Shown here: positions 1 to 64,000 of the stretch, one piece after another
How positions within the stretch are numbered: the first letter of the stretch is position 1
How the letters are laid out: every line of letters begins with the position of its first letter
IMG/VR virus record: IMGVR_UViG_3300045988_137242
Length of the DNA stretch: 64,000 nt
DNA from: a virus
Reading direction: 5' to 3' (one strand)
The notes under the pieces: model-generated
Database searches by the model: none
Told to the model about the DNA's origin: nothing
What the model saw: only the letters and a program-made list of their open reading frames with translations
Program-made: the position numbers and the translations under genes

Positions 1-138
1 ATGTGTACTAAATGCTTGATGCCTTTTCCACATAAGAGTGCTCTGAGGTGAATTGTCAAGCGGTAATTGATATTTTACGGCTACACCTAATGCCAACCAA
101 TCTAATTCGAGCACGACTTCTTCATTATTATCTTAATT

Positions 139-165
139 TCACCAAGGAGAGGAGGGTTAGTTACT
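139..165. repeat. 27-nt perfect direct repeat, copy 1 (copy 2 at 2343-2369; degenerate third copy at 6459-6486)
   Basis: TCACCAAGGAGAGGAGGGTTAGTTACT (+ strand) is identical at 139-165 and 2343-2369. In both places it overlaps the stop codon of a minus-strand ORF and extends downstream of it. Confidence 0.9.
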
Positions 166-394
166 AAAGTGCATCAAAATCTTTTTCGACTCTGTGAAAA
201 GCATTTTCTATAGCTTTCTTTATAGCGTCAGACTCTTGCGGTGCAAACTCTCTTATATCTCGCAATGCACAACCGAGATTGCGTTCATTAAAATCTTTGT
301 TGTTATTATTTTCGCAATATCTACTGATTGTTATGCGGTAAGTTTCTATGAAGTCACTTAACCGGTTAGCTAATTCTAATTTTGTTCTATCCAT
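164..394 (-). CDS. hypothetical protein (76 aa)
   Basis: Track ORF in a tightly packed minus-strand operon. No motif recognised. Confidence 0.5.
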   Translation of the reverse strand: MDRTKLELANRLSDFIETYRITISRYCENNNNKDFNERNLGCALRDIREFAPQESDAIKKAIENAFHRVEKDFDAL

Positions 395-408
395 GTTCTA
401 TTTATGAT

Positions 409-564
409 TCATTCTACTTCTGCTGTCTTCCAGTCTGGGTAGCCGCCCAAGTCCTTCTCTTCACCACAATTCATTTCCAGCCAGTCTATTAGGCTATCCT
501 TTACTTCTTCTCTGTCTTCTGAGTCGTCATATGATTCAATGACAACTGTAAATTTGTATTTCAT
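409..564 (-). CDS. small highly acidic protein (51 aa), paralog of 2727-2885
   Basis: MKYKFTVVIESYDDSEDREEV... has 16 D/E against 6 K/R. It is 46/51 identical to the second copy. The start is trimmed to MKYKF, where near-perfect nucleotide identity with the paralog region (541-600 vs 2862-2920) is centred. Confidence 0.65.
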   Translation of the reverse strand: MKYKFTVVIESYDDSEDREEVKDSLIDWLEMNCGEEKDLGGYPDWKTAEVE

Positions 565-592
565 ATTACTATTTTTTTGTGCCCGAAGGCTG

Positions 593-688
593 TTAAACAA
601 TCTTTGCCGCAATAGCTGAAATAGCTATTACGAGATATATTACGAATCCTAAAATCAGTCCTTGCATCAAATCATCTATACCTTTCAT
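593..688 (-). CDS. possible 31-aa single-pass membrane peptide
   Basis: My own translation gives MKGIDDLMQGLILGFVIYLVIAISAIAAKIV. It fills the gap between neighbouring ORFs and is below the track cutoff. Confidence 0.35.
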   Translation of the reverse strand: MKGIDDLMQGLILGFVIYLVIAISAIAAKIV

Positions 689-690
689 AT

Positions 691-1050
691 CTACACCTCC
701 ATTTCGTGATTAAGTCCTATACCAAAGAGAAAGTGTTGCAGGTCTGAAACACAACCAATGTATTTACCAAAACCAAACCCACCAATAACAATAGACCATT
801 TATGAGTTTCCCATTCTCGTGACACAATACTAAATTTATGCTTTGGATGTATATAATTATAATCGGAGACTTTCTCCCATCCATTCTTCTCCAGAATCTC
901 TGAAGTAAGAGGAACTCCAGATAATCTTACTGGGCTTACGGGATGCCTTACATAAGATAATTCATAACCATTTGATGCAAGTATATCTATAATTGTATGT
1001 ATTCTGTTTTCATACATAACAACATCACCGATAATATATTCCTGTTTCAT
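691..1050 (-). CDS. hypothetical protein (119 aa), paralog of 3069-3449
   Basis: Shares MKQ(E/K)YIIGD(V/I)VMY at the N-terminus, an ILEKNGW core and an SDLQH..FG..L..EMEV C-terminus with 3069-3449. Confidence 0.65.
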   Translation of the reverse strand: MKQEYIIGDVVMYENRIHTIIDILASNGYELSYVRHPVSPVRLSGVPLTSEILEKNGWEKVSDYNYIHPKHKFSIVSREWETHKWSIVIGGFGFGKYIGCVSDLQHFLFGIGLNHEMEV

Positions 1051-1055
1051 ACGCT

Positions 1056-1289
1056 TTACTTTTTACGATGATTATACTTCTTTATAGCATCCTTCCTTGA
1101 AGCAGCCATAATTTTTACTCCCTTTATGGTGAACTCATGTTGCACCTTTGGCTTACATTTCTGTTTGTCAGAAGGTAAACTAACTTTTGGGGTGTTAGGT
1201 ACTACACGTGGAGTCCTAAATGGAAAATCATCCATTTGATAATCTAACCATGCATTTTGCATTTCAATCATTGATAATAATCCTCCCAT
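1056..1289 (-). CDS. hypothetical protein (77 aa)
   Basis: Track ORF, same strand, 5-nt spacing to the downstream gene. Confidence 0.5.
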   Translation of the reverse strand: MGGLLSMIEMQNAWLDYQMDDFPFRTPRVVPNTPKVSLPSDKQKCKPKVQHEFTIKGVKIMAASRKDAIKKYNHRKK

Positions 1290-1299
1290 ACGCTTTATT

Positions 1300-1464
1300 T
1301 TAATTACGTTTTATACGAAATTCATAACATTCAAATGCGAGACTTGGAAATACTTGCATTTCCGTCCAATCACTTTTAAAATTAATATCTCTAAACTCTA
1401 TTGTCTTACCTTCACTGAATGCTTTAATAATAGGCAATAACCTTTTTGCTTCTTCTCTTCTCAT
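1300..1464 (-). CDS. hypothetical protein (54 aa)
   Basis: My own translation gives MRREEAKRLLPIIKAFSEGKTIEFRDINFK... It fills an otherwise empty gap in the operon. Confidence 0.4.
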   Translation of the reverse strand: MRREEAKRLLPIIKAFSEGKTIEFRDINFKSDWTEMQVFPSLAFECYEFRIKRN

Positions 1465-1467
1465 TGT

Positions 1468-1605
1468 TCAATCCTCTAATTCTTTAAGCATTTCATTCAA
1501 ATTCTTTTTAACTCTCATTAGTGCAATGTAACCTCTATCAGCATCAATATCTGGAATTTCTAATAAAGAGTCTTTAATTAACTCAATAACTTTTTCTTTG
1601 CTCAT
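1468..1605 (-). CDS. hypothetical protein (45 aa)
   Basis: My own translation gives MSKEKVIELIKDSLLEIPDIDADRGYIALMRV... Its start overlaps the stop of 1602-1877 (ATGA). Confidence 0.4.
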   Translation of the reverse strand: MSKEKVIELIKDSLLEIPDIDADRGYIALMRVKKNLNEMLKELED

Positions 1606-1877
1606 TGCTTATCCTCCTCAATTTCTTTCTTAATCTTATCAAGTAAAGAACCTTTTGCCTTAATCTCAACTATAGGATTTCCTTCCACTATGATATTCAT
1701 TGTATCAGTTTTATTTTCGATACAGAATCTATCTAACTTCCAAGTAATGAGCGCAATGATTTCGCTATCTGTTATTTTTCTTCTGTCCGATAGCATTAAA
1801 TTAGGGTCTATTTTAGAGACCTTTGCTATATAGGCATTAAATAATGCCGGACATATCTTATAGTCTTTTGCTGCCAT
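1602..1877 (-). CDS. hypothetical protein (91 aa)
   Basis: Track ORF in the operon. No motif recognised. Confidence 0.5.
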   Translation of the reverse strand: MAAKDYKICPALFNAYIAKVSKIDPNLMLSDRRKITDSEIIALITWKLDRFCIENKTDTMNIIVEGNPIVEIKAKGSLLDKIKKEIEEDKQ

Positions 1878-1928
1878 AATCTGTTATTTTTTTGTTCTAA
1901 CTTGTCTTTAATTATCTTTTCTTGTTGA

Positions 1929-2279
1929 TTACGCTAAGGTCTTTATTAACAGACAAGAATCTTTGGTATATGGCTTATACCCTCTTCTTAGATACCAATC
2001 CAGGATATAATCAGGTGATTCTTCTTTATCAAACTCCAAACCAATGGTTTTTACTCCATTAAACATAGCCTGTTTCTCTGCAAGATGTAGCAAGAAGTTT
2101 CCAACGCCACATCTTCTATGGTTCTTTCCGACAAAAAGAGCATATATTAAAGCATCTGCCTTACCACTGATACTGCTATCATAAGATGGAATGGATATTT
2201 GTACAGAGCTATTGGTATCAATAGCTACTATGAGAATGCGAGTCTCATTTTTCCATTTTTGCTTTTGAATATGTATCAT
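1929..2279 (-). CDS. GNAT-family N-acetyltransferase (short, 116 aa)
   Basis: GNAT motif A-like segment LFVGKNHRRCGVGNFLLHLAEKQA, followed by GLEFD...WYLRRGY. Confidence 0.6.
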   Translation of the reverse strand: MIHIQKQKWKNETRILIVAIDTNSSVQISIPSYDSSISGKADALIYALFVGKNHRRCGVGNFLLHLAEKQAMFNGVKTIGLEFDKEESPDYILDWYLRRGYKPYTKDSCLLIKTLA

Positions 2280-2342
2280 ATTTGCTTTGTATTTTATAAC
2301 ACTTTGGAATAGTTTATTCTCTTTTTTACCCTCTCCCTGCTG

Positions 2343-2369
2343 TCACCAAGGAGAGGAGGGTTAGTTACT
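2343..2369. repeat. 27-nt perfect direct repeat, copy 2
   Basis: Identical to 139-165. It overlaps the stop codon of ORF 2365-2694. Confidence 0.9.
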
Positions 2370-2694
2370 CTACTACTTTCTCAAGGGAAAAATAATCAAT
2401 TCTCCAAGCTTCGTTTGCGTATTGATAAGGTTCTCCATTTTTCTTTATTTTTCGGATAAGAAAATGAACCTTGATTTCATTCTTGCCAAGCAAGATGGCG
2501 TCTTTAAGACGTTCTATTAAAAAGATATTGCCATCTTTATCTTTCACCTTGTCACCTTTCTGAAAAGGTAACAAACTTAGAAAGTCGTTCATTATATCAT
2601 TCTTCTTTTTGCGAAGCTCTAATATTTGTGAATCCACTATCTTTAAACAACCGTTTATATTCTGTAATTCGTTGTATAATTCTACTTCTGTCAT
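2365..2694 (-). CDS. hypothetical protein (109 aa)
   Basis: Track ORF. It occupies the same cassette position as 164-394 but is unrelated in sequence. Confidence 0.5.
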   Translation of the reverse strand: MTEVELYNELQNINGCLKIVDSQILELRKKKNDIMNDFLSLLPFQKGDKVKDKDGNIFLIERLKDAILLGKNEIKVHFLIRKIKKNGEPYQYANEAWRIDYFSLEKVVE

Positions 2695-2726
2695 ACTACT
2701 ATCTATTTATATCCTTTGCAGGATGG

Positions 2727-2885
2727 TTAGTCTTCTACTTCTGCTGTCTTCCAATCTGGGTAGCCACCTAAATCTTTTTCATCACCGCAATTCATTTCCA
2801 GCCACTCTTGTAAACAGTCCTTAACGGTTTCTCTATCTTCTGAATCATCATATGATTCAATGACAACTGTAAATTTGTATTTCAT
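2727..2885 (-). CDS. small highly acidic protein (52 aa), paralog of 409-564
   Basis: MKYKFTVVIESYDDSEDRETVKDCLQEWLEMNCGDEKDLGGYPDWKTAEVED. The start is trimmed as for copy 1. Confidence 0.65.
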   Translation of the reverse strand: MKYKFTVVIESYDDSEDRETVKDCLQEWLEMNCGDEKDLGGYPDWKTAEVED

Positions 2886-2913
2886 ATTACTATTTTTTTG
2901 TGCCCGAAGGCGG

Positions 2914-3066
2914 TTAAACACCCAACATTCTATCAATAAATCTTTTCACAATTTCCACTGCCCTATACTCTTCTACTCTTATCCTTTTTTCGTATCTGTT
3001 ACAAAGCAAGTTCAATGAACCTCTAAGATTTATTAAATCTTCTTCAGCAAGCTTATCATTATTCAT
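2914..3066 (-). CDS. hypothetical protein (50 aa)
   Basis: My own translation gives MNNDKLAEEDLINLRGSLNLLCNRYEKRIRVEEY... It sits between the two cassette paralogs. Confidence 0.35.
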   Translation of the reverse strand: MNNDKLAEEDLINLRGSLNLLCNRYEKRIRVEEYRAVEIVKRFIDRMLGV

Positions 3067-3068
3067 AC

Positions 3069-3449
3069 CTACACCTCCATTTCAGAAATTAGATTTAGAC
3101 CAAAGAAAAGGTGCTGTAAGTCTGAAACGCTTTCTACGTCTCTTAACCATACAATAGCATCATTTACTACTTTATAGGCTGAGTAACCATCAATCTTTTC
3201 ACATAGTCTTATATGATAGTTATCATTAATATAATCACCTTTTTCTTCTCTCCATCCATTCTTCTCTAAAATATCAGGAGTAAGACTTACTGGCTTTATC
3301 TCATCAACACCAACAAAGCAATACACCAATCCTTCTTCGAGGCAAGACAAATCAAAGTGGATTCCATCCCTTGGCTCTTTGACAACCATGATTTTGTTGT
3401 CATACATAACAATATCACCGATAATATATTTCTGTTTCATACGCTTCAC
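3069..3449 (-). CDS. hypothetical protein (126 aa), paralog of 691-1050
   Basis: See 691-1050. The shared N- and C-terminal blocks are conserved. Confidence 0.65.
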   Translation of the reverse strand: MKRMKQKYIIGDIVMYDNKIMVVKEPRDGIHFDLSCLEEGLVYCFVGVDEIKPVSLTPDILEKNGWREEKGDYINDNYHIRLCEKIDGYSAYKVVNDAIVWLRDVESVSDLQHLFFGLNLISEMEV

Positions 3450-3811
3450 TTCTTATGATTACTATACTTATCCTTATCTTCATCATAAGGACATTTAAAC
3501 ATCAAAGGACAAATTCCACAAGGTGTAATCTGTCTTTCCTGACAATTATTTCTTAAATTATAGCCCCTTCGCTTTATAAACTGTACGTTCTTTAATTTCT
3601 TGAAAATTATATTCTTTTCATCTGAGCGTCTTTCTCTATTGCAATATCCATAAATATGCTTACTGTTTTCACAATAAAAACCATTAAAGATACAGCCTTT
3701 GCAACGATGATTCATCATATTATGATCTGTAACCTCTTGAACTTCTATCAAAAGGAGGCCATCTTTACCTTTTGGAATAATGAATCTATCGCCAACTTTA
3801 AACTCTTTCAT
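3446..3811 (-). CDS. Cys-rich hypothetical protein (121 aa)
   Basis: CKGCIFNGFYCENSKHIYGYC and CGICPLMFKC clusters. Overlaps its neighbours by 4 and 14 nt. Confidence 0.5.
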   Translation of the reverse strand: MKEFKVGDRFIIPKGKDGLLLIEVQEVTDHNMMNHRCKGCIFNGFYCENSKHIYGYCNRERRSDEKNIIFKKLKNVQFIKRRGYNLRNNCQERQITPCGICPLMFKCPYDEDKDKYSNHKK

Positions 3812-4178
3812 TTTCTTTCTTTTTATAATCTAAACAGCCCTCTTCCATTGTCGGCATGATACGAAGGCCATTGTTTTCTACATCATCAATAAGTCCTTCT
3901 GATGCATGGAACGAATTGAATAATTTAGCGTGATACTTTAAACATATATTTATCTGGACTTCCTTTTCATACTCAGACTCATGCCCTGTCAGTGGATCGT
4001 AGCATACTCTTGTAATGGTCGTGAATTGTTCCGTTTGCTTATACCACTTACAGGAATAGCAAGCAGCGAGGTTGTGAGGTGATTTGCTGCAAAATCTTTC
4101 CTCATGTTTTATGCAGCCTCTTTCCGTAAGAAAGAGCTTGCCACAGTATGAGCATTGGTATGCATCTACTCTAATCAT
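3798..4178 (-). CDS. zinc-finger-like protein (126 aa)
   Basis: CSYCGKLFLTERGCIKHEERFC resembles a C2H2/C2HC finger. A further CYSC pair is present. Confidence 0.5.
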   Translation of the reverse strand: MIRVDAYQCSYCGKLFLTERGCIKHEERFCSKSPHNLAACYSCKWYKQTEQFTTITRVCYDPLTGHESEYEKEVQINICLKYHAKLFNSFHASEGLIDDVENNGLRIMPTMEEGCLDYKKKENERV

Positions 4179-4399
4179 TTCTCATCTCCTTTCTTCTTAG
4201 GAACATACTCATCTAACTCATCGTTATACTCATAGCAGTCTGGGCAGTAGTGATTATCACCAATTTCTACCCATTCGGATTCCATTGCTTGCTCTCTGGC
4301 TGAACAGATGTCAGTCCAAGCGATAATGGCATCATCTTCGCCAAAAGTCTTTCCACATCTGTCACAGACTACGGAATACATTGTAACTTCCTTAATCAT
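4175..4399 (-). CDS. zinc-ribbon protein (74 aa)
   Basis: CDRCGKTF ... HYCPDCY forms two CxxC pairs. Confidence 0.5.
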   Translation of the reverse strand: MIKEVTMYSVVCDRCGKTFGEDDAIIAWTDICSAREQAMESEWVEIGDNHYCPDCYEYNDELDEYVPKKKGDEK

Positions 4400-4409
4400 G
4401 ATAGCCTCC

Positions 4410-4817
4410 TTATATAATTAAATTAATCAATTCATTTACGTATAGCCATTTAGTCAAGCAATTTGCTTTAACTTCTACTTCCCACATTTCTTGATATGTG
4501 CTGCAAGTAGTATGATAGAACATATCTGGTAGGTTGTAGCTATTTCTGTAACCAGTTTCTATTGAACATACATAAATCTTTCCTTTATTAATATGAGGAA
4601 TTTCACTAACAGGATGCCACAAACCCTTCAAGAACTCTTCTTGCATCCATTTAGCACCAGCTTTATAAGCATCTGATAATTCTTCTATACCGTCGTATAT
4701 ATCACCCATTTGGTCTTCTATATACATACGATTTTCTTCTGCATAATGCTTAGCAGCTTCTTCTGCTCTTACGGTCATGCCGTTGTCGGCAGCTTCGATG
4801 ATAAATTCTTCAGTCAT
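4410..4817 (-). CDS. hypothetical protein (135 aa)
   Basis: Track ORF. No motif recognised. Confidence 0.5.
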   Translation of the reverse strand: MTEEFIIEAADNGMTVRAEEAAKHYAEENRMYIEDQMGDIYDGIEELSDAYKAGAKWMQEEFLKGLWHPVSEIPHINKGKIYVCSIETGYRNSYNLPDMFYHTTCSTYQEMWEVEVKANCLTKWLYVNELINLII

Positions 4818-4878
4818 ATTTTTAATCTTATTTTACATTTAACTTAATTAAGGTTGTATAAAACCTCTTTTGTGTTAA

Positions 4879-4914
4879 TACTTTTGCCTGTAAGGCGAAA
4901 CAACACTATATTTG
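4879..4914 (+). promoter_or_regulatory. two Bacteroides-type -7 boxes on the + strand (antisense to the operon)
   Basis: TACTTTTG at 4879-4886 and TATATTTG at 4907-4914 both match TAnnTTTG. The TTTG at 4883-4886 lies 20 nt upstream of the second box, as expected for a -33 element. Confidence 0.45.
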
Positions 4915-4916
4915 CA

Positions 4917-5123
4917 GTGCATTTTAATCAAGGAGTTATCTCCTCTCGGCGGCAAAGCCACCGCTCTCCGTCCGTTTCTCCAAAGAGAAAAGACACTGCC
5001 CTTAGTCCCGTGCTGAGGGCTTTTTCGTTGTGTGTCGGCTTCACATGACGACTTCCGTAAGCAATTCCGCTTCGGATGCAATAGCCGAGGAAGGAGGTAT
5101 ACTCCACTATGATTAAAATGCAC
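4917..5123 (+). ncRNA. candidate structured RNA or MITE-like element bounded by a 14-bp perfect inverted repeat
   Basis: GTGCATTTTAATCA (4917-4930) pairs with TGATTAAAATGCAC (5110-5123). Pairing extends imperfectly via GGAG/CTCC, CTCC/GGAG and CTCGGC/GCCGAG. Local hairpins are GGAGttatCTCC and TTTCTCcaaaGAGAAA. There is no credible ORF in this 440-nt gap. Confidence 0.45.
4998..5025 (+). terminator. intrinsic terminator-like hairpin plus T5 on the + strand
   Basis: GCCCTTAG-tcccgtg-CTGAGGGC forms an 8-bp stem. It includes a T-G pair that is only a valid wobble on the + strand. TTTTT follows. Confidence 0.55.
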
Positions 5124-5257
5124 AAAGAGAGCGGAGTGAAAGAGGTATATTGTCGATACATTATACGTAACGGCAAACGATACTACCCCAAAAGGGCAAA
5201 ATACTTTCATTTCTTCGTAAAGGCGTAATCGATGCGCTTTGACTCTTGGGGAGGTGT

Positions 5258-5479
5258 TCACGGGCATCTCCTTTTGTTTTGTCTTCTACACCTTGCTATA
5301 GCAACTCTTCTGTCGTGTCTATTCATAGGTATAACAGGAGTTTCAAAGCGTTCCATCATTTCATATCTACGTGTTTGAATATCATCATCTAATTGTTGAT
5401 TAGATGCAATATCCTTTGCTAATCTGCTAAAATTTTCTGCATCTATATTAGCAGATATAAAGCTATTGGTCTGTGGCAT
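5258..5479 (-). CDS. hypothetical protein (73 aa)
   Basis: Track ORF. Basic C-terminus. Confidence 0.45.
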   Translation of the reverse strand: MPQTNSFISANIDAENFSRLAKDIASNQQLDDDIQTRRYEMMERFETPVIPMNRHDRRVAIARCRRQNKRRCP

Positions 5480-5550
5480 TTCTTATTCCTCGTTAAGTTT
5501 AAACCAATACTCTCCGTTGGAGTCCTATGCTTGCTACGATTGATTTTTTT

Positions 5551-5940
5551 TCATTCTCCTATCTCCTGTTCTTTAAGGGTTTCAAAATCCTCCTCTGACT
5601 GGCAGTCGTAGATGACTACCGGGTAAGGTCCATAGTCAACAAAGGGTTTGTACATACTCTGTAGTATCACGCTCCTATCATAGAGGATGCTACCTATCAT
5701 TTCAAATCGTGCATCTGACAGCCTTCCGAGTTCGTGCAGTTTGTTTAAGTTTCTGACAAGAAAGAGTCGTGTCAGCTCCTCTTCATCCTTGATGTTGGAT
5801 GCGTAGACAACGAAGTGCTTCTTTGTCAGCACATCCCATATTGCTTTAATTATTTCCTTGATGTTCATTTTTTTTTTGCTTTCTGTTTGCCTTTGACAAG
5901 GCGGTTTTGATTCTACTGTCTTAATAGTAATCTCTTCCAA
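5551..5940 (-). CDS. hypothetical protein (129 aa; the start may instead be the internal MNIKEII)
   Basis: Track ORF. Overlaps the upstream gene by 20 nt if the first ATG is used. Confidence 0.5.
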   Translation of the reverse strand: MEEITIKTVESKPPCQRQTESKKKMNIKEIIKAIWDVLTKKHFVVYASNIKDEEELTRLFLVRNLNKLHELGRLSDARFEMIGSILYDRSVILQSMYKPFVDYGPYPVVIYDCQSEEDFETLKEQEIGE

Positions 5941-6415
5941 TCACTACATTCCATTTGTCTTTTGGGAAAACCCGACGGATAGTTTTGATACATTTATCAA
6001 GTTCATCGAGTGAGCAAAACGCATCAACCATGTCTCCTTCTTCGTTCCATTCCCATCTTTCAGTGTCTGATGCTTCCTCTTTTGTAAGAGGTCTAAGTAT
6101 ACTCGCCTTGAAACTCTGAAACTCGTTAGGAACTTCAATGCCATCAAGAAACCCTGCTACAGTTCTGTTTCCGCTTCTGTTTTCCACAGGAATATCAATG
6201 GTGCAATAATAATGCTGTGCCCCGCCACAATAACCAACAAAAGAAGTTATACGAAACGCTACATCACGCTTCCGCTCAGTATAAATACCTTTTGTAGTGT
6301 ATTGTACTCCATCAAGACTAAAGGAGAAACCTTCTCCTATTGTATTAGGAATAGGAGCTTCCATTTCTGTTATATCAGCTCCACGTTCCACTCGTATCAT
6401 TTCTTTCCAATTCAT
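5921..6415 (-). CDS. hypothetical protein (164 aa)
   Basis: Track ORF. No motif recognised. Confidence 0.55.
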   Translation of the reverse strand: MNWKEMIRVERGADITEMEAPIPNTIGEGFSFSLDGVQYTTKGIYTERKRDVAFRITSFVGYCGGAQHYYCTIDIPVENRSGNRTVAGFLDGIEVPNEFQSFKASILRPLTKEEASDTERWEWNEEGDMVDAFCSLDELDKCIKTIRRVFPKDKWNVVIGRDYY

Positions 6416-6458
6416 GTTTCTTTATCTTTGTTCCCTCCGCATAGCGCACAGAAGACGA

Positions 6459-6486
6459 ACGCTGCGAGGAGAGAGGGTTAGTATTA
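6459..6486. repeat. degenerate third copy of the GGAGAGGAGGGTTAGTTA motif
   Basis: GCTGCGAGGAGAGAGGGTTAGTATTAGG, compared with CAAGGAGAGGAGGGTTAGTTACT. Like the other copies it lies just downstream of a minus-strand stop codon. Confidence 0.5.
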
Positions 6487-6498
6487 GGATTGTCATAA

Positions 6499-7203
6499 TC
6501 AGTCCTCCTTATATGGTTCGGTTGTACCGAGAAGATGTTTGGTCTTCTCGTTGTAGGGAATACATTGAGCGTAACAACCAGACACTGTCATGTAAGGGTA
6601 ATCATCATCTTCTTCCTCGCTCTTGAATCCGAAAAGATTCGGCTTCCAATAATCCTGTTCACTATCCCTCACAAGAACCTTATCGAAGGGCTGAAACGTG
6701 TGACTGGGAGAATTGGCGGCTTCTTCCTCTCTAATGAGTTCGTCGATTTTCTCTTTAGTTATGCGAACATCATCTTCATTTTTCATCTTGCAGTACGACA
6801 AGGTACTTTGAATGCTGTATTTTACAAGCTTGGTTTCGGAAGTAAGACCGCAGGTTGATTCGAATGTCGTGTAGTCCTCGTCCACGAACTTTTTAAAAAC
6901 AACGATTTTTGGGAAAAACTTATCTGTGGTATTTACGAGAATATCGCCTTCTTTCCAGGCGAATTTAGACCAGTCTTTCATCTTCTTTGAGGGGAAGATA
7001 GTCATTTCCGCCTGCGCTTGATTTCTGCTTTCGAATTTTCCGTCTTTTGTAAAAGACCATGTGCCACAACTGCTGGAGCCAATGTCTATTATAATTTCTC
7101 CATGAAATTCATAGATTTTAGATAAAGATACGGTGCCGAAGATAGGGGTCCACAACTTCGTGCCTTTGGGTTTTTCTTTCAGTATTTCTGCGATATTTAT
7201 CAT
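6499..7203 (-). CDS. hypothetical protein (234 aa)
   Basis: Long track ORF on the operon strand. Confidence 0.6.
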   Translation of the reverse strand: MINIAEILKEKPKGTKLWTPIFGTVSLSKIYEFHGEIIIDIGSSSCGTWSFTKDGKFESRNQAQAEMTIFPSKKMKDWSKFAWKEGDILVNTTDKFFPKIVVFKKFVDEDYTTFESTCGLTSETKLVKYSIQSTLSYCKMKNEDDVRITKEKIDELIREEEAANSPSHTFQPFDKVLVRDSEQDYWKPNLFGFKSEEEDDDYPYMTVSGCYAQCIPYNEKTKHLLGTTEPYKED

Positions 7204-7218
7204 AATTGTTATTTTTAA

Positions 7219-7413
7219 TTAGTTTCTCATTAAATGTATTTTTGTTATTTTATGCACAGCATTGGGCTGCGCTTTGTTGAGTTCGGCTACAAGTTCTCGC
7301 TCGTAGTCGGCATGGGTGTACCACCGTTTAAGGCGGAGAGTGACTTCCGCCCGAATCCGACTGCCATCATCGAAAGTGAGGATAGCGTGACGGGATAACA
7401 TAAAATTTTGCAT
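7219..7413 (-). CDS. hypothetical protein (64 aa)
   Basis: Track ORF in the operon. Confidence 0.45.
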   Translation of the reverse strand: MQNFMLSRHAILTFDDGSRIRAEVTLRLKRWYTHADYERELVAELNKAQPNAVHKITKIHLMRN

Positions 7414-7425
7414 GATGTTCTGTTT

Positions 7426-8037
7426 TTATGATTTTTCTTTGTTTGGGGGATAGAGTTCTTCGTTGACGTTGCGGAGAGAGACGGACTGGATGGTGTGGGT
7501 TTTAGGGTCTAAGCCGTGCTTTTGGCAATAGATTACCCACGCATCGTAGCCGTGAGGTTTTTTCTTCTCTTCCTCCCTTTTCTTTTCCTCCTCCATCTGC
7601 TTGCGTCTTATTTCCGCTTCGCCCCTTGCTGCGAGAAGGTCTTTCTCGAAGTCTATGAGAGACATCATTATATCTTGCGGATTGATGGAGCCACCGTTGT
7701 AGAGCTTGCGGTATTCCCCATTGGAGAAGCAGACAAAGAAGTAGTCGAGTTCGGCAGGGGTGAAGTAGAAGAACTTGTCGCAGATGCGCCGTGCGAGAGT
7801 GGTGACTTGATAACTGGTAACATTACCGTAGGCACCGAGATAGCTGAACACCTCAATGAGGTGAGCCTTGACCCACGTGGTGAGTTCCTTGGGCTTCTGC
7901 TTCCGCACGACGCTGATAGGAGGATTGCCACGGCAGACCGCTTCGGCGAAAGATGTCGGCGAGACGTAGGAAGAATCAGTCTGCGTTAAGGATGCTTGCT
8001 GTTTTTTCTGCAAGGCTTTGTAATCGTTGTTGCTCAT
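7426..8037 (-). CDS. hypothetical protein (203 aa from MSNNDYK)
   Basis: Track ORF 7426-8133 trimmed to an internal ATG to reduce overlap with 7976-8419. Has a charged EEEKKREEEKKK segment. Confidence 0.5.
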   Translation of the reverse strand: MSNNDYKALQKKQQASLTQTDSSYVSPTSFAEAVCRGNPPISVVRKQKPKELTTWVKAHLIEVFSYLGAYGNVTSYQVTTLARRICDKFFYFTPAELDYFFVCFSNGEYRKLYNGGSINPQDIMMSLIDFEKDLLAARGEAEIRRKQMEEEKKREEEKKKPHGYDAWVIYCQKHGLDPKTHTIQSVSLRNVNEELYPPNKEKS

Positions 8038-8419
8038 CGTTGCGTTTGAAAATGATTTCGTCGTTCCAACATTCCCCGTTGAGATAGGTGAGAGGATGCT
8101 TGCGAAAAGCCTTGTCGGGAGTAGCCCGGACATAGGCAGGGGTAGCTTTCATGCACGCTATCTTGTCGAAGGAAGAAAGCCTGTTCCATCGGGCTTCCGC
8201 TTTCTTCCGTCCGCATTTCTTGTCGTAGGCATTCCACCACTCCTCGAAAGAGGGGGCGGAGAGAATGGAGGGTGCAGGAGAGAACACGTCAGCCTGTATG
8301 TAGTACTTGCCGGTGATGGCATATCGTGCTCCGTTGACAAAAGCGTCCTGCAAGTCTTCTCTGTCGGGAGCGTACTCCTTAGCCTTAGCTGAGATTTCCT
8401 TTAGAGATTTCATAGGCAC
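7976..8419 (-). CDS. hypothetical protein with an FEEWWNAYDKKCGRKKAE motif
   Basis: From memory, an FxxFWxxYPKKxGKxxA motif recurs in phage replication-module proteins. This is not verified. Confidence 0.45.
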   Translation of the reverse strand: MPMKSLKEISAKAKEYAPDREDLQDAFVNGARYAITGKYYIQADVFSPAPSILSAPSFEEWWNAYDKKCGRKKAEARWNRLSSFDKIACMKATPAYVRATPDKAFRKHPLTYLNGECWNDEIIFKRNDEQQRLQSLAEKTASILNAD

Positions 8420-8425
8420 AGAGAT

Positions 8426-8854
8426 TTAAATCCATCCGTCGGCAGATTCCAGTTCCTTCTGGCAGTAAGCCAGTCCCACCTTGTCGTCGATGGCAGGAAT
8501 CTCGGTGCCGTTCATCCGTGCGTAGTCGAGGAAGTTGCGTATGACGGAAGATGCTTCGGCTGTGGTGAGAGCAGAGAGCGGTTTGAAGACAGGTGCGCCC
8601 CGTTTGTCTTTCTTCTCCGTATAGAACGGTACCGGGCAGACATGGAGCTGAATGTTGTGGAGAGTGTCGTAGAATGTCTCTCCATTTTTCCAAGCGAAGT
8701 AGCTGATCATAAAGTGGATATAACGCTGCTGTCTGTCGGTCTGTACGGGGTGGAACTTTCGGATTTCTATAATCTGTTTATTCTCACGGTAGCGTTCTAT
8801 ATCCTTGAACACTTTAAGGTAGTCGTTGGGATGATTGAGATTGTATAGTGCCAT
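8426..8854 (-). CDS. hypothetical protein (142 aa)
   Basis: Track ORF adjacent to the recombination genes. Confidence 0.5.
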   Translation of the reverse strand: MALYNLNHPNDYLKVFKDIERYRENKQIIEIRKFHPVQTDRQQRYIHFMISYFAWKNGETFYDTLHNIQLHVCPVPFYTEKKDKRGAPVFKPLSALTTAEASSVIRNFLDYARMNGTEIPAIDDKVGLAYCQKELESADGWI

Positions 8855-8860
8855 AATGAA

Positions 8861-9577
8861 TTAAGATAAGTTAAACGTTACTGATTTTTCGGCGAAGAAG
8901 GTGGCGACGCCAAGAGCCTGCTGAAACTCGTCAATGGCATCCGGTTTGTTGAGATGTCTTTCGGAGCCATGTATGAGGATTATACGTCGAGCTGTTTTGT
9001 CGGCTTGGCATTGGTGCATGAAACTGATGGCATGGGAGAGGCTCATGTGAGAGAGCCTTATGCGGTCAGCTTGGCTTCGGGGTGTCTTGCCCGAAGAGAC
9101 TGCCGAATCAAGAAGCCTGTCGTCATAGTTGCACTCGCACATATAGGTAGAGCAGCCACGTATGACGTGATCCATTGTGAAGGCATCCGTGAAGAAATAG
9201 AGAGACCCCATTTCGGAATGGTGGATGAGGAACGAGAGACAAGGCACATCGTGAACGACAGAGATGGGAGCCACGGAGAAATCTCCAAGATAATAAGTCT
9301 TGCCGGAATTGAGGGGGGCTACCTCGGGGATGAGGCTTGTCACATCATATGTAGAATAGGCAGGGATGCCAGCCCGAAGGAAGTCCTTGATATATTTGCA
9401 ATGGTCGCCATGCGAATGAGACACGATGACACCCACGCAGTCGGCGGTATGAAGCTTGGCAAAAGTCTTGACCTCCTTCAATGGTCGCCCTGCTTCGATA
9501 CAGAGCTGCTGACCATCGGAGGAAGTAAGGACGTAGGAATTGCCGAGGGAATTGCTGTTCACTACGGTAAGCTTCAT
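8861..9577 (-). CDS. metallo-beta-lactamase-fold hydrolase (putative nuclease partner of RecT)
   Basis: Contains the HxHxDH motif VSHSHGDHCKY. The start is trimmed to MKLTVVNSN, 4 nt after the RecT stop. Confidence 0.7.
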   Translation of the reverse strand: MKLTVVNSNSLGNSYVLTSSDGQQLCIEAGRPLKEVKTFAKLHTADCVGVIVSHSHGDHCKYIKDFLRAGIPAYSTYDVTSLIPEVAPLNSGKTYYLGDFSVAPISVVHDVPCLSFLIHHSEMGSLYFFTDAFTMDHVIRGCSTYMCECNYDDRLLDSAVSSGKTPRSQADRIRLSHMSLSHAISFMHQCQADKTARRIILIHGSERHLNKPDAIDEFQQALGVATFFAEKSVTFNLS

Positions 9578-9581
9578 AATG

Positions 9582-10532
9582 TCAATCCAATTTAAACGGG
9601 TTCTCCTGCGGTGCTTCTTCGGCAACAGGGACAGACTCGGTGGTGTCGGTTGGCTGCTGCATCTCGCCAGTCTGGGAGTCAACCACGATAACCTCTTTAG
9701 GCTGAGCAAACTCCTCGTCACGAGTAGCCGAGGAATCCTGCATCTCGTCGTCGCCCATTGCGGAAATCATCTCGATGGAGAGATAGCCATACTTGGAAAG
9801 GAGTCGGCGAAGAACCGTCTTGGTTCCCATAGAGATGAAATCGCCTTCCCATCCTACCTTTCCTGTAGAGCCGTTGACGGCTTGCGAGTTTGCGAGGTCG
9901 CATAGGTCGTCAACCGTAGGCAGCGGATTGTCGGGAGTAGCCTTGCGTTTGAAGGACGGAGAGAATTTGAGAGCATAAGCAGCCATATCCTGCAGTGACA
10001 TATAGAGCGTCTTGGTGAATCCGTTGGTTGTCTCGAAGTGTGCGAAGAAGCCCTCAATCTTGTCGCTAATCTTGTCGCCTGACAAGTCAATCATGCCGGA
10101 AAGCTTGTCTTTGCTGACCAGTTCGCCCTCATATACGACATCAGCATTGATGTTGCGATACTGCCCGGTGCGCATAGCCATCTGGATGTAACCACGGTAG
10201 CCGATAGTGAGAGTAGGAGTAGGCACCTTACGGCGGCTGACCTTATCCCAGTTGTTGAAAACCACTATGTAGGCATAACCGAGCTGCTTGTTGAGCGGTA
10301 GTTTGAGCGTTGCCGCCTTGATAGCCTCCTGAATAACCTTGTTAGGGTCGCAAGCCTGCAGCTGCGTATCGTTGGAGAAAATCTCGATAAGAGACGTGGC
10401 GAAGGTGCCGGAGTTCTTGCCGAGGACATTCTTCAGTTGTGTCTGTACGTAGTTGCCGTTCATCTTGCTGTTGAAAGTGATGATGCTCTGCTGAGCAGGC
10501 GTGAGTTTGTTGGTCTTTGCTATTTCAGACAT
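9582..10532 (-). CDS. recT: RecT-family single-strand annealing protein
   Basis: AIKAATLKLPLNKQLGYAYIVVF ... IGYRGYIQMAMRTGQY matches the recalled RecT core pattern. Confidence 0.7.
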   Translation of the reverse strand: MSEIAKTNKLTPAQQSIITFNSKMNGNYVQTQLKNVLGKNSGTFATSLIEIFSNDTQLQACDPNKVIQEAIKAATLKLPLNKQLGYAYIVVFNNWDKVSRRKVPTPTLTIGYRGYIQMAMRTGQYRNINADVVYEGELVSKDKLSGMIDLSGDKISDKIEGFFAHFETTNGFTKTLYMSLQDMAAYALKFSPSFKRKATPDNPLPTVDDLCDLANSQAVNGSTGKVGWEGDFISMGTKTVLRRLLSKYGYLSIEMISAMGDDEMQDSSATRDEEFAQPKEVIVVDSQTGEMQQPTDTTESVPVAEEAPQENPFKLD

Positions 10533-10567
10533 ATTAAAAATGAATTTTTATTTAGTTAAACAATCAA

Positions 10568-12553
10568 TTAATCTCCATAGCTGAAAGTAAGTTCGTTGTC
10601 GTTGCTTACGTAGAGTCTGATTTGCTGACTGCCGAAAGATAGCGGCGAGAGGTTGGACTCACATTCGTCAAGAATCATAGGCACAGAGAGGTCGTAGTAT
10701 TTGGCGAAGGTGTGGGCTATGTCGATGCCTGCGTTGATGCGTGCAGCTGTGTTGAGTTGGCTGTAAGGCACACCTTGATGATAGCACTCGCAGAAGGGCT
10801 TTTTCTCGCCATCGAGATTACTCTTGAAGAGTGACCACTGCACGAAGGAGAAAAATCCGTTGACAGATTCCTCAATGATGGAGCAGGAACGCTGATTGTA
10901 TTCAGATGTGATGTCAAGCTGTGTGTCGAGTTCGTCGAGCTGCTTCTGATAGGTTTTCTTGTCGTTCTTGACCTCTTCAATCTTGTCGTTTATGCGGTCG
11001 AAAGAATCTTTCTTGGCAAGACGAGAGGAGAGAGTATTAATCTCGGCTGTGAGCGAGGACTTCTTGGCAAGGAGTTCATCAAGCATCTTCTGCTGTTCCG
11101 TACTGAGTTCAGAAGGCTTGGAGAGTTCATCTTCAAGGTGTTTGAGTTCGGCAGCGGCTTGGGAATAGTTTTCGTTAGCCTGCAGAATATCCTCATAGGA
11201 GCGTGGCTTTTCCTTCTCCACCTCTTTCAGCCGGGCTTCGGCATCGTTGAGAGCCTTGTGAGCCTTGGTGAGCTGCTTGGTAGTGGAAGAGCGTTCTTCG
11301 TTCATCTTTTCGAGCAAGTCTTTACACTCCTTATGTTCAGCCTTAATCTCGTCAGCCCGAGCCAAGAGAGCTTTCAGCCGTTCCGCTTTGTCAAGATTGA
11401 AACGCTGTTCGGATTCGGCTTTAAGACGGTTGATTTCGGCGAACGGGAGAGCCTGTCCGCAATAACGACAGATGCCATCCTTGGCTTTCCATGACCACGA
11501 CTCGCTGTTAATCTCCTGATACTGGGCGCCAGCCTGCTTGATGTCCTCCTTCTGCTGCTGCAGTTGTGCGTTGAGCTGAATTTCGGACTCGGTGAAGCCC
11601 TGCATCTTGGCTTTCAGTTCGTCAACGACAGACTGCGCCTGTGACTTCTCCTTACGACCATTGATGAGGTCGGAATCATGTTTCGTGCGTTCATCAACGG
11701 AGATATTTCTTGCGCCTTTCTCCATCTCATCAATGCGCTTGTGCTGAAATTCGATACGCTTGCGAAGGCTATCGTTACGCACTTGGTCCACCGCTCCGTT
11801 TTGGATTGCGTTAATCTGTTCGGAGATAGAATCAGCCTGTGAATTTTTCTCCTTCAATTCAGTCGAGAGACCGTCCCAATCTTCCGCTTCGACCTGTACG
11901 GCATTGAGTTCCCGGAGACGGACTGGGATGTTGTCGAGCTGCTTCTGTATCTCGGTGCGCTTATATTTAATATGATGAAGGAACTGATCAATGCTTTCTT
12001 TTTTGAGTGCTTCTACAACGAAGTCGTATTTTGCGGAGCCTTGCGTTATAGTCGCAATAGGAATTTCCGGGATAAGCTGCTCAAGGAATTTCCGCTGTTT
12101 GTCCCACGGAAGCTGAGCGAAGAACGTTGGAGAGCTTGCGATACGAAAGGTTATCTCCGGGCAGATGGCTTCGACAGCCTTCTTGTAGTCGCTTGCGGTG
12201 TAGATTTCTCCGTTGACGAAATACTTATAATTGTTCTTGCACTCCTTGCCTTTCCATGAATCGAGGAGGGTACGCTTGAATGTGGTGGACTCGCCATCAA
12301 CGGAGACGGTGAGTTCTGCGGAGTGCTCGATTTCGGGGATGATGTTGTGGTCTTTGTCGTAGGTCTTGATGTTTAGGGCATTGCCCTTTGCGTCAGTGCC
12401 GTAGAGGACGTAGACGATGGCATTGGCGAGAGTGCTCTTGCCTATGCCGTTGCGTCCACTGACGTTTACTATGTTTCTGTTCAAGCGGTATTCTGCATTG
12501 CTGATGCCGCAGAAGTTAAGGAGCTTGATGTTTTGGAATGTTATTGTCTTCAT
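10568..12553 (-). CDS. Rad50/SbcC-like AAA ATPase with coiled coil and CxxC hook
   Basis: Walker A GRNGIGKST near the N-terminus, a long E/K/Q-rich coiled coil, CRYCGQ at its midpoint, and ILDECES near the C-terminus. Confidence 0.7.
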   Translation of the reverse strand: MKTITFQNIKLLNFCGISNAEYRLNRNIVNVSGRNGIGKSTLANAIVYVLYGTDAKGNALNIKTYDKDHNIIPEIEHSAELTVSVDGESTTFKRTLLDSWKGKECKNNYKYFVNGEIYTASDYKKAVEAICPEITFRIASSPTFFAQLPWDKQRKFLEQLIPEIPIATITQGSAKYDFVVEALKKESIDQFLHHIKYKRTEIQKQLDNIPVRLRELNAVQVEAEDWDGLSTELKEKNSQADSISEQINAIQNGAVDQVRNDSLRKRIEFQHKRIDEMEKGARNISVDERTKHDSDLINGRKEKSQAQSVVDELKAKMQGFTESEIQLNAQLQQQKEDIKQAGAQYQEINSESWSWKAKDGICRYCGQALPFAEINRLKAESEQRFNLDKAERLKALLARADEIKAEHKECKDLLEKMNEERSSTTKQLTKAHKALNDAEARLKEVEKEKPRSYEDILQANENYSQAAAELKHLEDELSKPSELSTEQQKMLDELLAKKSSLTAEINTLSSRLAKKDSFDRINDKIEEVKNDKKTYQKQLDELDTQLDITSEYNQRSCSIIEESVNGFFSFVQWSLFKSNLDGEKKPFCECYHQGVPYSQLNTAARINAGIDIAHTFAKYYDLSVPMILDECESNLSPLSFGSQQIRLYVSNDNELTFSYGD

Positions 12554-12555
12554 TG

Positions 12556-13191
12556 CTAAAAGTATTTTTGTTGGAACTTACGGCGGAGATAGTTGGCTAC
12601 GTCTTCCGGGGTTTTCAAGAATCCTTCGTTGATAAGCATGGCTACTTGCTTTTCGAGTTCAAAATATTCTTTCTGTTTTTCTTCGGTGCCATATTCGTTG
12701 CGAAGCTTCTTCTCGTGCTTGTTGGTCACTATGTAGTTGATGCCCTTGCCAAGAATAGGCATGTAGCGTTTCATCTGATGCGGAGTGCAAATCTTCCCCA
12801 TTGCGGAAGCCAACTCTTTGTAAGCGTCACCTGCTTCATTACGATAGGTGAGCATTTGGTCTGAAACAAATTTCAGAACTTTGACTTTAAAGGCTGGATT
12901 CAGCCACATTGCAAAATCGAGAAACATTAGAGGATGTCCCCATGTTCCGCCATTTTTCCCTCTTGAAGCTAAATAGGGAGTTTTCTCCCCATTTATATTC
13001 TCCTCTTCGCATAAGGCTTTTATAAACTCCTGTGTTGCCTTGTTACCGAGATAGTCTTTCAGTTCTTTCTTTGTATTATTACTGTTATTCCATTTACTTA
13101 ACAGGTCGGTCAGATTGAAATATCCGTCTTTGGTACGCTGCTCAACCACGAAGTTAGCGAGCGGTCTTTTCATTATCTGATTCGTTATCAT
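12556..13191 (-). CDS. KilA-N domain protein
   Basis: KDGYFNLTDLLSKWNN ... GGTWGHPLMFLDFAMWLNPAFKV matches the KilA-N pattern. Confidence 0.65.
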   Translation of the reverse strand: MITNQIMKRPLANFVVEQRTKDGYFNLTDLLSKWNNSNNTKKELKDYLGNKATQEFIKALCEEENINGEKTPYLASRGKNGGTWGHPLMFLDFAMWLNPAFKVKVLKFVSDQMLTYRNEAGDAYKELASAMGKICTPHQMKRYMPILGKGINYIVTNKHEKKLRNEYGTEEKQKEYFELEKQVAMLINEGFLKTPEDVANYLRRKFQQKYF

Positions 13192-13459
13192 TGCTTTTTT
13201 GCTTTTTTAGTTCCTCATAATGGAGTTCGAGAGCCTTTGCTGCGCTGTATGCGAAGAGGTCGCTGTTGCGCATTGCTTGCAGGAGAAGTTTTTCCATGTC
13301 CTCTTGTGGGGCGTGTAGCCAAGAGTATGCTTCGGAGCGGTTGGCGTCGCCCATGAGGACGATAGCCCGAAAATGGTTGCCGAGGTCGGCTGCTTTGTCT
13401 GCCTTGTCGAGGGTCTTCTTGACTTGCAGGAAGAAGTCTTGTCTGATGTTTTTATTCAT
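13154..13459 (-). CDS. hypothetical protein (101 aa)
   Basis: Track ORF in the operon. Confidence 0.5.
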   Translation of the reverse strand: MNKNIRQDFFLQVKKTLDKADKAADLGNHFRAIVLMGDANRSEAYSWLHAPQEDMEKLLLQAMRNSDLFAYSAAKALELHYEELKKQKSNDNESDNEKTAR

Positions 13460-13655
13460 CTGTAATAGGTTTGATTAGAATGTCGTTCAGCGTCTTGCTG
13501 TAAGTGACTCTCTTTTGCCTCAGAAGGGTGTTGAGCGTTTCGGAGAGGTCTTTCTGAACGGCTGTTTTCAGTTTAGAATAAAGGACGCCGCACGGAATAT
13601 GATTTTCCGGCGGCATCAGTTCTTTTATTTTCTCTATTATATAATCCTCGTTCAT
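13452..13655 (-). CDS. hypothetical protein (67 aa)
   Basis: Track ORF. Overlaps both neighbours by a few nt. Confidence 0.45.
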   Translation of the reverse strand: MNEDYIIEKIKELMPPENHIPCGVLYSKLKTAVQKDLSETLNTLLRQKRVTYSKTLNDILIKPITDE

Positions 13656-14182
13656 AGTCTGTCGGTTGAGCCTAATCCTCTGCGCCAGCCTCTGACTCTG
13701 CCATTGACGAGACCGACTGTAGGGACGAAGGTGAAGCGTCCTTGACAGATTCGGTTTTTTTTCGGGATGATAATTTTGAAGCCCAAGAGACGTAGGAAGC
13801 GGTGTTTGAGCCGGAACTGTCCGAACTTGACTATAGCCTGCACTTCTTCTCCGTAGCCGGAATCTATCAGTCCGAGTATGACATCAGCGTTGATGCGCAG
13901 AGGGGATGGAGTGGGGGAAATCCATTGTAGCCACTTGGGGTAATAAGCATAGGCTATCATGCCTTTGCCGGATTGTCCGCTGCGTGGCTGTATCTGCATG
14001 CCTATGTCGGGCGGTAGTGCTATCTTGAATCCGAGGGGGATATAGACCCTTGTGTTAGGAACTGCCTCTGTATCTCTTGAAGTGAAGAGGTCGTAGGCTG
14101 CATCATGCGGATTTGCCTTGCGTGGTGTGTAGCAAGGGTCGTCGGGTTGGATGGTGATTGTGGTGATTGGAATTTTTGTCAT
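13652..14182 (-). CDS. dut: dUTP diphosphatase (trimeric dUTPase family)
   Basis: AAYDL, QPRSGQSGKG, LIDSGYGEE and a C-terminal RRGLGSTD correspond to dUTPase motifs 2-5. Confidence 0.75.
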   Translation of the reverse strand: MTKIPITTITIQPDDPCYTPRKANPHDAAYDLFTSRDTEAVPNTRVYIPLGFKIALPPDIGMQIQPRSGQSGKGMIAYAYYPKWLQWISPTPSPLRINADVILGLIDSGYGEEVQAIVKFGQFRLKHRFLRLLGFKIIIPKKNRICQGRFTFVPTVGLVNGRVRGWRRGLGSTDRL

Positions 14183-14189
14183 AATTTAT

Positions 14190-14945
14190 TTATTTTTCTA
14201 TTAGTGGCAGTATGTTGTGGTTTTTCAGCTCTTCATACAAGAAGAGCCTTCCTTTCTGCGTCCATTTCGTGTGCATGACAGAACCGGAAGAGCCATCTTT
14301 GTGCTCGATGAAGATAGTGTCGGATTGTACGTATCCGTTCGGCAGATGTTTTGCATACAGAATCCATTGCCCTCCGACTTTGTGCTGAATGCCGAAGTTT
14401 CGGAGGAGTACGTTGAAAGACTTGGCAGATAATCCGTAGTCTTGTGCTATCTGCGTGGTATTGACAGTCTCTTTGCTTGCAAGAATCTTATCCAAGTATG
14501 TAACCTTTGGCTGCATGGTGGCTATTGTTCCGCTTAGTTCGACAATCTCCTTGGAGTTAGCTTCGAGCCGTTTTTGCTGCGCTTCAATCTGTTCGGCTTG
14601 GTCGGCTGCGAGACGCAGGGCTTCGGCGAAGGTGGTTGGGATTTTGGCAATAGGGGAGAGCTGTTTGGTTTCGAGTTCTTCCCAACGGTTGATAATTCTT
14701 TCCCGAAGAAGGGCATCATAGCCACTGGCGAGAATCAGACACCCTTTCTTTGTGAGGGAATAACACTTCTGCTGCCTGTTTGATTTATCGACATAAGAGG
14801 TCTCCTCAAAATTGAGGGCATCTACACCTTGCTTTAAAATGTTCTGAATATCACGTACAACATTGTCGTGACGCTTACCTGTAACCTCTGCGATTTCAAG
14901 TGAGGTCATTGTTTCTTTGTTGATGATTTCATTTCCATTCGTCAT
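14190..14945 (-). CDS. Rha-family regulator fused to a KilAC antirepressor domain
   Basis: The N-terminal MTSLEIAEVTGKRHDNVVRDIQNIL is Rha-like. The C-terminal TQIAQDYGLSAKSFNVLLRNFGIQHKVGGQWILYAKH is KilAC-like. Confidence 0.65.
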   Translation of the reverse strand: MTNGNEIINKETMTSLEIAEVTGKRHDNVVRDIQNILKQGVDALNFEETSYVDKSNRQQKCYSLTKKGCLILASGYDALLRERIINRWEELETKQLSPIAKIPTTFAEALRLAADQAEQIEAQQKRLEANSKEIVELSGTIATMQPKVTYLDKILASKETVNTTQIAQDYGLSAKSFNVLLRNFGIQHKVGGQWILYAKHLPNGYVQSDTIFIEHKDGSSGSVMHTKWTQKGRLFLYEELKNHNILPLIEK

Positions 14946-15441
14946 AGTTCTTTTCTATTTTTAGTCGTTCAACTTCCTTCTTGTAGAACTCAATGAGTTC
15001 TTGTAGCTCGAACAGAGACCAATTTCTGGCTTGACGATGTTTCCATTCTAACAGTTCCATCTTCTTTGGACCAAGCTTCTTTTCTAAATACTTGCCCAAG
15101 TATATCAGATGTGAGCTGTTGAATCTGTTATCATATTGGCACTCGATTGTTACGTTGTCCGGGTCAAATCTTGTCGCCATGTGAGTACGACTCCAATAAT
15201 GGCTTGCGTCTCCTTTAGCGAAAGGTAGGATGCGCCTGCAAGTAGGGCATTGAAACACACCTTCATCGTTTACATCACGAAGTCTGATGTATAGCGAGAA
15301 CCACCTGTCAAGCTTCTTGATGAGAGCTGATTTGCTCAGCCCTGCCTTAGCTTTTTTCTTCTCCTGCTGCTTGGCTTTGCTTTCCCAGGGTGTCTGTTTG
15401 AGAGGTGTCCTTTTGAGCGGTTTGTATCTTTTTAGAGCCAT
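14929..15441 (-). CDS. ninG: NinG-like recombination protein
   Basis: WFSLYIRLRD ... CPTCRRILPF..GDASHYWSR ... FDPDNV..EC matches the recalled lambda NinG family pattern. Confidence 0.6.
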   Translation of the reverse strand: MALKRYKPLKRTPLKQTPWESKAKQQEKKKAKAGLSKSALIKKLDRWFSLYIRLRDVNDEGVFQCPTCRRILPFAKGDASHYWSRTHMATRFDPDNVTIECQYDNRFNSSHLIYLGKYLEKKLGPKKMELLEWKHRQARNWSLFELQELIEFYKKEVERLKIEKNYDEWK

Positions 15442-15449
15442 ATACCTTA

Positions 15450-15686
15450 TTATATATCTCTGCTAATCACGTTGCCGAGGTCTGCGGAGAGGTTCTTGAT
15501 TTTACTGTTGAGGATATTGATTCTACGAACGTACAGTTCGAAGACACATAGTGAGCACCATGCGTTGTCTTCGAGCAGCGTGTATATTTCGTTAACCCTT
15601 TCTTGATAAGGAAGGGTTGGGTTGATTTTTATCATATTTGGATTGGGGGTTAGTTCTTCAAATAAAGAGAATCCTTCTATCTTCAC
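15450..15686 (-). CDS. hypothetical protein (78 aa), first gene of the leftward operon
   Basis: Track ORF. Confidence 0.45.
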   Translation of the reverse strand: MKIEGFSLFEELTPNPNMIKINPTLPYQERVNEIYTLLEDNAWCSLCVFELYVRRINILNSKIKNLSADLGNVISRDI

Positions 15687-16177
15687 AGACGGAAGGATAA
15701 AGCAAAAATGTATTACAACTACAATGAAGTATCGCTATACTTCGATTTCCATAACCTATGAATTAGAACTTAAATCTAATAATATGAAAAACTTCAATTT
15801 ATATAATTGGTCATCTTATTCGAAAGTAAAGCCAGATGCTTTTTGTACGGCTTGCCCAAGGCTGCATCTGACGGGGCTTATATATGGTGATAAGAAATGT
15901 GCTACGAAAATATCTCCGCATTTCACAACGAGGAGATATGTACACTCATATACAATTAAATAACACAAAACTAATAACGAGTGGGACATCGAGGAGTTGC
16001 ACCTCTAAGGTAATCATTCACATTAACATTATTAAAACACACGGCTAAAATCTGCCTGTTTATTTACTCGTTCGACACAGACAAAAAACGAACATGTCCC
16101 GAAAAGCCTGCTTGTCTTCACAGATTTGCAGGTAAAAATTCAAAATAATGATTTCAAAAGTAATAAAAAGGGGGGGG

Positions 16178-16252
16178 GAGGTGCGGCAGGGCTTGAACCT
16201 GCGTCTATGATAATTCATTATTCTGTCCATCGTGTTTCTGAACTACACACCT
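16178..16252 (-). tRNA. tRNA-like element with an unpaired anticodon arm (pseudo-tRNA, atypical phage tRNA or att-associated tRNA relic)
   Basis: The minus strand folds as follows. Acceptor AGGTGTG/CGCACCT: 7 bp with one U-G. D stem GTTC/GGAC. T arm GCAGG-TTCAAGC-CCTGC with a canonical T loop. Variable loop: 4 nt. Against a functional tRNA: the 17-nt anticodon arm GAATA-ATGAATT-ATCAT cannot pair, the D loop lacks GG, and no CCA is encoded (a C8 run follows). Confidence 0.4.
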
Positions 16253-16505
16253 CTATTGGTTTCGGCTTGCAGCGTTATCTGCAATTTAAGAGCCATGCTC
16301 ACCGAGGTCGTATTATGTCAAATCCTTTTATCCAATATCCAATAAGTCAAAGAGCTGCGCTGCGGAAGAGATAGTCGCCTCGGTTCTACTTCCTTATGGT
16401 TTACGCTTCCGTGATGATGGGGAGCGAAAGACTGTACCGTCCATCCAGTTGGTGGTGTGGTCGTTCTCGCTACGGAATGTCGGTCTTGAACCGTCTCCAC
16501 ACCTC
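16253..16505 (-). ncRNA. GC-rich ORF-poor segment upstream of the tRNA-like fold; possible structured RNA
   Basis: A second copy of GAGGTGTG lies at 16498-16505 (minus). There is a 7-bp GGTGTGG/CCACACC stem followed by ACCA (16451-16503) that encloses a T-loop-like CGG-TTCAAGA-CCG. ACCGAGG/CCTCGGT pair at 16301/16377. AT-rich DNA flanks both sides. Confidence 0.3.
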
Positions 16506-16612
16506 AATAAAACCAAATCTAATCGTCTATGAAACTCTCTCTTCTATTCTCCCGAACTGAAGAGAGATAAAAAATTACGCTATGATATTATCCTATTGCC
16601 TATCGGCTTTGC

Positions 16613-16828
16613 TTAATCTTCTTCTATCAACAGCTCGGGGTATCTCTTGACGAGGAGTCCACCATACAGGTTCTTTGTGATTGCCCTGATGTTACGTGCG
16701 AGTTCGGTGTTCGTCCGGTATGAAAGAGCATTGTAAACCATTGCTACATGGCATTCCGCTGTCTTGGCTATTAAAGGAATTTTGCTGTTCCTTACAAGAA
16801 TTTTTGGCTTATATATTATTTTATCCAT
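16613..16828 (-). CDS. Cro-like small HTH regulator (71 aa from MDKIIYK)
   Basis: Divergent from the CI-like gene. IAKTAECHVAMVYNALSYRTNTELARNIRAI looks like a helix-turn-helix. The start is trimmed from track ORF 16613-16921. Confidence 0.45.
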   Translation of the reverse strand: MDKIIYKPKILVRNSKIPLIAKTAECHVAMVYNALSYRTNTELARNIRAITKNLYGGLLVKRYPELLIEED

Positions 16829-16837
16829 AATTTTTAT

Positions 16838-16950
16838 TATATTTGCAACGTAAATGAATATACGATATATCATCGTGTAGAATACAGGTGCAAATATACA
16901 AGATTCTGAAGATACATCCAAATATTTAGATATATATGTCTATATATTTG
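16838..16950. promoter_or_regulatory. lysis-lysogeny switch region with face-to-face -7 boxes
   Basis: TATATTTGCA (16838-16847) and its perfect inverse TGCAAATATA (16889-16898) each contain TAnnTTTG on opposite strands. A third + strand TATATTTG lies at 16943-16950. Confidence 0.5.
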
Positions 16951-16992
16951 TATTTTATTTAATAATATTCAAAGATTTAAACATTGAGAATT

Positions 16993-17343
16993 ATGAGTTT
17001 GGCTGATAGGATTAATGAGGTGAGAGAGTATTATAAGCTGAGTGGCAATGCTTTAGCTGTTAGGATAGACATGAAGTACACTACGATATATAACTATCTG
17101 AACGGAAAAGACCCTTCTGCGGAGTTTCTTATACGCTTAAAATCCACGTTTGTGGATATAGACATGAACTGGCTGTTTACCGGGGAAGGCTCAATGTTGT
17201 TGAGTAAGGCGGTTACACCCGACAAGTTGATAAAGGAGCTTGCGGACACAAAGACGGAGCTGCTGATACAGAAGGGTGTAACGGATAGGCTGTGCAAGAT
17301 TATTGAGGAGAGACTGAGACTCGATGGGAATAAAGAAGTGTAG
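16993..17343 (+). CDS. CI-type repressor, HTH domain protein
   Basis: RINEVREYYKLSGNALAVRIDMKYTTIYNYLNGKDPSAEFLIRLKSTFVDIDMNWLFTGEG matches the phage CI repressor HTH pattern ending in WLxTGEG. ATG at 16993 is preferred over TTG at 16984. Confidence 0.65.
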   Translation: MSLADRINEVREYYKLSGNALAVRIDMKYTTIYNYLNGKDPSAEFLIRLKSTFVDIDMNWLFTGEGSMLLSKAVTPDKLIKELADTKTELLIQKGVTDRLCKIIEERLRLDGNKEV

Positions 17344-17353
17344 GGCGATTCTG

Positions 17354-17656
17354 CTAAAGTCCTTCCTGCAGCTTCATGTATTCTTCCTGCTGCTCTGTCA
17401 TACCCTTGATTAGAGCATCCTTGACCTTTGCGAAGAATTCTTTCTGCGTGTTTCCTCTATGGATAACTACGACATTAGGGATTTTGATTTTATTGATAAA
17501 GGAAACGTTTTTCCGTGACAAAAAGACGATGCACAATTCGTATTGCGACAAGTAAAGAATGTAGCTGTTCGATTTCTTCTCGTGCATTTCTTCATACTTG
17601 AAACCTCTTTTGTCAAGAAAGTGTTTTATTTTATTGAATTTCAACTCGGCTTTCAT
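17354..17656 (-). CDS. hypothetical protein (100 aa from MKAELKF)
   Basis: Track ORF trimmed. The extremely AT-rich upstream part (17657-17797) looks like promoter DNA rather than coding sequence. Confidence 0.45.
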   Translation of the reverse strand: MKAELKFNKIKHFLDKRGFKYEEMHEKKSNSYILYLSQYELCIVFLSRKNVSFINKIKIPNVVVIHRGNTQKEFFAKVKDALIKGMTEQQEEYMKLQEGL

Positions 17657-18174
17657 AAAATCGAACTTTTTTATTTTAACACAATTATATTTTACATATA
17701 TATAATATATATTTATTATATTAATTAAGTTAATCAACTTAATCATGAATGGGCAATGTTTGCTGAGATTTGAGCAGAATTCCCCCTTACCCGCCAAGAC
17801 TGTTTTGTCTTTAGGTCGGGCAGGGGTTTTCTGCGGTCGTTATGAACGGTGTAAAGTCCCTTCGACTCTCGCTCCTCATGCCAATCAACAGCAATATTGG
17901 TGGTACAGATTTTCCGTGTTGTTACGTCCTTGCCCTGCTCTGTACATTCATTCCACAGGACCCTCTCATCGCAAGCCCAAAGAGGGTGTTTATTTTATAG
18001 TCTTGACGAAGTTGGTGTATTGAGCCGTCGCTAAGTCTTGACTTGTCTGTCGGGTTAAACAAAAGCCCTTTGACGAGAGCAAATTTATGTCGATTTTCGG
18101 TAGCTTCCAAGGATTGTTAAAATCGCTTTAAGAATTTAATTATATATAATTCGTAAACGATTATACGAAAATTA

Positions 18175-18552
18175 TTTGTGTTACACCTGTGTTATCATTA
18201 TCTTTGTAGGCGAAGAATAAGTTAATGGCAGTCAGAGAGATAGGTGAAATGTCTGATAATCCCAACGGAATCACAAAAATGTAAAAATTTACGCTTAAAA
18301 AAAGACATTTTATCCTTTGCTGAACGGCTGTAATTGCTTATAAATCAAGCTTTTACAGCCGTTCTTGCGTTTTTCGGGGGCTATATTTACGTGTTGACGA
18401 ACGTTCGTATACGTGTATACAATTTTGGATGCCGTAAAACCTTGGAAATCAGTACTATAGGCTTTTCTTCTACAAAAAGGTAGATTATTGTGTGTTACAT
18501 TTGTGTTACCCGTGATATGAGTTGTGATACCAAAAATCGCAATTTGTGTTAC
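18175..18552 (+). promoter_or_regulatory. candidate attP: two clusters of TGTGTTAC direct repeats flanking a 12-bp inverted-repeat core
   Basis: TGTGTTAC or one-mismatch variants occur at 18177, 18188, 18491, 18502, 18523 and 18545, all in the same orientation. Between the clusters lies GAACGGCTGTAA-n20-TTACAGCCGTTC at 18322-18365. Confidence 0.45.
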
Positions 18553-18567
18553 CAAAAAAGGAAGAAA

Positions 18568-19704
18568 ATGAAAGATGTAAATTTAAGTATTATTCACAAC
18601 AGAACTAAGCGAGGAACGCCTAAAAAGGCGGTTTCGGTGGAATTTCGCTTCACTTTGAATCGTGAACGGAAGTATGTCTCTACAGGCATTAAAGTTTGTG
18701 TCGGGCAGTTTTCTGACAAGCGTTGTGTTATCATCCGGCATCCCGAAGCGGACGAACTTAACAGGAAATTGGATATTATGTACCGAAGGATGCTTGAGGT
18801 GGTGCATAAGATGAACGAGGAAAAGGTGACGGACTTGTCTCGTCTGTCTGACTTCCTGCGTGCTGACGAGGGTGAGAGAATGTCGTTTGCGGAGTATTGC
18901 GAGAAGAGGAAGGAGGAGCGCAACGTGTGCGAGAATACGAGGAAGAGGTATGCGGTGTTTATCCGCTTCTTGAAGTCGTGGGGTAAGATTCATACGTTTG
19001 CGGATTGTAATGTGGCTAAGGTTAGGGCGATGGATGAATATCTGCACAAGATGGGGTTGTCGCAAGGTACGGTGTACAATTATCACAAATATCTAAAGCT
19101 CTTTATACATGATGCCGTTATTGACGGATATATTACGGAGAATCCTTATACTCGTCTGCCGTTCACTATTGCCAGGGGTGAGAAGCAGTATGTGGACTGC
19201 ATCAACGAGGAACAGTTTGACGCAATTAAAGGATTGCGCATCAAGACTGTACACATAAGGAAAGCGAGGGACTTGTTTTTGTTTCAATGTTATACAGGCT
19301 TGGCTTACTCGGACCTCATGTCGTTTGACTATGACAACTGCGAGGATATTGGTGGCAAGTTGTTCTATCATGCCAAGAGGACGAAGACGGACACGGATTT
19401 TGTTTTTCAATTGCTTCCTCCTGCGGTGGCTTTGTTGGAGAAGTATGACTATCTGTTGCCGAAGATGAGCAATCAGAAGTATAATGATTATCTGAAGGTG
19501 GTTGGCGGTTTGGTCGGTGTGTCTAATCTGCACAGCCACATGGGTAGGGCTACGGCTGCTACATTGTTTTTGTCGAAAGGCATGCCTATAAACATTGTGG
19601 CGAGGGTTCTTGGGCATACTACGCTGAAGCAGACTACGAGGTATGCGAGGACGCTGAATAAGGATGTGATGGGGGCTTTCGACAAGTTGGAAGGTAAGAT
19701 GTAG
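18568..19704 (+). CDS. int: tyrosine recombinase / phage integrase
   Basis: The C-terminal catalytic region HSHMGRATAATLFL...ARVLGHTTLKQTTRYAR contains HxxR, LGH and the Tyr. The N-terminal region is arm-binding-like. The start is trimmed to MKDVNLS. Confidence 0.85.
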   Translation: MKDVNLSIIHNRTKRGTPKKAVSVEFRFTLNRERKYVSTGIKVCVGQFSDKRCVIIRHPEADELNRKLDIMYRRMLEVVHKMNEEKVTDLSRLSDFLRADEGERMSFAEYCEKRKEERNVCENTRKRYAVFIRFLKSWGKIHTFADCNVAKVRAMDEYLHKMGLSQGTVYNYHKYLKLFIHDAVIDGYITENPYTRLPFTIARGEKQYVDCINEEQFDAIKGLRIKTVHIRKARDLFLFQCYTGLAYSDLMSFDYDNCEDIGGKLFYHAKRTKTDTDFVFQLLPPAVALLEKYDYLLPKMSNQKYNDYLKVVGGLVGVSNLHSHMGRATAATLFLSKGMPINIVARVLGHTTLKQTTRYARTLNKDVMGAFDKLEGKM

Positions 19705-19716
19705 GGGCAATAAAAA

Positions 19717-19753
19717 AAGGGACAGCCGTGTGTTTTTCTTACGGCTGTCCCTT
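19717..19753. terminator. bidirectional hairpin terminator between convergent genes
   Basis: AAGGGACAGCCGT-n11-ACGGCTGTCCCTT forms a 13-bp perfect stem, A-rich before and T-rich after. Confidence 0.75.
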
Positions 19754-19756
19754 TTC

Positions 19757-20155
19757 TTAGATGTTGTCTCGTTCCCTTTTCTCACGGATGGCTTGGCGGA
19801 TAAACTCGTTGCTCTTGCCTATCATGCTTTGCAGGAACTCGTACATTTCGTCATCGGCACGGAAGAATACAAGGTTTGTGAGTGCTTTCGGTCCGATGGG
19901 CTTTCGTCCGCTTCCCTTTCTGCGTCCTCCCCAATTAGGGTGAATGTTCAGTTTCTTGGGGTTGCCCTTGCGTGTGAGCTGCATCTTCATCTTCAGCTTG
20001 TCTTTAGAGTAGACTTCGGCTGTGATGGCATCGGGCGTGGAGCGCAGGCATGAAGCGACGATAGCTTCAAGATTCTTGGCATTTGAGTATACCACTTCTG
20101 TTTCGTCCACTATCAACAGGTCATCATAGAGGACTACTCTCGCTTTGTTGCTCAT
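19757..20155 (-). CDS. hypothetical DNA-binding protein (possible RHH-type regulator or excision factor)
   Basis: A GGRRKGSGRKP basic segment is followed by VFFRADDEMYEFLQSMIGKSNEFIRQAIREK, which is ribbon-helix-helix-like. Convergent with int. Confidence 0.4.
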   Translation of the reverse strand: MSNKARVVLYDDLLIVDETEVVYSNAKNLEAIVASCLRSTPDAITAEVYSKDKLKMKMQLTRKGNPKKLNIHPNWGGRRKGSGRKPIGPKALTNLVFFRADDEMYEFLQSMIGKSNEFIRQAIREKRERDNI

Positions 20156-20156
20156 C

Positions 20157-20225
20157 TTATCCTAATATTGCTATAATGATAGTGATGAAGAACACTATCA
20201 AGATAAACCATTCCTTTTTGCTCAT
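20157..20225 (-). CDS. possible 22-aa membrane peptide
   Basis: MSKKEWFILIVFFITIIIAILG. Its ATG overlaps the upstream stop (ATGA), and its stop lies 1 nt from the next start. Confidence 0.3.
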   Translation of the reverse strand: MSKKEWFILIVFFITIIIAILG

Positions 20226-20485
20226 CGTATACCGTCTGTTGGTTCTATTGTCTTTATTTCTTCTATTCCTTCGTCCTCGGTGAAGAATCTTGTCTTGTGC
20301 TCGTCTGCGTATGCGACTGCGACAACTTCTTCTTTGCTGTCCTTGATTACGCACAAGTCTCCTCTTAGTATTCCTTGTCTGTCAAGGTAGTTTATAGCTG
20401 CGCTCTTTATCTCCAATGGGTTCATCTTCTTTGTTATCGTCTCTCCGCTCTCGGGAAAGACGAAATAGAATATTTGCTTTTTCAT
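20222..20485 (-). CDS. hypothetical protein (87 aa)
   Basis: Track ORF. 4-nt overlap with the upstream gene. Confidence 0.5.
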   Translation of the reverse strand: MKKQIFYFVFPESGETITKKMNPLEIKSAAINYLDRQGILRGDLCVIKDSKEEVVAVAYADEHKTRFFTEDEGIEEIKTIEPTDGIR

Positions 20486-20871
20486 GCTGTTTTCTCCTCT
20501 TTTGTTTTGTTGTAAAATATTAATCCGAATCCTCTGTGTGTGACTTCTATTTCCGCATAGGTGTTTTCATCGAAGTCTCCTGTTTGCTGCTGCTTGATGT
20601 CGAAGACATCTGTCTGTAGCAGGTCTTCAAGCATTTCGTTGTTTATGCTTGTTGCCGTTCCTGTTTCGAGTGTGCAGGGGAAAAGGCGGTCTATGCGGAC
20701 AAAGTATTTGTGGAACGTGACCTGTACAGGATGCACGATACCGCAATATCCGCAATATCTTTTCAGAAAGCCGTCTCTTGTGGTGTTGACGGAATATCCG
20801 TGCTTGAATAGACGAGAGAGAACGGCTTTCTTTATTCTTCTGTCTATCTCTATCGGTTTGACGTGTATCAT
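20482..20871 (-). CDS. hypothetical protein (129 aa)
   Basis: Track ORF. 1-nt overlap with the PcfJ-like gene. Confidence 0.5.
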   Translation of the reverse strand: MIHVKPIEIDRRIKKAVLSRLFKHGYSVNTTRDGFLKRYCGYCGIVHPVQVTFHKYFVRIDRLFPCTLETGTATSINNEMLEDLLQTDVFDIKQQQTGDFDENTYAEIEVTHRGFGLIFYNKTKEEKTA

Positions 20872-22037
20872 TATGCTGCTTTCCTTTCTTTCTTTGTAAT
20901 TTTCTTTATCATGTTCATGTTCTCTGTTACGAGTTTCACTATCTGCGTGTGATATTTGCTCGGTTGGTTGTTCACTCCTCTACTCTGGACAATAGTAAAG
21001 CGTTTTAGGTTTACTTCTATCGTCTCGGTGTGCTTGCCGTTCACCTGTGCGGAGAGTATGAGTGTGTCTGCCTTCTTGTAATATCCCATGCCGAAGACGC
21101 AATGATGCATCAGTTCTCCTTCCTGCTTGAACTCCTTTACGCTCTTAAGAGGTCGGATAATGATTGTATCATCCGCAATGACGAGGTTGAGGAATTTCTT
21201 TATAAACTCCTTGTAGTGCTTCTGTGCTTCCTTGTCGGACATGGCTGCAAGTTCTCTTCTCCGCTTCTCCTCTGCAAGTTCTATCCTGTTCAGTCTGCGT
21301 GAATACAGATTATGTGCTGTCTGTAGGTTCTGCGGACATACATAGAATGGGTTGTGCGTGTCGTAATGGAGTTGCTTTGCCATGGTAACAACGTCTCTCC
21401 AAAGATTGTAGTCAAGTTCCTCTGTAAGGTAGCCGTGCTTCCATGCAAGTTTGACAATATCCTGCTCGTTCTGCAAGCGGTTAAGCAAGATAAGTTCGGC
21501 AATGCGTGGTTTCTGCTTGATGATAGTCTCAAGAAACGGAAATGTGTTTACGTTCAAATCGTCCGTGAGCCATACATAATGCTCGCCAATCAGACAGAAT
21601 TGGTTTTCTGTGTAATTGCAGATTGTGAGCTGCGCTTTCTTGCTACGGATGAAGAGTTTGGTGTATGATATGTCGGTTAGACGGTTGTAACCATAATTCT
21701 TCTTGTTTGTGCGTATTTCCAACGGACTGTCTTTAATGAATGTGTCGAAATAATTTTGTCCCATGGAAAAACGCTGTTTGGCTCTTACTGCGTTGCCGTG
21801 TTTGCTCATCCATACCTGCATGAACTCTTCGCATACGTTGTCTATCTTCTTGTGCTTGATGAAAGAGAAGTAGCGGAGTACGGTAAACTCCTGCTTCTGC
21901 TCCAACACGGCATAATAGCGTTTGCGGTTGTTCTGCTCTGTATGTTGGCAGAATTTGTCAATGATATATTTCGGCAATGGGCGAAGTGTCTTTGACAACT
22001 CGTTTGCCTGTCTTTGGATTTGGGTCTTTGGTTTCAT
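20871..22037 (-). CDS. PcfJ-like protein
   Basis: The C-terminal EGELMHHCVFGMGYYKKADTLILSAQVNGKHTETIEV...IVQSRG matches the recalled PcfJ-like domain signature. Confidence 0.55.
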   Translation of the reverse strand: MKPKTQIQRQANELSKTLRPLPKYIIDKFCQHTEQNNRKRYYAVLEQKQEFTVLRYFSFIKHKKIDNVCEEFMQVWMSKHGNAVRAKQRFSMGQNYFDTFIKDSPLEIRTNKKNYGYNRLTDISYTKLFIRSKKAQLTICNYTENQFCLIGEHYVWLTDDLNVNTFPFLETIIKQKPRIAELILLNRLQNEQDIVKLAWKHGYLTEELDYNLWRDVVTMAKQLHYDTHNPFYVCPQNLQTAHNLYSRRLNRIELAEEKRRRELAAMSDKEAQKHYKEFIKKFLNLVIADDTIIIRPLKSVKEFKQEGELMHHCVFGMGYYKKADTLILSAQVNGKHTETIEVNLKRFTIVQSRGVNNQPSKYHTQIVKLVTENMNMIKKITKKERKAA

Positions 22038-22303
22038 AATTTATATCTCCCTTGTTTTATCGCTTTCCCGAACATTGTCATCTGTGTTCGTCCGAAACTT
22101 TGTGTATCACTATAATAAGGCGTATAAGTCAAGCGTATATCTTCATCTTTATAGCTTTTCGCATAAATGAAATGGCTGCTTAATTTAACACCTTTCTTCA
22201 CGTAATGAATAAATGCCTTCTTCGCTTCTTTAAGCGTGCTATACTTTATCTCCTGTGAAATTACAGGATTAAAAATGCTAATAACATAATAATCTATCTT
22301 CAT
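22034..22303 (-). CDS. hypothetical protein (89 aa)
   Basis: Track ORF. 4-nt overlap. Confidence 0.5.
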   Translation of the reverse strand: MKIDYYVISIFNPVISQEIKYSTLKEAKKAFIHYVKKGVKLSSHFIYAKSYKDEDIRLTYTPYYSDTQSFGRTQMTMFGKAIKQGRYKL

Positions 22304-22315
22304 ATCATAATAATC

Positions 22316-22705
22316 TTAGAATAAACTTAGTTCTTGGCATTTCGGGTTCTTGCTCTCTTTCTTTTTTATAGTTACCTTGCGCTTTAGCTTTATTTCCTTT
22401 GCTACGGTGGTGGTCCGCTCCTCCTGCTTAGGCTGTTCGGTGGAAACATTGCTCGGTAGCTGCTCTACCTTGACGCTGTCCTCTTGATAGTAGTGGATTA
22501 TCTGCCCTGTCATGGATTCGTCGCTCCGTCCTACGCAACGGCATCTGCCTTTTCCGTTCTTGATTTCCTTGTATGCTTCACCTTGCAGATATTTGGCACA
22601 TTCATCCACTGACTTGTTGGGCTTGGATAATAGAGCCTTGAAGTCTGCATCCTTTGCGCTCTGCTGCTTTATCAGCATTTCAATGTATTTCTTTAGCTCG
22701 TCCAT
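22316..22705 (-). CDS. PcfK-like protein
   Basis: DADFKALLSKPNKSVDECAKYLQGEAY ... IIHYYQEDSVKV, followed by a basic tail. This matches the recalled PcfK-like pattern, and the gene is adjacent to the PcfJ-like gene, as I recall for conjugative elements. Confidence 0.55.
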   Translation of the reverse strand: MDELKKYIEMLIKQQSAKDADFKALLSKPNKSVDECAKYLQGEAYKEIKNGKGRCRCVGRSDESMTGQIIHYYQEDSVKVEQLPSNVSTEQPKQEERTTTVAKEIKLKRKVTIKKKESKNPKCQELSLF

Positions 22706-22711
22706 AATAAG

Positions 22712-23068
22712 TTAGGCTTTAAAGTTGTAAATCTTTTTAATTCTCTCTTTCTCTGCAATGAGTTTCGCTTTCAGAGTGTCCCATTTGCTTACTATAACTT
22801 CAAGTTCCGTGAAGGGCTGCTCATGTGTTCTCACAAGTGAGGTCAACGACTTTCGGCTGTTGTTGTTGTAGAAACAACTTTTCCCTCGGAGCGTGAAATC
22901 TCCTTGCGTCCTCGTCAGTTGTACCTTGCCGTTTTCTATTGCAAGTAGCGTTCTTGCACTCGGATATAAGATAATAACTATCTCCTTGCAGTTGTCGGAA
23001 ATCCATTGTTGGATGTCGTTCCAACAACGGATTAGCTGCATATTTTTGTTTACATCGGGTTTCTTCAT
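22712..23068 (-). CDS. hypothetical protein (118 aa)
   Basis: Track ORF. Confidence 0.5.
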   Translation of the reverse strand: MKKPDVNKNMQLIRCWNDIQQWISDNCKEIVIILYPSARTLLAIENGKVQLTRTQGDFTLRGKSCFYNNNSRKSLTSLVRTHEQPFTELEVIVSKWDTLKAKLIAEKERIKKIYNFKA

Positions 23069-23352
23069 TTGCTCTTTATCTTTAGTTCCTTACAGACTGT
23101 CTCCTTAATATCCTTGCTCATGTATTGGCGGTAGCACTTACCGCTTTTTGACTTGCGCCAAATATAGCATGCGCCTGTATATTTGTTTATCACTATCGGA
23201 TAGGCTTTGCCTTTTGACTCGAAATTGTATGGGGTAACTAACGTATCTCGTTCGGTCTTCCGTTGGCGAGTAAAGGTGTTGCCTTTTCTTATAGTTTGCC
23301 CTACTGCGCACATGGCGCAAAACAGGGCTGCGGTGATGATTAGATATTTCAT
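23065..23352 (-). CDS. secreted small protein (95 aa)
   Basis: N-terminal signal-like MKYLIITAALFCAMCAVGQ. Confidence 0.5.
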   Translation of the reverse strand: MKYLIITAALFCAMCAVGQTIRKGNTFTRQRKTERDTLVTPYNFESKGKAYPIVINKYTGACYIWRKSKSGKCYRQYMSKDIKETVCKELKIKSK

Positions 23353-23359
23353 AATTCTT

Positions 23360-23821
23360 TTAGTTTATATTGTCGCAAATTGCAATACGCAACCCTGCAC
23401 TGATGAGTTTTGGTAGGTAGGTGTCAAGTGCAGAGTAAGGGAATCCTGCCAAGCGCAATGGCTGTCCGTCTTCTTCTTTCATCGTGTTGTATCTTGTCAG
23501 CGTAATGTTGAGAATATCGGCAACGACTTCTGCGTCTTCGCTGTATGCTTCGTAAAAATCCCCTGTGCGGAACAATAGGGTACAGTCGGGGTGTTTCTCT
23601 TTTATGGATGCCCACCTTTCATGCAATGTCCTTTGCTCCTTTGGCTCATACTGTCTCTCTTTTGCCTTAATGTTCTTGCCAATCATGTAGCTAATCTCGC
23701 TCTCCTTGTATTTTAGCGTTTTGAACAGGTAGTCTTCAACTTCTGTTATGCTCCATGTGTCGGGGCAATTACAGATTTTCTCTACCGTGCATGTCTGATA
23801 GTTTAAAATTGCTATATCCAT
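23360..23821 (-). CDS. stand-alone MutS domain I (mismatch-binding domain) protein
   Basis: [42 protein letters not shown]...[27 protein letters not shown] aligns by eye to the E. coli MutS N-terminus, including the GDFYE Phe-x-Glu mismatch motif. None of the other MutS domains is present. Confidence 0.7.
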
Positions 23822-23849
23822 AATCTATATGTTTAAGTTAATAAATAGT

Positions 23850-23894
23850 GCCGTTGGCGGTGTCGCTCCGCTATTGGTTTCTGTCCCCAACGGC
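23850..23894 (-). terminator. intercistronic hairpin
   Basis: GCCGTTGG-n29-CCAACGGC forms an 8-bp stem between two minus-strand genes. A T-rich stretch follows on the minus strand. Confidence 0.35.
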
Positions 23895-23901
23895 TATGGT
23901 T

Positions 23902-24174
23902 TCAAGCGTAAAACAATAGGGTTATAATGTTGTCTGTTGTTACCTGCCTAATCAGCAAGTTCGGGTCAATTGCATTTTTGCGGATGCTTACCGTGTAAGC
24001 TATATCCGTTATCTCTCCCTCCTGCATCTTGATATAGGCTTTCGTCTCTGTCCGATACAAGATTGTGTCTTTGCCGTTTATCTTGCCTGTTAGAGTATTA
24101 ATTAACTCTCTTCCTGTACCCTCGTCAAAGATTCTCTTCAACTCTGTAGGGCTGCTGCATCTGTATGTATTCAT
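23902..24174 (-). CDS. hypothetical protein (90 aa)
   Basis: Track ORF. Confidence 0.5.
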   Translation of the reverse strand: MNTYRCSSPTELKRIFDEGTGRELINTLTGKINGKDTILYRTETKAYIKMQEGEITDIAYTVSIRKNAIDPNLLIRQVTTDNIITLLFYA

Positions 24175-24434
24175 TTTCTGTAAAGTATTATTGATGTTCC
24201 GTCTAAATCTACGTCAAAACCTTGTATTTGGTTTCTTCTCTCTGCAATGGCTCCTGCAACTTCTCTCGCTAAAAAGGTGTAATAAGGTCGGATATATACG
24301 TATTCCTGTCTTATCAGTACTTGCACAGGGCAATTACTGATAGCTCCTGTTAGCTCGTTGCGGTATAAGCCAACATTGTAGATTTTGTTGTCAAATAAGG
24401 CTCTGATTTCTTCGGGGTTGATTACTTTTTCCAT
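24171..24434 (-). CDS. hypothetical protein (87 aa)
   Basis: Track ORF. 4-nt overlap. Confidence 0.5.
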   Translation of the reverse strand: MEKVINPEEIRALFDNKIYNVGLYRNELTGAISNCPVQVLIRQEYVYIRPYYTFLAREVAGAIAERRNQIQGFDVDLDGTSIILYRK

Positions 24435-24453
24435 ATCTGTAGTGTTTTTTTAA

Positions 24454-24768
24454 TTAAGCATGTGTTATAATTTCATTTGCAAGTATATACATTCTGCCTT
24501 TTCCGTATGTCTCAATGAACTCGTCTATAACATCATCAATGCTACAAGAGTCTGTAATTGTATTCCACTCTTTTGTGTGATGAAAAAATGAGCCGTAAGA
24601 GTACCAACATATCTTGTAATTCCATCCGATTGGCATGTAGCCGAACTCGTCAGGATTATACTCGCTACATATATATAGCTTGCAATAATTCCCCTTATGG
24701 GTTCTTATTTCATTTGTCGGTGCTATTGGAATATCCTTTCCATAGCCGTAAGTTATTCGTCCGTTCAT
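24454..24768 (-). CDS. hypothetical protein (104 aa)
   Basis: Track ORF. Confidence 0.5.
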   Translation of the reverse strand: MNGRITYGYGKDIPIAPTNEIRTHKGNYCKLYICSEYNPDEFGYMPIGWNYKICWYSYGSFFHHTKEWNTITDSCSIDDVIDEFIETYGKGRMYILANEIITHA

Positions 24769-24795
24769 TTCTTATCTCCTTTTTTGATTAGGTTT

Positions 24796-24839
24796 GGGGG
24801 CGGCTGCTTGCAGCCGTGGGGGGCGAAGCCCCTTATCCC
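24796..24839 (+). repeat. 44-nt double-hairpin element, copy A
   Basis: GGGGG-CGGCTGcttgCAGCCG-TGG-GGGGCgaaGCCCC-TTATCCC. The architecture is the same as at 27406-27449. Confidence 0.7.
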
Positions 24840-25262
24840 TTAAAATTTTTGCACGGTGTACGTTGTGCTCCCTACGTCTGCAACTATGTAGCCTACGCTT
24901 TGCAGTTAAACTCCGCATATAGAGTAGCCGTCTATCGGATGCTAAGCCGACGTATGATTTTCCGACTTCACTACGCTTTGTCGGTACGGACTGCCCTCCG
25001 CACAGGGTTGTTACGTTTCCTCGGTTTGTGGGGTTGTCTCCCCGATTTCCGCTTTCAGTCGTTTTTTATAAGGTGGTCGGCTCAAAGGTAACTACTAACC
25101 GCAAATCACTTCCACCATCTTAGCTAAGTGTGTAGGTAGGATAGACGTTGCATCTACCCCGAACGGCTTGATACCGTATCTACCTTTATTCCTCCGTGAA
25201 ATGTTTATAATGTCTGCCTACATATATTCCTACAATGTAGGCAATGAGTGATGTTATTGTTA

Positions 25263-25493
25263 TTATTGCCATTTCGTTGTCCTCCCTGCTATTTTAGGGT
25301 ATGTCTTGTCAATCAGTCGGCAAACGTTGTCGCTACCGTCATATCTCTCAAGTGTACCGTCGTCCTCCATATTATATAATAATGTGCGGATGTCCTTCTT
25401 CAGCTGATGATTTTCTTGTGCCAATCTGTTCATGTTCGCACAACTTGCTATCAGCATAGCTATTACTGCTATCAATGTTAGTTTCGTTTTCAT
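25263..25493 (-). CDS. small lipoprotein (76 aa)
   Basis: Signal peptide with lipobox: MKTKLTLIAVIAMLIASC. Confidence 0.55.
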   Translation of the reverse strand: MKTKLTLIAVIAMLIASCANMNRLAQENHQLKKDIRTLLYNMEDDGTLERYDGSDNVCRLIDKTYPKIAGRTTKWQ

Positions 25494-25575
25494 TTTCTTG
25501 TCTCCTGTTTTTGTTAAATATTGTGCCGTGTGTGGGCTTGAACCACATGCGAGCCTTTTCTCTCACGGCTAAGGA

Positions 25576-25902
25576 TTATCTCCTTTTTGCTTGAAAATCC
25601 ATCCACCACATATCCAAATCTTCTTGCACCTCCTCAAATATGGTGTTGACTTTTACGTATTTGCTTTCATTTTTCTTGATGAAAGATTTTGCCATCTTTA
25701 AGCAATAAGTTCCTGCAAAGCTTCCGCCCTCCGTTTGATGATTGCCGTAATAGATTGTGAAGTGGTTGGTGTCTTCTTTTTTATGCCCTTTTCTTTGTCC
25801 TACGGCAAGTATACCGTAAAAGGCATTATGAAAAATGTACTGTTCACCTGTGAATATTACATTTACTTCGCAATTGTTTCGATTTAGTTTTGTTATCTCC
25901 AT
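25576..25902 (-). CDS. hypothetical protein (108 aa)
   Basis: Track ORF. Confidence 0.5.
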   Translation of the reverse strand: MEITKLNRNNCEVNVIFTGEQYIFHNAFYGILAVGQRKGHKKEDTNHFTIYYGNHQTEGGSFAGTYCLKMAKSFIKKNESKYVKVNTIFEEVQEDLDMWWMDFQAKRR

Positions 25903-25917
25903 GATTCTTATCTCCTA

Positions 25918-26172
25918 TTATAAAAGTGCTGATTTAAGTTTAGCTATAGCCTTTGATTTCGTCTCGGCATAGCACGGTATATTAATATCTCCATTCTCTC
26001 CGATGTATTCCGCCGCTGTCCACTTGTAGTAGTAGTCCTGTGCATCATACTGGTATTTCGCTTCTTGGATTGTGTCGAACTCATCACATGGAGAGTCGGT
26101 CAGCTTGTCAAATACGGTAACGAAGACTTCTATCTTCACATTCCTACCGTTCACTTTAATCTCTCTTGCCAT
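25918..26172 (-). CDS. hypothetical protein (84 aa)
   Basis: Track ORF. Confidence 0.5.
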   Translation of the reverse strand: MAREIKVNGRNVKIEVFVTVFDKLTDSPCDEFDTIQEAKYQYDAQDYYYKWTAAEYIGENGDINIPCYAETKSKAIAKLKSALL

Positions 26173-26186
26173 TTTCTTGTCTCCTA

Positions 26187-26303
26187 TTTACTTGGTTATT
26201 TTTGTTCTCATTATCTTTCTTGCTATACCTCTTGTTTCTTCGTTGGTGAAGAGAAGACGTATAACTTGTGAGTACTCCTTGTTTGTGATTTTAATTATTG
26301 TCA
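26187..26303 (-). CDS. possible 38-aa protein, first gene of the leftward operon
   Basis: My own translation gives MTIIKITNKEYSQVIRLLFTNEETRGIARKIMRTKITK. It lies directly downstream of the operator region. Confidence 0.3.
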
Positions 26304-26346
26304 TATCTTTAAGTTTTTATTTTCTGCTGCAAATGTAGCTATAATA

Positions 26347-26511
26347 CGTTACATTCACAAATAATTAACACGGAAATGTAACGTTTTAACGTTGAATTAA
26401 CTAAAACACAATGTAATGTTAATATATTACTATAAATATTAACATGTAACGTATATAGGTTGTAAATTGCGTAATATTGTATATCTTTGCAAATTGTATA
26501 TAATGTAACGT
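26347..26511. promoter_or_regulatory. operator-like array of ATGTAACGT repeats plus a -7 box for the XRE gene
   Basis: ATGTAACGT occurs at 26376, 26444 and 26503, ATGTAATGT at 26411, and the inverted ACGTTACAT at 26347. ATTGTATAT occurs twice (26476, 26492). TATCTTTG at 26482-26489 matches TAnnTTTG. Confidence 0.55.
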
Positions 26512-26518
26512 AATAAGT

Positions 26519-26809
26519 ATGAGAATAAAAGAAGTAATGAAGTCACACGGCATCACTCAAGAAGAACTTGCCGCACGCATGGATATTAATAGAGTGTCGG
26601 TAAATCGTCTGTTGAGTGAAAAAAATGATATGCGTATGTCTACACTTCAAAAATTTGCAGACGCTATTGGTTGTCGTGTGACTGAACTTATAGAAGAAAG
26701 AAGTGAAGAATTCACGGCATTTATCAAGTATAAGGATATACATTATACTGCCGATTCGCTTGCCGAATTAAATAAAATAGTTGAGGAATTAAATATTATT
26801 GCAAAATGA
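26519..26809 (+). CDS. XRE-family HTH transcriptional regulator
   Basis: MRIKEVMKSHGITQEELAARMDINRVSVNRLLSEKNDMRMSTLQKFADAIGCRVTELI is a typical HTH_3 pattern. Confidence 0.75.
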   Translation: MRIKEVMKSHGITQEELAARMDINRVSVNRLLSEKNDMRMSTLQKFADAIGCRVTELIEERSEEFTAFIKYKDIHYTADSLAELNKIVEELNIIAK

Positions 26810-27396
26810 AAAAGTTTTTTTTATGTATGATGTGCTTATTTGCTCTGTGCGGATATGCGCAAGAAGATGAGGATGATTTAATCGGTGGCAAGCGTTATAA
26901 TGAATGGCTCGCAAATCTGACATGCACGGAAGTTTGCGGTGTTCGTTTTGGCTCGCAATATGAAACCGCAAAAGAAGTATTGCAAAATAAGTTCGGAAGT
27001 CCAGATTATACCCTTACAGACGAAAACCAAATAGTATATAACTATAAGACGTATGGCGGTATTGCTTTTTCGACAATTGTCTTTGCTTTTCAACGGAACA
27101 ACAATAATAGCTACATGAATCAATGTGTTATGTTGATAGACTGCAAAACCGCGCAAGAAGTAAAAGAGAAAAGGGATTATATATTTTCTAAGGTGATAGA
27201 AAAATATGGTACATGGAATGAATATATTGACAAGAATGGATTTAAATATTATCAAAGTGGTATATCGCCATTAGGCGGTGAAATAGGTAGTGGGTTCGAT
27301 ATTGACGTGATGAAATATAACAAGCCGTACAACGGATATAATTACTTTGCACGTATAATATACGGACCATACAACTACATACACGAAGAGTTTTGA
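26806..27396 (+). CDS. secreted protein or lipoprotein (196 aa), translationally coupled to the XRE gene
   Basis: ATGA overlap with the XRE stop. Signal-like MKKFFLCMMCLFALCGYAQ. Confidence 0.55.
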   Translation: MKKFFLCMMCLFALCGYAQEDEDDLIGGKRYNEWLANLTCTEVCGVRFGSQYETAKEVLQNKFGSPDYTLTDENQIVYNYKTYGGIAFSTIVFAFQRNNNNSYMNQCVMLIDCKTAQEVKEKRDYIFSKVIEKYGTWNEYIDKNGFKYYQSGISPLGGEIGSGFDIDVMKYNKPYNGYNYFARIIYGPYNYIHEEF

Positions 27397-27405
27397 TGCG
27401 CAGCC

Positions 27406-27449
27406 ATGGGGGACGGTGCTCCGCACCGTGGGGGCTCGCCCCCTTATCC
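27406..27449 (+). terminator. 44-nt double-hairpin element, copy B (probable terminator of 26806-27396)
   Basis: GGGGG-ACGGTGCtccGCACCGT-GGGGGCtcGCCCCC-TTATCCCC, starting 10 nt after the stop codon. The stems differ from copy A but pairing is preserved. Confidence 0.65.
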
Positions 27450-27665
27450 CCTCCTCGTTTTGTTGTTCCCTCCTCCATGTGTAGATAAAGAGGGAAGAAG
27501 TAAAGGAGACAAGCAGATACAAGGCAAACAAGACAAAACAAGCGAAAACAAGCACCTTGATTAAGTCAAACGTAAAACAAAACGTCCAACACCGAAAAAT
27601 CAGCGCAAAAACAGCGAAAATCATATAACATTCATGCACGTGCGTACCTTATTATATAGAGAAGT

Positions 27666-27765
27666 GAAAAATTGCGAAAAATATTGACAGAAAAGCAGGA
27701 GAAAAGCACGAAAAATCAACGGAAAAACAGAACAATCGAGATTTGAAAGAAAAATTGCGAAAAAT
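27666..27765 (+). repeat. 17-nt perfect direct repeat pair inside a purine-rich non-coding tract
   Basis: GAAAAATTGCGAAAAAT occurs at 27666-27682 and 27749-27765. Related GCGAAAA units are nearby. Confidence 0.8.
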
Positions 27766-27990
27766 GCTTGTACTCACCCTCGGAGAGATTTTGACTAACA
27801 CTTTAAAAATCAAATGGTTGTAAAAATTTTTACAATTTATAAAAATCGTAGAGTAGTATACAAATCGGGCTTGTTTTTAACGGAAATTAGGGGAAAAAGA
27901 GGACAATTTTGGCTCCGACAAAGAAAAATGTTTACAAAGCGGTGGGGAAAACGTGGGTTGGGAGACGAGTTTATGAGGTATTTTTTAGCG

Positions 27991-28061
27991 TATTTTTGGC
28001 GCATTAAGGCGCAATTGAGCGTGTTTAAGCGCAATTTGGGCGCAATATAAAGCGCAATAAT
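27991..28061 (+). repeat. helically phased array of seven GCG(C/T)(A/G)(A/T)T units
   Basis: Units start at 27991, 28001, 28011, 28021, 28031, 28042 and 28054, giving a 10-12 bp period. Five read GCGCAAT or GCGCATT. The array ends 28 nt before the ATG at 28089. Confidence 0.8.
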
Positions 28062-28088
28062 GGAATAGAATGCTAAAAAATACAAGAT

Positions 28089-28832
28089 ATGAGAGAGATT
28101 AATTGGATATGTAGGAGAGAGTTGAGCGTGGCTCCTGTATTAGGGGACAGACTTAACTGGGTGGCTACGGCTGCGGCTTTAGGACTTGGTGCGCTGTCGG
28201 CAGGAACTTCCGTGGCAGGTGGGCTGTTGTCTCGCAATGCGGCAAAAAAAGCGGCAAGACAGGTTAAGTACAGACGCAATGCGGAGAAGGCATGGTATGA
28301 TAAGGAGTATAACACGGACTACATTGATACGAAGGCAGGGCAAAACCTTATGAGACGTGCGCAAGAGGTACAGGATAAGTATGTCAAGCGTGCAGAGGGT
28401 GCTGCTGCTGTTGGTGGCGGTACGGATGCTTCTGTTGCTCTTGCCAAAGAGAACGCTAACAAGGCGGTGAGTGATACGATTGCGAACGTTGCTGCACAGG
28501 ACACGGCACGTAAGCAGAGAGTAGCTGACCAACATCTTGCTAACAATAACGTTATCTCTGCGCAATCGCAACAGGTAGAGCAGAGTAAAGCGGATGCAAC
28601 GGCAGGGGCTGCACAAGGTGCGTCGAATGCTGCGGCAAGTGCGGCAATCCTTGTGGGGTTACAACCTAACAAGGCTAATGCGGTGAGTGATAGCAAGTTA
28701 GCAGGTAAGGATGCGGCAGTTGGTAACACAGATGTAACACAACAGCCACAAAGCACCTCTTCTCCTGTAGATAATGTGCCTTCGCTTGATGATGCGGTAG
28801 GAGTAAGCAGGAGTAAGACGAGGTATCTGTAG
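28089..28832 (+). CDS. putative internal virion protein (247 aa, Ala-rich, hydrophobic N-terminal segment)
   Basis: LNWVATAAALGLGALSAGTSVAGGLL is followed by an A/Q/K-rich sequence. First gene of the plus-strand block. Confidence 0.5.
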   Translation: MREINWICRRELSVAPVLGDRLNWVATAAALGLGALSAGTSVAGGLLSRNAAKKAARQVKYRRNAEKAWYDKEYNTDYIDTKAGQNLMRRAQEVQDKYVKRAEGAAAVGGGTDASVALAKENANKAVSDTIANVAAQDTARKQRVADQHLANNNVISAQSQQVEQSKADATAGAAQGASNAAASAAILVGLQPNKANAVSDSKLAGKDAAVGNTDVTQQPQSTSSPVDNVPSLDDAVGVSRSKTRYL

Positions 28833-29095
28833 CCGTGAGGTGGTGGAGTGGTGAGCGATGTCACGAGGTGGCGATGGCTGACGAGACGGTGAGGCATGAG
28901 GCAGGGTGATAGGCGACCCAAAGGGGTACACCCCCTTGACCACCGCTGCGAATTATAGTGGATAAATACATAAATAAAAACCCACCATCCCCCCCCACCC
29001 CTATCTTCCAAAATCGGTTTTCCGATTTCCCCCACCCCTAAAAAATCGGAGTATGTTAAAACGTTTAACAATTAATTAATAAGGACAATATCGAT

Positions 29096-29620
29096 ATGAG
29101 CAAGAGAACAATCAAGAATAACAGTAATAGTAAGGAGTTTGAGAAAGCCAAAGGCAAGTGTTTTTTTTCGTTCTATGATGTAGACAATGATTGTGAAGGT
29201 GATAAGTCTTTGCATAATAAGGAGAGAAGCAGTAAGAAGATTAAATTGCGTATTGACCCGAACGTTGAGATTTTCAAGATGTTCATTGATAGGGTTAAGG
29301 AAGATGGCGAGAAGGAGGGCAATGCGGTTGTTGATAATTCGGCATTGAAGGAAGCGGCAAGGCAGTTCAATGATGCCATGTTGGATGAGTTGCAGGACAG
29401 GTTGAAGAGACAGGCGAGTGTTTATGATCGTGTTGTTGAGACTTTGTTTGGCGAGCTGAACCGTTTGCGTGGTCGCATTAAGGAGCTTGAGAATTCTTTG
29501 TTGGAGAAGGATGAGGTTCTTGATGATGTGATTGAGGAGTTGGCAGACAAGGAAAGGCAGTTGTCGGCTGTTCGTGATGCTGTTGGTTATGGTGTTGATG
29601 TCAAGTGTGATGAGTTATGA
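29096..29620 (+). CDS. coiled-coil protein (174 aa)
   Basis: The C-terminal half is heptad-like and E/L/R-rich. 4-nt overlap with the next gene. Confidence 0.5.
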   Translation: MSKRTIKNNSNSKEFEKAKGKCFFSFYDVDNDCEGDKSLHNKERSSKKIKLRIDPNVEIFKMFIDRVKEDGEKEGNAVVDNSALKEAARQFNDAMLDELQDRLKRQASVYDRVVETLFGELNRLRGRIKELENSLLEKDEVLDDVIEELADKERQLSAVRDAVGYGVDVKCDEL

Positions 29621-30939
29621 TATATCAGGATGTGAATAATAATAATGGCAATAACAATGGGAATGGTGTTGTTCAACAGCCAGTTCAGCCTCAGCAGCAG
29701 CAGCCTAATAAGGTTGCGATAAGTGAGCCTGCCCCTATGGTTCAACAGGCGGCTCAACAGAGTTTTGCCATGAATAATTTTTTCAATGGCGGCAATAGGG
29801 CGGTTGGCAGGTTTGAGAATCCGAATGTTGTGAATCCTCCTTTGGTGAATGCCGGTGAGAGTGTTCCTGAGCAGCCGAAGAATCCAGCTCCTGTGACAGA
29901 TGAACCTTCTCATGCTCCGAGTTGGGAGGAGATGGACAACATGGCTCAGGACAATGTCAACAATAGCAATGATGGTGGCGGCAGTAGTCTTTCTCTTTCG
30001 GATGTATTGAATGGAGGTAGTGGTAATGCAAGCCGTGACGAGAAGTCACAGTTTGTTGCGGAGCCAGAGAAGAAGGATGGTGGTTTCTTCAAGTGGATAA
30101 AGGGTCTGTTGCCGAAGAGCCGTCCGGGCATGAGGGAAGGCGAGACAGAGGACGAGTATGACAGACGGAGGACACGTAACATGCAGATGGTGGCGACGCT
30201 TGCAGATGCGATACGCCATATCGGCAATATCGTGAATACATCGAAGGGTGCGACACAGCAGAAGTTCAATAGTCCAGTGGAGTTGTTGGAGCAGGGTTAT
30301 CAGCAGCGTAAGGCAGAGCGTCAGAAGCAGGCGGCGTTGGATGCGGATGCGGCTTACAAGCTTGCGGATTTGAGTTTGAAGGAGAAGGCGGCAGAGGCTA
30401 ACCGTTCGTATAAGGACTTCGCCAGACAGATGAATGTAGCTAAGTTCGGCTATCAGCAGGCAAAGGATGAGGCAGAGCGAAAGCGCAGGGCAGAACGAGA
30501 TGCGGAGAATAAGGACTATAAGGAGAGAGTTTTTGCGCACAGGAAGGAGCAGGATAAGATTTCCAATAGTTTAAGACAGCAGTCCATCAACAAGCGTGGC
30601 AGCGGTGGTGGAGGAAAGAAAGGCGGTTCCTCTTCGCATAAATACGTTACTTGGGATGCAGACGGTAATCCTCATTATGCAGAGAATAAGACGATGTATG
30701 AAGCCAATGAAGCCTATTACAACGGAAATACAGGAGGCAAGACCTCACGTTCGGTAAGCAAGGAGAACGTAACAAGCAAGGGCTTGGAGAGAGTTACAAA
30801 CCGAACGTCCGGTCCATCTGTTGCTCAACAGGCAGGAGCACAGAGAAGAAAGCGTGATGAAGCGAGGAGAGCAGCCAAGCCAAAGCAGAAAGGCAAGAGT
30901 AGTGGTAAGAAAGGCTGGGCATCCGGTTTTAAATTATAA
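29617..30939 (+). CDS. low-complexity putative internal virion protein (440 aa)
   Basis: N/Q/G-rich N-terminus, K/R/E/A-rich centre, G/K-rich C-terminus. Confidence 0.5.
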   Translation: MIYQDVNNNNGNNNGNGVVQQPVQPQQQQPNKVAISEPAPMVQQAAQQSFAMNNFFNGGNRAVGRFENPNVVNPPLVNAGESVPEQPKNPAPVTDEPSHAPSWEEMDNMAQDNVNNSNDGGGSSLSLSDVLNGGSGNASRDEKSQFVAEPEKKDGGFFKWIKGLLPKSRPGMREGETEDEYDRRRTRNMQMVATLADAIRHIGNIVNTSKGATQQKFNSPVELLEQGYQQRKAERQKQAALDADAAYKLADLSLKEKAAEANRSYKDFARQMNVAKFGYQQAKDEAERKRRAERDAENKDYKERVFAHRKEQDKISNSLRQQSINKRGSGGGGKKGGSSSHKYVTWDADGNPHYAENKTMYEANEAYYNGNTGGKTSRSVSKENVTSKGLERVTNRTSGPSVAQQAGAQRRKRDEARRAAKPKQKGKSSGKKGWASGFKL

Positions 30940-30957
30940 TCAAAAGAGAGAAAAGCA

Positions 30958-33900
30958 ATGGCAATAGATAGAACGAAATTAAAGCAGATACACAATCTGT
31001 TGGCGCAGAACGGTTTTGCGCAGGACTATTCTACGTTTGAGAAGAAGTTTGCTGGTAATGCAAATTACGGCAACCGCAAGAAGGTTTATGACCTTATCAC
31101 TGAGAATGGCGGTGATATAGGCGGTTCGTATGAAGATTTCATGAAAAGGATTCAATCGAAGCCTCAGACTACTTCTCAGAGAGCGATGCAGTTTGGTGGT
31201 AGGCAGTTGCCGAAGCCTAAGCGTGCTCCGAGTAACGCTTCTCCATTCGTGCAGTCGCTGTATGCGAAGGATATGGCGGAGCGAGGTGAGCAGCAGCCTA
31301 CGGACTATGTGAGCAAGAGAGAGGACTACACTTCTCCGAAGGCTGTTCAGAACATGAGCAGGAGAAGTCAGATGGCAGGCAGGAATGCGGCTAAGTCGGC
31401 TGCAAAGGAGATAGACAAGCAGTATATGCAGTCGCAGCCAGTGATGAATACAGGAACTCCGGCAGATGAGTATGTAGGCAAGACAGAGAGACAGTTGGAG
31501 AAGCAGATGAGTGATGCTGCAGACCAATTTGTGAAGAACAATATGAGTAGCTACATTGCAAATGCAGTCTCTGGAGAACAGGATGCAGCCTTGCAGCGAG
31601 CACTCAATGCTACAGACAATGTTCCTTCAATGGCAGGATTGGGAGGAATGGGTCTGATGGTGAAAGGCAAGACTTTCAACGAACAGGTAGACCCGGATTT
31701 GATGATAAAGAATCTTGAAGGGAACTTGGATAAGAACTTGCAGAATATCTTTTCCAATCCGCAGGTTGCACAGAAGATAGAAGCAGATGCAAGAAATCTT
31801 GGTGTTTCAGTAGATACATATATCCAACGTATAGTGCCAAGCTTGCGGAATAGTCTTGCCAATGCTCTTAATGAATCGGAATATCAAAGAGCTTTGCCTA
31901 AGAATATGCTTGACAATGTAGCAAACAGATTTATCAATTCAAATACGTTGGGCAAGATGATTAGGCTTGCCACACAGACAAGGAGCCAGAGAGTCATGAA
32001 CGAACAGGCTATGGCAGCAACGGCAGCAGGCGAGAATCCATATTACAAGAGCGGAGCAATAGAAAATGTTACGGCAGATGTTGGCGGTATGGTGCTTGAT
32101 CCTGTTTTCGGTGGTGCCGCCAAGGGTGGTGCGATGGTAGCAGGCAAGTTGTTAGGCAGTGGAGCGAAAGCTGCAGCAGTAATGGCGAACGGCACGTTGG
32201 CGCAGCGTTTGGGTATGAAGGCTGCGCAGGCGGCGGTAGGTGGCGGAACAACAGGTTTTTTATTTGATGCGACAAATTCCGTTGTTCAGAATTTCTCTAC
32301 TGGTGAAGATACATCTTTGGGTAATACGTTGAAGACAGCAGTAACTGGCGGAGCAAAAGGTGCTGTGAATTTTGGCATTATGGGACTGACTGGAGTTCCT
32401 CTCGGAGAGCTTGGAAGAGGTGTCGGCATAAAGGCTGGCGGTTCATTCTGGGGTAATGTAGGAAGGGCGACAGGAAAGGTGAGCCTTGAAGCAGGCAAGA
32501 CCTATATGGAAGCTATGGGAATGTATCTCGGCGGTTATGCAGTGGGTAAGCTTGAAGGAGCCAAGGATGCCAATGGCAAGCCTATAGAGTTTGACTTGTT
32601 TGACGGAACGTTGGAGAGTCTTCCTACGGCAATCGGTTTCCGTGTTCAGCATGCACTTGGCGGTTTGAAGGGCGGCAGGAAGAATGCTAAGGGTGAAGAT
32701 ATAGGATGGTTGGGTTCTACTGTAGCGAACGTGAAGGAGTTTCTTACTTCCGACAAGGCGAAGACCTCGAACATGCTCATGAGCGAAGACGAGAGACAGC
32801 AGATATTCAATTCCGGGGCGCAGAACGGCGTGATGCGAGACGGAGAGAACATAGTGAGCTATGCGAGGAGGACAAAGAAGAACAAACTCCACTATGATGA
32901 TCCACGGACTTATGACGACCCTACAGGAAAGGAGAGCATAGAGTCAGACGTGGAGATGATGAAGAACACCTACGACCAGATAATGGCAGACCCGAAAGTA
33001 TCTTGGGATGCAAAGGCGAAGTTCTCTGCAATGGTAATGGGTGTGATGCCCGATTCGCGTCCTATGATGGACTATTGCACGTTTACGACAGAGAAGGTAG
33101 GCGGTGACGAGGCAGGAGTGAAGAAGTATATCAACGAGTATTCTGCCGACGGTACGCTGTTGTCGAAGACAAGTTACGACAATGTAGACAAGAGAGAACA
33201 GGCGTTGTATAAGATGGCGATGACAAAGGAAGGTCAGAGGCTTTGGAACGTGATGGGTACGCTTGTGGGCATAGACAAGAACAACTATGACTACCAAAAC
33301 GCTTTCTTTATGGAACGTGTGAAGGATGCGAAGGACGGTGCGGAGATACAGGCGTTTGCTGACGGAATGGGCACGAAGGGTTCGGCGGTGGAACAGGAGT
33401 TCACCAACTGGGTCTTGAACAACGGTTCGGTAATGAAGGCAATTGATGCGTTTGCCCAAGAGAGCGGCATGAAGAAAGAAGATGTTGTGAAGCTGATGAA
33501 CAAAGACCCTTTGCACAGGACGGAGGAAGAGCAGCTGCTGTGCGTGAAGCTCCGCAGGGAGATGGAGAAACAGGCATTCCCTGCCGACAAGGTTCATGAG
33601 GAGCAGAGCAATCTGGAGGGTAAGGACGTAGCGGACGACAATAGCCTTGGTACGGAGGAGCCTAATACAGGAGCCGTGGCAGAGCAGCTTGACAATCTCT
33701 CCAAGGCAGAAGAGGGTGTTGAGGCTCTGATGAGAGATAATGACGTGTTCGGAGACAACTTCAAGAAGATGCAGGAGGAGGGTATGACCAATCCTCAGAT
33801 ATACGACTGGATGATACAGAATGGCGGCATGACTCAGGAGCAGTTGAAGCCTTTTGCCGACTACATCAATGCCAATGCGAGGGTGCAGGGCATGCAGCAG

Positions 33901-36900
33901 CGGACGCAGCAGAAGATGGAGGAGCTTGTTGGCAAGGTGGTCCATGATTGGAGTTATCGAGGCACGATGAATGGTGTGAAGACCGATGGCGAACAGGTGC
34001 TGTTTGTCGAGGACAGGGACGGACGCAGACTGATGGTAGGTTCGGGTGATGTAGCCTTTGATTCCGTGACCGGCAGGGCGAAGGAAGATGTGGGCGATAT
34101 GCTTGTATGTCTTGACCCGGAGACCAAGGAACTGGTGTATATGAAGGCAGAGGATGCCAAGTTTGTCGGTGTTCAGAATCCTGATGAATTTGCCAACGAG
34201 TATCGCCAAAAGTTGCAGGAGATAAACTCTCAGCCTTATAACGAGGCAATGCAGCGACAGGCAGAGCGTGATGCGGCGAAGAATCAGCAGGAAACGAATG
34301 AAGGAGAAACGAAGACGGAAGTGGCGGCACCCGAGACACCGATGCCGAAGGAAGATAATCCTGAATTATATAAGGTGGCAGATTCACTGCAAGGAAAAAT
34401 CGGGCAGTCTTTGTCTAAGGATGAAGCGGATAGTCTTGTGTCTGAAATGGAAAATCGTGCCGAACCTGCAAGAGAATTGGAGTTAACACCAGAGAACTGG
34501 ACTGCCGAATTTGGTGAAGACGGTAAGGTTGCAACCCCACTCGGCGAGGTAAAGATGGGAGAGAACCAATACTTTAAACTTGCCAAGGAGGGAAGAAACG
34601 GAAAACTTGGTTTGATTAAGCCTACATTGGAAGACCCAGATGTAATCATCGAGGATGCAAGTCAAGCTAAAGAAGGTCAAGTAACAGAACGTCATAGTTC
34701 ATACTTGTTTGTAAAAGCATTCACTGGCAAGGATGGAAATCGTGTATATTACTTTACTTCTGTTACGGTTAGCCGTGATGGAAAAGAGGTTGTAGTTTCC
34801 AACCAAGAAAGAAGAGCAAAACGAATTGCTACGGTAATGGAGAGTGGAAAGATTCTATATTTAAAAGGAAATCAGTCTGCATCCGTTGCGCAGAACGAGA
34901 AGCCTGTTTCTCTTGGTGATTCGAACTCCTCTACTACTACAGGCAGTCAAGGAGCCTTGCACGGTATCAATTCACCTGATTTACATGGCAAAGATACGAA
35001 CAATTCTTCAAACGGCAATGGGAATGAAGGAACTTTAACACATTCTGCTGCTTCTTACGAGAAGAATGACATACCTGTAGACAAGGACGGAGAGCCGGCT
35101 TACGAGCAGGTGCCGAAGGAAAGGACAGTAGAGGATTTGTTCGGCAAGCTTGGCGGTGACGGTAATCTTGCACATAGCTTTGCGGAAGCCAAGGTAGCGG
35201 AAGCAGAGAAGGAGCGGAAGGCTTTGTTGAAGAAAGAGCCTAAGATGGGAACCAAGATAAACGAGTATCTGAAGAAGAAGCGTGAGCATGATGAAGCTGT
35301 CAAGGCAGCAGAGGCAAAGGTTGCCTACTGGAATGACGTGAAAGGTGAGATAGAGAAGCTGACACACACCACCCCTGAAGAGCTGAAGGAGCAACAGGCA
35401 GAGCTTGAAGGTACTGCAGCTACGGCAGAGCACAAGGCGTTGTATGGCGAGGGTCAGCCAGCAGACGGCACCGCTCTTGCAGCGAAGTTCGTTGCTGATG
35501 CCAAGATAACGCCAGAGAGTTTCAAGAAAGAGACAGGTTTCGGTACAGCAGAGCAGGCAGGTTTCGTGGGCATGATAGCCAAGGAAGAGAACGGCGGCAA
35601 GTCTATAGAGCGTCTTGCCGAGGACTTGGTGTACTATGACAACACGGAACATAACGGTACGTACTTCCACGGCGACACCAACGAAGCGAGAAACGCCATC
35701 ATCTCAGCCTTGGGTGCAGCGAGAACCCGTAAGGGACTCCGAGAGCTTGCCCAGCCCGACCTTGCGAAGTTTGAGAGTGAGCGAGCACAGGAGCGAGACA
35801 ATGCTTATCATGAGGCTTACGGTATGGATTATGAAGAATATTTGGCATATTCTGAGCAGGAAATGCCTCATATATTAGAAAAAATAAATAACTTTGACGA
35901 GGAAAAGTATCTGCAAGACAAGGCAGAGGAGATTACGAACCAAATAGATAAAGAACATGGAAAAGCAATTGGAAGAGATGAGTCCGCAGGAGAAGAGCCA
36001 GTATATGGTGAAGGCGATAAAGTTCTGCCTGGCACACGGACTGATGAGCGAGGAGGAGGTGAAAGCCCCGAAGAACATGCAGGAAGAACGGAAGCTGAGC
36101 GCAGAAGCGATACTGAAAATGCGGCTCTACCAGAAGAAGCATCCTCAGGAGCCGGAAGAGTAGATGAGCGGCAGAAAGAAGTTGATGAGGCAGTGAAGCA
36201 TGTAGCCACTGAGATAACGAAACAGACAGGTATTGAAGTGGTTACTGACGAGCGTGAGGGTCAGAGTGCTTTGGAGAGAGGTTTGCAGGTAGACAATAGC
36301 GTTAGAGAGCATAGAGCTTCGGCAGGCAGTACGATAGCAGGCATGCAACTGTTGCCAAAAGAACTGCGTATGAACGAGAGTGTGCTTACTGACCAGATAT
36401 TGAACTATCATGGTGACTACATAGGCAAACTTCTTGAAAATGCTCAAGAAGATTCGTCCGTATCATACTTCTCCGCTCATGATGGCAAATGGTACTTCTA
36501 CAGCGTTGATAAAGACAGGAACATAAACATCTTGGATGCCGTAGAAGCATCAAGAGAAAACTTCGATTTATTTAAAGATAAACTGAAAGAATATGGATTT
36601 GACGGAAAATCAACAGCTCTTCGTAATGCTTTGTCGTCGTATGGCTACATCGGACGAACAGACAGCGATTTGCTTAAGTCTTTTCTCGCTGGAGGAACAC
36701 AAAGCCGCAGTAGATTTCGTGATGGAGAGACTTCGGAAGGGAGAAGAGCCGACAGAAATAGAGTGGCTGGAGAAGCTGACGGAACTCAATCTGAAGGCGA
36801 TACGCAAGAAGCGAGGGAAATAAGGCAGTTCCGCACCAAGGATGGTGAGGTGTATGGCTTTACTGTAGACGGCAAGATATATCTTGACACGAAGAAGATG

Positions 36901-39900
36901 AAGCCGGAAACACCTCTGCATGAGTATACGCACTTGTGGACGGAGGCTTTGAAGAAGAAGAACCCGGAAGAGTGGGAGAACGTGAAGAAGCTCTTTGACG
37001 AGGTTGAAGGACTGAAAGATGAAGTACAGAAGCTGTATCCCGAACAGGAAGGCGATGCTTTGTATGACGAGATGATAGCGACCTATTCCGGCAGAGAGGG
37101 AACAAAGAAGCTTGAAGCGGTGGTCCGTGAGCTTGCTGCCAAGAATGGAAGCGGTGTAGCGGAAAGCGTCAAGGAGCAAGGCTTTATATATAAGGTAAAG
37201 GAAGCTCTGCAGAAATATTGGAAGGGAGTTGCCGATATGCTTCATATCCACTTCACGACAGCCGAGGAAGTAGCTGACAAGGTGTTGGCAGACTGGGCAA
37301 AAGGAGTGAATCCGAAAGAGGAGAAGGTGGATGAGAAGAAAGAAGCAGTAAAAGCTGAGGAGCCCAAGCTGCCACTGAATCCTATAGAGCGTACAGCACT
37401 TGAATACCACGAAGAGAAAGTGGGTGCTGCACGTAAGGCATACGAAGAGGCGAAGGCTTCGGGTGACGAGTCAGAAATGAAGCGCACAAGAGACGAGTTC
37501 AAGAAAGCTCTTGACGACAAGCTGAAAGCGCAAGGCGTGGGCTTGGTGCAGAGAAGAAAGGAGATAGCTAATGAACTCGGCAAGGAAGAAGCAGAGAAGA
37601 TAGACAAGCCTTGGAAAGACATGGACGGAGAAGAGCGTATGGCAGTAGCCGAGCAGAATCCGCTTACCGAGGAAGAAATCAGAAACAAGACCTCAGAAGA
37701 GAATCAAGATTTAATAGAAGATGCCATAGACTACCTAAACGGCAATCATGGCTTCGCACAACAAATAGCTTATTTAAAAATTTACGACGATGTTAGAAAT
37801 AGACATGAGAATGTTTCCGGCGATAGCGGAACGGGAGACAGAACACAGTTGGATGCTGCCAATACTACAGGCGGCGAAGGATTGGGACTGGGACGAGGAC
37901 GAGAAAGCGGAGGACCTGATGGACCAGTGGATAGAGGAGCAGGCAACGAAGCTGCATCCGGAGAGCGAACAGGCGGAGAGAGTGGTAAGGACAACCCTAC
38001 TTTACCTGTTGGAAAACAAGGCGATAAGCAAGGTGAAGGAAGTCCATCCGGAATGGGCGGACTATCTGCCGGAGGTGCTGACGCCACAGGAGGCGGTGCA
38101 GTTAGCGGAGATGGACATGTATCTGACGGAAGCGGACGTGGAGGCGTCGATAGATCTTCTAAGCCGGATGCAAGACGGAAGCCTGCAGCCAAGCAAGGAA
38201 CTACTTGGCGAAATCGCACAGGCGCAGAAATAAAGCAGGAAGCCAAAGAAGCCAAGGAGGGACTGAAAGCAGCGTTGAAAGAGATGCTGAAACGAGGACG
38301 AGGCGAAGCAAGCATAAGTCTTACAGGTCTTAACTCCCGACAGATAGAGTATGTGCCAGAGTTGATGAAAGCCGTGAAGCGTTACGGTATGTCGCTGATA
38401 GACCAAGGCATATACAAGGTAAAAGACTGGATGAACAATATCCGTGAGGGTATCTATGACGACATGAAAGCCATAGGTTTCACGGATAAGGATATTGACG
38501 ACTTCATCGAAGAGATGTGGAACTCCAAGATGCCGATGGATGGCGAGACCCATACCATAGCTGAATGGAGTACAATCTATGGCAACGCCCAGCTGAGGAA
38601 GAAACTCAGCGAGAAGCTTGGCGAGAAGTACGAGCGTCAGATGGCAGCCGAGCCAATAGCGGTGAAGGTAGGCGACAGGAAGAACATTGAGGAGACGTTG
38701 CCGTTCTTGTTGCCTCAGCAGCAGGAAGACGTGCTGAAAGCCGAGACGCAGTTTTTCGGCAACGAGCATGCAGACCGAGAGCACGCATACGGCAAGGGTT
38801 ATCTGTTCACCAACGGCACTGGAACAGGAAAGACCTATACCGGATTGGGTATAGCCAAACGACTTGCCAAGCAAGGCAAGGGACGAATACTGTTCGTTAC
38901 TCCAAGTCAGAAGAAGGTGAATGACTGGATGAAAGACGGAAAGAACCTCGGCTTGGACATCCGTGACCTTGATTCGTGGGCTAAGGAACGAGGCACGACA
39001 GCTACCACCGAGAGCGGCGAGGGAATGGTAATCACGACTTTTGCCAACTTCGGACTAAACAAGAAGCTTCTTGAAACCGAATGGGATGCCGTTATCTATG
39101 ACGAGTGCCACCGCATTATGGAAAACAAGAAGGGAGCCGAAACGGCAAGAAGCATGCAGCACTACATGATGACGAACCGTGACGAGAACCATTGTTTCCT
39201 CAGACTGCAAGAAACAAACAAGGACTATCAGAAGATGCGCCTTGCTTCGGAGAAGTTTGACGAAGAGAGAAGCAATGAGATAGGACGCATAATGAGGGAG
39301 TATAAAGAGAGTCATCCAGAGGCAAGGACAAAGGATGTCATCAACGCTACGTATAAGCTACAGCCGAAAGAGCTGAACAGCTTTGCTCCTGCAGATGCAG
39401 CGAAGTTCCCCAAGTTGGGCAAGGCTTACCAAGAGTTTATGTCGGCGAAAGAGCACTATTATAAAGATGTAGAGCCTAAGCTGAGAGAGCAAGCCAAGAA
39501 TACTTGGAAGAAAACGAAGACCATCTTCCTGTCAGCAACGCCGTTCAATACGAGAGAGAACCTTGATTATGTAGAAGGCTACATCTTCAAATATCCCGAA
39601 ATGAGCGATGATGGCATGAACGGCAGGACGCGATTCTATCTTGACCATTTCGGTGCAGCATACAAATACCGCTATCACCGACTGGAGCAGACAGTGAGCA
39701 ATCCAGATGCCATTGCAAAGCAGGAAGTAGCATTCTCTGACTATCTGCAGAATACGCTCGGAACGATGAGCGGAAGAATCATAGACAGCCCTTATGACTA
39801 TTCACGAGACTTTCCTACCGTATCTCCCGACCATGCAGAGGAATTCAACATAGCCGTGCAGGATGCCGTGAGAGGACGTTATCTCGGTTCTGCATACAGG

Positions 39901-42900
39901 AAGACTATAGGCGAATACAACTATGGCAGCGCATTATTTGAGACGATGAAGGTGGCGAATATCATAGACCGCATAAAGCAGCATCTTGACGCAGGGCGCA
40001 AGGTGGTGATATTCCACCGCAGGACAGAGACGAAGACTCCGATAAAGCCACCGTTCGCCTATATGCTTGAAGTTGCCAACAAGGAAATCTCTCTGATGCG
40101 ACCGGGCAAGGAGAGGGAAGAGTATATCCGGGAGGTGAATGCTTTCCGCAAGGAGCATGCCGGGCTGTTGCAATGGGAGAAGACCTTGGACTACAGTATG
40201 CCGAGAGAGCAGCTTGCCAAGGTGTTCGGCAAGAACAACGTGCTGTTCTTCAGTGGCAAAGAAAGCAAGACGGTGAAGGATAAAGCCGTAGATACGTTCA
40301 ACGACGACAATAGCGGCAAGAATATCATTGTGATACAGGAGGCGAGCGGCAAGGAAGGAATCTCTCTGCACGACACGACAGGCAAGCATCAGCGAGTATG
40401 TATAACGCTTGGTCTGCCTCAGAGCCCAATCACGGCATTGCAGATAGAGGGACGCACGTACCGAATCGGCAACAAAAGTAATGCCATCTTTGAATATCCG
40501 GTATTGGGTTTGAACTCTGAGATGATGCTGTTTGGCGAGAAGTTCAACAATCAGGTGTCAACGACAGAGAATCTTGCACTTGGCAGTCAGGCGAGAAACT
40601 TGCGAGAGAGCTTTGCTAAAGGTATACTGGAGCATAGCGGAGTAGTACCTATTGACCAACAGGGAGTCGGCGGCAAGGAATTTGACGCACCAAAGCAAGG
40701 TGACAGTGATCCGTTTGATGATGCCGTGCTTGACTACTACAGCAACCAGAAGCTCAACAGGAAGAACCGAGAAGGTGTGGACTATTTTCCAACGCCGGAG
40801 CCACTTGGCTACAAGATGATGGAATGGGCAAGAGCCGGAGAGGGCGACACTATATTGGAGCCAAGTGCCGGACATGGAGCTATAGCAAGGTATGCGCCCA
40901 AGGAGAACCAGTTGACAGGAATAGAGCCAAGTCAGAGCCTGTTCGCCAAGTTGCAGTTGAAGGCAGGAGGTTTGGGCAGGAAATTCATGAACACCGTGTT
41001 TGAGAACTACGACATAAGCAACAAGCACGACGTAGTTGTAATGAATCCACCGTTCGGTACGGCAGGAGCGACAGCGATAGCCCATCTCGACAAGGCTTTC
41101 AAGCACTTGGAGGAAGGCGGTAGAGTAGTAGCCATAATACCGAGAGGCAGCACCGACAAGAAGTTTGACAAATGGCTGGACGGACAGAAGAACGTTGCCA
41201 TGCGTGCAGAGGTAGACCTACCCGACATAGTATTCCAGCAGGCTGGAACATCGGTAGTGAGCCGTGTTGTGGTGCTCGACAAGATAACGGATGCGGCATT
41301 GCGCAGCAAGGCAGGCAAAACGGAGCGTATAGACCTTAGCGGACGCTATGACAAGATAGAGGATTTCTTTGAGGAGCTGAGAAATATAGAGATGCCTGAG
41401 CGAATCATAGACACGCAAGCCAAGATGCAGAAGAAGGCGAAGGCGGCAAAGACCAGTATCAAGGAGATAAAGGGTGTAAGAGACGTGAAGCTTGACAAGA
41501 ACGGCATTTTGGTAAGCATGCGAGGTGACTGGATGGACTACGGCATCAGTTTCTCGGGCAGCGACAAGCCTCAATATTGGAGAGAGAAGATGTCAAACTT
41601 CTACGAGAAGTATGAGGAGTTGGAGAAATCAGCCTTCAACGAAGACAAGAAAGCTGTATTCAGCGAGATGAAAGAGCTTAGCTGCAAGCTTGCCGGAATG
41701 ACCGAGGACGAGATGCAGAGATATATAGCAGGTCGCAGGAACAGTGGCGAACAGGATGGTGTTCATTTCAGAACAGAGGAAGATATAGAGGATGTTAACA
41801 AGAGGTTCAATGAGCGTCTTGAAAGTCTGAAAGCTGACCCTAAACAAAAGGGTGGAGAACTGAAACTTGGATATCCGGGTACATTCTTAAAAGATGCAGG
41901 ATTTGGTGACAGCGAAATTGTTTTGGAATATGCCAAGATAGAAAGAAAGTCATCGGAGGAATACAAGAATGACCATCCTTTTGATGTTGAAGATATAAAG
42001 GATTTGCCGAAAGCCATAAATACCCCTATTGCCGTATTTGATAATACAAACGGGAAAGAGGCAGGAAAGACAATTCTTACAGAGCTGCAAAAGGACGGAA
42101 AGAATTTTATTGTTGCTATACGTGCAGCAGAACGTCGTCAAAAGGGTGGAATAGTTTTGGAAGTAAACGAAATAAAAACTTTGTTCCCGAAAGAGGCACG
42201 TGGAATCGTAAATTGGTTTAACACGGGTAAGACCTGTAATGTAGACAAAGAAAAAGCCCTCACTTGGTTAGGGGCCCTCCGCACCCATCGCGGAACCTGG
42301 CTAACCGAGCAAGAGCTTTCTTCTGCCACAAATGTAGTGAAAGATTTTGATATAGAAAAGCGCAAGTCGCTGAATTTTCGCATAGGGGACAATAAAACCG
42401 AAAAACAGAACAATTCTGTTGCGACAATATCAGAAGATGCGCCAGTAGTGGTGAAGCATGTGGACAGAGTGTCGAAGGAGACAGGAGTGAAGGTGAACAT
42501 GGTGCAGAGCGCAGAGGAAGTGAACAGTCCGAGAGTGAAGAAAGCCATAGAGGATGGCAAAGAGGTTACAGGCTGGTATGACGAAAGGACAGGCGAGGTG
42601 CATCTGTATATGCCGAATATCCATGACCGGTATACCGCCGAGAAGACCATCTGGCATGAGACGGTAGGACACAAGGGCATGCGTGGATTGATGGGCGAGC
42701 AGTTTGACAAATTCCTTCGTGACATGTGGTATGACCTTGACAAGCCCGAGAATGCGGAGCTGAAGAAGCTCGTGGACGAAGAGAGGAGACGCAATCCTCT
42801 GAATATCTATGATGCCATAGAGGAAGGGATAGCGAGACTTGCCGAGGAAGGCAGAGGCGAGCCGGGCTTTTGGCGAAATATCAGAAACAAGGTGACGGAC

Positions 42901-45900
42901 TTCTTCCGTGAGATAGGCTACAGGATAGCACCGAACACGAAGGACGTGAAGTATCTGTTGTGGCTGAGCAAGAACCTACAGAAGAATCCTAACGATGTGT
43001 TCTACAAGATGAGGGCAGAAGCCGTGAGATGGCGACTGGACCATGAGGCAGTACCCGATGTGATAGAGGCGAACGGCATGTTCTTTGACAATGACGGGAA
43101 GAATCGAGAATACGTGCTTGACTTGAGCCAAAAGGACTTTGAGCAGGCTACAGACGGTAAGATACATTTCAGGACATCACCAGCCACGGCATCCAAGATA
43201 GAAGAGTATAACAGACGACTTGAAGGGAAAATCTACTCAGCCAAGGAGAGTACGGTGGACTATATGCAGTCTGTGCAGGAGTATATGGAAACCGTATCGG
43301 GAAAGAAGAATGTGGCAAGAGACATCCCGTCTTCTTGTAATCCGCTGCAAGCTGAAAACAGAAGCAGTAGTATAAGTCAGAAGAAATGCGATAGATACGA
43401 CAGGAAGTATATGACTCCTCTTGATGATGTTTTCAAGAAAGTTATTTCGTATGTGGATGGAAAGAACAGCGATTTCCAGAAGCAGAATACGGAGCTTTAT
43501 ATGATTATGAAGCATGGACTGGAGAGAAATCGAGTGTTCTTTGTGCGCGACCGTATCGGAGAAAATCTGAGAGAGGAAATAAAGAGCATAAGGGAAGCTG
43601 CTGAGCAACAGCCAGAACCGAAGAAATGGGAACGCACAGAGACAGAGAAGGCGAAGATGAAAGCAGATGCTCTGTCAAAAGAGTGGGAACAGAAGTTTGG
43701 TGAGCTGAGCAAAGACTTGGAAGATGGCAAGCTACAGCTTGACGAATACTACGGACAGATGGACGAGTGGATTCGCAGTAAGATATACGAGGAGTATGAA
43801 TCCACCAAATATGACTACTCCGGTCTTACTGATATTATCAAGAACACTAAAGACTGGAAGAGTGATGCCGACATCATAGAAAAGGTAAAGGATGTAGAGA
43901 AGAAAATCAATGACGGGAAGAGCGGATTGGTAAAGGAATTCTGGGAGAAGAAGAGAGCCGCTACCGATGCTATCATAGATTCGGAATACGATTCGGGTAA
44001 GATAGACAAAGATTCGGCGGCGCACTTCAAGAGTATGTTCAACTGGTATGTGCCATTGAGAAAGTTCAATGAGACTACCGCCGAGGATGTATACGGTTAT
44101 ATCACAGAGAGCGGCGACCCCAGTCAGTATATAGGTTCTGTCATAGCCAAGGCGAACGGACGAAAGAGCCTTAGCGATACCAATGTGATGGCTCAGATAT
44201 TTGCGATGGCGAAAAGTTCCATAATAAGCGGAGAGAAGAATATTGTGAAACAATACTTCGCAAGATTCGTGGAGGCTTACGAGACAGGCGAAGCACAGGA
44301 AAAGGTTTTTGTAGAGATACATCCTTGGGCTGAAAGGCATGTCGTTGACGGCAAAGAAGTGTGGGAAGAGGTATATCCACAAGTGCCAGAGGATGCCACC
44401 CAGCATGAGATAAGCGATATATTACAGACTTTTGAAGACAAGATGCGGGCGAAGGAGGCTTTGGGCGAGGCAAGGCTATTGACACGTAGAGGCAGTGTCG
44501 GCTACAAGTTTCAGCGTGAGAAAAACAAGAATGAGCATATAGTAGAGGTGTATATTGCCGGTAAGAAGCGTATGTATTTCTGTCAAGGCAACCCACGGGC
44601 AGCCCAAGCGATAAACGGTCTGTTGCACGATTCTGGAACGTCAAAAGGCAAGCTGTCGGCATGGATTTCAAAGAAGTCGTCATCCATCAACAGGACATGT
44701 GCGCAGCTGAACACGTCATACAACCCGGACTTCTTCTCCTCCAACATGGTACGAGACTTTACTGTGTCATCCGCAATTCTTGTCAAGGAAGGACCGAAAT
44801 ACGCAAAGAGGTTCTGTAGGGAGTATTACAACAACTTGAAGTTCCTCAATGGTGAGGACAGCTATTGGAAGATGCTCGGCAAGTATAACAATGACAAGAT
44901 AGACGAAAGCAACACACGTCAGAAGTACTTCAAGGAGTTCATGGACAATGGCGGTCAGACAGGTTTCGTGCAGCTTGAGAAGCTTGAAAGAGTCATTAAG
45001 GAGTATAACAACCTTGTAAAGACAGGCAAGAGAGACGCTGACGGATGGTTTGCGAGAGCTTTGAAGAAGGCGGGATTCATCGAGATCGCTAACGAGACGT
45101 TTGAGAACATAGCGAGATATTCATGCTACGTGACATCAAGAGAGTCTGGGCGAAGTATAGGACGAAGTGTATATGATGCAAAGGAAGTTTCGGGCAACTT
45201 CAATAGGCACGGAAGCGGAGATGCCATCAGTACTTTGAAGACAGCGAATGACAGTAAGTCGGACGTGGCGTTCAGAAATGTAGTCGGCTTCTTCAACAGC
45301 TACATGAAGAATCACACGATGTTCTACAATGCTGGTGTGCAGGGTGCGAACATGTTGTTTAAGAACTATAAGTTTGCTCCTGTGGCAACGGCAATGTCGT
45401 TAGGTGTGATGCCGTTTGCCTTGAATATGGCAATCGCTGCGATAAACCAGTTTTTGATGGGCATAGAAGACGAGAAGAAGCGAGGTGGCGTGAAAGACCC
45501 TTATGCCGAGTTGCCAGAGTGGAAACGAAGGAACAATATCAACATCTATATATTTAGAGGTCATTTCTTCACGTTGCCGTTAGGTATAGAGTTGAGAGCC
45601 TTTTACGGGCTTGGCGATGTAGCCTTGGCACATAGCTTCTATGATGGTTTGAAGAGTGACACTCCGATAGGATATGACATACTCGGACAGTTGGCGCAGC
45701 TGGTACCAAGTTCTGACTTTTTGGGGCATCATGCTCCGGGCGACAATACAACAGACGCATTGAAGGATGTAGCACTTGCTGTAACACCAACAGCACTGAA
45801 GGCTGGTGGTGAACTTGTAGCTAACAGAGACTGGACGGGGCGACCGATATACCGAGACCAGACCTATCTTGACATAGCTCCAAGATGGAAGCGAGCTTAT

Positions 45901-46548
45901 GACAGTACGAATGAAGCGTTTGTAAAAGTTAATAAGTTGGCAAACAAATGGACTGCGGATATGCCGGATGCGACGGAAGATATGAAGGGTAATGATGCGG
46001 CAGACTTTTGGACAGCCCCTTACGGTTGGCAGCACATGATGGAAGGTTATGTTGGCGGTATGGGAGCTACCATAGGCAGAGTGGCTAAGACAGGATATGC
46101 CGTAGGCAAAAGCCTTAAGGCTGGATATAATGGCGAGAATGCTATCAAGGATGCTTATGCCGAATGGGAGAAGTTTGACAAGAATCAGATACCATTATAC
46201 CGAAACTTCATCTATACTTCCACCGAGGGGCATGACATGCAGAGAACGAAGTCGAAGTGGTACAACTATACAGATGAGCTACGGCAGACGAAGTATAACT
46301 TAGACCAGTTGAAGACCAATACTCCCGACTTGAAGTTAAACTTGGAGAACGAGGCTAAGAAGTATAAGTTCAGTCAAGGCAAGGAGGGTCGGAGGCTTGA
46401 AATATGGAATGCTGCAAATAGTTATATCGGCAAGAAGAAGAATCTTCTGAAGAAGACCTCAGACCCAGAGGTAATAAAGTCGATAAATAACGACATCAAT
46501 CTTAAGATGCAGGAAGCCGTGAGGGATTTGGATAAGTTGAGTGAGTAG
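30958..46548 (+). CDS. giant polyvalent protein (5,196 aa): zincin, SNF2/DExH-like helicase, N6-adenine DNA methyltransferase, second zincin-like motif, hydrophobic segments
   Basis: Uninterrupted 15,591-nt ORF. Motifs read directly: HEYTH (aa 1988-1992); GTGTGKT (2620-2626), DECH (2715-2718) and QIEGRTYRIG (3162); ILEPSAGHG (3299) and NPPF (3363-3366); HETVGH (3900-3905). Confidence 0.85.
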   Translation: MAIDRTKLKQIHNLLAQNGFAQDYSTFEKKFAGNANYGNRKKVYDLITENGGDIGGSYEDFMKRIQSKPQTTSQRAMQFGGRQLPKPKRAPSNASPFVQSLYAKDMAERGEQQPTDYVSKREDYTSPKAVQNMSRRSQMAGRNAAKSAAKEIDKQYMQSQPVMNTGTPADEYVGKTERQLEKQMSDAADQFVKNNMSSYIANAVSGEQDAALQRALNATDNVPSMAGLGGMGLMVKGKTFNEQVDPDLMIKNLEGNLDKNLQNIFSNPQVAQKIEADARNLGVSVDTYIQRIVPSLRNSLANALNESEYQRALPKNMLDNVANRFINSNTLGKMIRLATQTRSQRVMNEQAMAATAAGENPYYKSGAIENVTADVGGMVLDPVFGGAAKGGAMVAGKLLGSGAKAAAVMANGTLAQRLGMKAAQAAVGGGTTGFLFDATNSVVQNFSTGEDTSLGNTLKTAVTGGAKGAVNFGIMGLTGVPLGELGRGVGIKAGGSFWGNVGRATGKVSLEAGKTYMEAMGMYLGGYAVGKLEGAKDANGKPIEFDLFDGTLESLPTAIGFRVQHALGGLKGGRKNAKGEDIGWLGSTVANVKEFLTSDKAKTSNMLMSEDERQQIFNSGAQNGVMRDGENIVSYARRTKKNKLHYDDPRTYDDPTGKESIESDVEMMKNTYDQIMADPKVSWDAKAKFSAMVMGVMPDSRPMMDYCTFTTEKVGGDEAGVKKYINEYSADGTLLSKTSYDNVDKREQALYKMAMTKEGQRLWNVMGTLVGIDKNNYDYQNAFFMERVKDAKDGAEIQAFADGMGTKGSAVEQEFTNWVLNNGSVMKAIDAFAQESGMKKEDVVKLMNKDPLHRTEEEQLLCVKLRREMEKQAFPADKVHEEQSNLEGKDVADDNSLGTEEPNTGAVAEQLDNLSKAEEGVEALMRDNDVFGDNFKKMQEEGMTNPQIYDWMIQNGGMTQEQLKPFADYINANARVQGMQQRTQQKMEELVGKVVHDWSYRGTMNGVKTDGEQVLFVEDRDGRRLMVGSGDVAFDSVTGRAKEDVGDMLVCLDPETKELVYMKAEDAKFVGVQNPDEFANEYRQKLQEINSQPYNEAMQRQAERDAAKNQQETNEGETKTEVAAPETPMPKEDNPELYKVADSLQGKIGQSLSKDEADSLVSEMENRAEPARELELTPENWTAEFGEDGKVATPLGEVKMGENQYFKLAKEGRNGKLGLIKPTLEDPDVIIEDASQAKEGQVTERHSSYLFVKAFTGKDGNRVYYFTSVTVSRDGKEVVVSNQERRAKRIATVMESGKILYLKGNQSASVAQNEKPVSLGDSNSSTTTGSQGALHGINSPDLHGKDTNNSSNGNGNEGTLTHSAASYEKNDIPVDKDGEPAYEQVPKERTVEDLFGKLGGDGNLAHSFAEAKVAEAEKERKALLKKEPKMGTKINEYLKKKREHDEAVKAAEAKVAYWNDVKGEIEKLTHTTPEELKEQQAELEGTAATAEHKALYGEGQPADGTALAAKFVADAKITPESFKKETGFGTAEQAGFVGMIAKEENGGKSIERLAEDLVYYDNTEHNGTYFHGDTNEARNAIISALGAARTRKGLRELAQPDLAKFESERAQERDNAYHEAYGMDYEEYLAYSEQEMPHILEKINNFDEEKYLQDKAEEITNQIDKEHGKAIGRDESAGEEPVYGEGDKVLPGTRTDERGGGESPEEHAGRTEAERRSDTENAALPEEASSGAGRVDERQKEVDEAVKHVATEITKQTGIEVVTDEREGQSALERGLQVDNSVREHRASAGSTIAGMQLLPKELRMNESVLTDQILNYHGDYIGKLLENAQEDSSVSYFSAHDGKWYFYSVDKDRNINILDAVEASRENFDLFKDKLKEYGFDGKSTALRNALSSYGYIGRTDSDLLKSFLAGGTQSRSRFRDGETSEGRRADRNRVAGEADGTQSEGDTQEAREIRQFRTKDGEVYGFTVDGKIYLDTKKMKPETPLHEYTHLWTEALKKKNPEEWENVKKLFDEVEGLKDEVQKLYPEQEGDALYDEMIATYSGREGTKKLEAVVRELAAKNGSGVAESVKEQGFIYKVKEALQKYWKGVADMLHIHFTTAEEVADKVLADWAKGVNPKEEKVDEKKEAVKAEEPKLPLNPIERTALEYHEEKVGAARKAYEEAKASGDESEMKRTRDEFKKALDDKLKAQGVGLVQRRKEIANELGKEEAEKIDKPWKDMDGEERMAVAEQNPLTEEEIRNKTSEENQDLIEDAIDYLNGNHGFAQQIAYLKIYDDVRNRHENVSGDSGTGDRTQLDAANTTGGEGLGLGRGRESGGPDGPVDRGAGNEAASGERTGGESGKDNPTLPVGKQGDKQGEGSPSGMGGLSAGGADATGGGAVSGDGHVSDGSGRGGVDRSSKPDARRKPAAKQGTTWRNRTGAEIKQEAKEAKEGLKAALKEMLKRGRGEASISLTGLNSRQIEYVPELMKAVKRYGMSLIDQGIYKVKDWMNNIREGIYDDMKAIGFTDKDIDDFIEEMWNSKMPMDGETHTIAEWSTIYGNAQLRKKLSEKLGEKYERQMAAEPIAVKVGDRKNIEETLPFLLPQQQEDVLKAETQFFGNEHADREHAYGKGYLFTNGTGTGKTYTGLGIAKRLAKQGKGRILFVTPSQKKVNDWMKDGKNLGLDIRDLDSWAKERGTTATTESGEGMVITTFANFGLNKKLLETEWDAVIYDECHRIMENKKGAETARSMQHYMMTNRDENHCFLRLQETNKDYQKMRLASEKFDEERSNEIGRIMREYKESHPEARTKDVINATYKLQPKELNSFAPADAAKFPKLGKAYQEFMSAKEHYYKDVEPKLREQAKNTWKKTKTIFLSATPFNTRENLDYVEGYIFKYPEMSDDGMNGRTRFYLDHFGAAYKYRYHRLEQTVSNPDAIAKQEVAFSDYLQNTLGTMSGRIIDSPYDYSRDFPTVSPDHAEEFNIAVQDAVRGRYLGSAYRKTIGEYNYGSALFETMKVANIIDRIKQHLDAGRKVVIFHRRTETKTPIKPPFAYMLEVANKEISLMRPGKEREEYIREVNAFRKEHAGLLQWEKTLDYSMPREQLAKVFGKNNVLFFSGKESKTVKDKAVDTFNDDNSGKNIIVIQEASGKEGISLHDTTGKHQRVCITLGLPQSPITALQIEGRTYRIGNKSNAIFEYPVLGLNSEMMLFGEKFNNQVSTTENLALGSQARNLRESFAKGILEHSGVVPIDQQGVGGKEFDAPKQGDSDPFDDAVLDYYSNQKLNRKNREGVDYFPTPEPLGYKMMEWARAGEGDTILEPSAGHGAIARYAPKENQLTGIEPSQSLFAKLQLKAGGLGRKFMNTVFENYDISNKHDVVVMNPPFGTAGATAIAHLDKAFKHLEEGGRVVAIIPRGSTDKKFDKWLDGQKNVAMRAEVDLPDIVFQQAGTSVVSRVVVLDKITDAALRSKAGKTERIDLSGRYDKIEDFFEELRNIEMPERIIDTQAKMQKKAKAAKTSIKEIKGVRDVKLDKNGILVSMRGDWMDYGISFSGSDKPQYWREKMSNFYEKYEELEKSAFNEDKKAVFSEMKELSCKLAGMTEDEMQRYIAGRRNSGEQDGVHFRTEEDIEDVNKRFNERLESLKADPKQKGGELKLGYPGTFLKDAGFGDSEIVLEYAKIERKSSEEYKNDHPFDVEDIKDLPKAINTPIAVFDNTNGKEAGKTILTELQKDGKNFIVAIRAAERRQKGGIVLEVNEIKTLFPKEARGIVNWFNTGKTCNVDKEKALTWLGALRTHRGTWLTEQELSSATNVVKDFDIEKRKSLNFRIGDNKTEKQNNSVATISEDAPVVVKHVDRVSKETGVKVNMVQSAEEVNSPRVKKAIEDGKEVTGWYDERTGEVHLYMPNIHDRYTAEKTIWHETVGHKGMRGLMGEQFDKFLRDMWYDLDKPENAELKKLVDEERRRNPLNIYDAIEEGIARLAEEGRGEPGFWRNIRNKVTDFFREIGYRIAPNTKDVKYLLWLSKNLQKNPNDVFYKMRAEAVRWRLDHEAVPDVIEANGMFFDNDGKNREYVLDLSQKDFEQATDGKIHFRTSPATASKIEEYNRRLEGKIYSAKESTVDYMQSVQEYMETVSGKKNVARDIPSSCNPLQAENRSSSISQKKCDRYDRKYMTPLDDVFKKVISYVDGKNSDFQKQNTELYMIMKHGLERNRVFFVRDRIGENLREEIKSIREAAEQQPEPKKWERTETEKAKMKADALSKEWEQKFGELSKDLEDGKLQLDEYYGQMDEWIRSKIYEEYESTKYDYSGLTDIIKNTKDWKSDADIIEKVKDVEKKINDGKSGLVKEFWEKKRAATDAIIDSEYDSGKIDKDSAAHFKSMFNWYVPLRKFNETTAEDVYGYITESGDPSQYIGSVIAKANGRKSLSDTNVMAQIFAMAKSSIISGEKNIVKQYFARFVEAYETGEAQEKVFVEIHPWAERHVVDGKEVWEEVYPQVPEDATQHEISDILQTFEDKMRAKEALGEARLLTRRGSVGYKFQREKNKNEHIVEVYIAGKKRMYFCQGNPRAAQAINGLLHDSGTSKGKLSAWISKKSSSINRTCAQLNTSYNPDFFSSNMVRDFTVSSAILVKEGPKYAKRFCREYYNNLKFLNGEDSYWKMLGKYNNDKIDESNTRQKYFKEFMDNGGQTGFVQLEKLERVIKEYNNLVKTGKRDADGWFARALKKAGFIEIANETFENIARYSCYVTSRESGRSIGRSVYDAKEVSGNFNRHGSGDAISTLKTANDSKSDVAFRNVVGFFNSYMKNHTMFYNAGVQGANMLFKNYKFAPVATAMSLGVMPFALNMAIAAINQFLMGIEDEKKRGGVKDPYAELPEWKRRNNINIYIFRGHFFTLPLGIELRAFYGLGDVALAHSFYDGLKSDTPIGYDILGQLAQLVPSSDFLGHHAPGDNTTDALKDVALAVTPTALKAGGELVANRDWTGRPIYRDQTYLDIAPRWKRAYDSTNEAFVKVNKLANKWTADMPDATEDMKGNDAADFWTAPYGWQHMMEGYVGGMGATIGRVAKTGYAVGKSLKAGYNGENAIKDAYAEWEKFDKNQIPLYRNFIYTSTEGHDMQRTKSKWYNYTDELRQTKYNLDQLKTNTPDLKLNLENEAKKYKFSQGKEGRRLEIWNAANSYIGKKKNLLKKTSDPEVIKSINNDINLKMQEAVRDLDKLSE
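32051..32560 (+). other. domain: Gly/Ala-rich hydrophobic region of the giant protein
   Basis: GGMVLDPVFGGAAKGGAMVAGKLLGSGAKAAAVMA...GIMGLTGVPLGELGRGVGIKAGG...YLGGYAVGKLEG has glycine-zipper-like composition. Confidence 0.5.
36830..37030 (+). other. domain: zincin-like metallopeptidase motif 1
   Basis: GEVYGFTVDGKIYLDTKKMKPETPLHEYTHLW contains HExxH. The context resembles the peptidase domain I recall from polyvalent proteins. Confidence 0.55.
37800..38220 (+). other. domain: Gly/Ser/Asp-rich disordered linker
   Basis: GDSGTGDRTQLDAANTTGGEGLGLGRGRESGGPDGP...GGADATGGGAVSGDGHVSDGSGRGG. Confidence 0.6.
38690..40530 (+). other. domain: SNF2/DExH-like helicase
   Basis: LPQQQEDV (Q-motif-like), GTGTGKT (motif I), DECH (motif II), SATP (motif III-like), QIEGRTYRIG (motif VI). 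Confidence 0.75.
40771..41290 (+). other. domain: N6-adenine DNA methyltransferase
   Basis: YFPTPEPL, ILEPSAGHG (SAM-binding motif I) and VVMNPPFG (motif IV, NPPF). Confidence 0.75.
42560..42760 (+). other. domain: second zincin-like motif (HExxGH)
   Basis: GEVHLYMPNIHDRYTAEKTIWHETVGHKGMRGL. HExxGH is the zinc motif variant I recall from the M49 family. The assignment is tentative. Confidence 0.35.
45371..45462 (+). other. domain: strongly hydrophobic helix or helices near the C-terminus
   Basis: KFAPVATAMSLGVMPFALNMAIAAINQFLMG (about aa 4805-4835). Confidence 0.5.
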
Positions 46549-46575
46549 TTTCCAAAATGGAAATAACCAGTAGGG

Positions 46576-46602
46576 GAAGAGCGAGCTTAATGCTCACTCT
46601 TC
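46576..46602. terminator. hairpin between convergent genes
   Basis: GAAGAGCGAGC-ttaat-GCTCACTCTTC forms an 11-bp stem with one mismatch that becomes G-U on the minus strand. Confidence 0.6.
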
Positions 46603-46605
46603 TCT

Positions 46606-47256
46606 TTATTCAAAATAAATGTATTCCCCTTTTTTTTCTTTGTAGGCTATATAAATAAAATATCCAATTAGATATAACACCAATTCTATCATTGTTATAA
46701 TAATAAAGAAATAATCTTCCCTTATAGAAGAAATGACTATTCTTTTTGTGTCAAAATGGTCCAACAAAAAAAGAATGGAGAAAAGGATGATATAAAACCC
46801 TGCAATTATACCAACGACATATCCTATTATATGGGGTTCTTCTTTTCTGTAGAAATAATCCAGCAAATCTAATTCTTTAGAATAATATGTGCGTGCGATT
46901 ATTACAGGAGAGCAGACTAACGGATAGAACAAAGCGACTGTCATTATTTCGTTCAAGTAGTCTTTCCCGAAATAATAGTAATCCAAAAGGCTCATAATAA
47001 TACAGCATAACATGTTTGACAAGACCCAAAGCAAATATCTATATCTGGATCTGTGCGTTTTGGAAGAACACATGTCAATAAGAAAAGGGGCGGCAGAAGC
47101 AACAATAGGTATCATGTTTTGGTAGGTCATATTGTCTCCACATCTTTTAGCCCATAAATATAAGACAGGCATATAAAGTAATACCCAAGTGGAAATTCTT
47201 ACATGATGACAGAGAAGAAATCTCTTAATACCTGTTTTGTTTGTTCTTTGTTTCAT
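46606..47256 (-). CDS. polytopic inner-membrane protein (216 aa), moron-like
   Basis: At least five hydrophobic segments. Opposite strand to the flanking virion genes. 4-nt overlap with the upstream lipoprotein gene. Confidence 0.6.
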   Translation of the reverse strand: MKQRTNKTGIKRFLLCHHVRISTWVLLYMPVLYLWAKRCGDNMTYQNMIPIVASAAPFLIDMCSSKTHRSRYRYLLWVLSNMLCCIIMSLLDYYYFGKDYLNEIMTVALFYPLVCSPVIIARTYYSKELDLLDYFYRKEEPHIIGYVVGIIAGFYIILFSILFLLDHFDTKRIVISSIREDYFFIIITMIELVLYLIGYFIYIAYKEKKGEYIYFE

Positions 47257-47498
47257 TTGTTGTAATATTCTCTATATTTTTCACTATAACATATATGGCA
47301 TGGTGTTTTATACATGTCTATAGCTTCTTTTTTTGTAAGCTTCATAACAATACCACTGCAATTCCTTAATCCCTTGCAATACTCTGTCCTGTGGAATCTT
47401 CTTGAATATCCTCCAGTACATATATACACATTATCTGCACAAGACGACAGAGTTATAACTCCTAAGAGTACATAAAATAATAAGACTGATTTCTTCAT
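47253..47498 (-). CDS. small Cys-motif lipoprotein (81 aa from MKKSVLL)
   Basis: Lipobox LSSC, then VYICTGGYSRRFHRTEYCKGLRNCSG...KTPCHICY. Paralog of 50020-50226. A minus-strand -7 box TACTTTTG lies at 47529-47536. Confidence 0.6.
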   Translation of the reverse strand: MKKSVLLFYVLLGVITLSSCADNVYICTGGYSRRFHRTEYCKGLRNCSGIVMKLTKKEAIDMYKTPCHICYSEKYREYYNK

Positions 47499-47737
47499 AG
47501 AAATAATTGTTAAAGCGTAATCCTTTTGCAAAAGTATAAAAAAAATCAATAGGGTGTATCTTAAAAAAGTGTTTTATTTTTTTTGATGCAAATAATCCTC
47601 ATGGTAAGTGGTTGAAAGTATGGTAGTTAGGTGTGGAAAAATAGATGTTGAGGATAGTTAGGCATGATGGATATTGGTTAGTAACTTTGCAGCAAGTTCA
47701 ATAGTGGACGAAACCAACACAAAAACTATTTATTATT

Positions 47738-48532
47738 ATGGAAGCAGAGAAAATAATCTGTTGCGATGGAGCGCGAAACAATGATGCTCTCGCATGGGCG
47801 GCAATGGCAAACAGGGACAATGACATGAACGGTTGGATGAATAATCCTTTCGCTTATATCATGTTTATGGCGATGTTCGGCAATGGCGGTTTTGGTTGGG
47901 GCAACCGCGGCAACCAAGTTCAGGATGCCGAAATCCAATCAAAGCTGAACCAGTTGAGCACCCAACTACAGGATGGCAACAACACCAATCTTTTGATGGA
48001 TGCCATCAAGGGCAACAACACCGCTTTGGGCCAGCTTGCAAGTAACTTGAACTGCGATTTCAACCAGTTGCAGAGCGGTATCTGCGCCGTGCAGTCAGCC
48101 ATTCAGCAAGTAGGCGGTCAGGTGGGTTATTCGGCAGAGCGAGTGATTAATGCCGTGAACTTGGGCGACATGAACCTCATTCAGCAGTTGAAGGACTGTT
48201 GCTGCCAGACTCAGCAGAACATTATCCGCATGGGTTATGAGAACCAGCTGGGACAGAAGGACATCGTGAATCAGATGCAGCAAGGCTTCTCCTACACCAA
48301 TACCGGTATAGAGAGAGCTGCAGCAAACATCGGGTTCCAGATGAACCAGATAGCGTGTGACTTGAAGACGAACGCCAACGGCAACACTCAGAGGATCATC
48401 GACACTCTGAACTGTCACTGGAATCAAGACTTGCAGCAGAAGTACAATGATGCGAGGTTAGAGCTGTCACAGCAAAAGCAGAACGCTACGCTGATAGCGG
48501 CATTGGGTGCCAAGACCACCGCTACGGCATGA
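47738..48532 (+). CDS. Q/N-rich protein with one hydrophobic segment (264 aa)
   Basis: FAYIMFMAMFGNGGFGWG is followed by Q/N-rich, coiled-coil-like sequence. A + strand -7 box TAACTTTG lies about 45 nt upstream. Confidence 0.55.
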   Translation: MEAEKIICCDGARNNDALAWAAMANRDNDMNGWMNNPFAYIMFMAMFGNGGFGWGNRGNQVQDAEIQSKLNQLSTQLQDGNNTNLLMDAIKGNNTALGQLASNLNCDFNQLQSGICAVQSAIQQVGGQVGYSAERVINAVNLGDMNLIQQLKDCCCQTQQNIIRMGYENQLGQKDIVNQMQQGFSYTNTGIERAAANIGFQMNQIACDLKTNANGNTQRIIDTLNCHWNQDLQQKYNDARLELSQQKQNATLIAALGAKTTATA

Positions 48533-48618
48533 ATGGAGGAAGGGTCATTGCCTACGGAAAAGAAATCCGAGCAAAGGCTCTTCCCTTTTGTTTCACGTAA
48601 GAGGAAAGGGAAGAAGAT

Positions 48619-49089
48619 ATGATATTCAAGGATATGAAACAGGGATACCCTGTGTATATGTTGCACAAGGGTGACGAGATGAGAGTGGGAACCGGCAAGG
48701 TGGTGACGGCAACCGCACCGAGATTTCCGCAACAGTATAGCGGACAGGCTCTTGCCATGGTAGTAGACGTGACGATAGAGGAGGACGGCACGAACAAGAC
48801 CTATACCATGCCTGCCGATTCAACGGTGGTGAGTGCCGGGATGACGGTATTGTCGGTAGACAGAGAGGGTATCCTCCGTGATGTGGAGGCGATGAAAGCC
48901 GAGAGTGAGGATGCACTTGCTTCGATGGAGAAGCACAGAGCGAGGGTAGAAAGCTGCGATAAGATTCTGACAGAGTGGAATCCTGTTCTTGCGGAGAAGA
49001 AGAAGCAGGAGGAGCGGATAGGCTCTTTGGAGAATGGTATGAACGAGCTGAAAGCTATGATGAGGGCTTTAAGTGAAAAGTTAGGTTAG
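48619..49089 (+). CDS. hypothetical protein (156 aa)
   Basis: Track ORF. Coiled-coil C-terminus. Confidence 0.5.
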   Translation: MIFKDMKQGYPVYMLHKGDEMRVGTGKVVTATAPRFPQQYSGQALAMVVDVTIEEDGTNKTYTMPADSTVVSAGMTVLSVDREGILRDVEAMKAESEDALASMEKHRARVESCDKILTEWNPVLAEKKKQEERIGSLENGMNELKAMMRALSEKLG

Positions 49090-49094
49090 GAGGA

Positions 49095-49460
49095 TTGGTT
49101 ATGGTAATGTATATATTGTTAAATGACGTAAGAGTGACGCATGAGCCGCATTTTTGTGAAAAAACCGCAAAAAGGGCAATGAAAGGACTGCGATATGTAG
49201 ACAAGGAAGGTGTGGAGCATACGGAACCGAAGTGGACGGAGAGGATGATAGAGGAAGCGACGAAAGACTTGGAGTTTCCCGAAGGTACAACAGTATGGGA
49301 CAAATATGTGGCATACAACTCCTTCTATGCAGACACGTGTAGGGTGTTGTCGGATGGTGAGGCTTTCAAGGCTGCCTACGAGTTTTACTTCAAGGATGAT
49401 GATTATGTATTGGAGGGGAGTAAGATTTGGTGGTACATGAGGGCAATGATTGGTGATTAG
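49095..49460 (+). CDS. hypothetical protein (121 aa)
   Basis: Track ORF. Confidence 0.5.
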   Translation: MVMVMYILLNDVRVTHEPHFCEKTAKRAMKGLRYVDKEGVEHTEPKWTERMIEEATKDLEFPEGTTVWDKYVAYNSFYADTCRVLSDGEAFKAAYEFYFKDDDYVLEGSKIWWYMRAMIGD

Positions 49461-49471
49461 GGTGAGAAAGA

Positions 49472-49508
49472 GGGAAAGGCGAGCGGTGGGGTTCGCCTTT
49501 CCTTTTGG
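49472..49508 (+). terminator. intrinsic terminator
   Basis: GGAAAGGCGA-n10-TCGCCTTTCC followed by TTTT. Confidence 0.7.
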
Positions 49509-49610
49509 TGTATTATTACTTTTTGGATAAAGTTATAAAAAACAACGACAGATTGTAGAATTATTGTATAATATTTTACGATAAAAGTTGTGTAAAGAGG
49601 AATATTTTAT

Positions 49611-49618
49611 TACTTTTG
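49611..49618 (+). promoter_or_regulatory. -7 box for the lipoprotein moron
   Basis: TACTTTTG matches TAnnTTTG and lies about 32 nt upstream of the ATG at 49650. Confidence 0.45.
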
Positions 49619-49649
49619 TGGGGTGATTACGCTTAAAATGATATAAGAT

Positions 49650-50018
49650 ATGAAGAAGATAGTGTTATTTGTTATGCCGTTCTGTCTACTTGGTTGTTCT
49701 GAAAATAAAGAGAAAGAGGAGCCAAAGAGAGGAGAACTTACGGAGTTTGTTTATGTTGACAGGTCTAAGTGTCTTCATGTTGACAAAAACTGCATGAGTC
49801 TGATTTATTTGGGTGATGAAGATAATTCAAAGGGAAATTATCAGGTGAGTTTCGTTGAAACAAAAAGTCTTTCTCACAAAGACTACAAGTCGGTTTGCAG
49901 TCTTTGTGTATCAAATGAAACTTTCAAAAAGATAAGGGAAATCACAGAAAATAACAGCTATGGGGAGGAAGAAGAAAGCGATAGTTGCTTTTCTAATACA
50001 AAAAGTTTAGGACTATAA
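49650..50018 (+). CDS. lipoprotein (122 aa) with a degenerate Cys motif
   Basis: Lipobox LLGC. VYVDRSKCLHVDKNC ... SVCSLC resembles the motif of its two smaller paralogs. Confidence 0.55.
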   Translation: MKKIVLFVMPFCLLGCSENKEKEEPKRGELTEFVYVDRSKCLHVDKNCMSLIYLGDEDNSKGNYQVSFVETKSLSHKDYKSVCSLCVSNETFKKIREITENNSYGEEEESDSCFSNTKSLGL

Positions 50019-50019
50019 T

Positions 50020-50226
50020 ATGAGGAAGATTATCTTGTTATTCAGCATTATTGTGTGTTTATCTTCGTGCTCTAACATGGTGTATGTTTGTACGGGAGGA
50101 TATTCATATAGATACCACAAATCAAGGTCTTGTGATGGGCTAAGTAATTGCGGAGGAGAGATTAAAGAAGTAAGTAAAGAAGAGGCAAAGAGTATTGGTA
50201 GGACTCCTTGCCGTATGTGCTATTAG
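50020..50226 (+). CDS. small Cys-motif lipoprotein (68 aa)
   Basis: Lipobox LSSC, then VYVCTGGYSYRYHKSRSCDGLSNCGG...RTPCRMCY. Confidence 0.6.
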   Translation: MRKIILLFSIIVCLSSCSNMVYVCTGGYSYRYHKSRSCDGLSNCGGEIKEVSKEEAKSIGRTPCRMCY

Positions 50227-50238
50227 GAGGAATAAAAA

Positions 50239-50264
50239 ATGAGGCAGGTTCTTAGTTCTGCCTC
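50239..50264. terminator. hairpin between convergent genes
   Basis: TGAGGCAG-n10-CTGCCTCA forms an 8-bp stem. Confidence 0.6.
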
Positions 50265-50270
50265 ACCTTA

Positions 50271-50483
50271 TTATAATATACAACATCTTGCTAATGCGCC
50301 GATGGGAATGGAGAGGATGCCTCTAATGAGATTTCCTCTGTTCCATCTTCCTTGATAGTAGTGGCAGCGGTCGTTGTCTTCATGTATTATGAGGGCAAGT
50401 ATGGCGTAGCCACTTCCGAAGAGCATGGCGATAAGAAAGTATACCGCCATGCCGAGGATATTGTTTCGGTTTCTTTTAGTCAT
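50271..50483 (-). CDS. small two-TM protein (70 aa from MTKRNRN), holin-like candidate
   Basis: Hydrophobic segments AVYFLIAMLFGSGYAILALIIH and GILSIPIGALARCCIL. Last gene of the late minus-strand operon. Confidence 0.35.
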   Translation of the reverse strand: MTKRNRNNILGMAVYFLIAMLFGSGYAILALIIHEDNDRCHYYQGRWNRGNLIRGILSIPIGALARCCIL

Positions 50484-50700
50484 GAGGCTGTTCAGATGAT
50501 GGGTCCTCATACACCAAGTTATGCTCATCTACGTAAGCCTTGGCTTCTGAGTATGTATCAAACTCTACTGCGGTGGCATTCACTGATGGGAATACCTCAG
50601 CATTATCACCTTCCTCTGTGAGAGGGAACACCATCTTGGTTCCCTCATGTACCACCTTATACTTCTTTGTTAACTTAATGACTGCGCATTTGCCGTGCAA
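50476..50700 (-). CDS. hypothetical protein (74 aa)
   Basis: Track ORF. Confidence 0.45.
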   Translation of the reverse strand: MHGKCAVIKLTKKYKVVHEGTKMVFPLTEEGDNAEVFPSVNATAVEFDTYSEAKAYVDEHNLVYEDPSSEQPHD

Positions 50701-50731
50701 TGCACGAAAATCCTTTCTATCTTTCGCATAA

Positions 50732-51295
50732 TCATTGCCAATCTATTTTTACTGTTCCTGATGATGCACCTGAAGGTATCCAAATCTCCCAAGGCTGGGA
50801 ATAGAAACCATACTTGACAGTATGACTGCCATAATAACCTACTTTTGAGGAAGTACTGGCTGTATAAATCTGGTCTTCACTATCTGTGTCCATATATAGT
50901 ATCCATTTAGTACTTCCATTCACTGTCTCACATCTTACAATATTTAATAGCATACCAGAGCCTGTAACATCCATAAATGGAGTACTGCTCCAATAACTGG
51001 ATGGTATCTTTAAGCAGGGAGCCAAAATGCCATTCAGCAATGTTCTTAGATTACTGAGGGTTATCTCTGTATTTGTTGAACCGTCTGAATAATAGAACTT
51101 CTTTTTTAGAGCATAATCCAAAATAACACCATAAGTATATTTTCTGGATAATACCTGACTGTCATTTGATATTGTTATAATACTCCTACCCTGCAAAGCT
51201 GCCCTGATGATATAATAATCCTTTTCATTTAAATTGTCCTTTATCTTCTTGAAAATCTTTGTCAAGGCATCACTCGTCATACTAAACATGCTCAT
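50732..51295 (-). CDS. hypothetical structural protein (187 aa)
   Basis: Track ORF downstream of the fibre-like genes. Confidence 0.5.
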   Translation of the reverse strand: MSMFSMTSDALTKIFKKIKDNLNEKDYYIIRAALQGRSIITISNDSQVLSRKYTYGVILDYALKKKFYYSDGSTNTEITLSNLRTLLNGILAPCLKIPSSYWSSTPFMDVTGSGMLLNIVRCETVNGSTKWILYMDTDSEDQIYTASTSSKVGYYGSHTVKYGFYSQPWEIWIPSGASSGTVKIDWQ

Positions 51296-51388
51296 ATCTT
51301 TTACTTTTTATTTAAATGGGTCAGGACAGGACAAACATACCCACTCCCGACCCAGCAATCTTATATTACCACTCTCTTAGACCATAAC

Positions 51389-52537
51389 TTACTTAGCGTT
51401 ATTCCACAATGTTGTGATATCAGTATCTGTAAGATCTGTAAACTCACTGGAATCAACCTTACCATCTATAGTGTCCTGCATAGCATTAAGGGATTCACAG
51501 AGTACCTTATTCTGCAAAGGATTTGTAGAAGTAGGATTTAATACAGAATCTACAACAGTTTTATTAGCACCTGCAGCTATACCATCAAGTTTTGTTTTAT
51601 CAGTACTTGACATCAAACCATTATTACTTGTAGTAGCTACACCATAAGTAGTGTTGCTATCTGTCCAAGGAACGTTCACAAATGCACGACCGTTATAGAA
51701 TAGTTCTACAGGGTATAATCTATCACTTTTTGCAGTAGTAGAATGAAAACCACTTATAACAGTATCTTGAGTTTTTGCATCAAATGATATAGGAGTACCA
51801 ATACTTTTTGCCCTAACACCTCCAAGAGCACCTTCTGTAGCTGTTGGCAAAGAATATTTGTTGGCTCCCGCAGTTATGCCATCCAACTTGGTTTTATATG
51901 CTGCCGTAAAGTCATTTGTACTCAAATCCTTACCACTCACCTTATCCACCTTGTTGTTCAAGGCTGCCTGTGTAGCTGTAGATATAGGCTTGTTAGCGTC
52001 ACTGGTATTATCTACATTACCAAGACCTACTGCACTCTTCGACAACTCCGTCTTCTTAACATAAGGTGACAAGTCTACATTTGCCTTCCACTCACCAAGC
52101 TGCTCCCAATAGTAGACAAGACCTGCCTGACCAGAAGGAAGGGGTTCATTTTTCGACAGTCTGACATACTCCTTGTAAACATTGTCTGTTCCACTTGCAG
52201 TACTCTTTACAAGATAAATCCTGCCGCCTTTAGCAGTAGAGGCATCTGGAAGTGTAGTCACAACCTCACACAACGTTGTATCAATACCAAGATCCCCAAG
52301 AGTAAGATTACCACTACCTGTAAGACTCTTACCATTGATGGTCTTTACGGAAGCCACTTTCTTCTGAGCCTCTGCCAAAGCTCCTGCTGCTGCAGTAACA
52401 GCATTATCTGCTGTCTTCTGGGCATTGGCTGCATTGGTCTTTGCTGTATTAGCTGTACTCTGGGCTGTATTAATTGAGCCCTTTACAAGTGAAGCAAATT
52501 TGCTCAAATTGTCTTTTGAAATATATTCTCTTGCCAT
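51389..52537 (-). CDS. tail fibre-like protein (382 aa)
   Basis: GLGNVDNTSDANKPISTATQAALNNKVDK matches the tail-fibre repeat I recall from other phages. KTKLDGI(T/A)AGANK occurs twice. Has the C-terminal DITTLW motif. Confidence 0.65.
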   Translation of the reverse strand: MAREYISKDNLSKFASLVKGSINTAQSTANTAKTNAANAQKTADNAVTAAAGALAEAQKKVASVKTINGKSLTGSGNLTLGDLGIDTTLCEVVTTLPDASTAKGGRIYLVKSTASGTDNVYKEYVRLSKNEPLPSGQAGLVYYWEQLGEWKANVDLSPYVKKTELSKSAVGLGNVDNTSDANKPISTATQAALNNKVDKVSGKDLSTNDFTAAYKTKLDGITAGANKYSLPTATEGALGGVRAKSIGTPISFDAKTQDTVISGFHSTTAKSDRLYPVELFYNGRAFVNVPWTDSNTTYGVATTSNNGLMSSTDKTKLDGIAAGANKTVVDSVLNPTSTNPLQNKVLCESLNAMQDTIDGKVDSSEFTDLTDTDITTLWNNAK

Positions 52538-52582
52538 AATCTAAAAAAATTAATCCTTGTTTTAATTGTATCTATATTATTT

Positions 52583-53011
52583 TTACTTCGTAATAGCCTC
52601 ACGCCACAGATTGTCTATATCGGTATCTGCAAGGGCTGTAAGCTCTGCTTCCTTGACATATTTCTTGTCTGCCTCTGCTGTGGTCTGATAGGAACTCATG
52701 TCCACGGTGCCTGCACTGAACTTCTGCCAGCCTTCTGCTTTCTTCCTGTTTTCCCAATTCTTCAACTGATACAAATCTCCATTGCCTTTGCCATCAGCAT
52801 CTACTACATACCACAACTGACCTATTGCATCATTGTCTGTATTGTTCTTGGAAACACTCAACTGCCAGTCATTCAAAGCATACAAGGCTGTGAGATTTGC
52901 TACTGTCCTATGACCACTTATCTCATCTGCATATACAACACCATACCCTGTTTCTGTGGTATTGTTGCTCCTCAGGGTATTTGCCTGCGCTAAACCTTTT
53001 CTTGTTGCCAT
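52583..53011 (-). CDS. fibre-associated protein (142 aa)
   Basis: Has the C-terminal TALADTDIDNLW motif shared with neighbouring genes. Confidence 0.5.
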   Translation of the reverse strand: MATRKGLAQANTLRSNNTTETGYGVVYADEISGHRTVANLTALYALNDWQLSVSKNNTDNDAIGQLWYVVDADGKGNGDLYQLKNWENRKKAEGWQKFSAGTVDMSSYQTTAEADKKYVKEAELTALADTDIDNLWREAITK

Positions 53012-53041
53012 ATCTTTTTTCCTTTCTTTTTAACGTTCTTA

Positions 53042-54313
53042 TTATGCAAAATCCAACTTGGCATTGGTAAATGCTCCCTGCTGCTCACTCGTATATACAT
53101 TATACTCTATCTGCTTGCCTGTCTCTGGGTCTTTCACTGTCAAGGTCTGGAAGGTGAATCCTCCATCCAACAGAGGAGTAGCATCATTCATCGTTATCCT
53201 TGACAGCTTGCCAAGCTTGCTTGGATATGCATATACGTAATACTGGCTGGCTGTAGTACTTACTCCTGTCACTACCTTTGACTTGCCACTCTGCTGATAA
53301 TGGTCTCCCCCCTGACCAAGAGCACTTAGCTTACTCTGCAGACTGCTTACAGTGAGAGCTGCACCTACTGCTCCCATTACTACCTTATAGTCAAAATGTA
53401 CCTTCAGTGTAGCTGACTTGCTGTCCATAGCTGTACCATCGGATGCCTTGATGCAGCCATCCACAAGAATCAGTCCCTGCTTTGGGGCTTTCACACTGGC
53501 AGTAATAACTGTGTCTTCTGTTATATTATCTACTGTTACCTCATCTGACCATACTCCTGAAGCTGGCAATGCCTTGCTTGCCCAGTTACCACCATTAACT
53601 GCCGTTGGATCCTTATAACCCTCTGTCTTCTTCCACATATAACTGCCTGAGAAGGTTACTGTATAGCCATACAAGGTGTTGAGATTCCCTATACCTGAAG
53701 ATGTCTGTACATTCTTGCCGTCTGCTGTCTTCACTGTCCAAGGGGATGATATTCCTCCTGATTCTGATAATGACTTCTTACCTATTGTCACTCCTACCAA
53801 AGGCAAATCTCCATCCATGATTGCCTTGATGTCCTTGGCATTCTTGGCTCCCTTGTCTCCTGCATAGGCTGTAGAAGAGGTCTCTCCCAATGATACACCG
53901 CCTGAGCTTATTTCCACCAGCTCTGTACCACCCCAACGGTAGGTCTTGTTGGTATTTATATCTACAAATATCTTACCTCCATAAGGATTACCGTTCAGCT
54001 CCTGATAGTTCTCCCTCGTTCCCCAGTTATTGTAGTAGGTCTTTGCTTGGGTAAGACCCGTCTGAGCTGCAAAACACTTCTTGGCTCTTACATATACTAC
54101 AGTATATACTGTACTGCCACCAAAGCTGGATGTCTGAATAGTAGCATCGTCTACAAAGCCTTCAAACTCTACTATATCATCTACATAACTTGGTAGCTTG
54201 TCTGCTGGTATCATACCATTCTCATCCAAACTTACCTTCTTGTCAAGCTCTGGCTTGATCTTATTGGCTATGAGATGCCTCAAACCTGTCTCATCTAAAA
54301 ACTTTTTCTCCAT
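53042..54313 (-). CDS. tail fibre/spike-like protein (423 aa)
   Basis: The N-terminal ~135 aa are homologous to 54337-54840: FLDE.GL..L..KIK..L..KV.LDENGMIP...LP; KIFVD..T.K.YRW.G..LVE.SS. Confidence 0.6.
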   Translation of the reverse strand: MEKKFLDETGLRHLIANKIKPELDKKVSLDENGMIPADKLPSYVDDIVEFEGFVDDATIQTSSFGGSTVYTVVYVRAKKCFAAQTGLTQAKTYYNNWGTRENYQELNGNPYGGKIFVDINTNKTYRWGGTELVEISSGGVSLGETSSTAYAGDKGAKNAKDIKAIMDGDLPLVGVTIGKKSLSESGGISSPWTVKTADGKNVQTSSGIGNLNTLYGYTVTFSGSYMWKKTEGYKDPTAVNGGNWASKALPASGVWSDEVTVDNITEDTVITASVKAPKQGLILVDGCIKASDGTAMDSKSATLKVHFDYKVVMGAVGAALTVSSLQSKLSALGQGGDHYQQSGKSKVVTGVSTTASQYYVYAYPSKLGKLSRITMNDATPLLDGGFTFQTLTVKDPETGKQIEYNVYTSEQQGAFTNAKLDFA

Positions 54314-54336
54314 ATTGATAATAATTTATATAATGT

Positions 54337-54840
54337 TTACTCATTTATATTCCATATCTCATCTATCTTGCTGTCAGCAATACTGCCTACATTGCCTCCT
54401 GTAGAAGATACTTCTACCAAATCACTGCCACTCCACCTGTAGCTCTTCTGTGTTGTCTTGTCTACAAAGATCTTGTTGGAGTGGGGAACTGGCTGCTGAG
54501 CATCATCATTCTGATACTTTGCATATGTCTCCCATACATTGTAATACAATGGAGGTTTTGAAACAGATACTCCTCCACTTGCCTGCGGCACCTGAGCTGC
54601 AAAATACTTCTTTGCCTTCACATATACTACTGTATAGTTGGAGGCTGTGGTACCCACCTGTTGTATCTCAGCATCATCCACAAAGCCATCAAACTCAACC
54701 ATCTCCATACTATTACCAGGAATGAGTTCTGAAGGTATCATGCCATTCTCATCAAGCTCTACCTTATTTCCTAAAGCTGCCTTGATCTTCTTTACAAGAT
54801 AGTCAAGTCCAATCTCATCTAAAAATCTTGAATTTTCCAT
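54337..54840 (-). CDS. fibre-like protein (167 aa), N-terminal paralog of 53042-54313
   Basis: See 53042-54313. Has the C-terminal SKIDEIW motif. Confidence 0.55.
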   Translation of the reverse strand: MENSRFLDEIGLDYLVKKIKAALGNKVELDENGMIPSELIPGNSMEMVEFDGFVDDAEIQQVGTTASNYTVVYVKAKKYFAAQVPQASGGVSVSKPPLYYNVWETYAKYQNDDAQQPVPHSNKIFVDKTTQKSYRWSGSDLVEVSSTGGNVGSIADSKIDEIWNINE

Positions 54841-54856
54841 ATCTTTTTTCGTTTAC

Positions 54857-55219
54857 TTAGTTTCTTTCCCATATATCGGCTATATCACTGTTCTCTATCT
54901 TTGACACACTGCTTCCTTGGGAGATAATGTCTTGTATCATCTTCTCAAGTTCCTGAGTCTTGCCTTTTAAAGTTTGGATGTCCTTGAACGCTTGTTCTAT
55001 TTCTAATATCGTATCTGAAGGAATCCCCGTGGCTGCCTCAATAAGCTTTAGTAAAGATGGGCTAAGCTTTTCAGCCGTTACCGACCCCTTAGCTATCTTG
55101 CCAGTAGTCACCGAAGCGTCAGCCAACCTATCCGTAGTGATAGCGGACTTATCAATATCGTCCGTCTTAATCAGCGGCACCATAGTACCGAGTTTAACAT
55201 CTTGTTTATATGTAGGCAT
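54857..55219 (-). CDS. fibre-associated coiled-coil protein (120 aa)
   Basis: Has the C-terminal SDIADIW motif. Confidence 0.5.
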   Translation of the reverse strand: MPTYKQDVKLGTMVPLIKTDDIDKSAITTDRLADASVTTGKIAKGSVTAEKLSPSLLKLIEAATGIPSDTILEIEQAFKDIQTLKGKTQELEKMIQDIISQGSSVSKIENSDIADIWERN

Positions 55220-55484
55220 ATCTGATAAGTTTAGGTTCAGAGGAAGTAAAAATGCGAATAGTAGAAGCTGGTGCGTTTAGCTGCATGCGCAGATGGAAAA
55301 CCGTAGCGTTCCTGTGCTTCTTCATGGGAACCATAGGGAACTCGCCGTTTCGGTTCTTCTGTCTGATAACCACCTTGCCCGGTGTCTTCAGTTCAATCAT
55401 GAGATAGAAGTTGCGTTGTTCCGTAATATCGGGAGAGACCCACGCCTTTTCCGTATTGCTGTATGTTGCAGAAATATTCTTCAT
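55206..55484 (-). CDS. hypothetical structural protein (92 aa from MKNISATY)
   Basis: Track ORF trimmed so that it starts 2 nt after the stop of 55486-56169. Confidence 0.45.
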   Translation of the reverse strand: MKNISATYSNTEKAWVSPDITEQRNFYLMIELKTPGKVVIRQKNRNGEFPMVPMKKHRNATVFHLRMQLNAPASTIRIFTSSEPKLIRYAYI

Positions 55485-55485
55485 A

Positions 55486-56169
55486 TCACTTCGCTGTTTG
55501 GTTAACGCCCAGTTGCTGCAGGGCAATAGAATACATTTGTGTAGCCTTGGTATCATCATAGGCAGACAGGAGCAGGAATGCGATATAATAGATGAGGGCA
55601 TTTCTGAAAGTGTCAGAAATGTTGACCACCTCTTTCTCGTTTTCATCCTCAGAAATCTGCGTAGGCACACCGACATAAGACACCGTGACAATCCTGTCTT
55701 CGGGAACCGGTTGTACGAGAAGTTTCAGAGGCGATACACGCATGATAGCCGCAAGCGGTCTGTCGGCAGTCCCCTTAGACGACTCGTCAAACATAAGCAG
55801 TTCCTCATCATCAGTATCTTCCATCGGGACGACCCCCTTGTGCCAGCCCCTTGCCCTAACACGGTTGATGTTAAAGACAGCGATGTTGGAAGGCATAGAG
55901 ATAATGCCGATGTCGGGATAGTTCTCGTACAGCTCCACCGAAATATCAGTAGACACCGACACCGAGCTTGCCGCCTTAGTATCAGAAGACCCAGACAAGA
56001 CAGACGAAGCCGTGGCAGTGATAGCAATCCAGTGGAGAGCGTCAGGGATTTTTGCCTTTATGATATTATCCATATAGGCATCCTCCTTGTCGTCAATGAT
56101 GGCAGAAGAGTTGTTCGACTCCTCGTCAACGCACCATCTAACAGCCTTAATTATTTCCTCTACGCTCAT
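55486..56169 (-). CDS. possible head-tail connector/adaptor protein (227 aa)
   Basis: Position downstream of the capsid gene. The C-terminal aromatic helix FRNALIYYIAFLLLSAYDD resembles gp6-like connectors. This is a weak call. Confidence 0.35.
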   Translation of the reverse strand: MSVEEIIKAVRWCVDEESNNSSAIIDDKEDAYMDNIIKAKIPDALHWIAITATASSVLSGSSDTKAASSVSVSTDISVELYENYPDIGIISMPSNIAVFNINRVRARGWHKGVVPMEDTDDEELLMFDESSKGTADRPLAAIMRVSPLKLLVQPVPEDRIVTVSYVGVPTQISEDENEKEVVNISDTFRNALIYYIAFLLLSAYDDTKATQMYSIALQQLGVNQTAK

Positions 56170-56189
56170 GATACCACAGATAAAAAAGG

Positions 56190-56633
56190 TTACTCGTCAA
56201 AATCCGGGAATATAAGCCCAGCCTTAGAAGCATGCTTCAAAGCTGTGGGGAGAGTCTTGCACTCCTTATCGAAGCGGTCGTTAATGTACGCAATGACTTC
56301 ATCAGAAGTGTGTATATTCCTAACCTCCTCCTTCTTCGGCTGTTTAGGAGCGGCAGGAGTAGGAACAGAAACAGAGTTAGTTTCATTCTCACGTTCCGCT
56401 TTCTCGCCCGGGAACTCCTCCTGTTCGTGTTCTATAACCACCGTTTCCCCCTTAAAGAGCAAGCTATCCTCCAACAGCTCTTGGAAATAGCGACCCCTCA
56501 GCGTGAGAGTAGGGTATTTGTTGATATTGATATTACCGTCAGTGAAGTTAAAGCGCACCTCATTACCCTGCTTGCCATACAGCAGATAGCTGACATTGTT
56601 ACGATGAACCCTTGCTTTATATGTTTTAATCAT
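56190..56633 (-). CDS. hypothetical head protein (147 aa)
   Basis: Track ORF immediately downstream of the capsid gene. Confidence 0.45.
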   Translation of the reverse strand: MIKTYKARVHRNNVSYLLYGKQGNEVRFNFTDGNININKYPTLTLRGRYFQELLEDSLLFKGETVVIEHEQEEFPGEKAERENETNSVSVPTPAAPKQPKKEEVRNIHTSDEVIAYINDRFDKECKTLPTALKHASKAGLIFPDFDE

Positions 56634-56707
56634 ATTCTTATACTTTCTTTTTAAATGGGCAGGACTGAAACATCCTGCCCGTTGATAGCTTATTTATGAA
56701 ACGTCAG

Positions 56708-58384
56708 TTACGCAGCTGTATCCTGTCCGGTGTATACAGTCCAAGCGGTGCCAGTGTAGTAGTAGACAGAACCCTTCTCGTAAGTGGTCTCACCAACCTT
56801 ATAGTCCTGTGTGAGAGCCACCTTCATGCCCTTAGACGGAGTGTCCGGCAGTTTCGGTGCAGAGATGATGGTGCCGAGTGATTCGGTAGCAATCTGTGCA
56901 ATCTTAGAAGCCGGTCCGACGAGGATAGAGTTGTAGCCACGGAGAGCCACGGAGTCAGCCTCCTGATGGATCCAACGCTTAGCGTCACGCACTTCTCCAC
57001 CACCCTTCGACATATCGTTGGTCTGTTCCTTTTTGCCGATTTTGACATAACGGCGAGAAGCCTTCGGGTCGAAGATAACCATGAAGTCCGACATGCCCAA
57101 GAGGTCGAGCGTCTGCGCCCATACGAAATCGATGGAACCGAAAGTGTCCTTGAAACGCTTGAAGGTAAGGTCAAACTCATTATGGTTGATGAAGTCATTC
57201 TGATGACTACCCTCAAGTTTGACATTTTCAAGACGCTCGATAGCGTTCTTTCCGCAGAATGCGAAGCATCGGTCGTTTTCCGAGAATTCGGTAAACTGGA
57301 GCTTAGAGAGAGCGACAAAGTCTCCGAGAGTGTAAGTGTCGCCGATAGCATACGTATTGGTGAGCTGATTGATGATACCCTCCGAAGTGTAGACATCCTC
57401 AATCTGTCCGTCGCCAGTTTCCGCCTTGAATCGAGACTTACAACCCAAAAGGTAAGTACGTTCCGCACGAAGGTTGTACTTGATAATAGCGTCAGTTTTG
57501 AGGTCAGCCACTGTGATAGGCTGTTCCTTCTTCACCTTCTCGTAGTCGTCGGTAAACACGATGTTCAGAAGTTTCTTCTGTACATACACCTTTTTCTCTC
57601 TTGGCTGGAAGTTCTCAGGAGTGATAGTAAGCTGAGACTCCGAAGCCGCCGAAGCCGCAGCGAGCAGCGTAGTACCGACAGGAATAGCAGGACACGTCAT
57701 ATTGTCAAGATTCTCCCTTGTGTCGCCCTCGTTCTTCGGCTGACCATTGACAGCCTGCATGACAGCCTTCTTGCCGTTAGCCTCAATGACGTAGAGCATA
57801 AGAGTACCCTCTTTCTTGGTTTTGGAACCCTCCGCATAACCAGCGACACCTGAAGCAATCACCGTAGTACCCTTATAGAAAGGACGGATAGAGCCAGAGA
57901 AGTTAGTGGAATTAATCTCCACTGTATCGCCTGTAGGAATCTCGGTAGTAACCTGTCCGTCGAGCGTCTCACCGCCGACACGCTGATGCGACACCTCCCA
58001 GTTCTTGATGTTCACCGTCTTTGCCATCTGACGGACGATAGAGAGGATAGGAGTCTTGAACGGATAGAACTTCACAATCTCGCTATCCCACTCCTTTTCG
58101 AGCAGTCCACCTTCACGAAGCTGAGTACTTGAAGCCTGCGAGCCAGTAAGGTCCTGACCATCCTTTTTACCACCAGGGCTAAGACGGTCGCTTGTGTTAG
58201 CATCAACAGGCTCCTTAGCGTCAACCGTCTCCTTGGAAGCCGGTTCGGGACCCTCGTCACCAATCTGCGGTTCGAAAGTATCAGCTACAGCCATAACACC
58301 GCCGCCAGTCACGACAGCGAGAAGCATCAGAATCATCTTGCAGACGAACTGAGCATAATGGGAAAAAATAATATTCTTCTTCAT
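56708..58384 (-). CDS. major capsid protein candidate (558 aa)
   Basis: Follows the scaffold-like gene and is divergent from the portal. Size and mixed beta-rich composition fit. The first ~35 aa are hydrophobic, so the true start may be the internal MAVADTF. Confidence 0.55.
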   Translation of the reverse strand: MKKNIIFSHYAQFVCKMILMLLAVVTGGGVMAVADTFEPQIGDEGPEPASKETVDAKEPVDANTSDRLSPGGKKDGQDLTGSQASSTQLREGGLLEKEWDSEIVKFYPFKTPILSIVRQMAKTVNIKNWEVSHQRVGGETLDGQVTTEIPTGDTVEINSTNFSGSIRPFYKGTTVIASGVAGYAEGSKTKKEGTLMLYVIEANGKKAVMQAVNGQPKNEGDTRENLDNMTCPAIPVGTTLLAAASAASESQLTITPENFQPREKKVYVQKKLLNIVFTDDYEKVKKEQPITVADLKTDAIIKYNLRAERTYLLGCKSRFKAETGDGQIEDVYTSEGIINQLTNTYAIGDTYTLGDFVALSKLQFTEFSENDRCFAFCGKNAIERLENVKLEGSHQNDFINHNEFDLTFKRFKDTFGSIDFVWAQTLDLLGMSDFMVIFDPKASRRYVKIGKKEQTNDMSKGGGEVRDAKRWIHQEADSVALRGYNSILVGPASKIAQIATESLGTIISAPKLPDTPSKGMKVALTQDYKVGETTYEKGSVYYYTGTAWTVYTGQDTAA

Positions 58385-58410
58385 CTTGTTTTGTATATAT
58401 ATTAAAAAAA

Positions 58411-59187
58411 TTAGTTACTGCGAATGCCGTCAAAGAAACTCTCCCTCTTGCGTTTCGGTGCAGCCGGAGCATTACCGGCACCACTCGTAGAAAGCGAAGG
58501 TGGAATACCCTCAGAGGCAGAAGAGCGGATATTATTCTGAATCTTCTCGTTGCGAGCCTTCATTGCCGCCTCCTCACGAGCCGAAGAAATATCAGAATCA
58601 TAGTTGTAGGCGTTCATGAAAAGCTTCCAAGTGTCGGTGGAGATATTGCCATCCTCGGCATCACCGATAACTCCCCACACCTTAGCGTAGAGGTCGTTCG
58701 CCTCCTCGTCAGACAATCCAAGCTTATCAAGAGCCTCACGAGACTTCTGGAGATTATTCATCAGCTCCTCACTATGCTTCTCCTGTTCCGCAACCTTCTC
58801 CTGATATGCGGTAATCTGTTCCGCCACCTTCTTGCCCAGCTTCTCATCTTCGAGAGCCGCCTTGATGTCGATGCCCTGCGAAGCCATCCACTCAAACGGA
58901 TGCATACCCTTACGAGTAGAGTCGAGTACCATAGCGGCGAGCCACTTGTTGTTGTCAAGCATCTTGCTGAGTGCCGCACCGCTCTCCTCGTATTTTCCAA
59001 GAGCGTCAGCATCATCATTCATCGCAGCATAGCGAGCCTCCTTATCCTCGAAGTCAACATCAGAATGACGCTTAGCGAACCGCTTGGAAAAAGCCGTTCT
59101 GTTAGGTCGTTCATCGACGGTCTCGGCAGGATTAGCCTGCTGTGCAGCCGCTTCATTATCCATTTGCTTTAAATCTGTTTTTGCCAT
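58411..59187 (-). CDS. scaffolding protein candidate (258 aa from MAKTDLK)
   Basis: Acidic, helical, A/E/K-rich. Lies directly upstream of the capsid gene. The start is trimmed from the track ORF. Confidence 0.5.
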   Translation of the reverse strand: MAKTDLKQMDNEAAAQQANPAETVDERPNRTAFSKRFAKRHSDVDFEDKEARYAAMNDDADALGKYEESGAALSKMLDNNKWLAAMVLDSTRKGMHPFEWMASQGIDIKAALEDEKLGKKVAEQITAYQEKVAEQEKHSEELMNNLQKSREALDKLGLSDEEANDLYAKVWGVIGDAEDGNISTDTWKLFMNAYNYDSDISSAREEAAMKARNEKIQNNIRSSASEGIPPSLSTSGAGNAPAAPKRKRESFFDGIRSN

Positions 59188-59344
59188 ATTCAAATGCGTT
59201 AAAACTTTTCGGCAAAGATGCAAATAACCAAAAGGCGAATTGCCGTATTCCAATCACGAACAAAGCGGCGGTTGGAATACGACAAAGAAGGGTTTGTTTC
59301 TCCCTATTTTTGCGCATATAATATAACAATGTGTAAGGAAAAAT

Positions 59345-61360
59345 ATGGTAAAGTCGAGATTACTGACACTAAGCCGTGTGATGCCTCGTCATAACAGCTA
59401 CGACTCCGTGAAAGCCCGCAAGAGCCGTCAGGAGCACGGCAGAGACTGGGAGCTACGTTGCCGTTGCTATAACGCATGGAGCAATCTCAGCGGAGTGCGA
59501 GAGACGAGGGCGAGGACGATGCGCTACTGCACAGGCGACCAATGGAGCGATACGGTGAGAGTGTACCGCCACGGCTATTGGCAAGAGATGAGCGAACGGG
59601 AGTATATGGAGAAGCGGAACCAGACCCCGATGAGCAACAACATAATGGTAAGCATCTTGGAAAGCATAACAGGACTATATGCCAAGCAAGGCACCGAACC
59701 TGTATGCTTTGCGAGAGACAACGACTCCCGACAGCTCAGCGACATGATGAGTGCGACGATGCAATGCAACTGGCAGACCACCGAGATGCAAGACATGCTG
59801 AACCATGCGATAAAAGACTATCTGCAAGGAGGGCAGATGTTCGTAAGAGAAAGTTGGGAAGACAAAGAGTTAGAGATGCCTGATTCGTGGACCGAGCTGA
59901 TGGAGCCCGATCACATGTTCTTCGAGTGTGGCAGCGACCCACGGCACAACGATATAAGTCTGATAGGCGTTCTGCATGACGTAAGCCGGGAAGACCTATA
60001 CAAGAAATTCGCAAGAGCAGAATACAATCTGACGATAGCCGACCTTGACAGCATCTTCGACATAAACCAGACAGACGACAGCAGTGAAGGTTACGAGTTC
60101 AACGAAGAGAAGCAGCTTGAAAACCTCAGCTTCGACTACTCCAACAAAGGCAGACACTATGCGAGAGTAATCGAAGTGTGGACCACTGAGACCAAGGCAA
60201 GACTACAATGTTTCGACCCGATAGCGACGAGCGGCACGAAAGCCTACTTCCGCATAGACATGGACGATACGGCGATGATAGCGAAGCTTCGTAGCGACAA
60301 CGAGAAGCGCAAGCAGCAGTATGACGAGGCAGGAGTGCCCGAAGACGAGCGAGCATACATCAAGAGTTGGGAGATAGCCGACAAATACTGGTATTACACC
60401 TATATGGCACCCGACGGAACGGTGCTATGCCAAGGTGAGACCCCCTATGACTACAAGAGCCATCCGTTTACGATGAAGCTGTATCCATATATCAACGGCG
60501 AGATACACCCGTTTATGGCGAACGTGATAGACCAACAGCGGTATATCAACAGACTGATAGTAATGAACGACATGGCGATAAGAAGCAGCTTCAAGGGTTT
60601 CAAGATGATACCGACCACCGTGTTGGGCAATATGACCCCGGAGCAGTTTATGGAAAATGCCATAGAATACGACGGATGGATATTCTATACGCCGAAGAAG
60701 ACCATGCCGAACGTAAGACCAGAGATAATAACCTCGAATGCGGTGAATATCGGCACCAACGAACTACTGCAGATAGAGCTGAATCTGATAAGAGAAGTGA
60801 GCAATGTGAGCGGAGCCCTGCAAGGCAAGACCCCTTCGGCAGGAACGTCAGCCGCACGCTATGCGCAGGAAAGCCAGAACGCCACCACTTCGCTGTACAC
60901 CATCCTTTCAGACATGGACGTGTTCACCGAGAAGCTTGCCACCAAGAAGTGCATGACGATCCAGCAGTTCTATGAAGACGGCAGGAAGGTATACGACAGG
61001 AACTTCAACAAGGTATACAAATACGACAGGTTGTCGGCGAGAGACATACACTTCAAGATAAGCATCAAGAACGCCGCTGCCACCGCCACCTACAACACCA
61101 TGCAGAACGACACCCTTGACAAGCTGTTGGAGATGGGCGGCATAAACATCGTGCAGTATCTGCAGAACCTCAATGCCCCATTTGCCGACAAGCTGTTGGC
61201 AAGCGTACAGGAGCAGCAGGCGCAGCTCGAACAGATGTATGCACAGCAGCAACAGATGGCGCAGCAGCAAGGCGGAGGACAGGTAGACGAGAATGGCATT
61301 GTGCAGGGAGCCGACCAAGGAGCCGTGCAGCAGTTCTTCAATAACAATCAAGCAGCATAA
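59345..61360 (+). CDS. portal protein candidate (671 aa)
   Basis: Apart from the giant protein, this is the largest ORF in the window and sits in the head module. Divergent from scaffold/capsid. Q-rich C-terminal tail. Confidence 0.5.
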   Translation: MVKSRLLTLSRVMPRHNSYDSVKARKSRQEHGRDWELRCRCYNAWSNLSGVRETRARTMRYCTGDQWSDTVRVYRHGYWQEMSEREYMEKRNQTPMSNNIMVSILESITGLYAKQGTEPVCFARDNDSRQLSDMMSATMQCNWQTTEMQDMLNHAIKDYLQGGQMFVRESWEDKELEMPDSWTELMEPDHMFFECGSDPRHNDISLIGVLHDVSREDLYKKFARAEYNLTIADLDSIFDINQTDDSSEGYEFNEEKQLENLSFDYSNKGRHYARVIEVWTTETKARLQCFDPIATSGTKAYFRIDMDDTAMIAKLRSDNEKRKQQYDEAGVPEDERAYIKSWEIADKYWYYTYMAPDGTVLCQGETPYDYKSHPFTMKLYPYINGEIHPFMANVIDQQRYINRLIVMNDMAIRSSFKGFKMIPTTVLGNMTPEQFMENAIEYDGWIFYTPKKTMPNVRPEIITSNAVNIGTNELLQIELNLIREVSNVSGALQGKTPSAGTSAARYAQESQNATTSLYTILSDMDVFTEKLATKKCMTIQQFYEDGRKVYDRNFNKVYKYDRLSARDIHFKISIKNAAATATYNTMQNDTLDKLLEMGGINIVQYLQNLNAPFADKLLASVQEQQAQLEQMYAQQQQMAQQQGGGQVDENGIVQGADQGAVQQFFNNNQAA

Positions 61361-61363
61361 GGT

Positions 61364-61858
61364 ATGGCAGAGACAAGACAGATAACCGTCAAGTATGACG
61401 ACATAAAGAAGAGGGTGAAGACGCAGATGTCCATAATCGGCAAGAGGCTCACCGACACCCAAGGACACATACTATTTACAGGAGTGACCCTATCCTCAGC
61501 CGAAGAAAGCGTATTGAAGCAATACACGAAAGATGCCGTATACGTATTTTCTGGACAGTTATCCCCCCATGTGGATGCCGTGACCGACACCGAAATCAAC
61601 GTAGCCTTCCTTATCAATGACACAAGAATCAACGACTTCAAGGCACAGCTGTTTGAAGAGAATTTCAGAAGCTACGTGGCGGCATACGTGGCATACGACA
61701 TACTGACCATCAACCGGCTCGACATAGCCAAGAAATATGCCGAGGACATGGCGAACCACGTAAATGCAGCCTTACAGCTACTGTGTACGGCAGATGCGCC
61801 AGAAGCGAGCGGCAAGACGCTATTGGACATGAAGGGCGAAGTGACATTAGAAGAGTGA
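61364..61858 (+). CDS. head-completion/adaptor candidate (164 aa)
   Basis: Starts 4 nt after the portal stop. Aromatic helix FRSYVAAYVAYDIL. Confidence 0.35.
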   Translation: MAETRQITVKYDDIKKRVKTQMSIIGKRLTDTQGHILFTGVTLSSAEESVLKQYTKDAVYVFSGQLSPHVDAVTDTEINVAFLINDTRINDFKAQLFEENFRSYVAAYVAYDILTINRLDIAKKYAEDMANHVNAALQLLCTADAPEASGKTLLDMKGEVTLEE

Positions 61859-61883
61859 AACGAAAAAGAGAGGAGAAGAAGAT

Positions 61884-62675
61884 ATGATAATAAGATTCCA
61901 GATAGTGAAGTCGACAGTGATAGAAGCCGTGAAGAACGCCACCTATATGAAGGCGAGAATAGACAGCGCAGCCGACGAGAAAGCGACAAAGATGAGTCTG
62001 CAAGAAACGGCAGGTACCGAAGACGTACACGACAGGACACTGACCCATGACTTCAGGACAGCCCTTGAAGTGGTGAAGACCATCCTTGTAGACTACATAG
62101 TGCCAACGGCGCAGACGATAGGCGACAACGTAATCTTCTACAACGAGAAAGACGACGATGTGGTAGACTTCACGCTTGACGTGTCAAGACGTTACAACGG
62201 AACGCTCACCGACACCTTGGCGAGGATGACAGCCAAATACGTAGAAGACTACATGATGTACCAATGGTGGTTGAAGACCAGCAACCAGAAGCAAGCCGAG
62301 CCATACCAAGCCTTCCTTGTGTTTGACGAGCAGAACATAAGACGCTGCTTTGTGCTGAGTGGGCCGAAAGTGCCCACTGTGCCCTACACACAGAGCTTGA
62401 CAGCCAAAGTAGACGGTAGCGAAAGCGATGGCGGCGTGACGATAGCCTTGGACGATGAAGACGTGACGCTATCATACACCATAGATGCCGGAGCCATAGA
62501 TGACATAGAAGCAAGAAGCAGCGACCCGGAGATAATGGAAGTGCACCGAGACCGGGATCCACACTGTTTCCGTCTGAAAGCAAAGAACACAGGAGTAGTG
62601 ACCATAACGCTGTTCTCGCGGCATAGCGACAAGATAGAAACAGAAGTAGAGATAACGATAGCAAAGGAGGTGTGA
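61884..62675 (+). CDS. structural protein with a C-terminal Ig-like (Big_2-like) domain (263 aa)
   Basis: The C-terminal LSYTIDAGAIDDIEARSSDPEIMEV...FRLKAKNTGVVTITLFSRHSDKIETEVEITI has a beta-sandwich pattern. Confidence 0.4.
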   Translation: MIIRFQIVKSTVIEAVKNATYMKARIDSAADEKATKMSLQETAGTEDVHDRTLTHDFRTALEVVKTILVDYIVPTAQTIGDNVIFYNEKDDDVVDFTLDVSRRYNGTLTDTLARMTAKYVEDYMMYQWWLKTSNQKQAEPYQAFLVFDEQNIRRCFVLSGPKVPTVPYTQSLTAKVDGSESDGGVTIALDDEDVTLSYTIDAGAIDDIEARSSDPEIMEVHRDRDPHCFRLKAKNTGVVTITLFSRHSDKIETEVEITIAKEV

Positions 62676-62676
62676 C

Positions 62677-63285
62677 ATGGAATTCAACGCATTACATCCC
62701 GAACACTACGACAGAGAACGAGGTTGGAAAGACAGTCCCAACCCTTTTGACGTGCGCAAGAAAGTTGCAGGACACACATATACCGACAAGAGGATCTTCA
62801 TCTACGCCACACAGCTATGGTATGACATAGACGGAACGACCATGATGGTTGGCAGGGCGAGACGAGGCAACCAGACCAATCAGGAAGAAGAGATACCGAC
62901 GAGCGAGAACGACAGCGAGCGTCCAATCTTCTACCGGTGGTTTGACAAATACATATCAAAGGCAGAAGGCATACTGTCATCATACGTGATGAAGCCCGAA
63001 GGCAAGGTAAGAGACAACGCCTTGAAAGAATGGGACGAGAAAGAGATATGGCTAAGGATGCCCGACTGCTGGGACGATACCCGTTATGACGCATTAGTGC
63101 AGGCAATACACGACTACATATCTACAGGAGCATTGTATGAATATTTCCTGCTGAAGCTGACAAGCCGAGACCCATTGACGGTAGACAAGTACAGTCAGCT
63201 TGAAGATGCCGAATTAGAGATAACCGACAATGCCAACGCCATGAAGCCCGGTGGCATGATACACACACTAAAGCCATTCGGATAA
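62677..63285 (+). CDS. hypothetical structural protein (202 aa)
   Basis: Track ORF, 2 nt after the upstream stop. Confidence 0.45.
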   Translation: MEFNALHPEHYDRERGWKDSPNPFDVRKKVAGHTYTDKRIFIYATQLWYDIDGTTMMVGRARRGNQTNQEEEIPTSENDSERPIFYRWFDKYISKAEGILSSYVMKPEGKVRDNALKEWDEKEIWLRMPDCWDDTRYDALVQAIHDYISTGALYEYFLLKLTSRDPLTVDKYSQLEDAELEITDNANAMKPGGMIHTLKPFG

Positions 63286-63288
63286 GCC

Positions 63289-63687
63289 ATGGGAGATTTT
63301 GACGACGTGAAGAGCGTGAGGGAGATAATGCAGGAGAAGAGGGCAAAAGCCAAGACCATACTCCCGGTGAAGAAAAGCGCACAGAAAGAGTTCCTGAGAG
63401 ATTTCTTGGCAAGAAACCAGGAGAAGTTTGAGAGTTGCATGAACGAGCTTGCGGAATACGACCCGAAGACCTACGTGACGGTATACAAAGACCTCATGAA
63501 GCACATGATACCAAAGCAGAGCGAGGTGAGCGTGACGCACGGACTGGATGAAGACTTCAAGCAACTTGCGGCATTGAGCTTGACGAAGGTAAAAGAAGGC
63601 AACGAGCTTGACGTGTCAAGAGTAGAGCAGATACAGGATGCTGATTACGAAGAACTAAACGATTTGGCAAATGGCACACGTGACTGA
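63289..63687 (+). CDS. hypothetical protein (132 aa), possible small terminase by position only
   Basis: Track ORF. K/E-rich N-terminus. No motif recognised. Confidence 0.3.
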   Translation: MGDFDDVKSVREIMQEKRAKAKTILPVKKSAQKEFLRDFLARNQEKFESCMNELAEYDPKTYVTVYKDLMKHMIPKQSEVSVTHGLDEDFKQLAALSLTKVKEGNELDVSRVEQIQDADYEELNDLANGTRD

Positions 63688-64000
63688 AAGAGAGATAGAA
63701 GATCTCGTGGCAGAGAACAGACGGAGGTACGACGAGATATACGGAACGTATGACCCTTGGACTGGAGAGAACTGCTACGACTTCGAGAACAGGGAGCTGA
63801 TGGAGCTTCCTGACTTTCTGATAAAGAAGATGTGGGTGCCGAAAGAATGTATGCGCACCCTGCTGTACCGCCAGTTGAAACTCGTAGGCAGTCTGAGAGA
63901 GTTCATCATACGAGTATGGAAGAAGCCATACGAAGAAGGCGAGTACTACACACAACGGTATGTAGCCCTGCTGACCTTCGAGATAATGAAAGTAAGATTT
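63671..64000 (+). CDS. partial CDS running off the window (110 codons), possible large terminase by position only
   Basis: My own translation gives MAHVTEREIEDLVAENRRRYDEIYGTYDPWTGENCYDFENRELMELPDF... with no stop to the window end. It overlaps the upstream gene by 17 nt. Confidence 0.45.
   Translation, partial: MAHVTEREIEDLVAENRRRYDEIYGTYDPWTGENCYDFENRELMELPDFLIKKMWVPKECMRTLLYRQLKLVGSLREFIIRVWKKPYEEGEYYTQRYVALLTFEIMKVRF

What the first reader, a model, noticed from the sequence alone, without database searches (positions are those of the whole stretch)
23360..23821. Stand-alone MutS mismatch-recognition domain (domain I only) encoded by the phage
Seen: residues ~60-150 align by eye with the E. 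coli MutS N-terminus. The shared blocks are KHPD..LLFR.GDFYE, LAGFPY and YL.KL...G..IAIC, including the Phe-x-Glu mismatch-contact motif. There is no connector, core, clamp or ATPase domain, and a unique ~55-aa N-terminal extension is present.

Established: MutS domain I contacts the mismatch, and host mismatch repair antagonises RecT-type homeologous recombination.

Inference: this could be a decoy or competitor that shields heteroduplex intermediates, or an inhibitor of host MutS. It is co-resident with a RecT module.
Basis: partly seen in the sequence, partly recalled or inferred. Interest (0 to 1): 0.65.

Follow-up and report, generated by a model that had tools for sequence, protein, structure and literature searches.

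The report
Phage mini-protein with MutS mismatch domain
A temperate gut Bacteroidales phage encodes a 153-residue protein that is just the mismatch-recognition domain of the DNA-repair protein MutS joined to a small unknown domain; such stand-alone domains are a large, already noted but functionally untested family of mobile-element proteins that may blunt host mismatch repair.

Summary
ORF 23360-23821 (minus strand, 153 aa) matches Pfam MutS_I (E 1.4e-23). Its AlphaFold model superposes on MutS domain I of solved structures (rmsd 1.5-2.4 A over about 82 residues). The Phe-x-Glu mismatch wedge is intact, and no other MutS domain is in the window.

Two corrections. The domain is trimmed: it lacks the last beta-hairpin of domain I. 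The N-terminal extension is not unique: it is a confidently folded 57-aa domain shared by a phage subfamily, with no solved-structure match.

The protein is not a one-off. It belongs to a very large mobile-element clade derived from Bacteroidales MutS. That clade includes stand-alone mini-proteins, ArdC-N fusions, tandem arrays in giant polyvalent proteins (Iyer 2017) and the DGR accessory factor Msl (Wu 2018). Phage B124-14 already carries an annotated 81-aa version.

This phage has no reverse transcriptase or DGR. Linkage to RecT is not conserved in 81 related loci. The gene is under purifying selection (dN/dS about 0.28).

Best reading: a non-enzymatic binder of mispaired or distorted DNA that shields phage DNA intermediates from host MutS. 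This is plausible but unproven, and the protein's acidity (net charge about -6) weighs against it.

The parts
23360..23821 (-). Complete gene for the 153-aa two-domain protein (stop codon 23360-23362)
   Evidence: ORF list. Pfam MutS_I E 1.4e-23. Exact protein found on 6 metagenome contigs. dN/dS 0.28-0.37 against L015/L016.
23651..23821 (-). N-terminal domain, residues 1-57. Beta-beta-alpha-beta in the isolated-domain model; one further strand in the full-length model. No known family; specific to a phage subfamily.
   Evidence: AF2 of residues 1-60 with 28-sequence alignment: pLDDT 94.8, pTM 0.75. No PDB fold match (best E 1.5). No Pfam or PHROG hit. Invariant P20, W23, Y31, L32.
23627..23650 (-). 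Linker, residues 58-65. It follows an extra strand (residues 54-57) that appears only in the full-length model. Begins with the nearly invariant Y58.
   Evidence: DSSP of the full-length model shows E54-57, absent from the isolated N-domain model. Y58 is at least 90% conserved. pLDDT dips to 71-80 here.
23369..23626 (-). MutS domain I core, residues 66-151 (equivalent to E. coli MutS 13-95). Truncated before the last beta-hairpin.
   Evidence: Pfam profile 4-85 of 113. PDB phmmer E 2e-15. Foldseek rmsd 1.5-2.4 A. 53% identical to a canonical Bacteroidota MutS, 37% to E. coli.
23549..23557 (-). Phe89-Tyr90-Glu91, the mismatch wedge motif (E. coli F36-Y37-E38)
   Evidence: Read directly from the sequence (ttcgtaaaa on the plus strand = TTT TAC GAA on the minus strand). 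Alignment. Conserved F 90%, Y 98%, E 88% in 291 mobile-element domains.
23850..23894 (-). Hairpin (GCCGTTGG ... CCAACGGC) in the 80-nt spacer just upstream of the start codon. Possible regulatory element; role unknown.
   Evidence: RNA fold -20.8 kcal/mol, z -2.6. Nearly identical in L015, L016 and L003, so there is no covariation evidence.
19757..25902 (-). Context only: the same-strand run of small genes that contains the MutS_I gene. It is divergent from an HTH_3 gene at 26519-26809 and points toward the integrase. It includes PcfK (22316-22705) and PcfJ (20871-22037). Functional linkage is not shown.
   Evidence: ORFs. Pfam PcfK E 2.4e-10, PcfJ E 5.1e-36. Same gene order in L002 and L003. 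PcfK/PcfJ linkage is restricted to this phage lineage (3 of 81 loci).

Best explanation
What it is (high confidence): an accessory gene of a temperate Bacteroidales phage of about 75 kb. The protein has no catalytic domain. It joins a small N-terminal domain of unknown family to a trimmed copy of MutS domain I that was captured from a Bacteroidales-type MutS. It belongs to the large mobile-element MutS-I family (stand-alone 'Msl-like' proteins, ArdC-N fusions, polyvalent-protein modules).

How it most likely works (inferred, moderate confidence): it sits in what looks like an early/accessory operon. It uses the retained Phe-x-Glu wedge to bind mispaired, unpaired or otherwise distorted bases in phage DNA intermediates. 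These could be heteroduplex from annealing or recombination between diverged sequences, or entering and replicating DNA. By occupying those sites it competes with host MutS. MutS-MutL processing or heteroduplex rejection is then not triggered on phage DNA. The N-terminal domain would supply oligomerisation or a partner contact that compensates for the missing clamp domains.

Shown here: fold, motif retention, truncation, purifying selection, family distribution, operon position, absence of any RT or DGR.
Inferred: DNA binding by the isolated domain, competition with MutS, and any effect on recombination or mutation rate.
For: - Domain identity and fold.
- Wedge retained: F 90-92% and E 88-89% across 291 mobile domains. 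In the N-extension subfamily F is 90% and E 100%. Other residues invariant in canonical MutS are relaxed (E. coli positions P12, M13, M14, Q16, T39, R58, Q95-D98). The pattern is selective retention of the base-contacting element.
- Purifying selection: median dN/dS 0.28 over 30 pairs.
- Family scale: 453 clusters at 90% identity and 194 IMG/VR contigs. The best 150 of 9899 representative hits are almost all non-canonical, including 2-6 tandem copies inside proteins of 1.7-2.3 kb.
- Tandem arrays and ArdC-N (ssDNA-binding) fusions (P0074; L014; 19 of 81 loci) fit a nucleic-acid-binding role, as Iyer et al. proposed (PMC5512222).
- The homologous Msl is a DGR accessory gene (PMC5758913). Host mutS deletion raises Bacteroides DGR retrohoming 5-10 fold (bioRxiv 10.1101/2024.11.15.621889). 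So mobile elements that make mismatch-dense heteroduplex have a demonstrated MutS problem.
- The phage has a RecT / SbcC-like / MBL recombination module.
Against: - No experiment on any member of the family was found.
- The window protein is acidic: pI 5.0, net charge -6.3; its MutS_I part is -5, against about +0.5 for canonical Bacteroidales domain I.
- It lacks the terminal hairpin. It has Tyr at the position of E. coli R58, which is invariant Arg in canonical Bacteroidales MutS. My recollection that both contact the DNA backbone is not verified here.
- In MutS, mismatch affinity depends on the clamp domains and the dimer. An isolated domain may bind weakly (general knowledge).
- There is no conserved linkage to recombinases (0 of 81 loci).
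- The inter-domain geometry is uncertain (pTM 0.58).
Confidence: 0.42

Rival explanations
1. Protein mimic or dominant-negative. The domain does not act on DNA. It imitates the host MutS mismatch domain and docks on a host protein (MutS itself, MutL, the beta clamp or another partner), poisoning or redirecting mismatch repair.
For: - Acidic protein, net charge -6.3.
- Loss of the canonical invariant Arg (R58 position) and of the terminal hairpin.
- The domain stays unusually close to host-type MutS: 54% to Bacteroidales against 37% to E. coli. Mobile copies are on average closer to canonical MutS (63%) than to each other (58.5%).
- The surface helix [13 protein letters not shown] is at least 90% conserved.
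Against: - As far as I know, no partner is known to bind MutS domain I specifically. From recollection of Groothuizen et al. 2015, MutL binds the connector and ATPase domains.
- The N-terminal KQ[FY] segment, which overlaps a beta-clamp motif reported for E. coli MutS (recollection), is not kept in this subfamily.
- Tandem arrays and ArdC-N fusions point to DNA binding.
- Retention of the F-x-E wedge is not explained by mimicry.
Confidence: 0.2
2. General DNA-entry or establishment factor, analogous to ArdC-N. It binds single-stranded or ss/ds-junction regions of the incoming or replicating element and protects them from host nucleases or defence systems. Mismatch repair is not involved.
For: [quoted passage not shown]
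- ArdC-like genes lie about 2 kb downstream in 19 of 81 viral loci.
- Neighbours in relatives are typical establishment or counter-defence cargo: PcfK, PcfJ, PcfM, RadC, ParB_N, N6 methylase, MPTase.
- A Tad2-like anti-Thoeris gene lies further along the phage genome, just past the window's left end on related contig L175.
- 66 of 261 relatives share a C-terminal GxHR tail with ArdC-like and giant polyvalent proteins.
Against: - The window protein lacks the GxHR tail and any ArdC-N fusion.
- It lies in a temperate phage's internal operon, not in a virion-delivered polyprotein.
- Wedge retention suggests recognition of mispaired or flipped bases rather than plain ssDNA.
- The protein is acidic.
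Confidence: 0.2
3. Accessory factor of a reverse-transcriptase system: either the DGR factor Msl, or a helper of UG27 RT systems that would bind their bulged hairpin cDNAs.
For: - Msl is the named class of small MutS_I-only proteins.
- In 13 of 81 related viral loci the MutS_I gene lies within about 2-3 kb of RT_UG27 + RTas337 + RTas346. This holds in three different gene orders.
- UG27 systems make 50-100 nt hairpin cDNAs with bulges (bioRxiv 10.64898/2026.09.22.753630).
Against: - No RT, UG27 accessory protein or TR/VR repeat is in the window.
- None is on record in the roughly 12 kb that closes the genome on related contigs.
- Only 7 of 80 UG27 RT loci carry a MutS_I within 10 kb.
- No DGR-type RT was found in the 81 loci by jackhmmer.
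- No TR/VR was found in UG27-linked relatives.
Confidence: 0.05
4. Non-functional relic: a fragment of a host mutS gene picked up by the phage and not yet lost.
For: - It is a truncated piece of a host-type gene.
- Its immediate neighbours have no known function.
Against: - dN/dS is about 0.28.
- The same domain boundaries recur in hundreds of clusters and 194 viral contigs.
- It is fused in frame to a conserved, confidently folded N-terminal domain.
- The start and reading frame are conserved.
Confidence: 0.02

Closest known systems
Msl (MutS-like) accessory protein of diversity-generating retroelements (Wu et al. 2018, PMC5758913; Bacteroides DGRs in bioRxiv 10.1101/2024.11.15.621889)
   Same: Small (112-283 aa) protein consisting essentially of MutS domain I, encoded by mobile or phage-associated elements including Bacteroides. 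Function untested. The rationale, protecting mismatch-rich heteroduplex from MutS, is the same.
   Different: Msl is defined by sitting in a DGR cassette with avd, TR and RT. This phage has none of these. The window protein carries an extra N-terminal domain and a trimmed domain I.
MutS-I DNA-binding domain of polyvalent proteins (Iyer, Burroughs, Anand, de Souza, Aravind 2017, PMC5512222)
   Same: Same mobile-element clade of MutS-I derived from classical MutS, in Bacteroidetes elements. Relatives of the window protein are ArdC-N/MPTase-linked or sit inside proteins of 1-7 kb. The window phage itself encodes a 5196-aa polyvalent protein.
   Different: Here the domain is a free-standing 153-aa protein. 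It has no ArdC-N, no metallopeptidase and no C-terminal GxHR tail. The phage's polyvalent protein has no MutS-I.
Bacteroides phage B124-14 ORF064c, 'putative mismatch repair protein' (YP_005102529, 81 aa)
   Same: MutS domain I-only mini-protein in an isolated Bacteroides fragilis phage, within the replication/recombination/regulation gene block. 42% identical over the domain.
   Different: It is only the bare domain (81 aa) with no N-terminal domain. Its neighbours differ (invertase, nuclease, replication initiator).
Canonical MutS domain I (E. coli MutS residues about 2-115; PDB 1E3M and others)
   Same: Same fold (rmsd 1.5-2.4 A). Same GDFYE wedge motif. 37-40% identity to E. coli, 53-54% to Bacteroidales MutS.
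   Different: No connector, core, clamp or ATPase domains, so no ATP-driven sliding clamp and no MutL recruitment. It lacks the last beta-hairpin. The R58-equivalent is Tyr. The domain is acidic.
ArdC-N (PF08401), the ssDNA-binding head of the anti-restriction protein ArdC
   Same: Functional analogue: a non-catalytic DNA-binding module of mobile elements proposed to protect the element's DNA on entry. It is frequently fused or adjacent to MutS-I.
   Different: Unrelated fold. Not present in this protein or its operon.

Membership tests
MutS domain I (Pfam PF01624) fold | Significant match to the family profile above the curated cut-off | tested here: met
   83.7 bits against a cut-off of 20.6, E 1.4e-23. 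NCBIfam MutS models match only their first ~87 positions, far below the whole-protein cut-offs.
MutS domain I (Pfam PF01624) fold | Three-dimensional superposition on solved MutS domain I | tested here: met
   Foldseek E 2e-7, probability 1.00, rmsd 1.5-2.4 A over 80-82 columns for E. coli, Taq and other bacterial MutS (entries 5yk4/5x9w). Model pLDDT 88.
MutS domain I (Pfam PF01624) fold | Phe-x-Glu mismatch-contact motif | tested here: met
   F89-Y90-E91 align with E. coli F36-Y37-E38. Codons at 23549-23557.
MutS domain I (Pfam PF01624) fold | Complete domain, including the C-terminal beta-hairpin that leads to the connector | tested here: not met
   The match ends at profile position 85 of 113 and the protein ends 2 residues later. 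Some relatives keep KRGISELVTPG, but this subfamily does not.
Canonical MutS mismatch-repair ATPase (MutS1) | Connector, core/lever, clamp and ABC ATPase domains in the same polypeptide | tested here: not met
   The ORF is 153 aa. Only residues 11-97 of an 881-aa Bacteroidota MutS match anywhere in the window.
DGR accessory protein Msl | Small protein made essentially of MutS domain I | tested here: met
   153 aa, MutS_I the only known domain. The size range in Wu et al. is 112-283 aa.
DGR accessory protein Msl | Located in a DGR cassette with a DGR reverse transcriptase, avd and TR/VR repeats | tested here: not met
   No RT among the RT-sized ORFs. No TR/VR-like repeat of 40 nt or more in the window. 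No RVT_1 on record in the ~12 kb closing the genome on related contigs. avd was not specifically searched.
Polyvalent-protein MutS-I module (Iyer et al. 2017) | MutS-I domain of mobile-element origin in Bacteroidetes/Firmicutes, distinct from the cellular mutS gene | tested here: met
   Phage context. Nearest relatives are small proteins and polyvalent proteins, not canonical MutS.
Polyvalent-protein MutS-I module (Iyer et al. 2017) | Embedded in a multidomain polyvalent protein, usually with ArdC-N | tested here: not met
   Stand-alone two-domain protein. No ArdC-N or MPTase. The window's 5196-aa polyvalent protein lacks MutS-I.
UG27 reverse-transcriptase system | RT_UG27 with RTas337 and RTas346 and an ncRNA array next to the gene | tested here: not met
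   No homologue of the three proteins in the window (tblastn). Present next to the gene in 13 of 81 related loci, but only 7 of 80 UG27 loci carry MutS_I. The ncRNA array was not searched for.
Mismatch-binding / anti-MMR activity (functional class) | Preferential binding to mismatched DNA and an effect on host mutation or recombination rates | not testable with these tools
   Needs biochemistry and genetics. No published test of any family member was found.

The most novel reading that the evidence does not exclude
The protein is a trans-acting, phage-encoded antagonist of host mismatch repair: a free mismatch-recognition domain that caps mispairs or jams MutS. It would let the phage's RecT-type recombination accept diverged partners and so drive phage mosaicism. 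If so, the thousands of mobile-element MutS-I proteins, including DGR Msl, would be a general anti-MMR guild. No protein of this kind from a phage turned up in the literature searches made here.
Probability: 0.25. Interest if true: 0.8.

Novelty: new variant of a known kind. Interest (0 to 1): 0.45.

Why it matters
Mismatch repair is the main barrier to recombination between diverged DNA. It also restricts DGR retrohoming in Bacteroides 5-10 fold. A small, portable protein that neutralises MutS recognition would explain how gut phages and conjugative elements tolerate mismatch-rich intermediates. It would give a mechanism for the untested DGR factor Msl. It could also be a practical tool, as a transient MMR blocker for recombineering in Bacteroidales.

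The family is very large. The best 150 hits in a library clustered at 50% identity are almost all mobile-element forms. It is concentrated in human and animal gut viromes. As far as the searches here show, no member has been tested experimentally.

If the protein instead proves to be a generic DNA-entry protector, it is an ordinary member of the polyvalent-protein toolkit.

Tried and rejected
1. DGR membership. Repeat search over the whole window, Pfam on all RT-sized ORFs and a walk off both window ends found no RT or TR/VR.

2. UG27 RT linkage. Context clustering showed MutS_I next to RT_UG27/RTas337/RTas346 in 13 of 81 loci. This looked promising, because UG27 makes bulged hairpin cDNAs. 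The reciprocal scan found MutS_I in only 7 of 80 UG27 loci, and the window has no UG27 genes. I treat it as a facultative neighbour.

3. RecT linkage. No RecT, SbcC-like or MBL homologue within 10 kb in 81 loci.

4. N-terminal domain identity. Sequence search found only frameshifted copies of the same gene. The PDB fold search had no hit better than E 1.5. BFVD gave weak 62-71 aa phage proteins (some crAss-like) that may be stand-alone copies. Their alignment range was not shown, so this stays a lead.

5. Host assignment by genome scan. The best 80 of more than 593 loci were mostly the canonical mutS of Bacteroidales species. No close prophage copy was found in species representatives.

6. Sigma-70 promoter and terminator scan. 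Not above shuffles, and not appropriate for Bacteroidetes promoters.

7. megablast of 16 kb around the gene against GenBank phages: no match.

8. Literature on PcfK/PcfJ function and on phage inhibitors of MutS: nothing relevant.

9. Systematic charge shift in the mobile domain: none at family level (means about +0.5 to +0.7, as in canonical MutS). Only the window's own clade is strongly acidic.

Full report
1. THE OBSERVATION

- Pfam assigns residues 67-151 to MutS_I (PF01624): E 1.4e-23, 83.7 bits against a gathering score of 20.6.
- phmmer against PDB sequences aligns residues 67-152 to E. coli MutS 14-96 (E 2e-15).
- F89-Y90-E91 correspond to E. coli F36-Y37-E38. Their codons are at 23549-23557 (read).
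- An AlphaFold2 model built on a 35-sequence alignment has pLDDT 88. Its C-terminal part superposes on MutS domain I of E. coli, Thermus and other bacterial MutS (entries 5yk4/5x9w) with rmsd 1.5-2.4 A over about 82 columns (Foldseek E 2e-7).
- Nothing else of MutS is present. A full-length 881-aa Bacteroidota MutS matches the window only with its residues 11-97. A six-frame scan with a profile of the MutS_I core built here (below, the family domain profile) finds one copy.

Two corrections:
- The domain is incomplete. The match stops at profile position 85 of 113 and the protein ends two residues later. The last beta-hairpin, which leads into the connector in MutS, is missing.
- The N-terminal 55-60 residues are not a unique extension. 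They are conserved in about 28 protein clusters. Modelled alone they fold with pLDDT 94.8 as a small beta-beta-alpha-beta unit. That unit has no significant match among solved structures (best E 1.5) and none in Pfam or PHROGs.

2. THE GENOME

The window is phage.
- Recombination and early genes: RecT (9582-10532), an SbcC-like ATPase (10568-12553), an MBL-fold hydrolase, an Ant anti-repressor and a dUTPase-like gene.
- Structural genes: a P22-type portal (59345-61360) and tail-fibre-like proteins.
- A Bacteroidetes-type tyrosine integrase at 18490-19704.
- A 5196-aa polyvalent protein at 30958-46548, with PBECR2, ResIII, MuF_C and LPD38 domains.

On a related contig the same gene block ends at the integrase and is followed by host genes (dihydroorotate dehydrogenase, DNA polymerase III delta; L003). 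The phage is therefore temperate, and the window shows the excised or circular arrangement. Walking off both window ends on related contigs closes a genome of roughly 75 kb.

The MutS_I gene sits in a run of small minus-strand genes (about 25.9 to 19.8 kb). This run is divergent from an HTH_3 gene and points toward the integrase. PcfK and PcfJ homologues lie downstream.

3. THE FAMILY

The protein is one of a very large set.
- The 90%-clustered database returns 453 clusters. The best 120 are all 90-265 aa with MutS_I as the only Pfam domain, except one ArdC-N + MutS_I fusion.
- Reading every representative of a 1.84-billion-protein library gives 9899 hits. The top 150 are almost entirely non-canonical: small proteins, and polyvalent proteins of 1.1-7.4 kb with internal MutS_I, several with 2-6 tandem copies.
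- IMG/VR holds at least 194 viral contigs with a relative.
- GenBank already has an 81-aa version annotated 'putative mismatch repair protein' in the isolated Bacteroides fragilis phage B124-14.
- BFVD has a 153-aa, 49%-identical 'DNA mismatch repair protein' from a gut siphovirus.

Origin:
- The window's domain is 53-54% identical to canonical Bacteroidales MutS domain I and 37% to E. coli.
- Mobile copies are on average closer to canonical Bacteroidales MutS (63%) than to each other (58.5%). This fits capture from that lineage followed by radiation.

The gene is maintained by selection: median dN/dS 0.28 over 30 pairs, and 0.28-0.37 for the window against its closest relatives.

4. PRIOR ART

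Two papers already describe MutS-I outside MutS.
- Iyer et al. 2017 list it as a DNA-binding domain of polyvalent proteins of Bacteroidetes and Firmicutes elements. About 80% of those copies co-occur with ArdC-N. The authors derive it from classical MutS and propose that it binds the incoming element's DNA (PMC5512222).
- Wu et al. 2018 define MSL (MutS-like), small proteins of 112-283 aa, as a DGR accessory gene class (PMC5758913).
- A 2024 preprint finds Msl in three Bacteroides DGRs. It shows that deleting host mutS raises retrohoming 5-10 fold in a DGR that lacks Msl.

No experiment on any MutS-I mini-protein was found.

5. TESTING THE OBVIOUS ASSIGNMENTS

DGR. No RT among RT-sized ORFs, no TR/VR-like repeats, and no RVT_1 in the rest of the genome on related contigs. 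This is not a DGR Msl.

RecT.
- The module is in the same genome but 13 kb away, on the far side of the integrase from the gene.
- None of 81 related viral loci has a RecT, SbcC-like or MBL homologue within 10 kb.

Unbiased clustering of the genes in those 81 loci gave two recurrent neighbours.
- ArdC-like proteins (ArdC-N + MPTase), in 19 loci.
- A reverse transcriptase with two partners, in 13 loci. PADLOC identifies them as RT_UG27, RTas337 and RTas346. The adjacency holds in three different gene orders.
- That is intriguing, because a September 2026 preprint shows that UG27 systems make 50-100 nt hairpin cDNAs with bulges.
- However, only 7 of 80 UG27 RT loci contain a MutS_I within 10 kb, and this window has no UG27 genes. 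I therefore treat it as a facultative neighbour.

Overall, the company the domain keeps is that of establishment and counter-defence cargo, not recombinases. The neighbours seen are ArdC, PcfK/J/M, RadC, ParB_N, methylase fragments and MPTase, with a Tad2-like gene elsewhere in this phage's genome.

6. WHAT THE SEQUENCE SAYS ABOUT MECHANISM

Across 291 mobile-element domains the wedge is kept: F 90%, Y 98%, E 88%. In the N-extension subfamily F is 90% and E 100%.

Several positions that are invariant in 34 canonical Bacteroidales MutS are relaxed or replaced:
- the N-terminal P-M-M-x-Q;
- T39;
- the Arg at E. coli position 58 (Tyr in the window);
- Q95 to D98 and everything after.

Selective retention of the base-contacting element argues that recognition of a mispaired or flipped base is still the job. 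Tandem arrays and ArdC-N fusions argue the same way, through avidity and guilt by association.

Evidence against:
- The window protein is acidic (pI 5.0, net charge -6.3; its MutS_I part is -5). The family average is near neutral, like canonical domain I.
- It lacks the terminal hairpin.
- From general knowledge, MutS needs its clamp domains and its dimer for tight mismatch binding.

In the full-length model an extra strand (residues 54-57, next to the nearly invariant Y58) appears. It is absent when the N-domain is modelled alone. It may pack onto the MutS_I sheet in place of the lost hairpin. I could not inspect coordinates, so this is inference.

7. VERDICT

Identity is settled. This is a free-standing, trimmed MutS domain I with a subfamily-specific N-terminal domain. 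It is a new architectural variant of a known mobile-element family.

Mechanism is not settled. My estimates:
- About 0.4: a non-enzymatic binder of mispaired or distorted DNA that shields phage intermediates from host MutS.
- 0.2: a protein-mimic version.
- 0.2: an MMR-independent DNA-entry protector.
- 0.05: an RT-accessory role.
- 0.02: a relic.

The finding is real and the family is large and untested. But the domain's presence outside MutS and the anti-MMR rationale are already in the literature, so the interest is moderate.

Noticed in passing
window 30958-46548 (+): A single 5196-aa ORF. On the matching contig it carries PBECR2, ResIII/DEAD helicase, MuF_C and LPD38 hits, so it is a phage 'polyvalent protein' of the Iyer et al. 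type, probably packaged in the head. It has no MutS-I domain.
   Followed up: partly
window 18490-19704 (+); L003 13960-20089: Bacteroidetes-type tyrosine integrase (Arm-DNA-bind_5, Phage_int_SAM_5, Phage_integrase). In L003 it is the last phage gene before host genes (DHO_dh, DNA pol III delta). The window is therefore the excised or circular form, with attP presumably in 17.8-18.5 kb. attP was not mapped.
   Followed up: partly
relatives P0027, P0028, P0030, P0046, P0063, P0074, P0127, P0133 etc.; ArdC-like protein L043 12671-13897: 66 of 261 mobile MutS-I proteins, from 124 aa to 6019 aa, end in the same C-terminal tail. It is an acidic/polar linker followed by [GS]-x-H-R or R-R (for example ...QSRGFHR). 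ArdC-like neighbours end similarly (...RSAFRR). It may be a shared delivery, packaging or cleavage signal. The window protein lacks it.
   Followed up: partly
P0125 (2323 aa), P0131 (1756 aa), P0133 (2087 aa), P0121, P0126, P0130: MutS-I occurs in tandem arrays: up to 6 matched stretches in one polyvalent protein, and 2 copies in proteins of only 170-333 aa.
   Followed up: no
L017 10001-13554; L019; L031; L051; L053 5729-10700: In related gut phages the MutS_I gene lies beside a complete UG27 reverse-transcriptase system (RT_UG27, RTas337, RTas346), in three different gene orders. Neither UG27 paper mentions MutS. The reciprocal frequency is low (7 of 80).
   Followed up: yes
L175 4791-5315 (related contig, about 0.8 kb beyond the window's left end): A Tad2-like (PF11195, anti-Thoeris) gene lies on the same strand as this phage's long run of small minus-strand genes, which continues past the window's left end. 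A YopX gene follows it.
   Followed up: no
window 412-1079 and 2733-3469: Three co-linear direct repeats (188, 79 and 67 nt; 78-89% identity; spacing about 2.3-2.4 kb). They indicate a duplicated pair of small minus-strand genes with their upstream regions.
   Followed up: no
window 47353-47429 and 50080-50156: A 77-nt inverted repeat (73% complementary) brackets a 2.65-kb segment that holds several small plus-strand ORFs. It could be an invertible or recombination-prone segment.
   Followed up: no
window 23065-23352 (-): The gene immediately downstream of the MutS_I gene encodes a 95-aa basic protein with a hydrophobic, signal-peptide-like N-terminus (MKYLIITAALFCAMCAVGQT). This is unexpected in an operon of DNA-related genes. 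No family hit.
   Followed up: no
window 23850-23894 (-): A hairpin (8-bp GC-rich stem, about 29-nt loop; -20.8 kcal/mol, z -2.6) in the 80-nt spacer upstream of the MutS_I start. It is identical in close relatives, so there is no covariation evidence.
   Followed up: partly
L017 5333-5376, 8392-8435, 15390-15433 (also L019, L031): A repeated motif of about 44 nt (ATTTTCTAACCTTTAAATTT...GAATATG) sits directly upstream of several gene starts in the UG27-bearing phage group. It is possibly a phage-specific promoter or translation-initiation element.
   Followed up: no
window 54062-54265 and 54592-54792: Two co-linear direct repeats (45 and 65 nt, 74-87% identity, spacing about 530 nt) link the adjacent minus-strand genes 53042-54313 and 54337-54840. 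This suggests a duplicated domain in neighbouring structural genes.
   Followed up: no

What the first reader, a model, noticed from the sequence alone, without database searches (positions are those of the whole stretch)
30958..46548. One 5,196-codon ORF encodes a multi-enzyme polyvalent protein occupying a quarter of the window
Seen: a 15,591-nt ORF with no stop.

Motifs seen, in order:
- a glycine-zipper-like hydrophobic region (aa ~365-535)
- HEYTH zincin (1988-1992)
- a G/S/D-rich linker
- helicase motifs GTGTGKT, DECH and QIEGRTYRIG (2620-3171)
- N6-adenine methyltransferase motifs ILEPSAGHG and NPPF (3299-3366)
- HETVGH (3900-3905)
- a hydrophobic helix at about aa 4805

Established: fusions of peptidase, SNF2 helicase and DNA methylase in very large proteins of phages and conjugative elements have been described as polyvalent proteins. 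Phage P1 packages DarB, a methyltransferase-helicase protein, and co-injects it to block restriction.

Inference: this protein is virion cargo delivered with the DNA and acts as a combined anti-restriction and establishment effector. Its size, domain order and the extra ~3,000 residues with no recognisable motif make it the strongest candidate for new biology here.
Basis: partly seen in the sequence, partly recalled or inferred. Interest (0 to 1): 0.85.

Follow-up and report, generated by a model that had tools for sequence, protein, structure and literature searches.

The report
Giant phage polyvalent injected protein
The 15.6-kb gene is real and encodes a 583-kDa multi-enzyme "polyvalent protein" of a temperate gut Bacteroidales phage, a known kind of protein that related phages carry in their virions, so it is a new member of a known class, not new biology.

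Summary
It is a phage-type polyvalent protein in the sense of Iyer et al. 2017. Pfam finds PBECR2, an SF2 helicase, MuF_C and LPD38. PHROGs and the sequence motifs support an N6-adenine methyltransferase.

The new result is its build. A lineage-specific N-module (aa 1 to about 1150) and a roughly 1,370-aa C-module (aa 3831-5196) form a conserved chassis. One relative (2,435 aa) is the chassis alone. About 2,700 aa of exchangeable effector domains sit in between. A phage about 93% identical in DNA carries a kinase cassette instead. A gene about 99% identical from aa 2120 onwards lacks only the 378-aa HEYTH cassette.

The core of the C-module matches Burkholderia phage JC1 gp69 and Stx phage phi24B gp47, both found in virions by mass spectrometry. 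Gene order is also shared. Packaging and ejection are therefore likely but inferred.

Similarity to P1 DarB is limited to catalytic motifs, and the domain order is reversed. Neither HExxH-type domain matched a known zincin by profile or fold. Giant genes of this kind are already deposited (Bacteroides phage BKO1-TP3 gp55, 5,553 aa) and are common in IMG/VR (up to 6,478 aa).

The parts
30958..46548 (+). Whole gene: 5,196-aa, 582.7-kDa, pI 5.7 phage-type polyvalent protein
30958..31248 (+). N-terminal leader (about aa 1-97), which also heads other polyvalent proteins that have different bodies
   Evidence: many hits cover only aa 1 to about 75-97; those proteins carry ddrB-ParB, LPD13, LPD14 or PBECR2.
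30958..34407 (+). N-module (aa 1 to about 1150), first half of the conserved chassis; no known domain
   Evidence: only 98 of 1.84 billion cluster representatives match, mostly at the N-termini of 4,000-6,017-aa proteins; 32-86% identity in relatives; no Pfam or PDB hit.
32050..32637 (+). Conserved Gly/Ala-rich stretch (aa 365-560) inside the N-module
   Evidence: composition, GxxxG-type spacings, hydropathy below transmembrane level; conserved across divergent relatives
34513..34860 (+). PBECR2 domain (aa 1186-1301), a predicted BECR-fold RNase
   Evidence: PF18810, E 3e-10, 40.6 bits against a cut-off of 27.1
35101..36147 (+). Recurrent domain of unknown function (aa 1382-1730)
   Evidence: 37% identity to the N-termini of P0008-P0011; also matches BF1-TP2 gp68 and, in part, BKO1-TP3 gp55.
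36182..37315 (+). HEYTH cassette (aa 1743-2120): a HEXXH domain, putative gluzincin-like peptidase. It is absent from otherwise near-identical genes. The HEYTH motif lies at 36919-36933.
   Evidence: 1,134-nt in-frame insertion relative to L093/L129, flanked by an imperfect direct repeat. H1988, E1989, H1992 and E2038 are invariant. AF2 pLDDT 78 with three strands followed by the motif helix; no match to known zincins.
37825..38217 (+). Gly/Ser/Asp-rich flexible linker (aa about 2290-2420)
   Evidence: 33% Gly in aa 2301-2400
38758..40497 (+). SF2 helicase/translocase, SNF2/Strawberry-notch-like (aa about 2601-3180), with motifs I, II and VI intact
   Evidence: ResIII 1e-12, DEAD, AAA_34, Helicase_C, Helicase_C_4; weak DrmD hit; motifs.
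40765..41337 (+). Gamma-class N6-adenine DNA methyltransferase (aa about 3270-3460): PTPEP, LEPSAGHG (motif I), NPPF (motif IV)
   Evidence: PHROG DNA methyltransferase families at 2.8e-29, 1.1e-18 and 5.5e-9. Pfam MTS only 0.001, below its cut-off; motifs.
41953..42258 (+). MuF_C domain (aa 3666-3767), a PBECR-type predicted RNase or RNA-binding domain
   Evidence: PF18819, E 4e-18, 66 bits; present or absent among relatives.
42448..46545 (+). C-module (aa 3831-5196), second half of the conserved chassis; mostly helical, fold not represented in the PDB
   Evidence: more than 70 homologues. AF2 of aa 3831-5030, pLDDT 74, pTM 0.64; no PDB match; 65 BFVD matches to C-terminal parts of phage large polyvalent proteins; 188 loci in genomes, nearly all Bacteroidales.
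42448..43047 (+). HEXXXH domain (aa 3831-4030; HETVGH at aa 3900-3905), which always opens the C-module
   Evidence: H, E, G and H are at least 90% conserved; helix, three strands, then the motif helix. Iyer 2017 describes an HEXXXH variant; no profile or fold match.
45373..45465 (+). The only transmembrane-like hydrophobic helix (aa 4806-4836)
   Evidence: Kyte-Doolittle 19-residue maximum of 1.65
45496..46095 (+). LPD38 domain (aa 4847-5046). The PLxRFG-like motif PLYRNF follows at aa 5079-5084 (46192-46209).
   Evidence: PF18857, E 5e-23, 82.6 bits against a cut-off of 27; motif.
28089..28832 (+). Upstream 247-aa protein with an N-terminal hydrophobic segment; possible partner internal virion protein (inferred)
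   Evidence: homologue of BKO1-TP3 gp57 and BF1-TP2 gp70, which lie upstream of those phages' giant genes; hydropathy.
29096..30939 (+). Two upstream genes (174 aa, acidic coiled coil; 440 aa, basic and low-complexity) that complete the small-medium-giant gene order (inferred partners)
   Evidence: Synteny with JC1 gp67/gp68/gp69, BKO1-TP3, BF1-TP2, phi24B and the P0054 contig. Only a marginal sequence match to BF1-TP2 gp69.

Best explanation
The gene encodes a phage-type polyvalent protein. It is made late, packaged inside the capsid in a few copies, and expelled through the short tail into the host at infection.

It has two parts. The first is a conserved chassis: the N-module (aa 1 to about 1150) and the C-module (aa 3831-5196, comprising an HEXXXH domain, a long helical region, one membrane-like helix and LPD38). 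I infer that the chassis provides capsid incorporation and ejection or envelope passage. The second part is about 2,700 aa of exchangeable effector domains strung between the two modules on flexible linkers.

In this phage the cargo is:
- a PBECR2 RNase-like domain;
- a domain of unknown function;
- a HEXXH putative peptidase;
- an SF2 (SNF2-like) translocase followed by a gamma-class N6-adenine methyltransferase;
- a MuF_C domain.

The helicase-methylase pair most likely tracks along and methylates the entering phage DNA, so that host restriction enzymes do not cut it. This is what P1 DarB is thought to do. The RNase-like domains would act on host or defence RNAs. The two HExxH-type domains would cut the polyprotein into working pieces.

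Shown here: domain content, the chassis/cargo build, cassette exchange between near-identical phages, and homology of the C-module core to virion-associated proteins. Inferred: packaging in this phage, ejection, proteolytic processing and every enzymatic activity.
For: Domains. Phage context (P22-like portal, integrase, tail-fibre-like genes).

Chassis and cargo:
- P0054/P0055 (2,435 aa) join the N-module directly to the C-module, in the same gene neighbourhood.
- Among 11 giants that match the N-module query, 9 have LPD38, while ParB, LPD3, helicase, kinase, InPase and MuF_C vary.
- 42 IMG/VR contigs combine the same helicase-methylase cassette with different N- and C-modules.

Exchange at DNA level:
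- Window versus L003 is collinear at 91-95% identity, except giant aa 1742-3761, where L003 has a kinase cassette.
- Window versus L093/L129 is 99% identical from aa 2120 onward, with a clean 1,134-nt HEYTH-cassette indel flanked by a short imperfect repeat.

Virion association by homology:
- phi24B gp47 matches aa 4571-4969 at E 3.5e-18, and JC1 gp69 matches aa 4575-4753 (blastp extends this to aa 4577-5036 at 1e-16).
- Both are in purified virions by mass spectrometry (PMC9144972; bioRxiv 10.64898/2026.04.10.717836).
- The phi24B authors propose an ejection role.

Further support:
- Synteny of small, medium and giant genes.
- The C-module fold recurs at the C-termini of phage polyvalent proteins, some of which carry lytic transglycosylase domains.
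- Catalytic motifs of the helicase and methylase are intact.
- A beads-on-a-string build is how the N4 authors propose the giant vRNAP passes through the tail (PMC13434306).
Against: - No data on virions, expression or methylation exist for this phage.
- Homology to the mass-spectrometry-verified proteins covers only about 400-460 aa at about 25% identity.
- No sequence or fold similarity was found to any structurally characterised ejection protein: the PDB Foldseek search returned nothing.
- Only one hydrophobic helix is present, which is meagre for a channel former.
- The link to DarB is weak. blastp finds nothing at 1e-3, phmmer aligns only the catalytic motifs, and the order helicase-then-methylase is the reverse of the LPD36-methylase-helicase dyad.
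- Peptidase identity of the two HExxH-type domains is unproven.
- Whether the PBECR2 and MuF_C copies are catalytically active was not assessed.
Confidence: 0.7

Rival explanations
1. The protein is packaged and ejected, but the SNF2-like ATPase is mainly a motor. Anchored at the envelope by the chassis, it pulls the genome into the cell, much as transcription by the N4 or T7 polymerases does. Methylation or anti-restriction would be secondary or absent.
For: - Intact Walker A and B motifs and arginine-finger motif.
- Iyer 2017 notes that SNF2 ATPases translocate on dsDNA without unwinding it.
- The N4 giant ejected protein is an enzyme that acts on the entering DNA.
- Helicase cassettes are frequent in this family.
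Against: - Chassis-only relatives and relatives with kinase or ParB cargo lack any ATPase but share the gene neighbourhood. A motor therefore cannot be essential for DNA entry in this lineage.
- The helicase is followed by an intact methyltransferase here and in every relative aligned across both domains.
Confidence: 0.12
2. It is not virion cargo. It is a cytoplasmic anti-defence, replication or establishment protein made after infection or in the lysogen.
For: - No direct virion data exist for this phage.
- The gene is about 13 kb from the portal gene here, whereas it is adjacent in BKO1-TP3.
Against: - Homologues are found in virions.
- A 15.6-kb gene is slow to express and would come too late to protect entering DNA.
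Confidence: 0.1
3. The long ORF is an assembly chimera or a fusion of adjacent genes.
For: It is a metagenome-like sequence with a mosaic relationship to its relatives.
Against: - Dozens of independent contigs have uninterrupted frames of 4,350-6,478 aa with the same module order.
- The right-hand 10-14 kb is 98.9-99.0% identical to two IMG/VR contigs across the domain junctions.
- The cassette indel is in frame.
- Cultured phages have annotated genes of 3,633-5,553 aa.
Confidence: 0.02

Closest known systems
Phage-type polyvalent proteins (Iyer, Burroughs, Anand, de Souza, Aravind 2017, PMC5512222)
   Same: Many disparate effector domains in one giant polypeptide. LPD38 and PBECR2 (phage-only), MuF_C, an SNF2-like ATPase with an adenine methylase, and HEXXH/HEXXXH motifs. 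Encoded next to packaging and structural genes. Predicted to be packaged and delivered.
   Different: The N-module, the domain at aa 1382-1730 and most of the C-module are not covered by any Pfam model. Neither HExxH-type domain hits the MPTase-PolyVal model. The explicit chassis-plus-cassette build, with a natural cargo-less form, was worked out here.
Bacteroides phages BKO1-TP3 gp55 (5,553 aa, 'DarB-like antirestriction') and BF1-TP2 gp68 (3,633 aa) (PQ571269, PQ571263; PMC12694917)
   Same: Temperate gut Bacteroidales phages with a related portal (32-35% identity). Same gene order. Homologous C-module (about 25% identity over about 1,200 aa). An upstream small-protein homologue.
   Different: Their N-terminal parts and cargo are unrelated apart from one shared domain. 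The paper does not discuss the gene.
Burkholderia phages Bcep22 gp75 and JC1 gp69 (4,515 aa, DarB-like), Lessievirus
   Same: A podophage of about 61 kb whose giant gene takes about 22% of the genome. Preceded by two virion-associated proteins of similar sizes and followed by two reverse-strand genes. Virion-associated by mass spectrometry. Homologous to the C-module core.
   Different: Similarity is only about 25% over 460 aa. The host phylum differs, and so do the N-terminal part and the cargo.
Stx phage phi24B gp47 (about 2,810 aa; LPD5, LPD1, LPD38, MuF-C)
   Same: LPD38-bearing giant protein. Abundant in virions but invisible in cryo-EM. Proposed ejection protein. Matches aa 4571-4969 (E 3.5e-18). 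The giant gene follows a gene of about 420 aa.
   Different: Half the size, and no helicase-methylase was reported by its authors. The ejection role is a proposal, not a demonstration.
Phage P1 DarB (2,255 aa)
   Same: N6A-methylase motifs (TP, LEPSAG, N/D-PPF) and an SF2 helicase motif VI in one virion protein. Works like an in-cis anti-restriction factor.
   Different: No significant overall similarity. Domain order is reversed, no LPD36 was detected, and P1 is a myovirus with a separate Dar packaging system.
Coliphage N4 vRNAP gp50 with ejection proteins gp51/gp52
   Same: A giant (about 3,500-aa) multi-domain enzyme stored in a podovirus capsid and threaded through the tail together with two smaller ejection proteins.
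   Different: No homology was detected. N4's enzyme is an RNA polymerase.
Klebsiella Lastavirus 'PLxRFG protein' (495 kDa)
   Same: Giant protein taking about 19% of a 62-kb podophage genome. Shares the helicase-methylase module in the same order (34% identity).
   Different: Proteobacterial host; its function is not studied.

Membership tests
Phage-type polyvalent protein (Iyer et al. 2017) | Two or more functionally disparate effector domains in one polypeptide | tested here: met
   PBECR2, SF2 helicase, MuF_C and LPD38 pass Pfam cut-offs. The methyltransferase is supported by PHROGs and motifs.
Phage-type polyvalent protein (Iyer et al. 2017) | Domains restricted to the phage-type class (LPD38, PBECR2) | tested here: met
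   LPD38 82.6 bits and PBECR2 40.6 bits. The paper states that both occur only in the phage type.
Phage-type polyvalent protein (Iyer et al. 2017) | Encoded in a phage or prophage with portal-terminase packaging genes | tested here: met
   P22-like portal at 59345-61360, tail-fibre-like genes and an integrase. No terminase was identified in the ORFs scanned.
Phage-type polyvalent protein (Iyer et al. 2017) | Packaged in the capsid and delivered with the DNA | not testable with these tools
   Only by homology of aa about 4570-5040 to virion proteins of JC1 and phi24B.
Zincin-like metallopeptidase (MPTase of polyvalent proteins) | HEXXH (or HEXXXH) on a helix, plus a Glu ligand on a later helix | tested here: met
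   HEYTH domain: H1988, E1989, H1992 and E2038 are invariant in 11 sequences at 30-75% identity, and the motif residues are kept in all 36 further segments aligned. HETVGH domain: H, E, G and H are at least 90% conserved, with near-invariant Glu residues about 50-65 residues downstream.
Zincin-like metallopeptidase (MPTase of polyvalent proteins) | Three-stranded sheet preceding the active-site helix | tested here: met
   AF2 models. HEYTH domain: strands at residues 12-15, 21-26 and 29-32, then helix 41-57 carrying the motif. HEXXXH domain: helix, strands 16-19, 42-45 and 50-54, then helix 61-82 carrying the motif. These are predictions at pLDDT 74-78.
Zincin-like metallopeptidase (MPTase of polyvalent proteins) | Significant profile or fold match to a recognised zincin | tested here: not met
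   No Pfam hit even at E 5. hhalign against the P1 DdrB MPTase, and between the two domains, gives probability below 1%. PDB profile search finds nothing. Foldseek against the PDB finds nothing.
P1 DarB-type methylase-helicase dyad | EcoKI/TaqI-like adenine methylase with an N-terminal TP motif, motif I and motif IV | tested here: met
   PTPEP, LEPSAGHG and NPPF align with DarB's TPKP, LEPSAGTG and NVPFG. PHROG methyltransferase families reach 2.8e-29. Pfam MTS is below its cut-off.
P1 DarB-type methylase-helicase dyad | Order LPD36 - methylase - SF2 helicase | tested here: not met
   Here the helicase (aa 2601-3180) precedes the methylase (aa 3270-3460), and no LPD36 hit was found.
P1 DarB-type methylase-helicase dyad | Sequence homology to DarB beyond the catalytic motifs | tested here: not met
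   blastp finds no hit at 1e-3. phmmer with filters off aligns only short motif-bearing stretches, with negative bit scores.
LPD38 / PLxRFG giant virion proteins of podophages (Bcep22 gp75, JC1 gp69, phi24B gp47, Lastavirus) | C-terminal LPD38 domain in a protein of more than 2,500 aa, homologous to members shown to be in virions | tested here: met
   The fold is shared with 65 BFVD entries. The PLxRFG motif is present as PLYRNF.
Structurally characterised podovirus ejection proteins (T7 gp14-16, P22 gp7/16/20, N4 gp50-52) | Sequence or fold similarity | tested here: not met
   PDB sequence searches and Foldseek against the PDB gave no match. Only the small-medium-giant gene order is analogous.

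The most novel reading that the evidence does not exclude
The N-module and the roughly 1,370-aa C-module together are an essential, previously undescribed ejection and delivery chassis of Bacteroidales podophages. Its C-module core is shared with phages of Proteobacteria. Effector cassettes (helicase-methylase, kinase, ParB, RNases, peptidases) are swapped into it by recombination at short repeats and at shared domain edges. That would make it a natural, programmable protein-injection platform, analogous in logic to polymorphic toxins.
Probability: 0.4. Interest if true: 0.55.

Novelty: new member of a known kind. Interest (0 to 1): 0.3.

Why it matters
These giant genes take about a fifth of the genome in a widespread group of temperate phages of Prevotella, Segatella, Bacteroides and related gut bacteria: 188 confirmed loci in species-representative genomes, nearly all labelled Bacteroidales. 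If the chassis/cargo reading holds, comparing cargo between near-identical phages gives a direct read-out of which host defences matter in the gut. The cargo-less natural variants also offer a ready-made control for experiments. The conserved C-module, whose fold has no solved relative, would be the part worth solving.

None of this changes the classification. The protein belongs to a class described in 2017, and homologues have been found in virions.

Tried and rejected
- **Near-identical DNA.** Megablast of the gene against the phage and plasmid collections found no match.
- **PDB sequence searches.** Both halves of the protein, and profiles of the HEYTH domain and the C-module, gave only chance-level hits such as S100-B.
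- **Fold searches.** Foldseek of both AF2 models against the PDB gave nothing below E 0.01. The zincin claim could therefore not be confirmed, and the C-module could not be tied to T7, P22 or N4 ejection proteins.
- **Profile comparison.** hhalign of the HEYTH domain against the HEXXXH domain, and of each against the P1 DdrB peptidase, was not significant. The profiles are shallow (Neff about 2.3-2.6).
- **Family libraries.** NCBIfam added only weak helicase hits. Pfam on ten overlapping segments at E 5 added no new domain.
- **Internal repeats.** DNA repeats inside the gene and a protein self-comparison found no meaningful repeats. The short repeat flanking the HEYTH cassette appeared only on comparison with L093.
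- **Conjugative element.** Rejected: portal, tail-fibre-like and integrase genes are present, and the domains are phage-only.
Full report
**1.

- The ORF at 30958-46548 on the + strand starts with ATG and runs 5,196 codons.
- The other two sense frames of the same DNA carry 355 and 330 stops, so chance is excluded.
- The product is 582.7 kDa with pI 5.7.
There is a 33%-Gly linker around aa 2301-2400, and exactly one strongly hydrophobic segment at aa 4806-4836.
- The 'glycine-zipper' region (aa 365-560) is Gly/Ala-rich and conserved, but it is not hydrophobic enough to score as transmembrane.

**2. Context**

The window is a temperate tailed phage. It has:
- a P22-like portal (59345-61360);
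- RecT and SbcC-like genes, Ant/Rha and KilA-N regulators, and PcfJ;
- tail-fibre-like proteins;
- an integrase at 18490-19704.

No near-identical DNA exists in the phage or plasmid collections. A Hadza gut-metagenome contig (L003) shares the neighbouring genes tested at mostly 85-99% protein identity. A scan of species-representative genomes with the C-module profile confirmed 188 loci (80 listed), nearly all labelled Bacteroidales. The closest are in Segatella copri, Ca. Segatella violae, a Tannerellaceae MAG and Leyella stercorea. The host is therefore probably in the Prevotellaceae.

**3. Domain content**

| Residues | Domain | Evidence |
|---|---|---|
| 1186-1301 | PBECR2 | Pfam |
| 2601-2736 and 3076-3182 | ResIII, DEAD, AAA_34 and Helicase_C, Helicase_C_4 | Pfam |
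| 3270-3455 | N6A-methyltransferase | PHROG methyltransferase families to 2.8e-29; Pfam MTS sub-threshold |
| 3666-3767 | MuF_C | Pfam |
| 4847-5046 | LPD38 | Pfam |

- Motif I precedes motif IV by 64 residues, and a PTPEP motif lies upstream. This is the gamma-class, EcoKI/TaqI-like arrangement that Iyer et al. describe.
- This is therefore a phage-type polyvalent protein. The class, and the hypothesis that its members are packaged and injected, were published in 2017 (PMC5512222).

**4. Anatomy: a chassis with exchangeable cargo**

Local BLAST of the protein against homologues shows three kinds of region.

- *N-module.* Residues 1 to about 1150 (to about 1750 in close kin) are conserved. An exhaustive HMMER search found it in only 98 of 1.84 billion cluster representatives, almost always at the N-terminus of proteins of 4,000-6,017 aa.
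- *C-module.* Residues 3831-5196 have more than 70 homologues at 25-63% identity.
- *Interior.* Everything in between varies from relative to relative.

Evidence for this build:
- P0054/P0055 (2,435 aa) consist of the N-module joined directly to the C-module. They sit in the same neighbourhood: PcfJ and PcfK, then genes of 239, 135 and 481 aa, then the giant gene, with a P22-type portal gene downstream, on a 64.8-kb contig.
- Among 11 giants that match the N-module query, 9 have LPD38. ddrB-ParB, LPD3, helicase, PBECR2, LPD23, InPase, kinase, MuF_C and LPD1 come and go.
- 42 IMG/VR contigs carry this helicase-methylase cassette (36-99% identity; 60-99% in 40 of them). They hold open frames of 4,350-6,478 aa with N-modules at 95, 57, 51, 44 or about 33% identity or none, and C-modules at 100% down to 25%.

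**5. Exchange is visible in the DNA**

- Against L003 the window is collinear at 91-95% identity on both sides and through the N- and C-modules. Window 36182-42240 (giant aa 1742-3761, 6.06 kb) is replaced by 3.8 kb that encodes a Kinase-PolyVal cassette.
- Against L093 and L129 the window is 92.7% identical up to aa 1742 and 98.9-99.0% identical from aa 2120 to the end of the gene and beyond. In between, the window has an in-frame 1,134-nt insertion (aa 1743-2120), which is exactly the HEYTH domain.
- The insertion is flanked by an imperfect direct repeat: GTAGATGAGCGGCAGAAAGAAG and GTGGATGAGAAGAAAGAAG, encoding VDERQKE and VDEKKE.
- The left edge coincides with a motif, AVKHVATEITKQTGIEVV, that recurs as VVKHVDRVSKETGVKV at aa 3831, the start of the HEXXXH domain.

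**6. The two HExxH-type domains**

*HEYTH domain.* H1988, E1989, H1992 and E2038 are invariant across homologues at 30-75% identity. An AF2 model (pLDDT 78, pTM 0.73) puts three strands before the motif helix.

*HEXXXH domain.* Residues 3831-4030 always open the C-module. H, E, G and H are at least 90% conserved. The model shows a helix, three strands and then the motif helix. Iyer et al. explicitly describe an HEXXXH variant among polyvalent-protein peptidases.

Both domains thus fit a minimal gluzincin. However:
- neither hits any Pfam model even at E 5;
- hhalign finds no relation between them or to the P1 DdrB peptidase;
- PDB profile searches and Foldseek find nothing.

I record 'putative peptidase, unconfirmed'.

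**7. Relation to DarB**

- The label 'DarB-like' used in databases is loose.
- blastp of the whole protein against P1 DarB gives nothing at 1e-3.
- phmmer without filters aligns only the methylase motifs and helicase motif VI.
- The order here is helicase then methylase. The archetypal dyad is LPD36-methylase-helicase.
- The same reversed module is widespread in podophage giants: Ruegeria 45A6 (35% identity), Serratia Parlo, Pseudomonas Skulduggery, Klebsiella ZX1 and Vibrio phages, grouped in phrog_10691 and phrog_5143.
- It may well work like DarB, but it is not a DarB orthologue.

**8. Evidence that it is virion cargo**

None is direct. The indirect evidence is as follows.
- The C-module core (about aa 4570-5040, covering the hydrophobic helix and LPD38) is homologous to JC1 gp69 (blastp 1e-16; phmmer 3.3e-10) and to phi24B gp47 (3.5e-18).
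- JC1 gp69 (4,515 aa, 22% of the genome) was found in CsCl-purified particles by mass spectrometry, as were the two proteins encoded just upstream (PMC9144972).
- phi24B gp47 is abundant in virions yet invisible in the cryo-EM map. Its authors propose that it is an encapsidated ejection protein.
- The gene order small, medium, giant recurs in JC1, phi24B, BKO1-TP3, BF1-TP2, Ruegeria 45A6, the P0054 contig and this window.
- The 247-aa upstream protein is homologous to BKO1-TP3 gp57 and BF1-TP2 gp70.
- The AF2 model of aa 3831-5030 (pLDDT 74) has no PDB neighbour. It matches 65 BFVD entries, all C-terminal parts of phage large polyvalent proteins, some of which carry lytic transglycosylase, RelA/SpoT or L,D-transpeptidase domains.
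- The N4 authors propose that the loosely linked, beads-on-a-string build of the giant vRNAP lets it pass the tail channel. The Gly-rich linker and modular build here fit that picture.

**9. Mechanism proposed**

The chassis is the part needed for incorporation and ejection. The cargo domains ride on it into the cell.
- The translocase-methylase protects the entering DNA.
- The BECR-type domains act on RNA.
- The HExxH-type domains release the pieces.

The structural facts are shown; packaging, processing and activities are inferred. The main rival is that the ATPase serves as a DNA-entry motor. This is weakened by relatives that lack any ATPase.

**10. Novelty**

Cultured Bacteroides phages already carry annotated genes of this kind: BKO1-TP3 gp55 (5,553 aa) and BF1-TP2 gp68 (3,633 aa). 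So do Lessieviruses, Lastaviruses (495 kDa) and Stx phages. Longer versions, up to 6,478 aa, exist in IMG/VR.

The exact combination in this window (L093-type gene plus the HEYTH cassette, with a more divergent left part) was not found elsewhere, but each component was.

What is added here:
- the explicit chassis/cargo picture, including a natural cargo-less form;
- DNA-level cassette swaps between near-identical phages;
- the finding that LPD38 is a small part of a roughly 1,370-aa conserved module, at least 1,200 aa of which has no fold match among solved structures.

I rate it a new member of a known kind, of moderate-to-low interest.

Noticed in passing
window 18490-19704 (+): Tyrosine-integrase-like ORF (phrog_1, E 5e-35) overlapping two minus-strand ORFs. 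It shows that the phage is temperate.
   Followed up: partly
window 46606-47256 (-) and 47253-47549 (-): Two genes convergent on the giant gene. One is a multi-pass membrane protein (hydropathy maximum 2.8). The other is a small protein with a signal peptide and an LSSC lipobox-like site. They hold the same position as the two reverse-strand genes that follow the giant gene in Bcep22-like phages. They could be a lysogenic-conversion or exclusion pair.
   Followed up: partly
window 32947-34365 (-), inside the giant gene: A 473-codon stop-free antisense stretch, of which 395 codons are also open in the relative L003. The in-register antisense frame has only 68 stops in 5,197 codons, so long antisense ORFs are expected here and are probably not genes.
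   Followed up: partly
window 30958-31248 (giant aa 1-97): The first 75-97 residues recur at 40-69% identity at the N-terminus of other polyvalent proteins with unrelated bodies (ddrB-ParB, LPD13, LPD14, PBECR2). They could be a shared capsid-targeting or portal-docking leader.
   Followed up: partly
window 36153-36181 and 37316-37344: Imperfect direct repeat (GTAGATGAGCGGCAGAAAGAAG and GTGGATGAGAAGAAAGAAG) flanking the 1,134-nt HEYTH cassette. The near-identical genes L093 and L129 have one copy and no cassette.
   Followed up: yes
window 29617-30939 (+): The 440-aa protein just upstream of the giant gene is very basic (pI 9.6), Asn/Gln/Gly-rich and low-complexity, with no family hit. The 174-aa protein before it is an acidic coiled coil.
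   Followed up: partly
window 20871-23821 (-): PcfJ-like (PF14284), PcfK-like and MutS_I-like genes sit in the phage early region. The first two families are named after conjugative-plasmid proteins. The same trio is in L003, and PcfJ and PcfK are also in the P0054 contig.
   Followed up: no
window 1-4000: Low-GC block (0.34, against 0.43-0.51 elsewhere) packed with small minus-strand ORFs of 90-130 aa.
   Followed up: no
window 51389-52537 (-) and 53042-54313 (-): Two tail-fibre-like proteins that share a short motif matching phrog_38707 and many tail-fibre PHROGs. The second also matches part of the 2,638-aa BKO1-TP3 gp44.
   Followed up: no
L116 (IMGVR_UViG_3300045988_104140) and L119: Related giant ORFs of 6,478 and 6,184 aa carry the same helicase-methylase cassette at 61% identity, with no match to this N-module and a C-module at only 25% identity. 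They are larger than the gene studied here.
   Followed up: no
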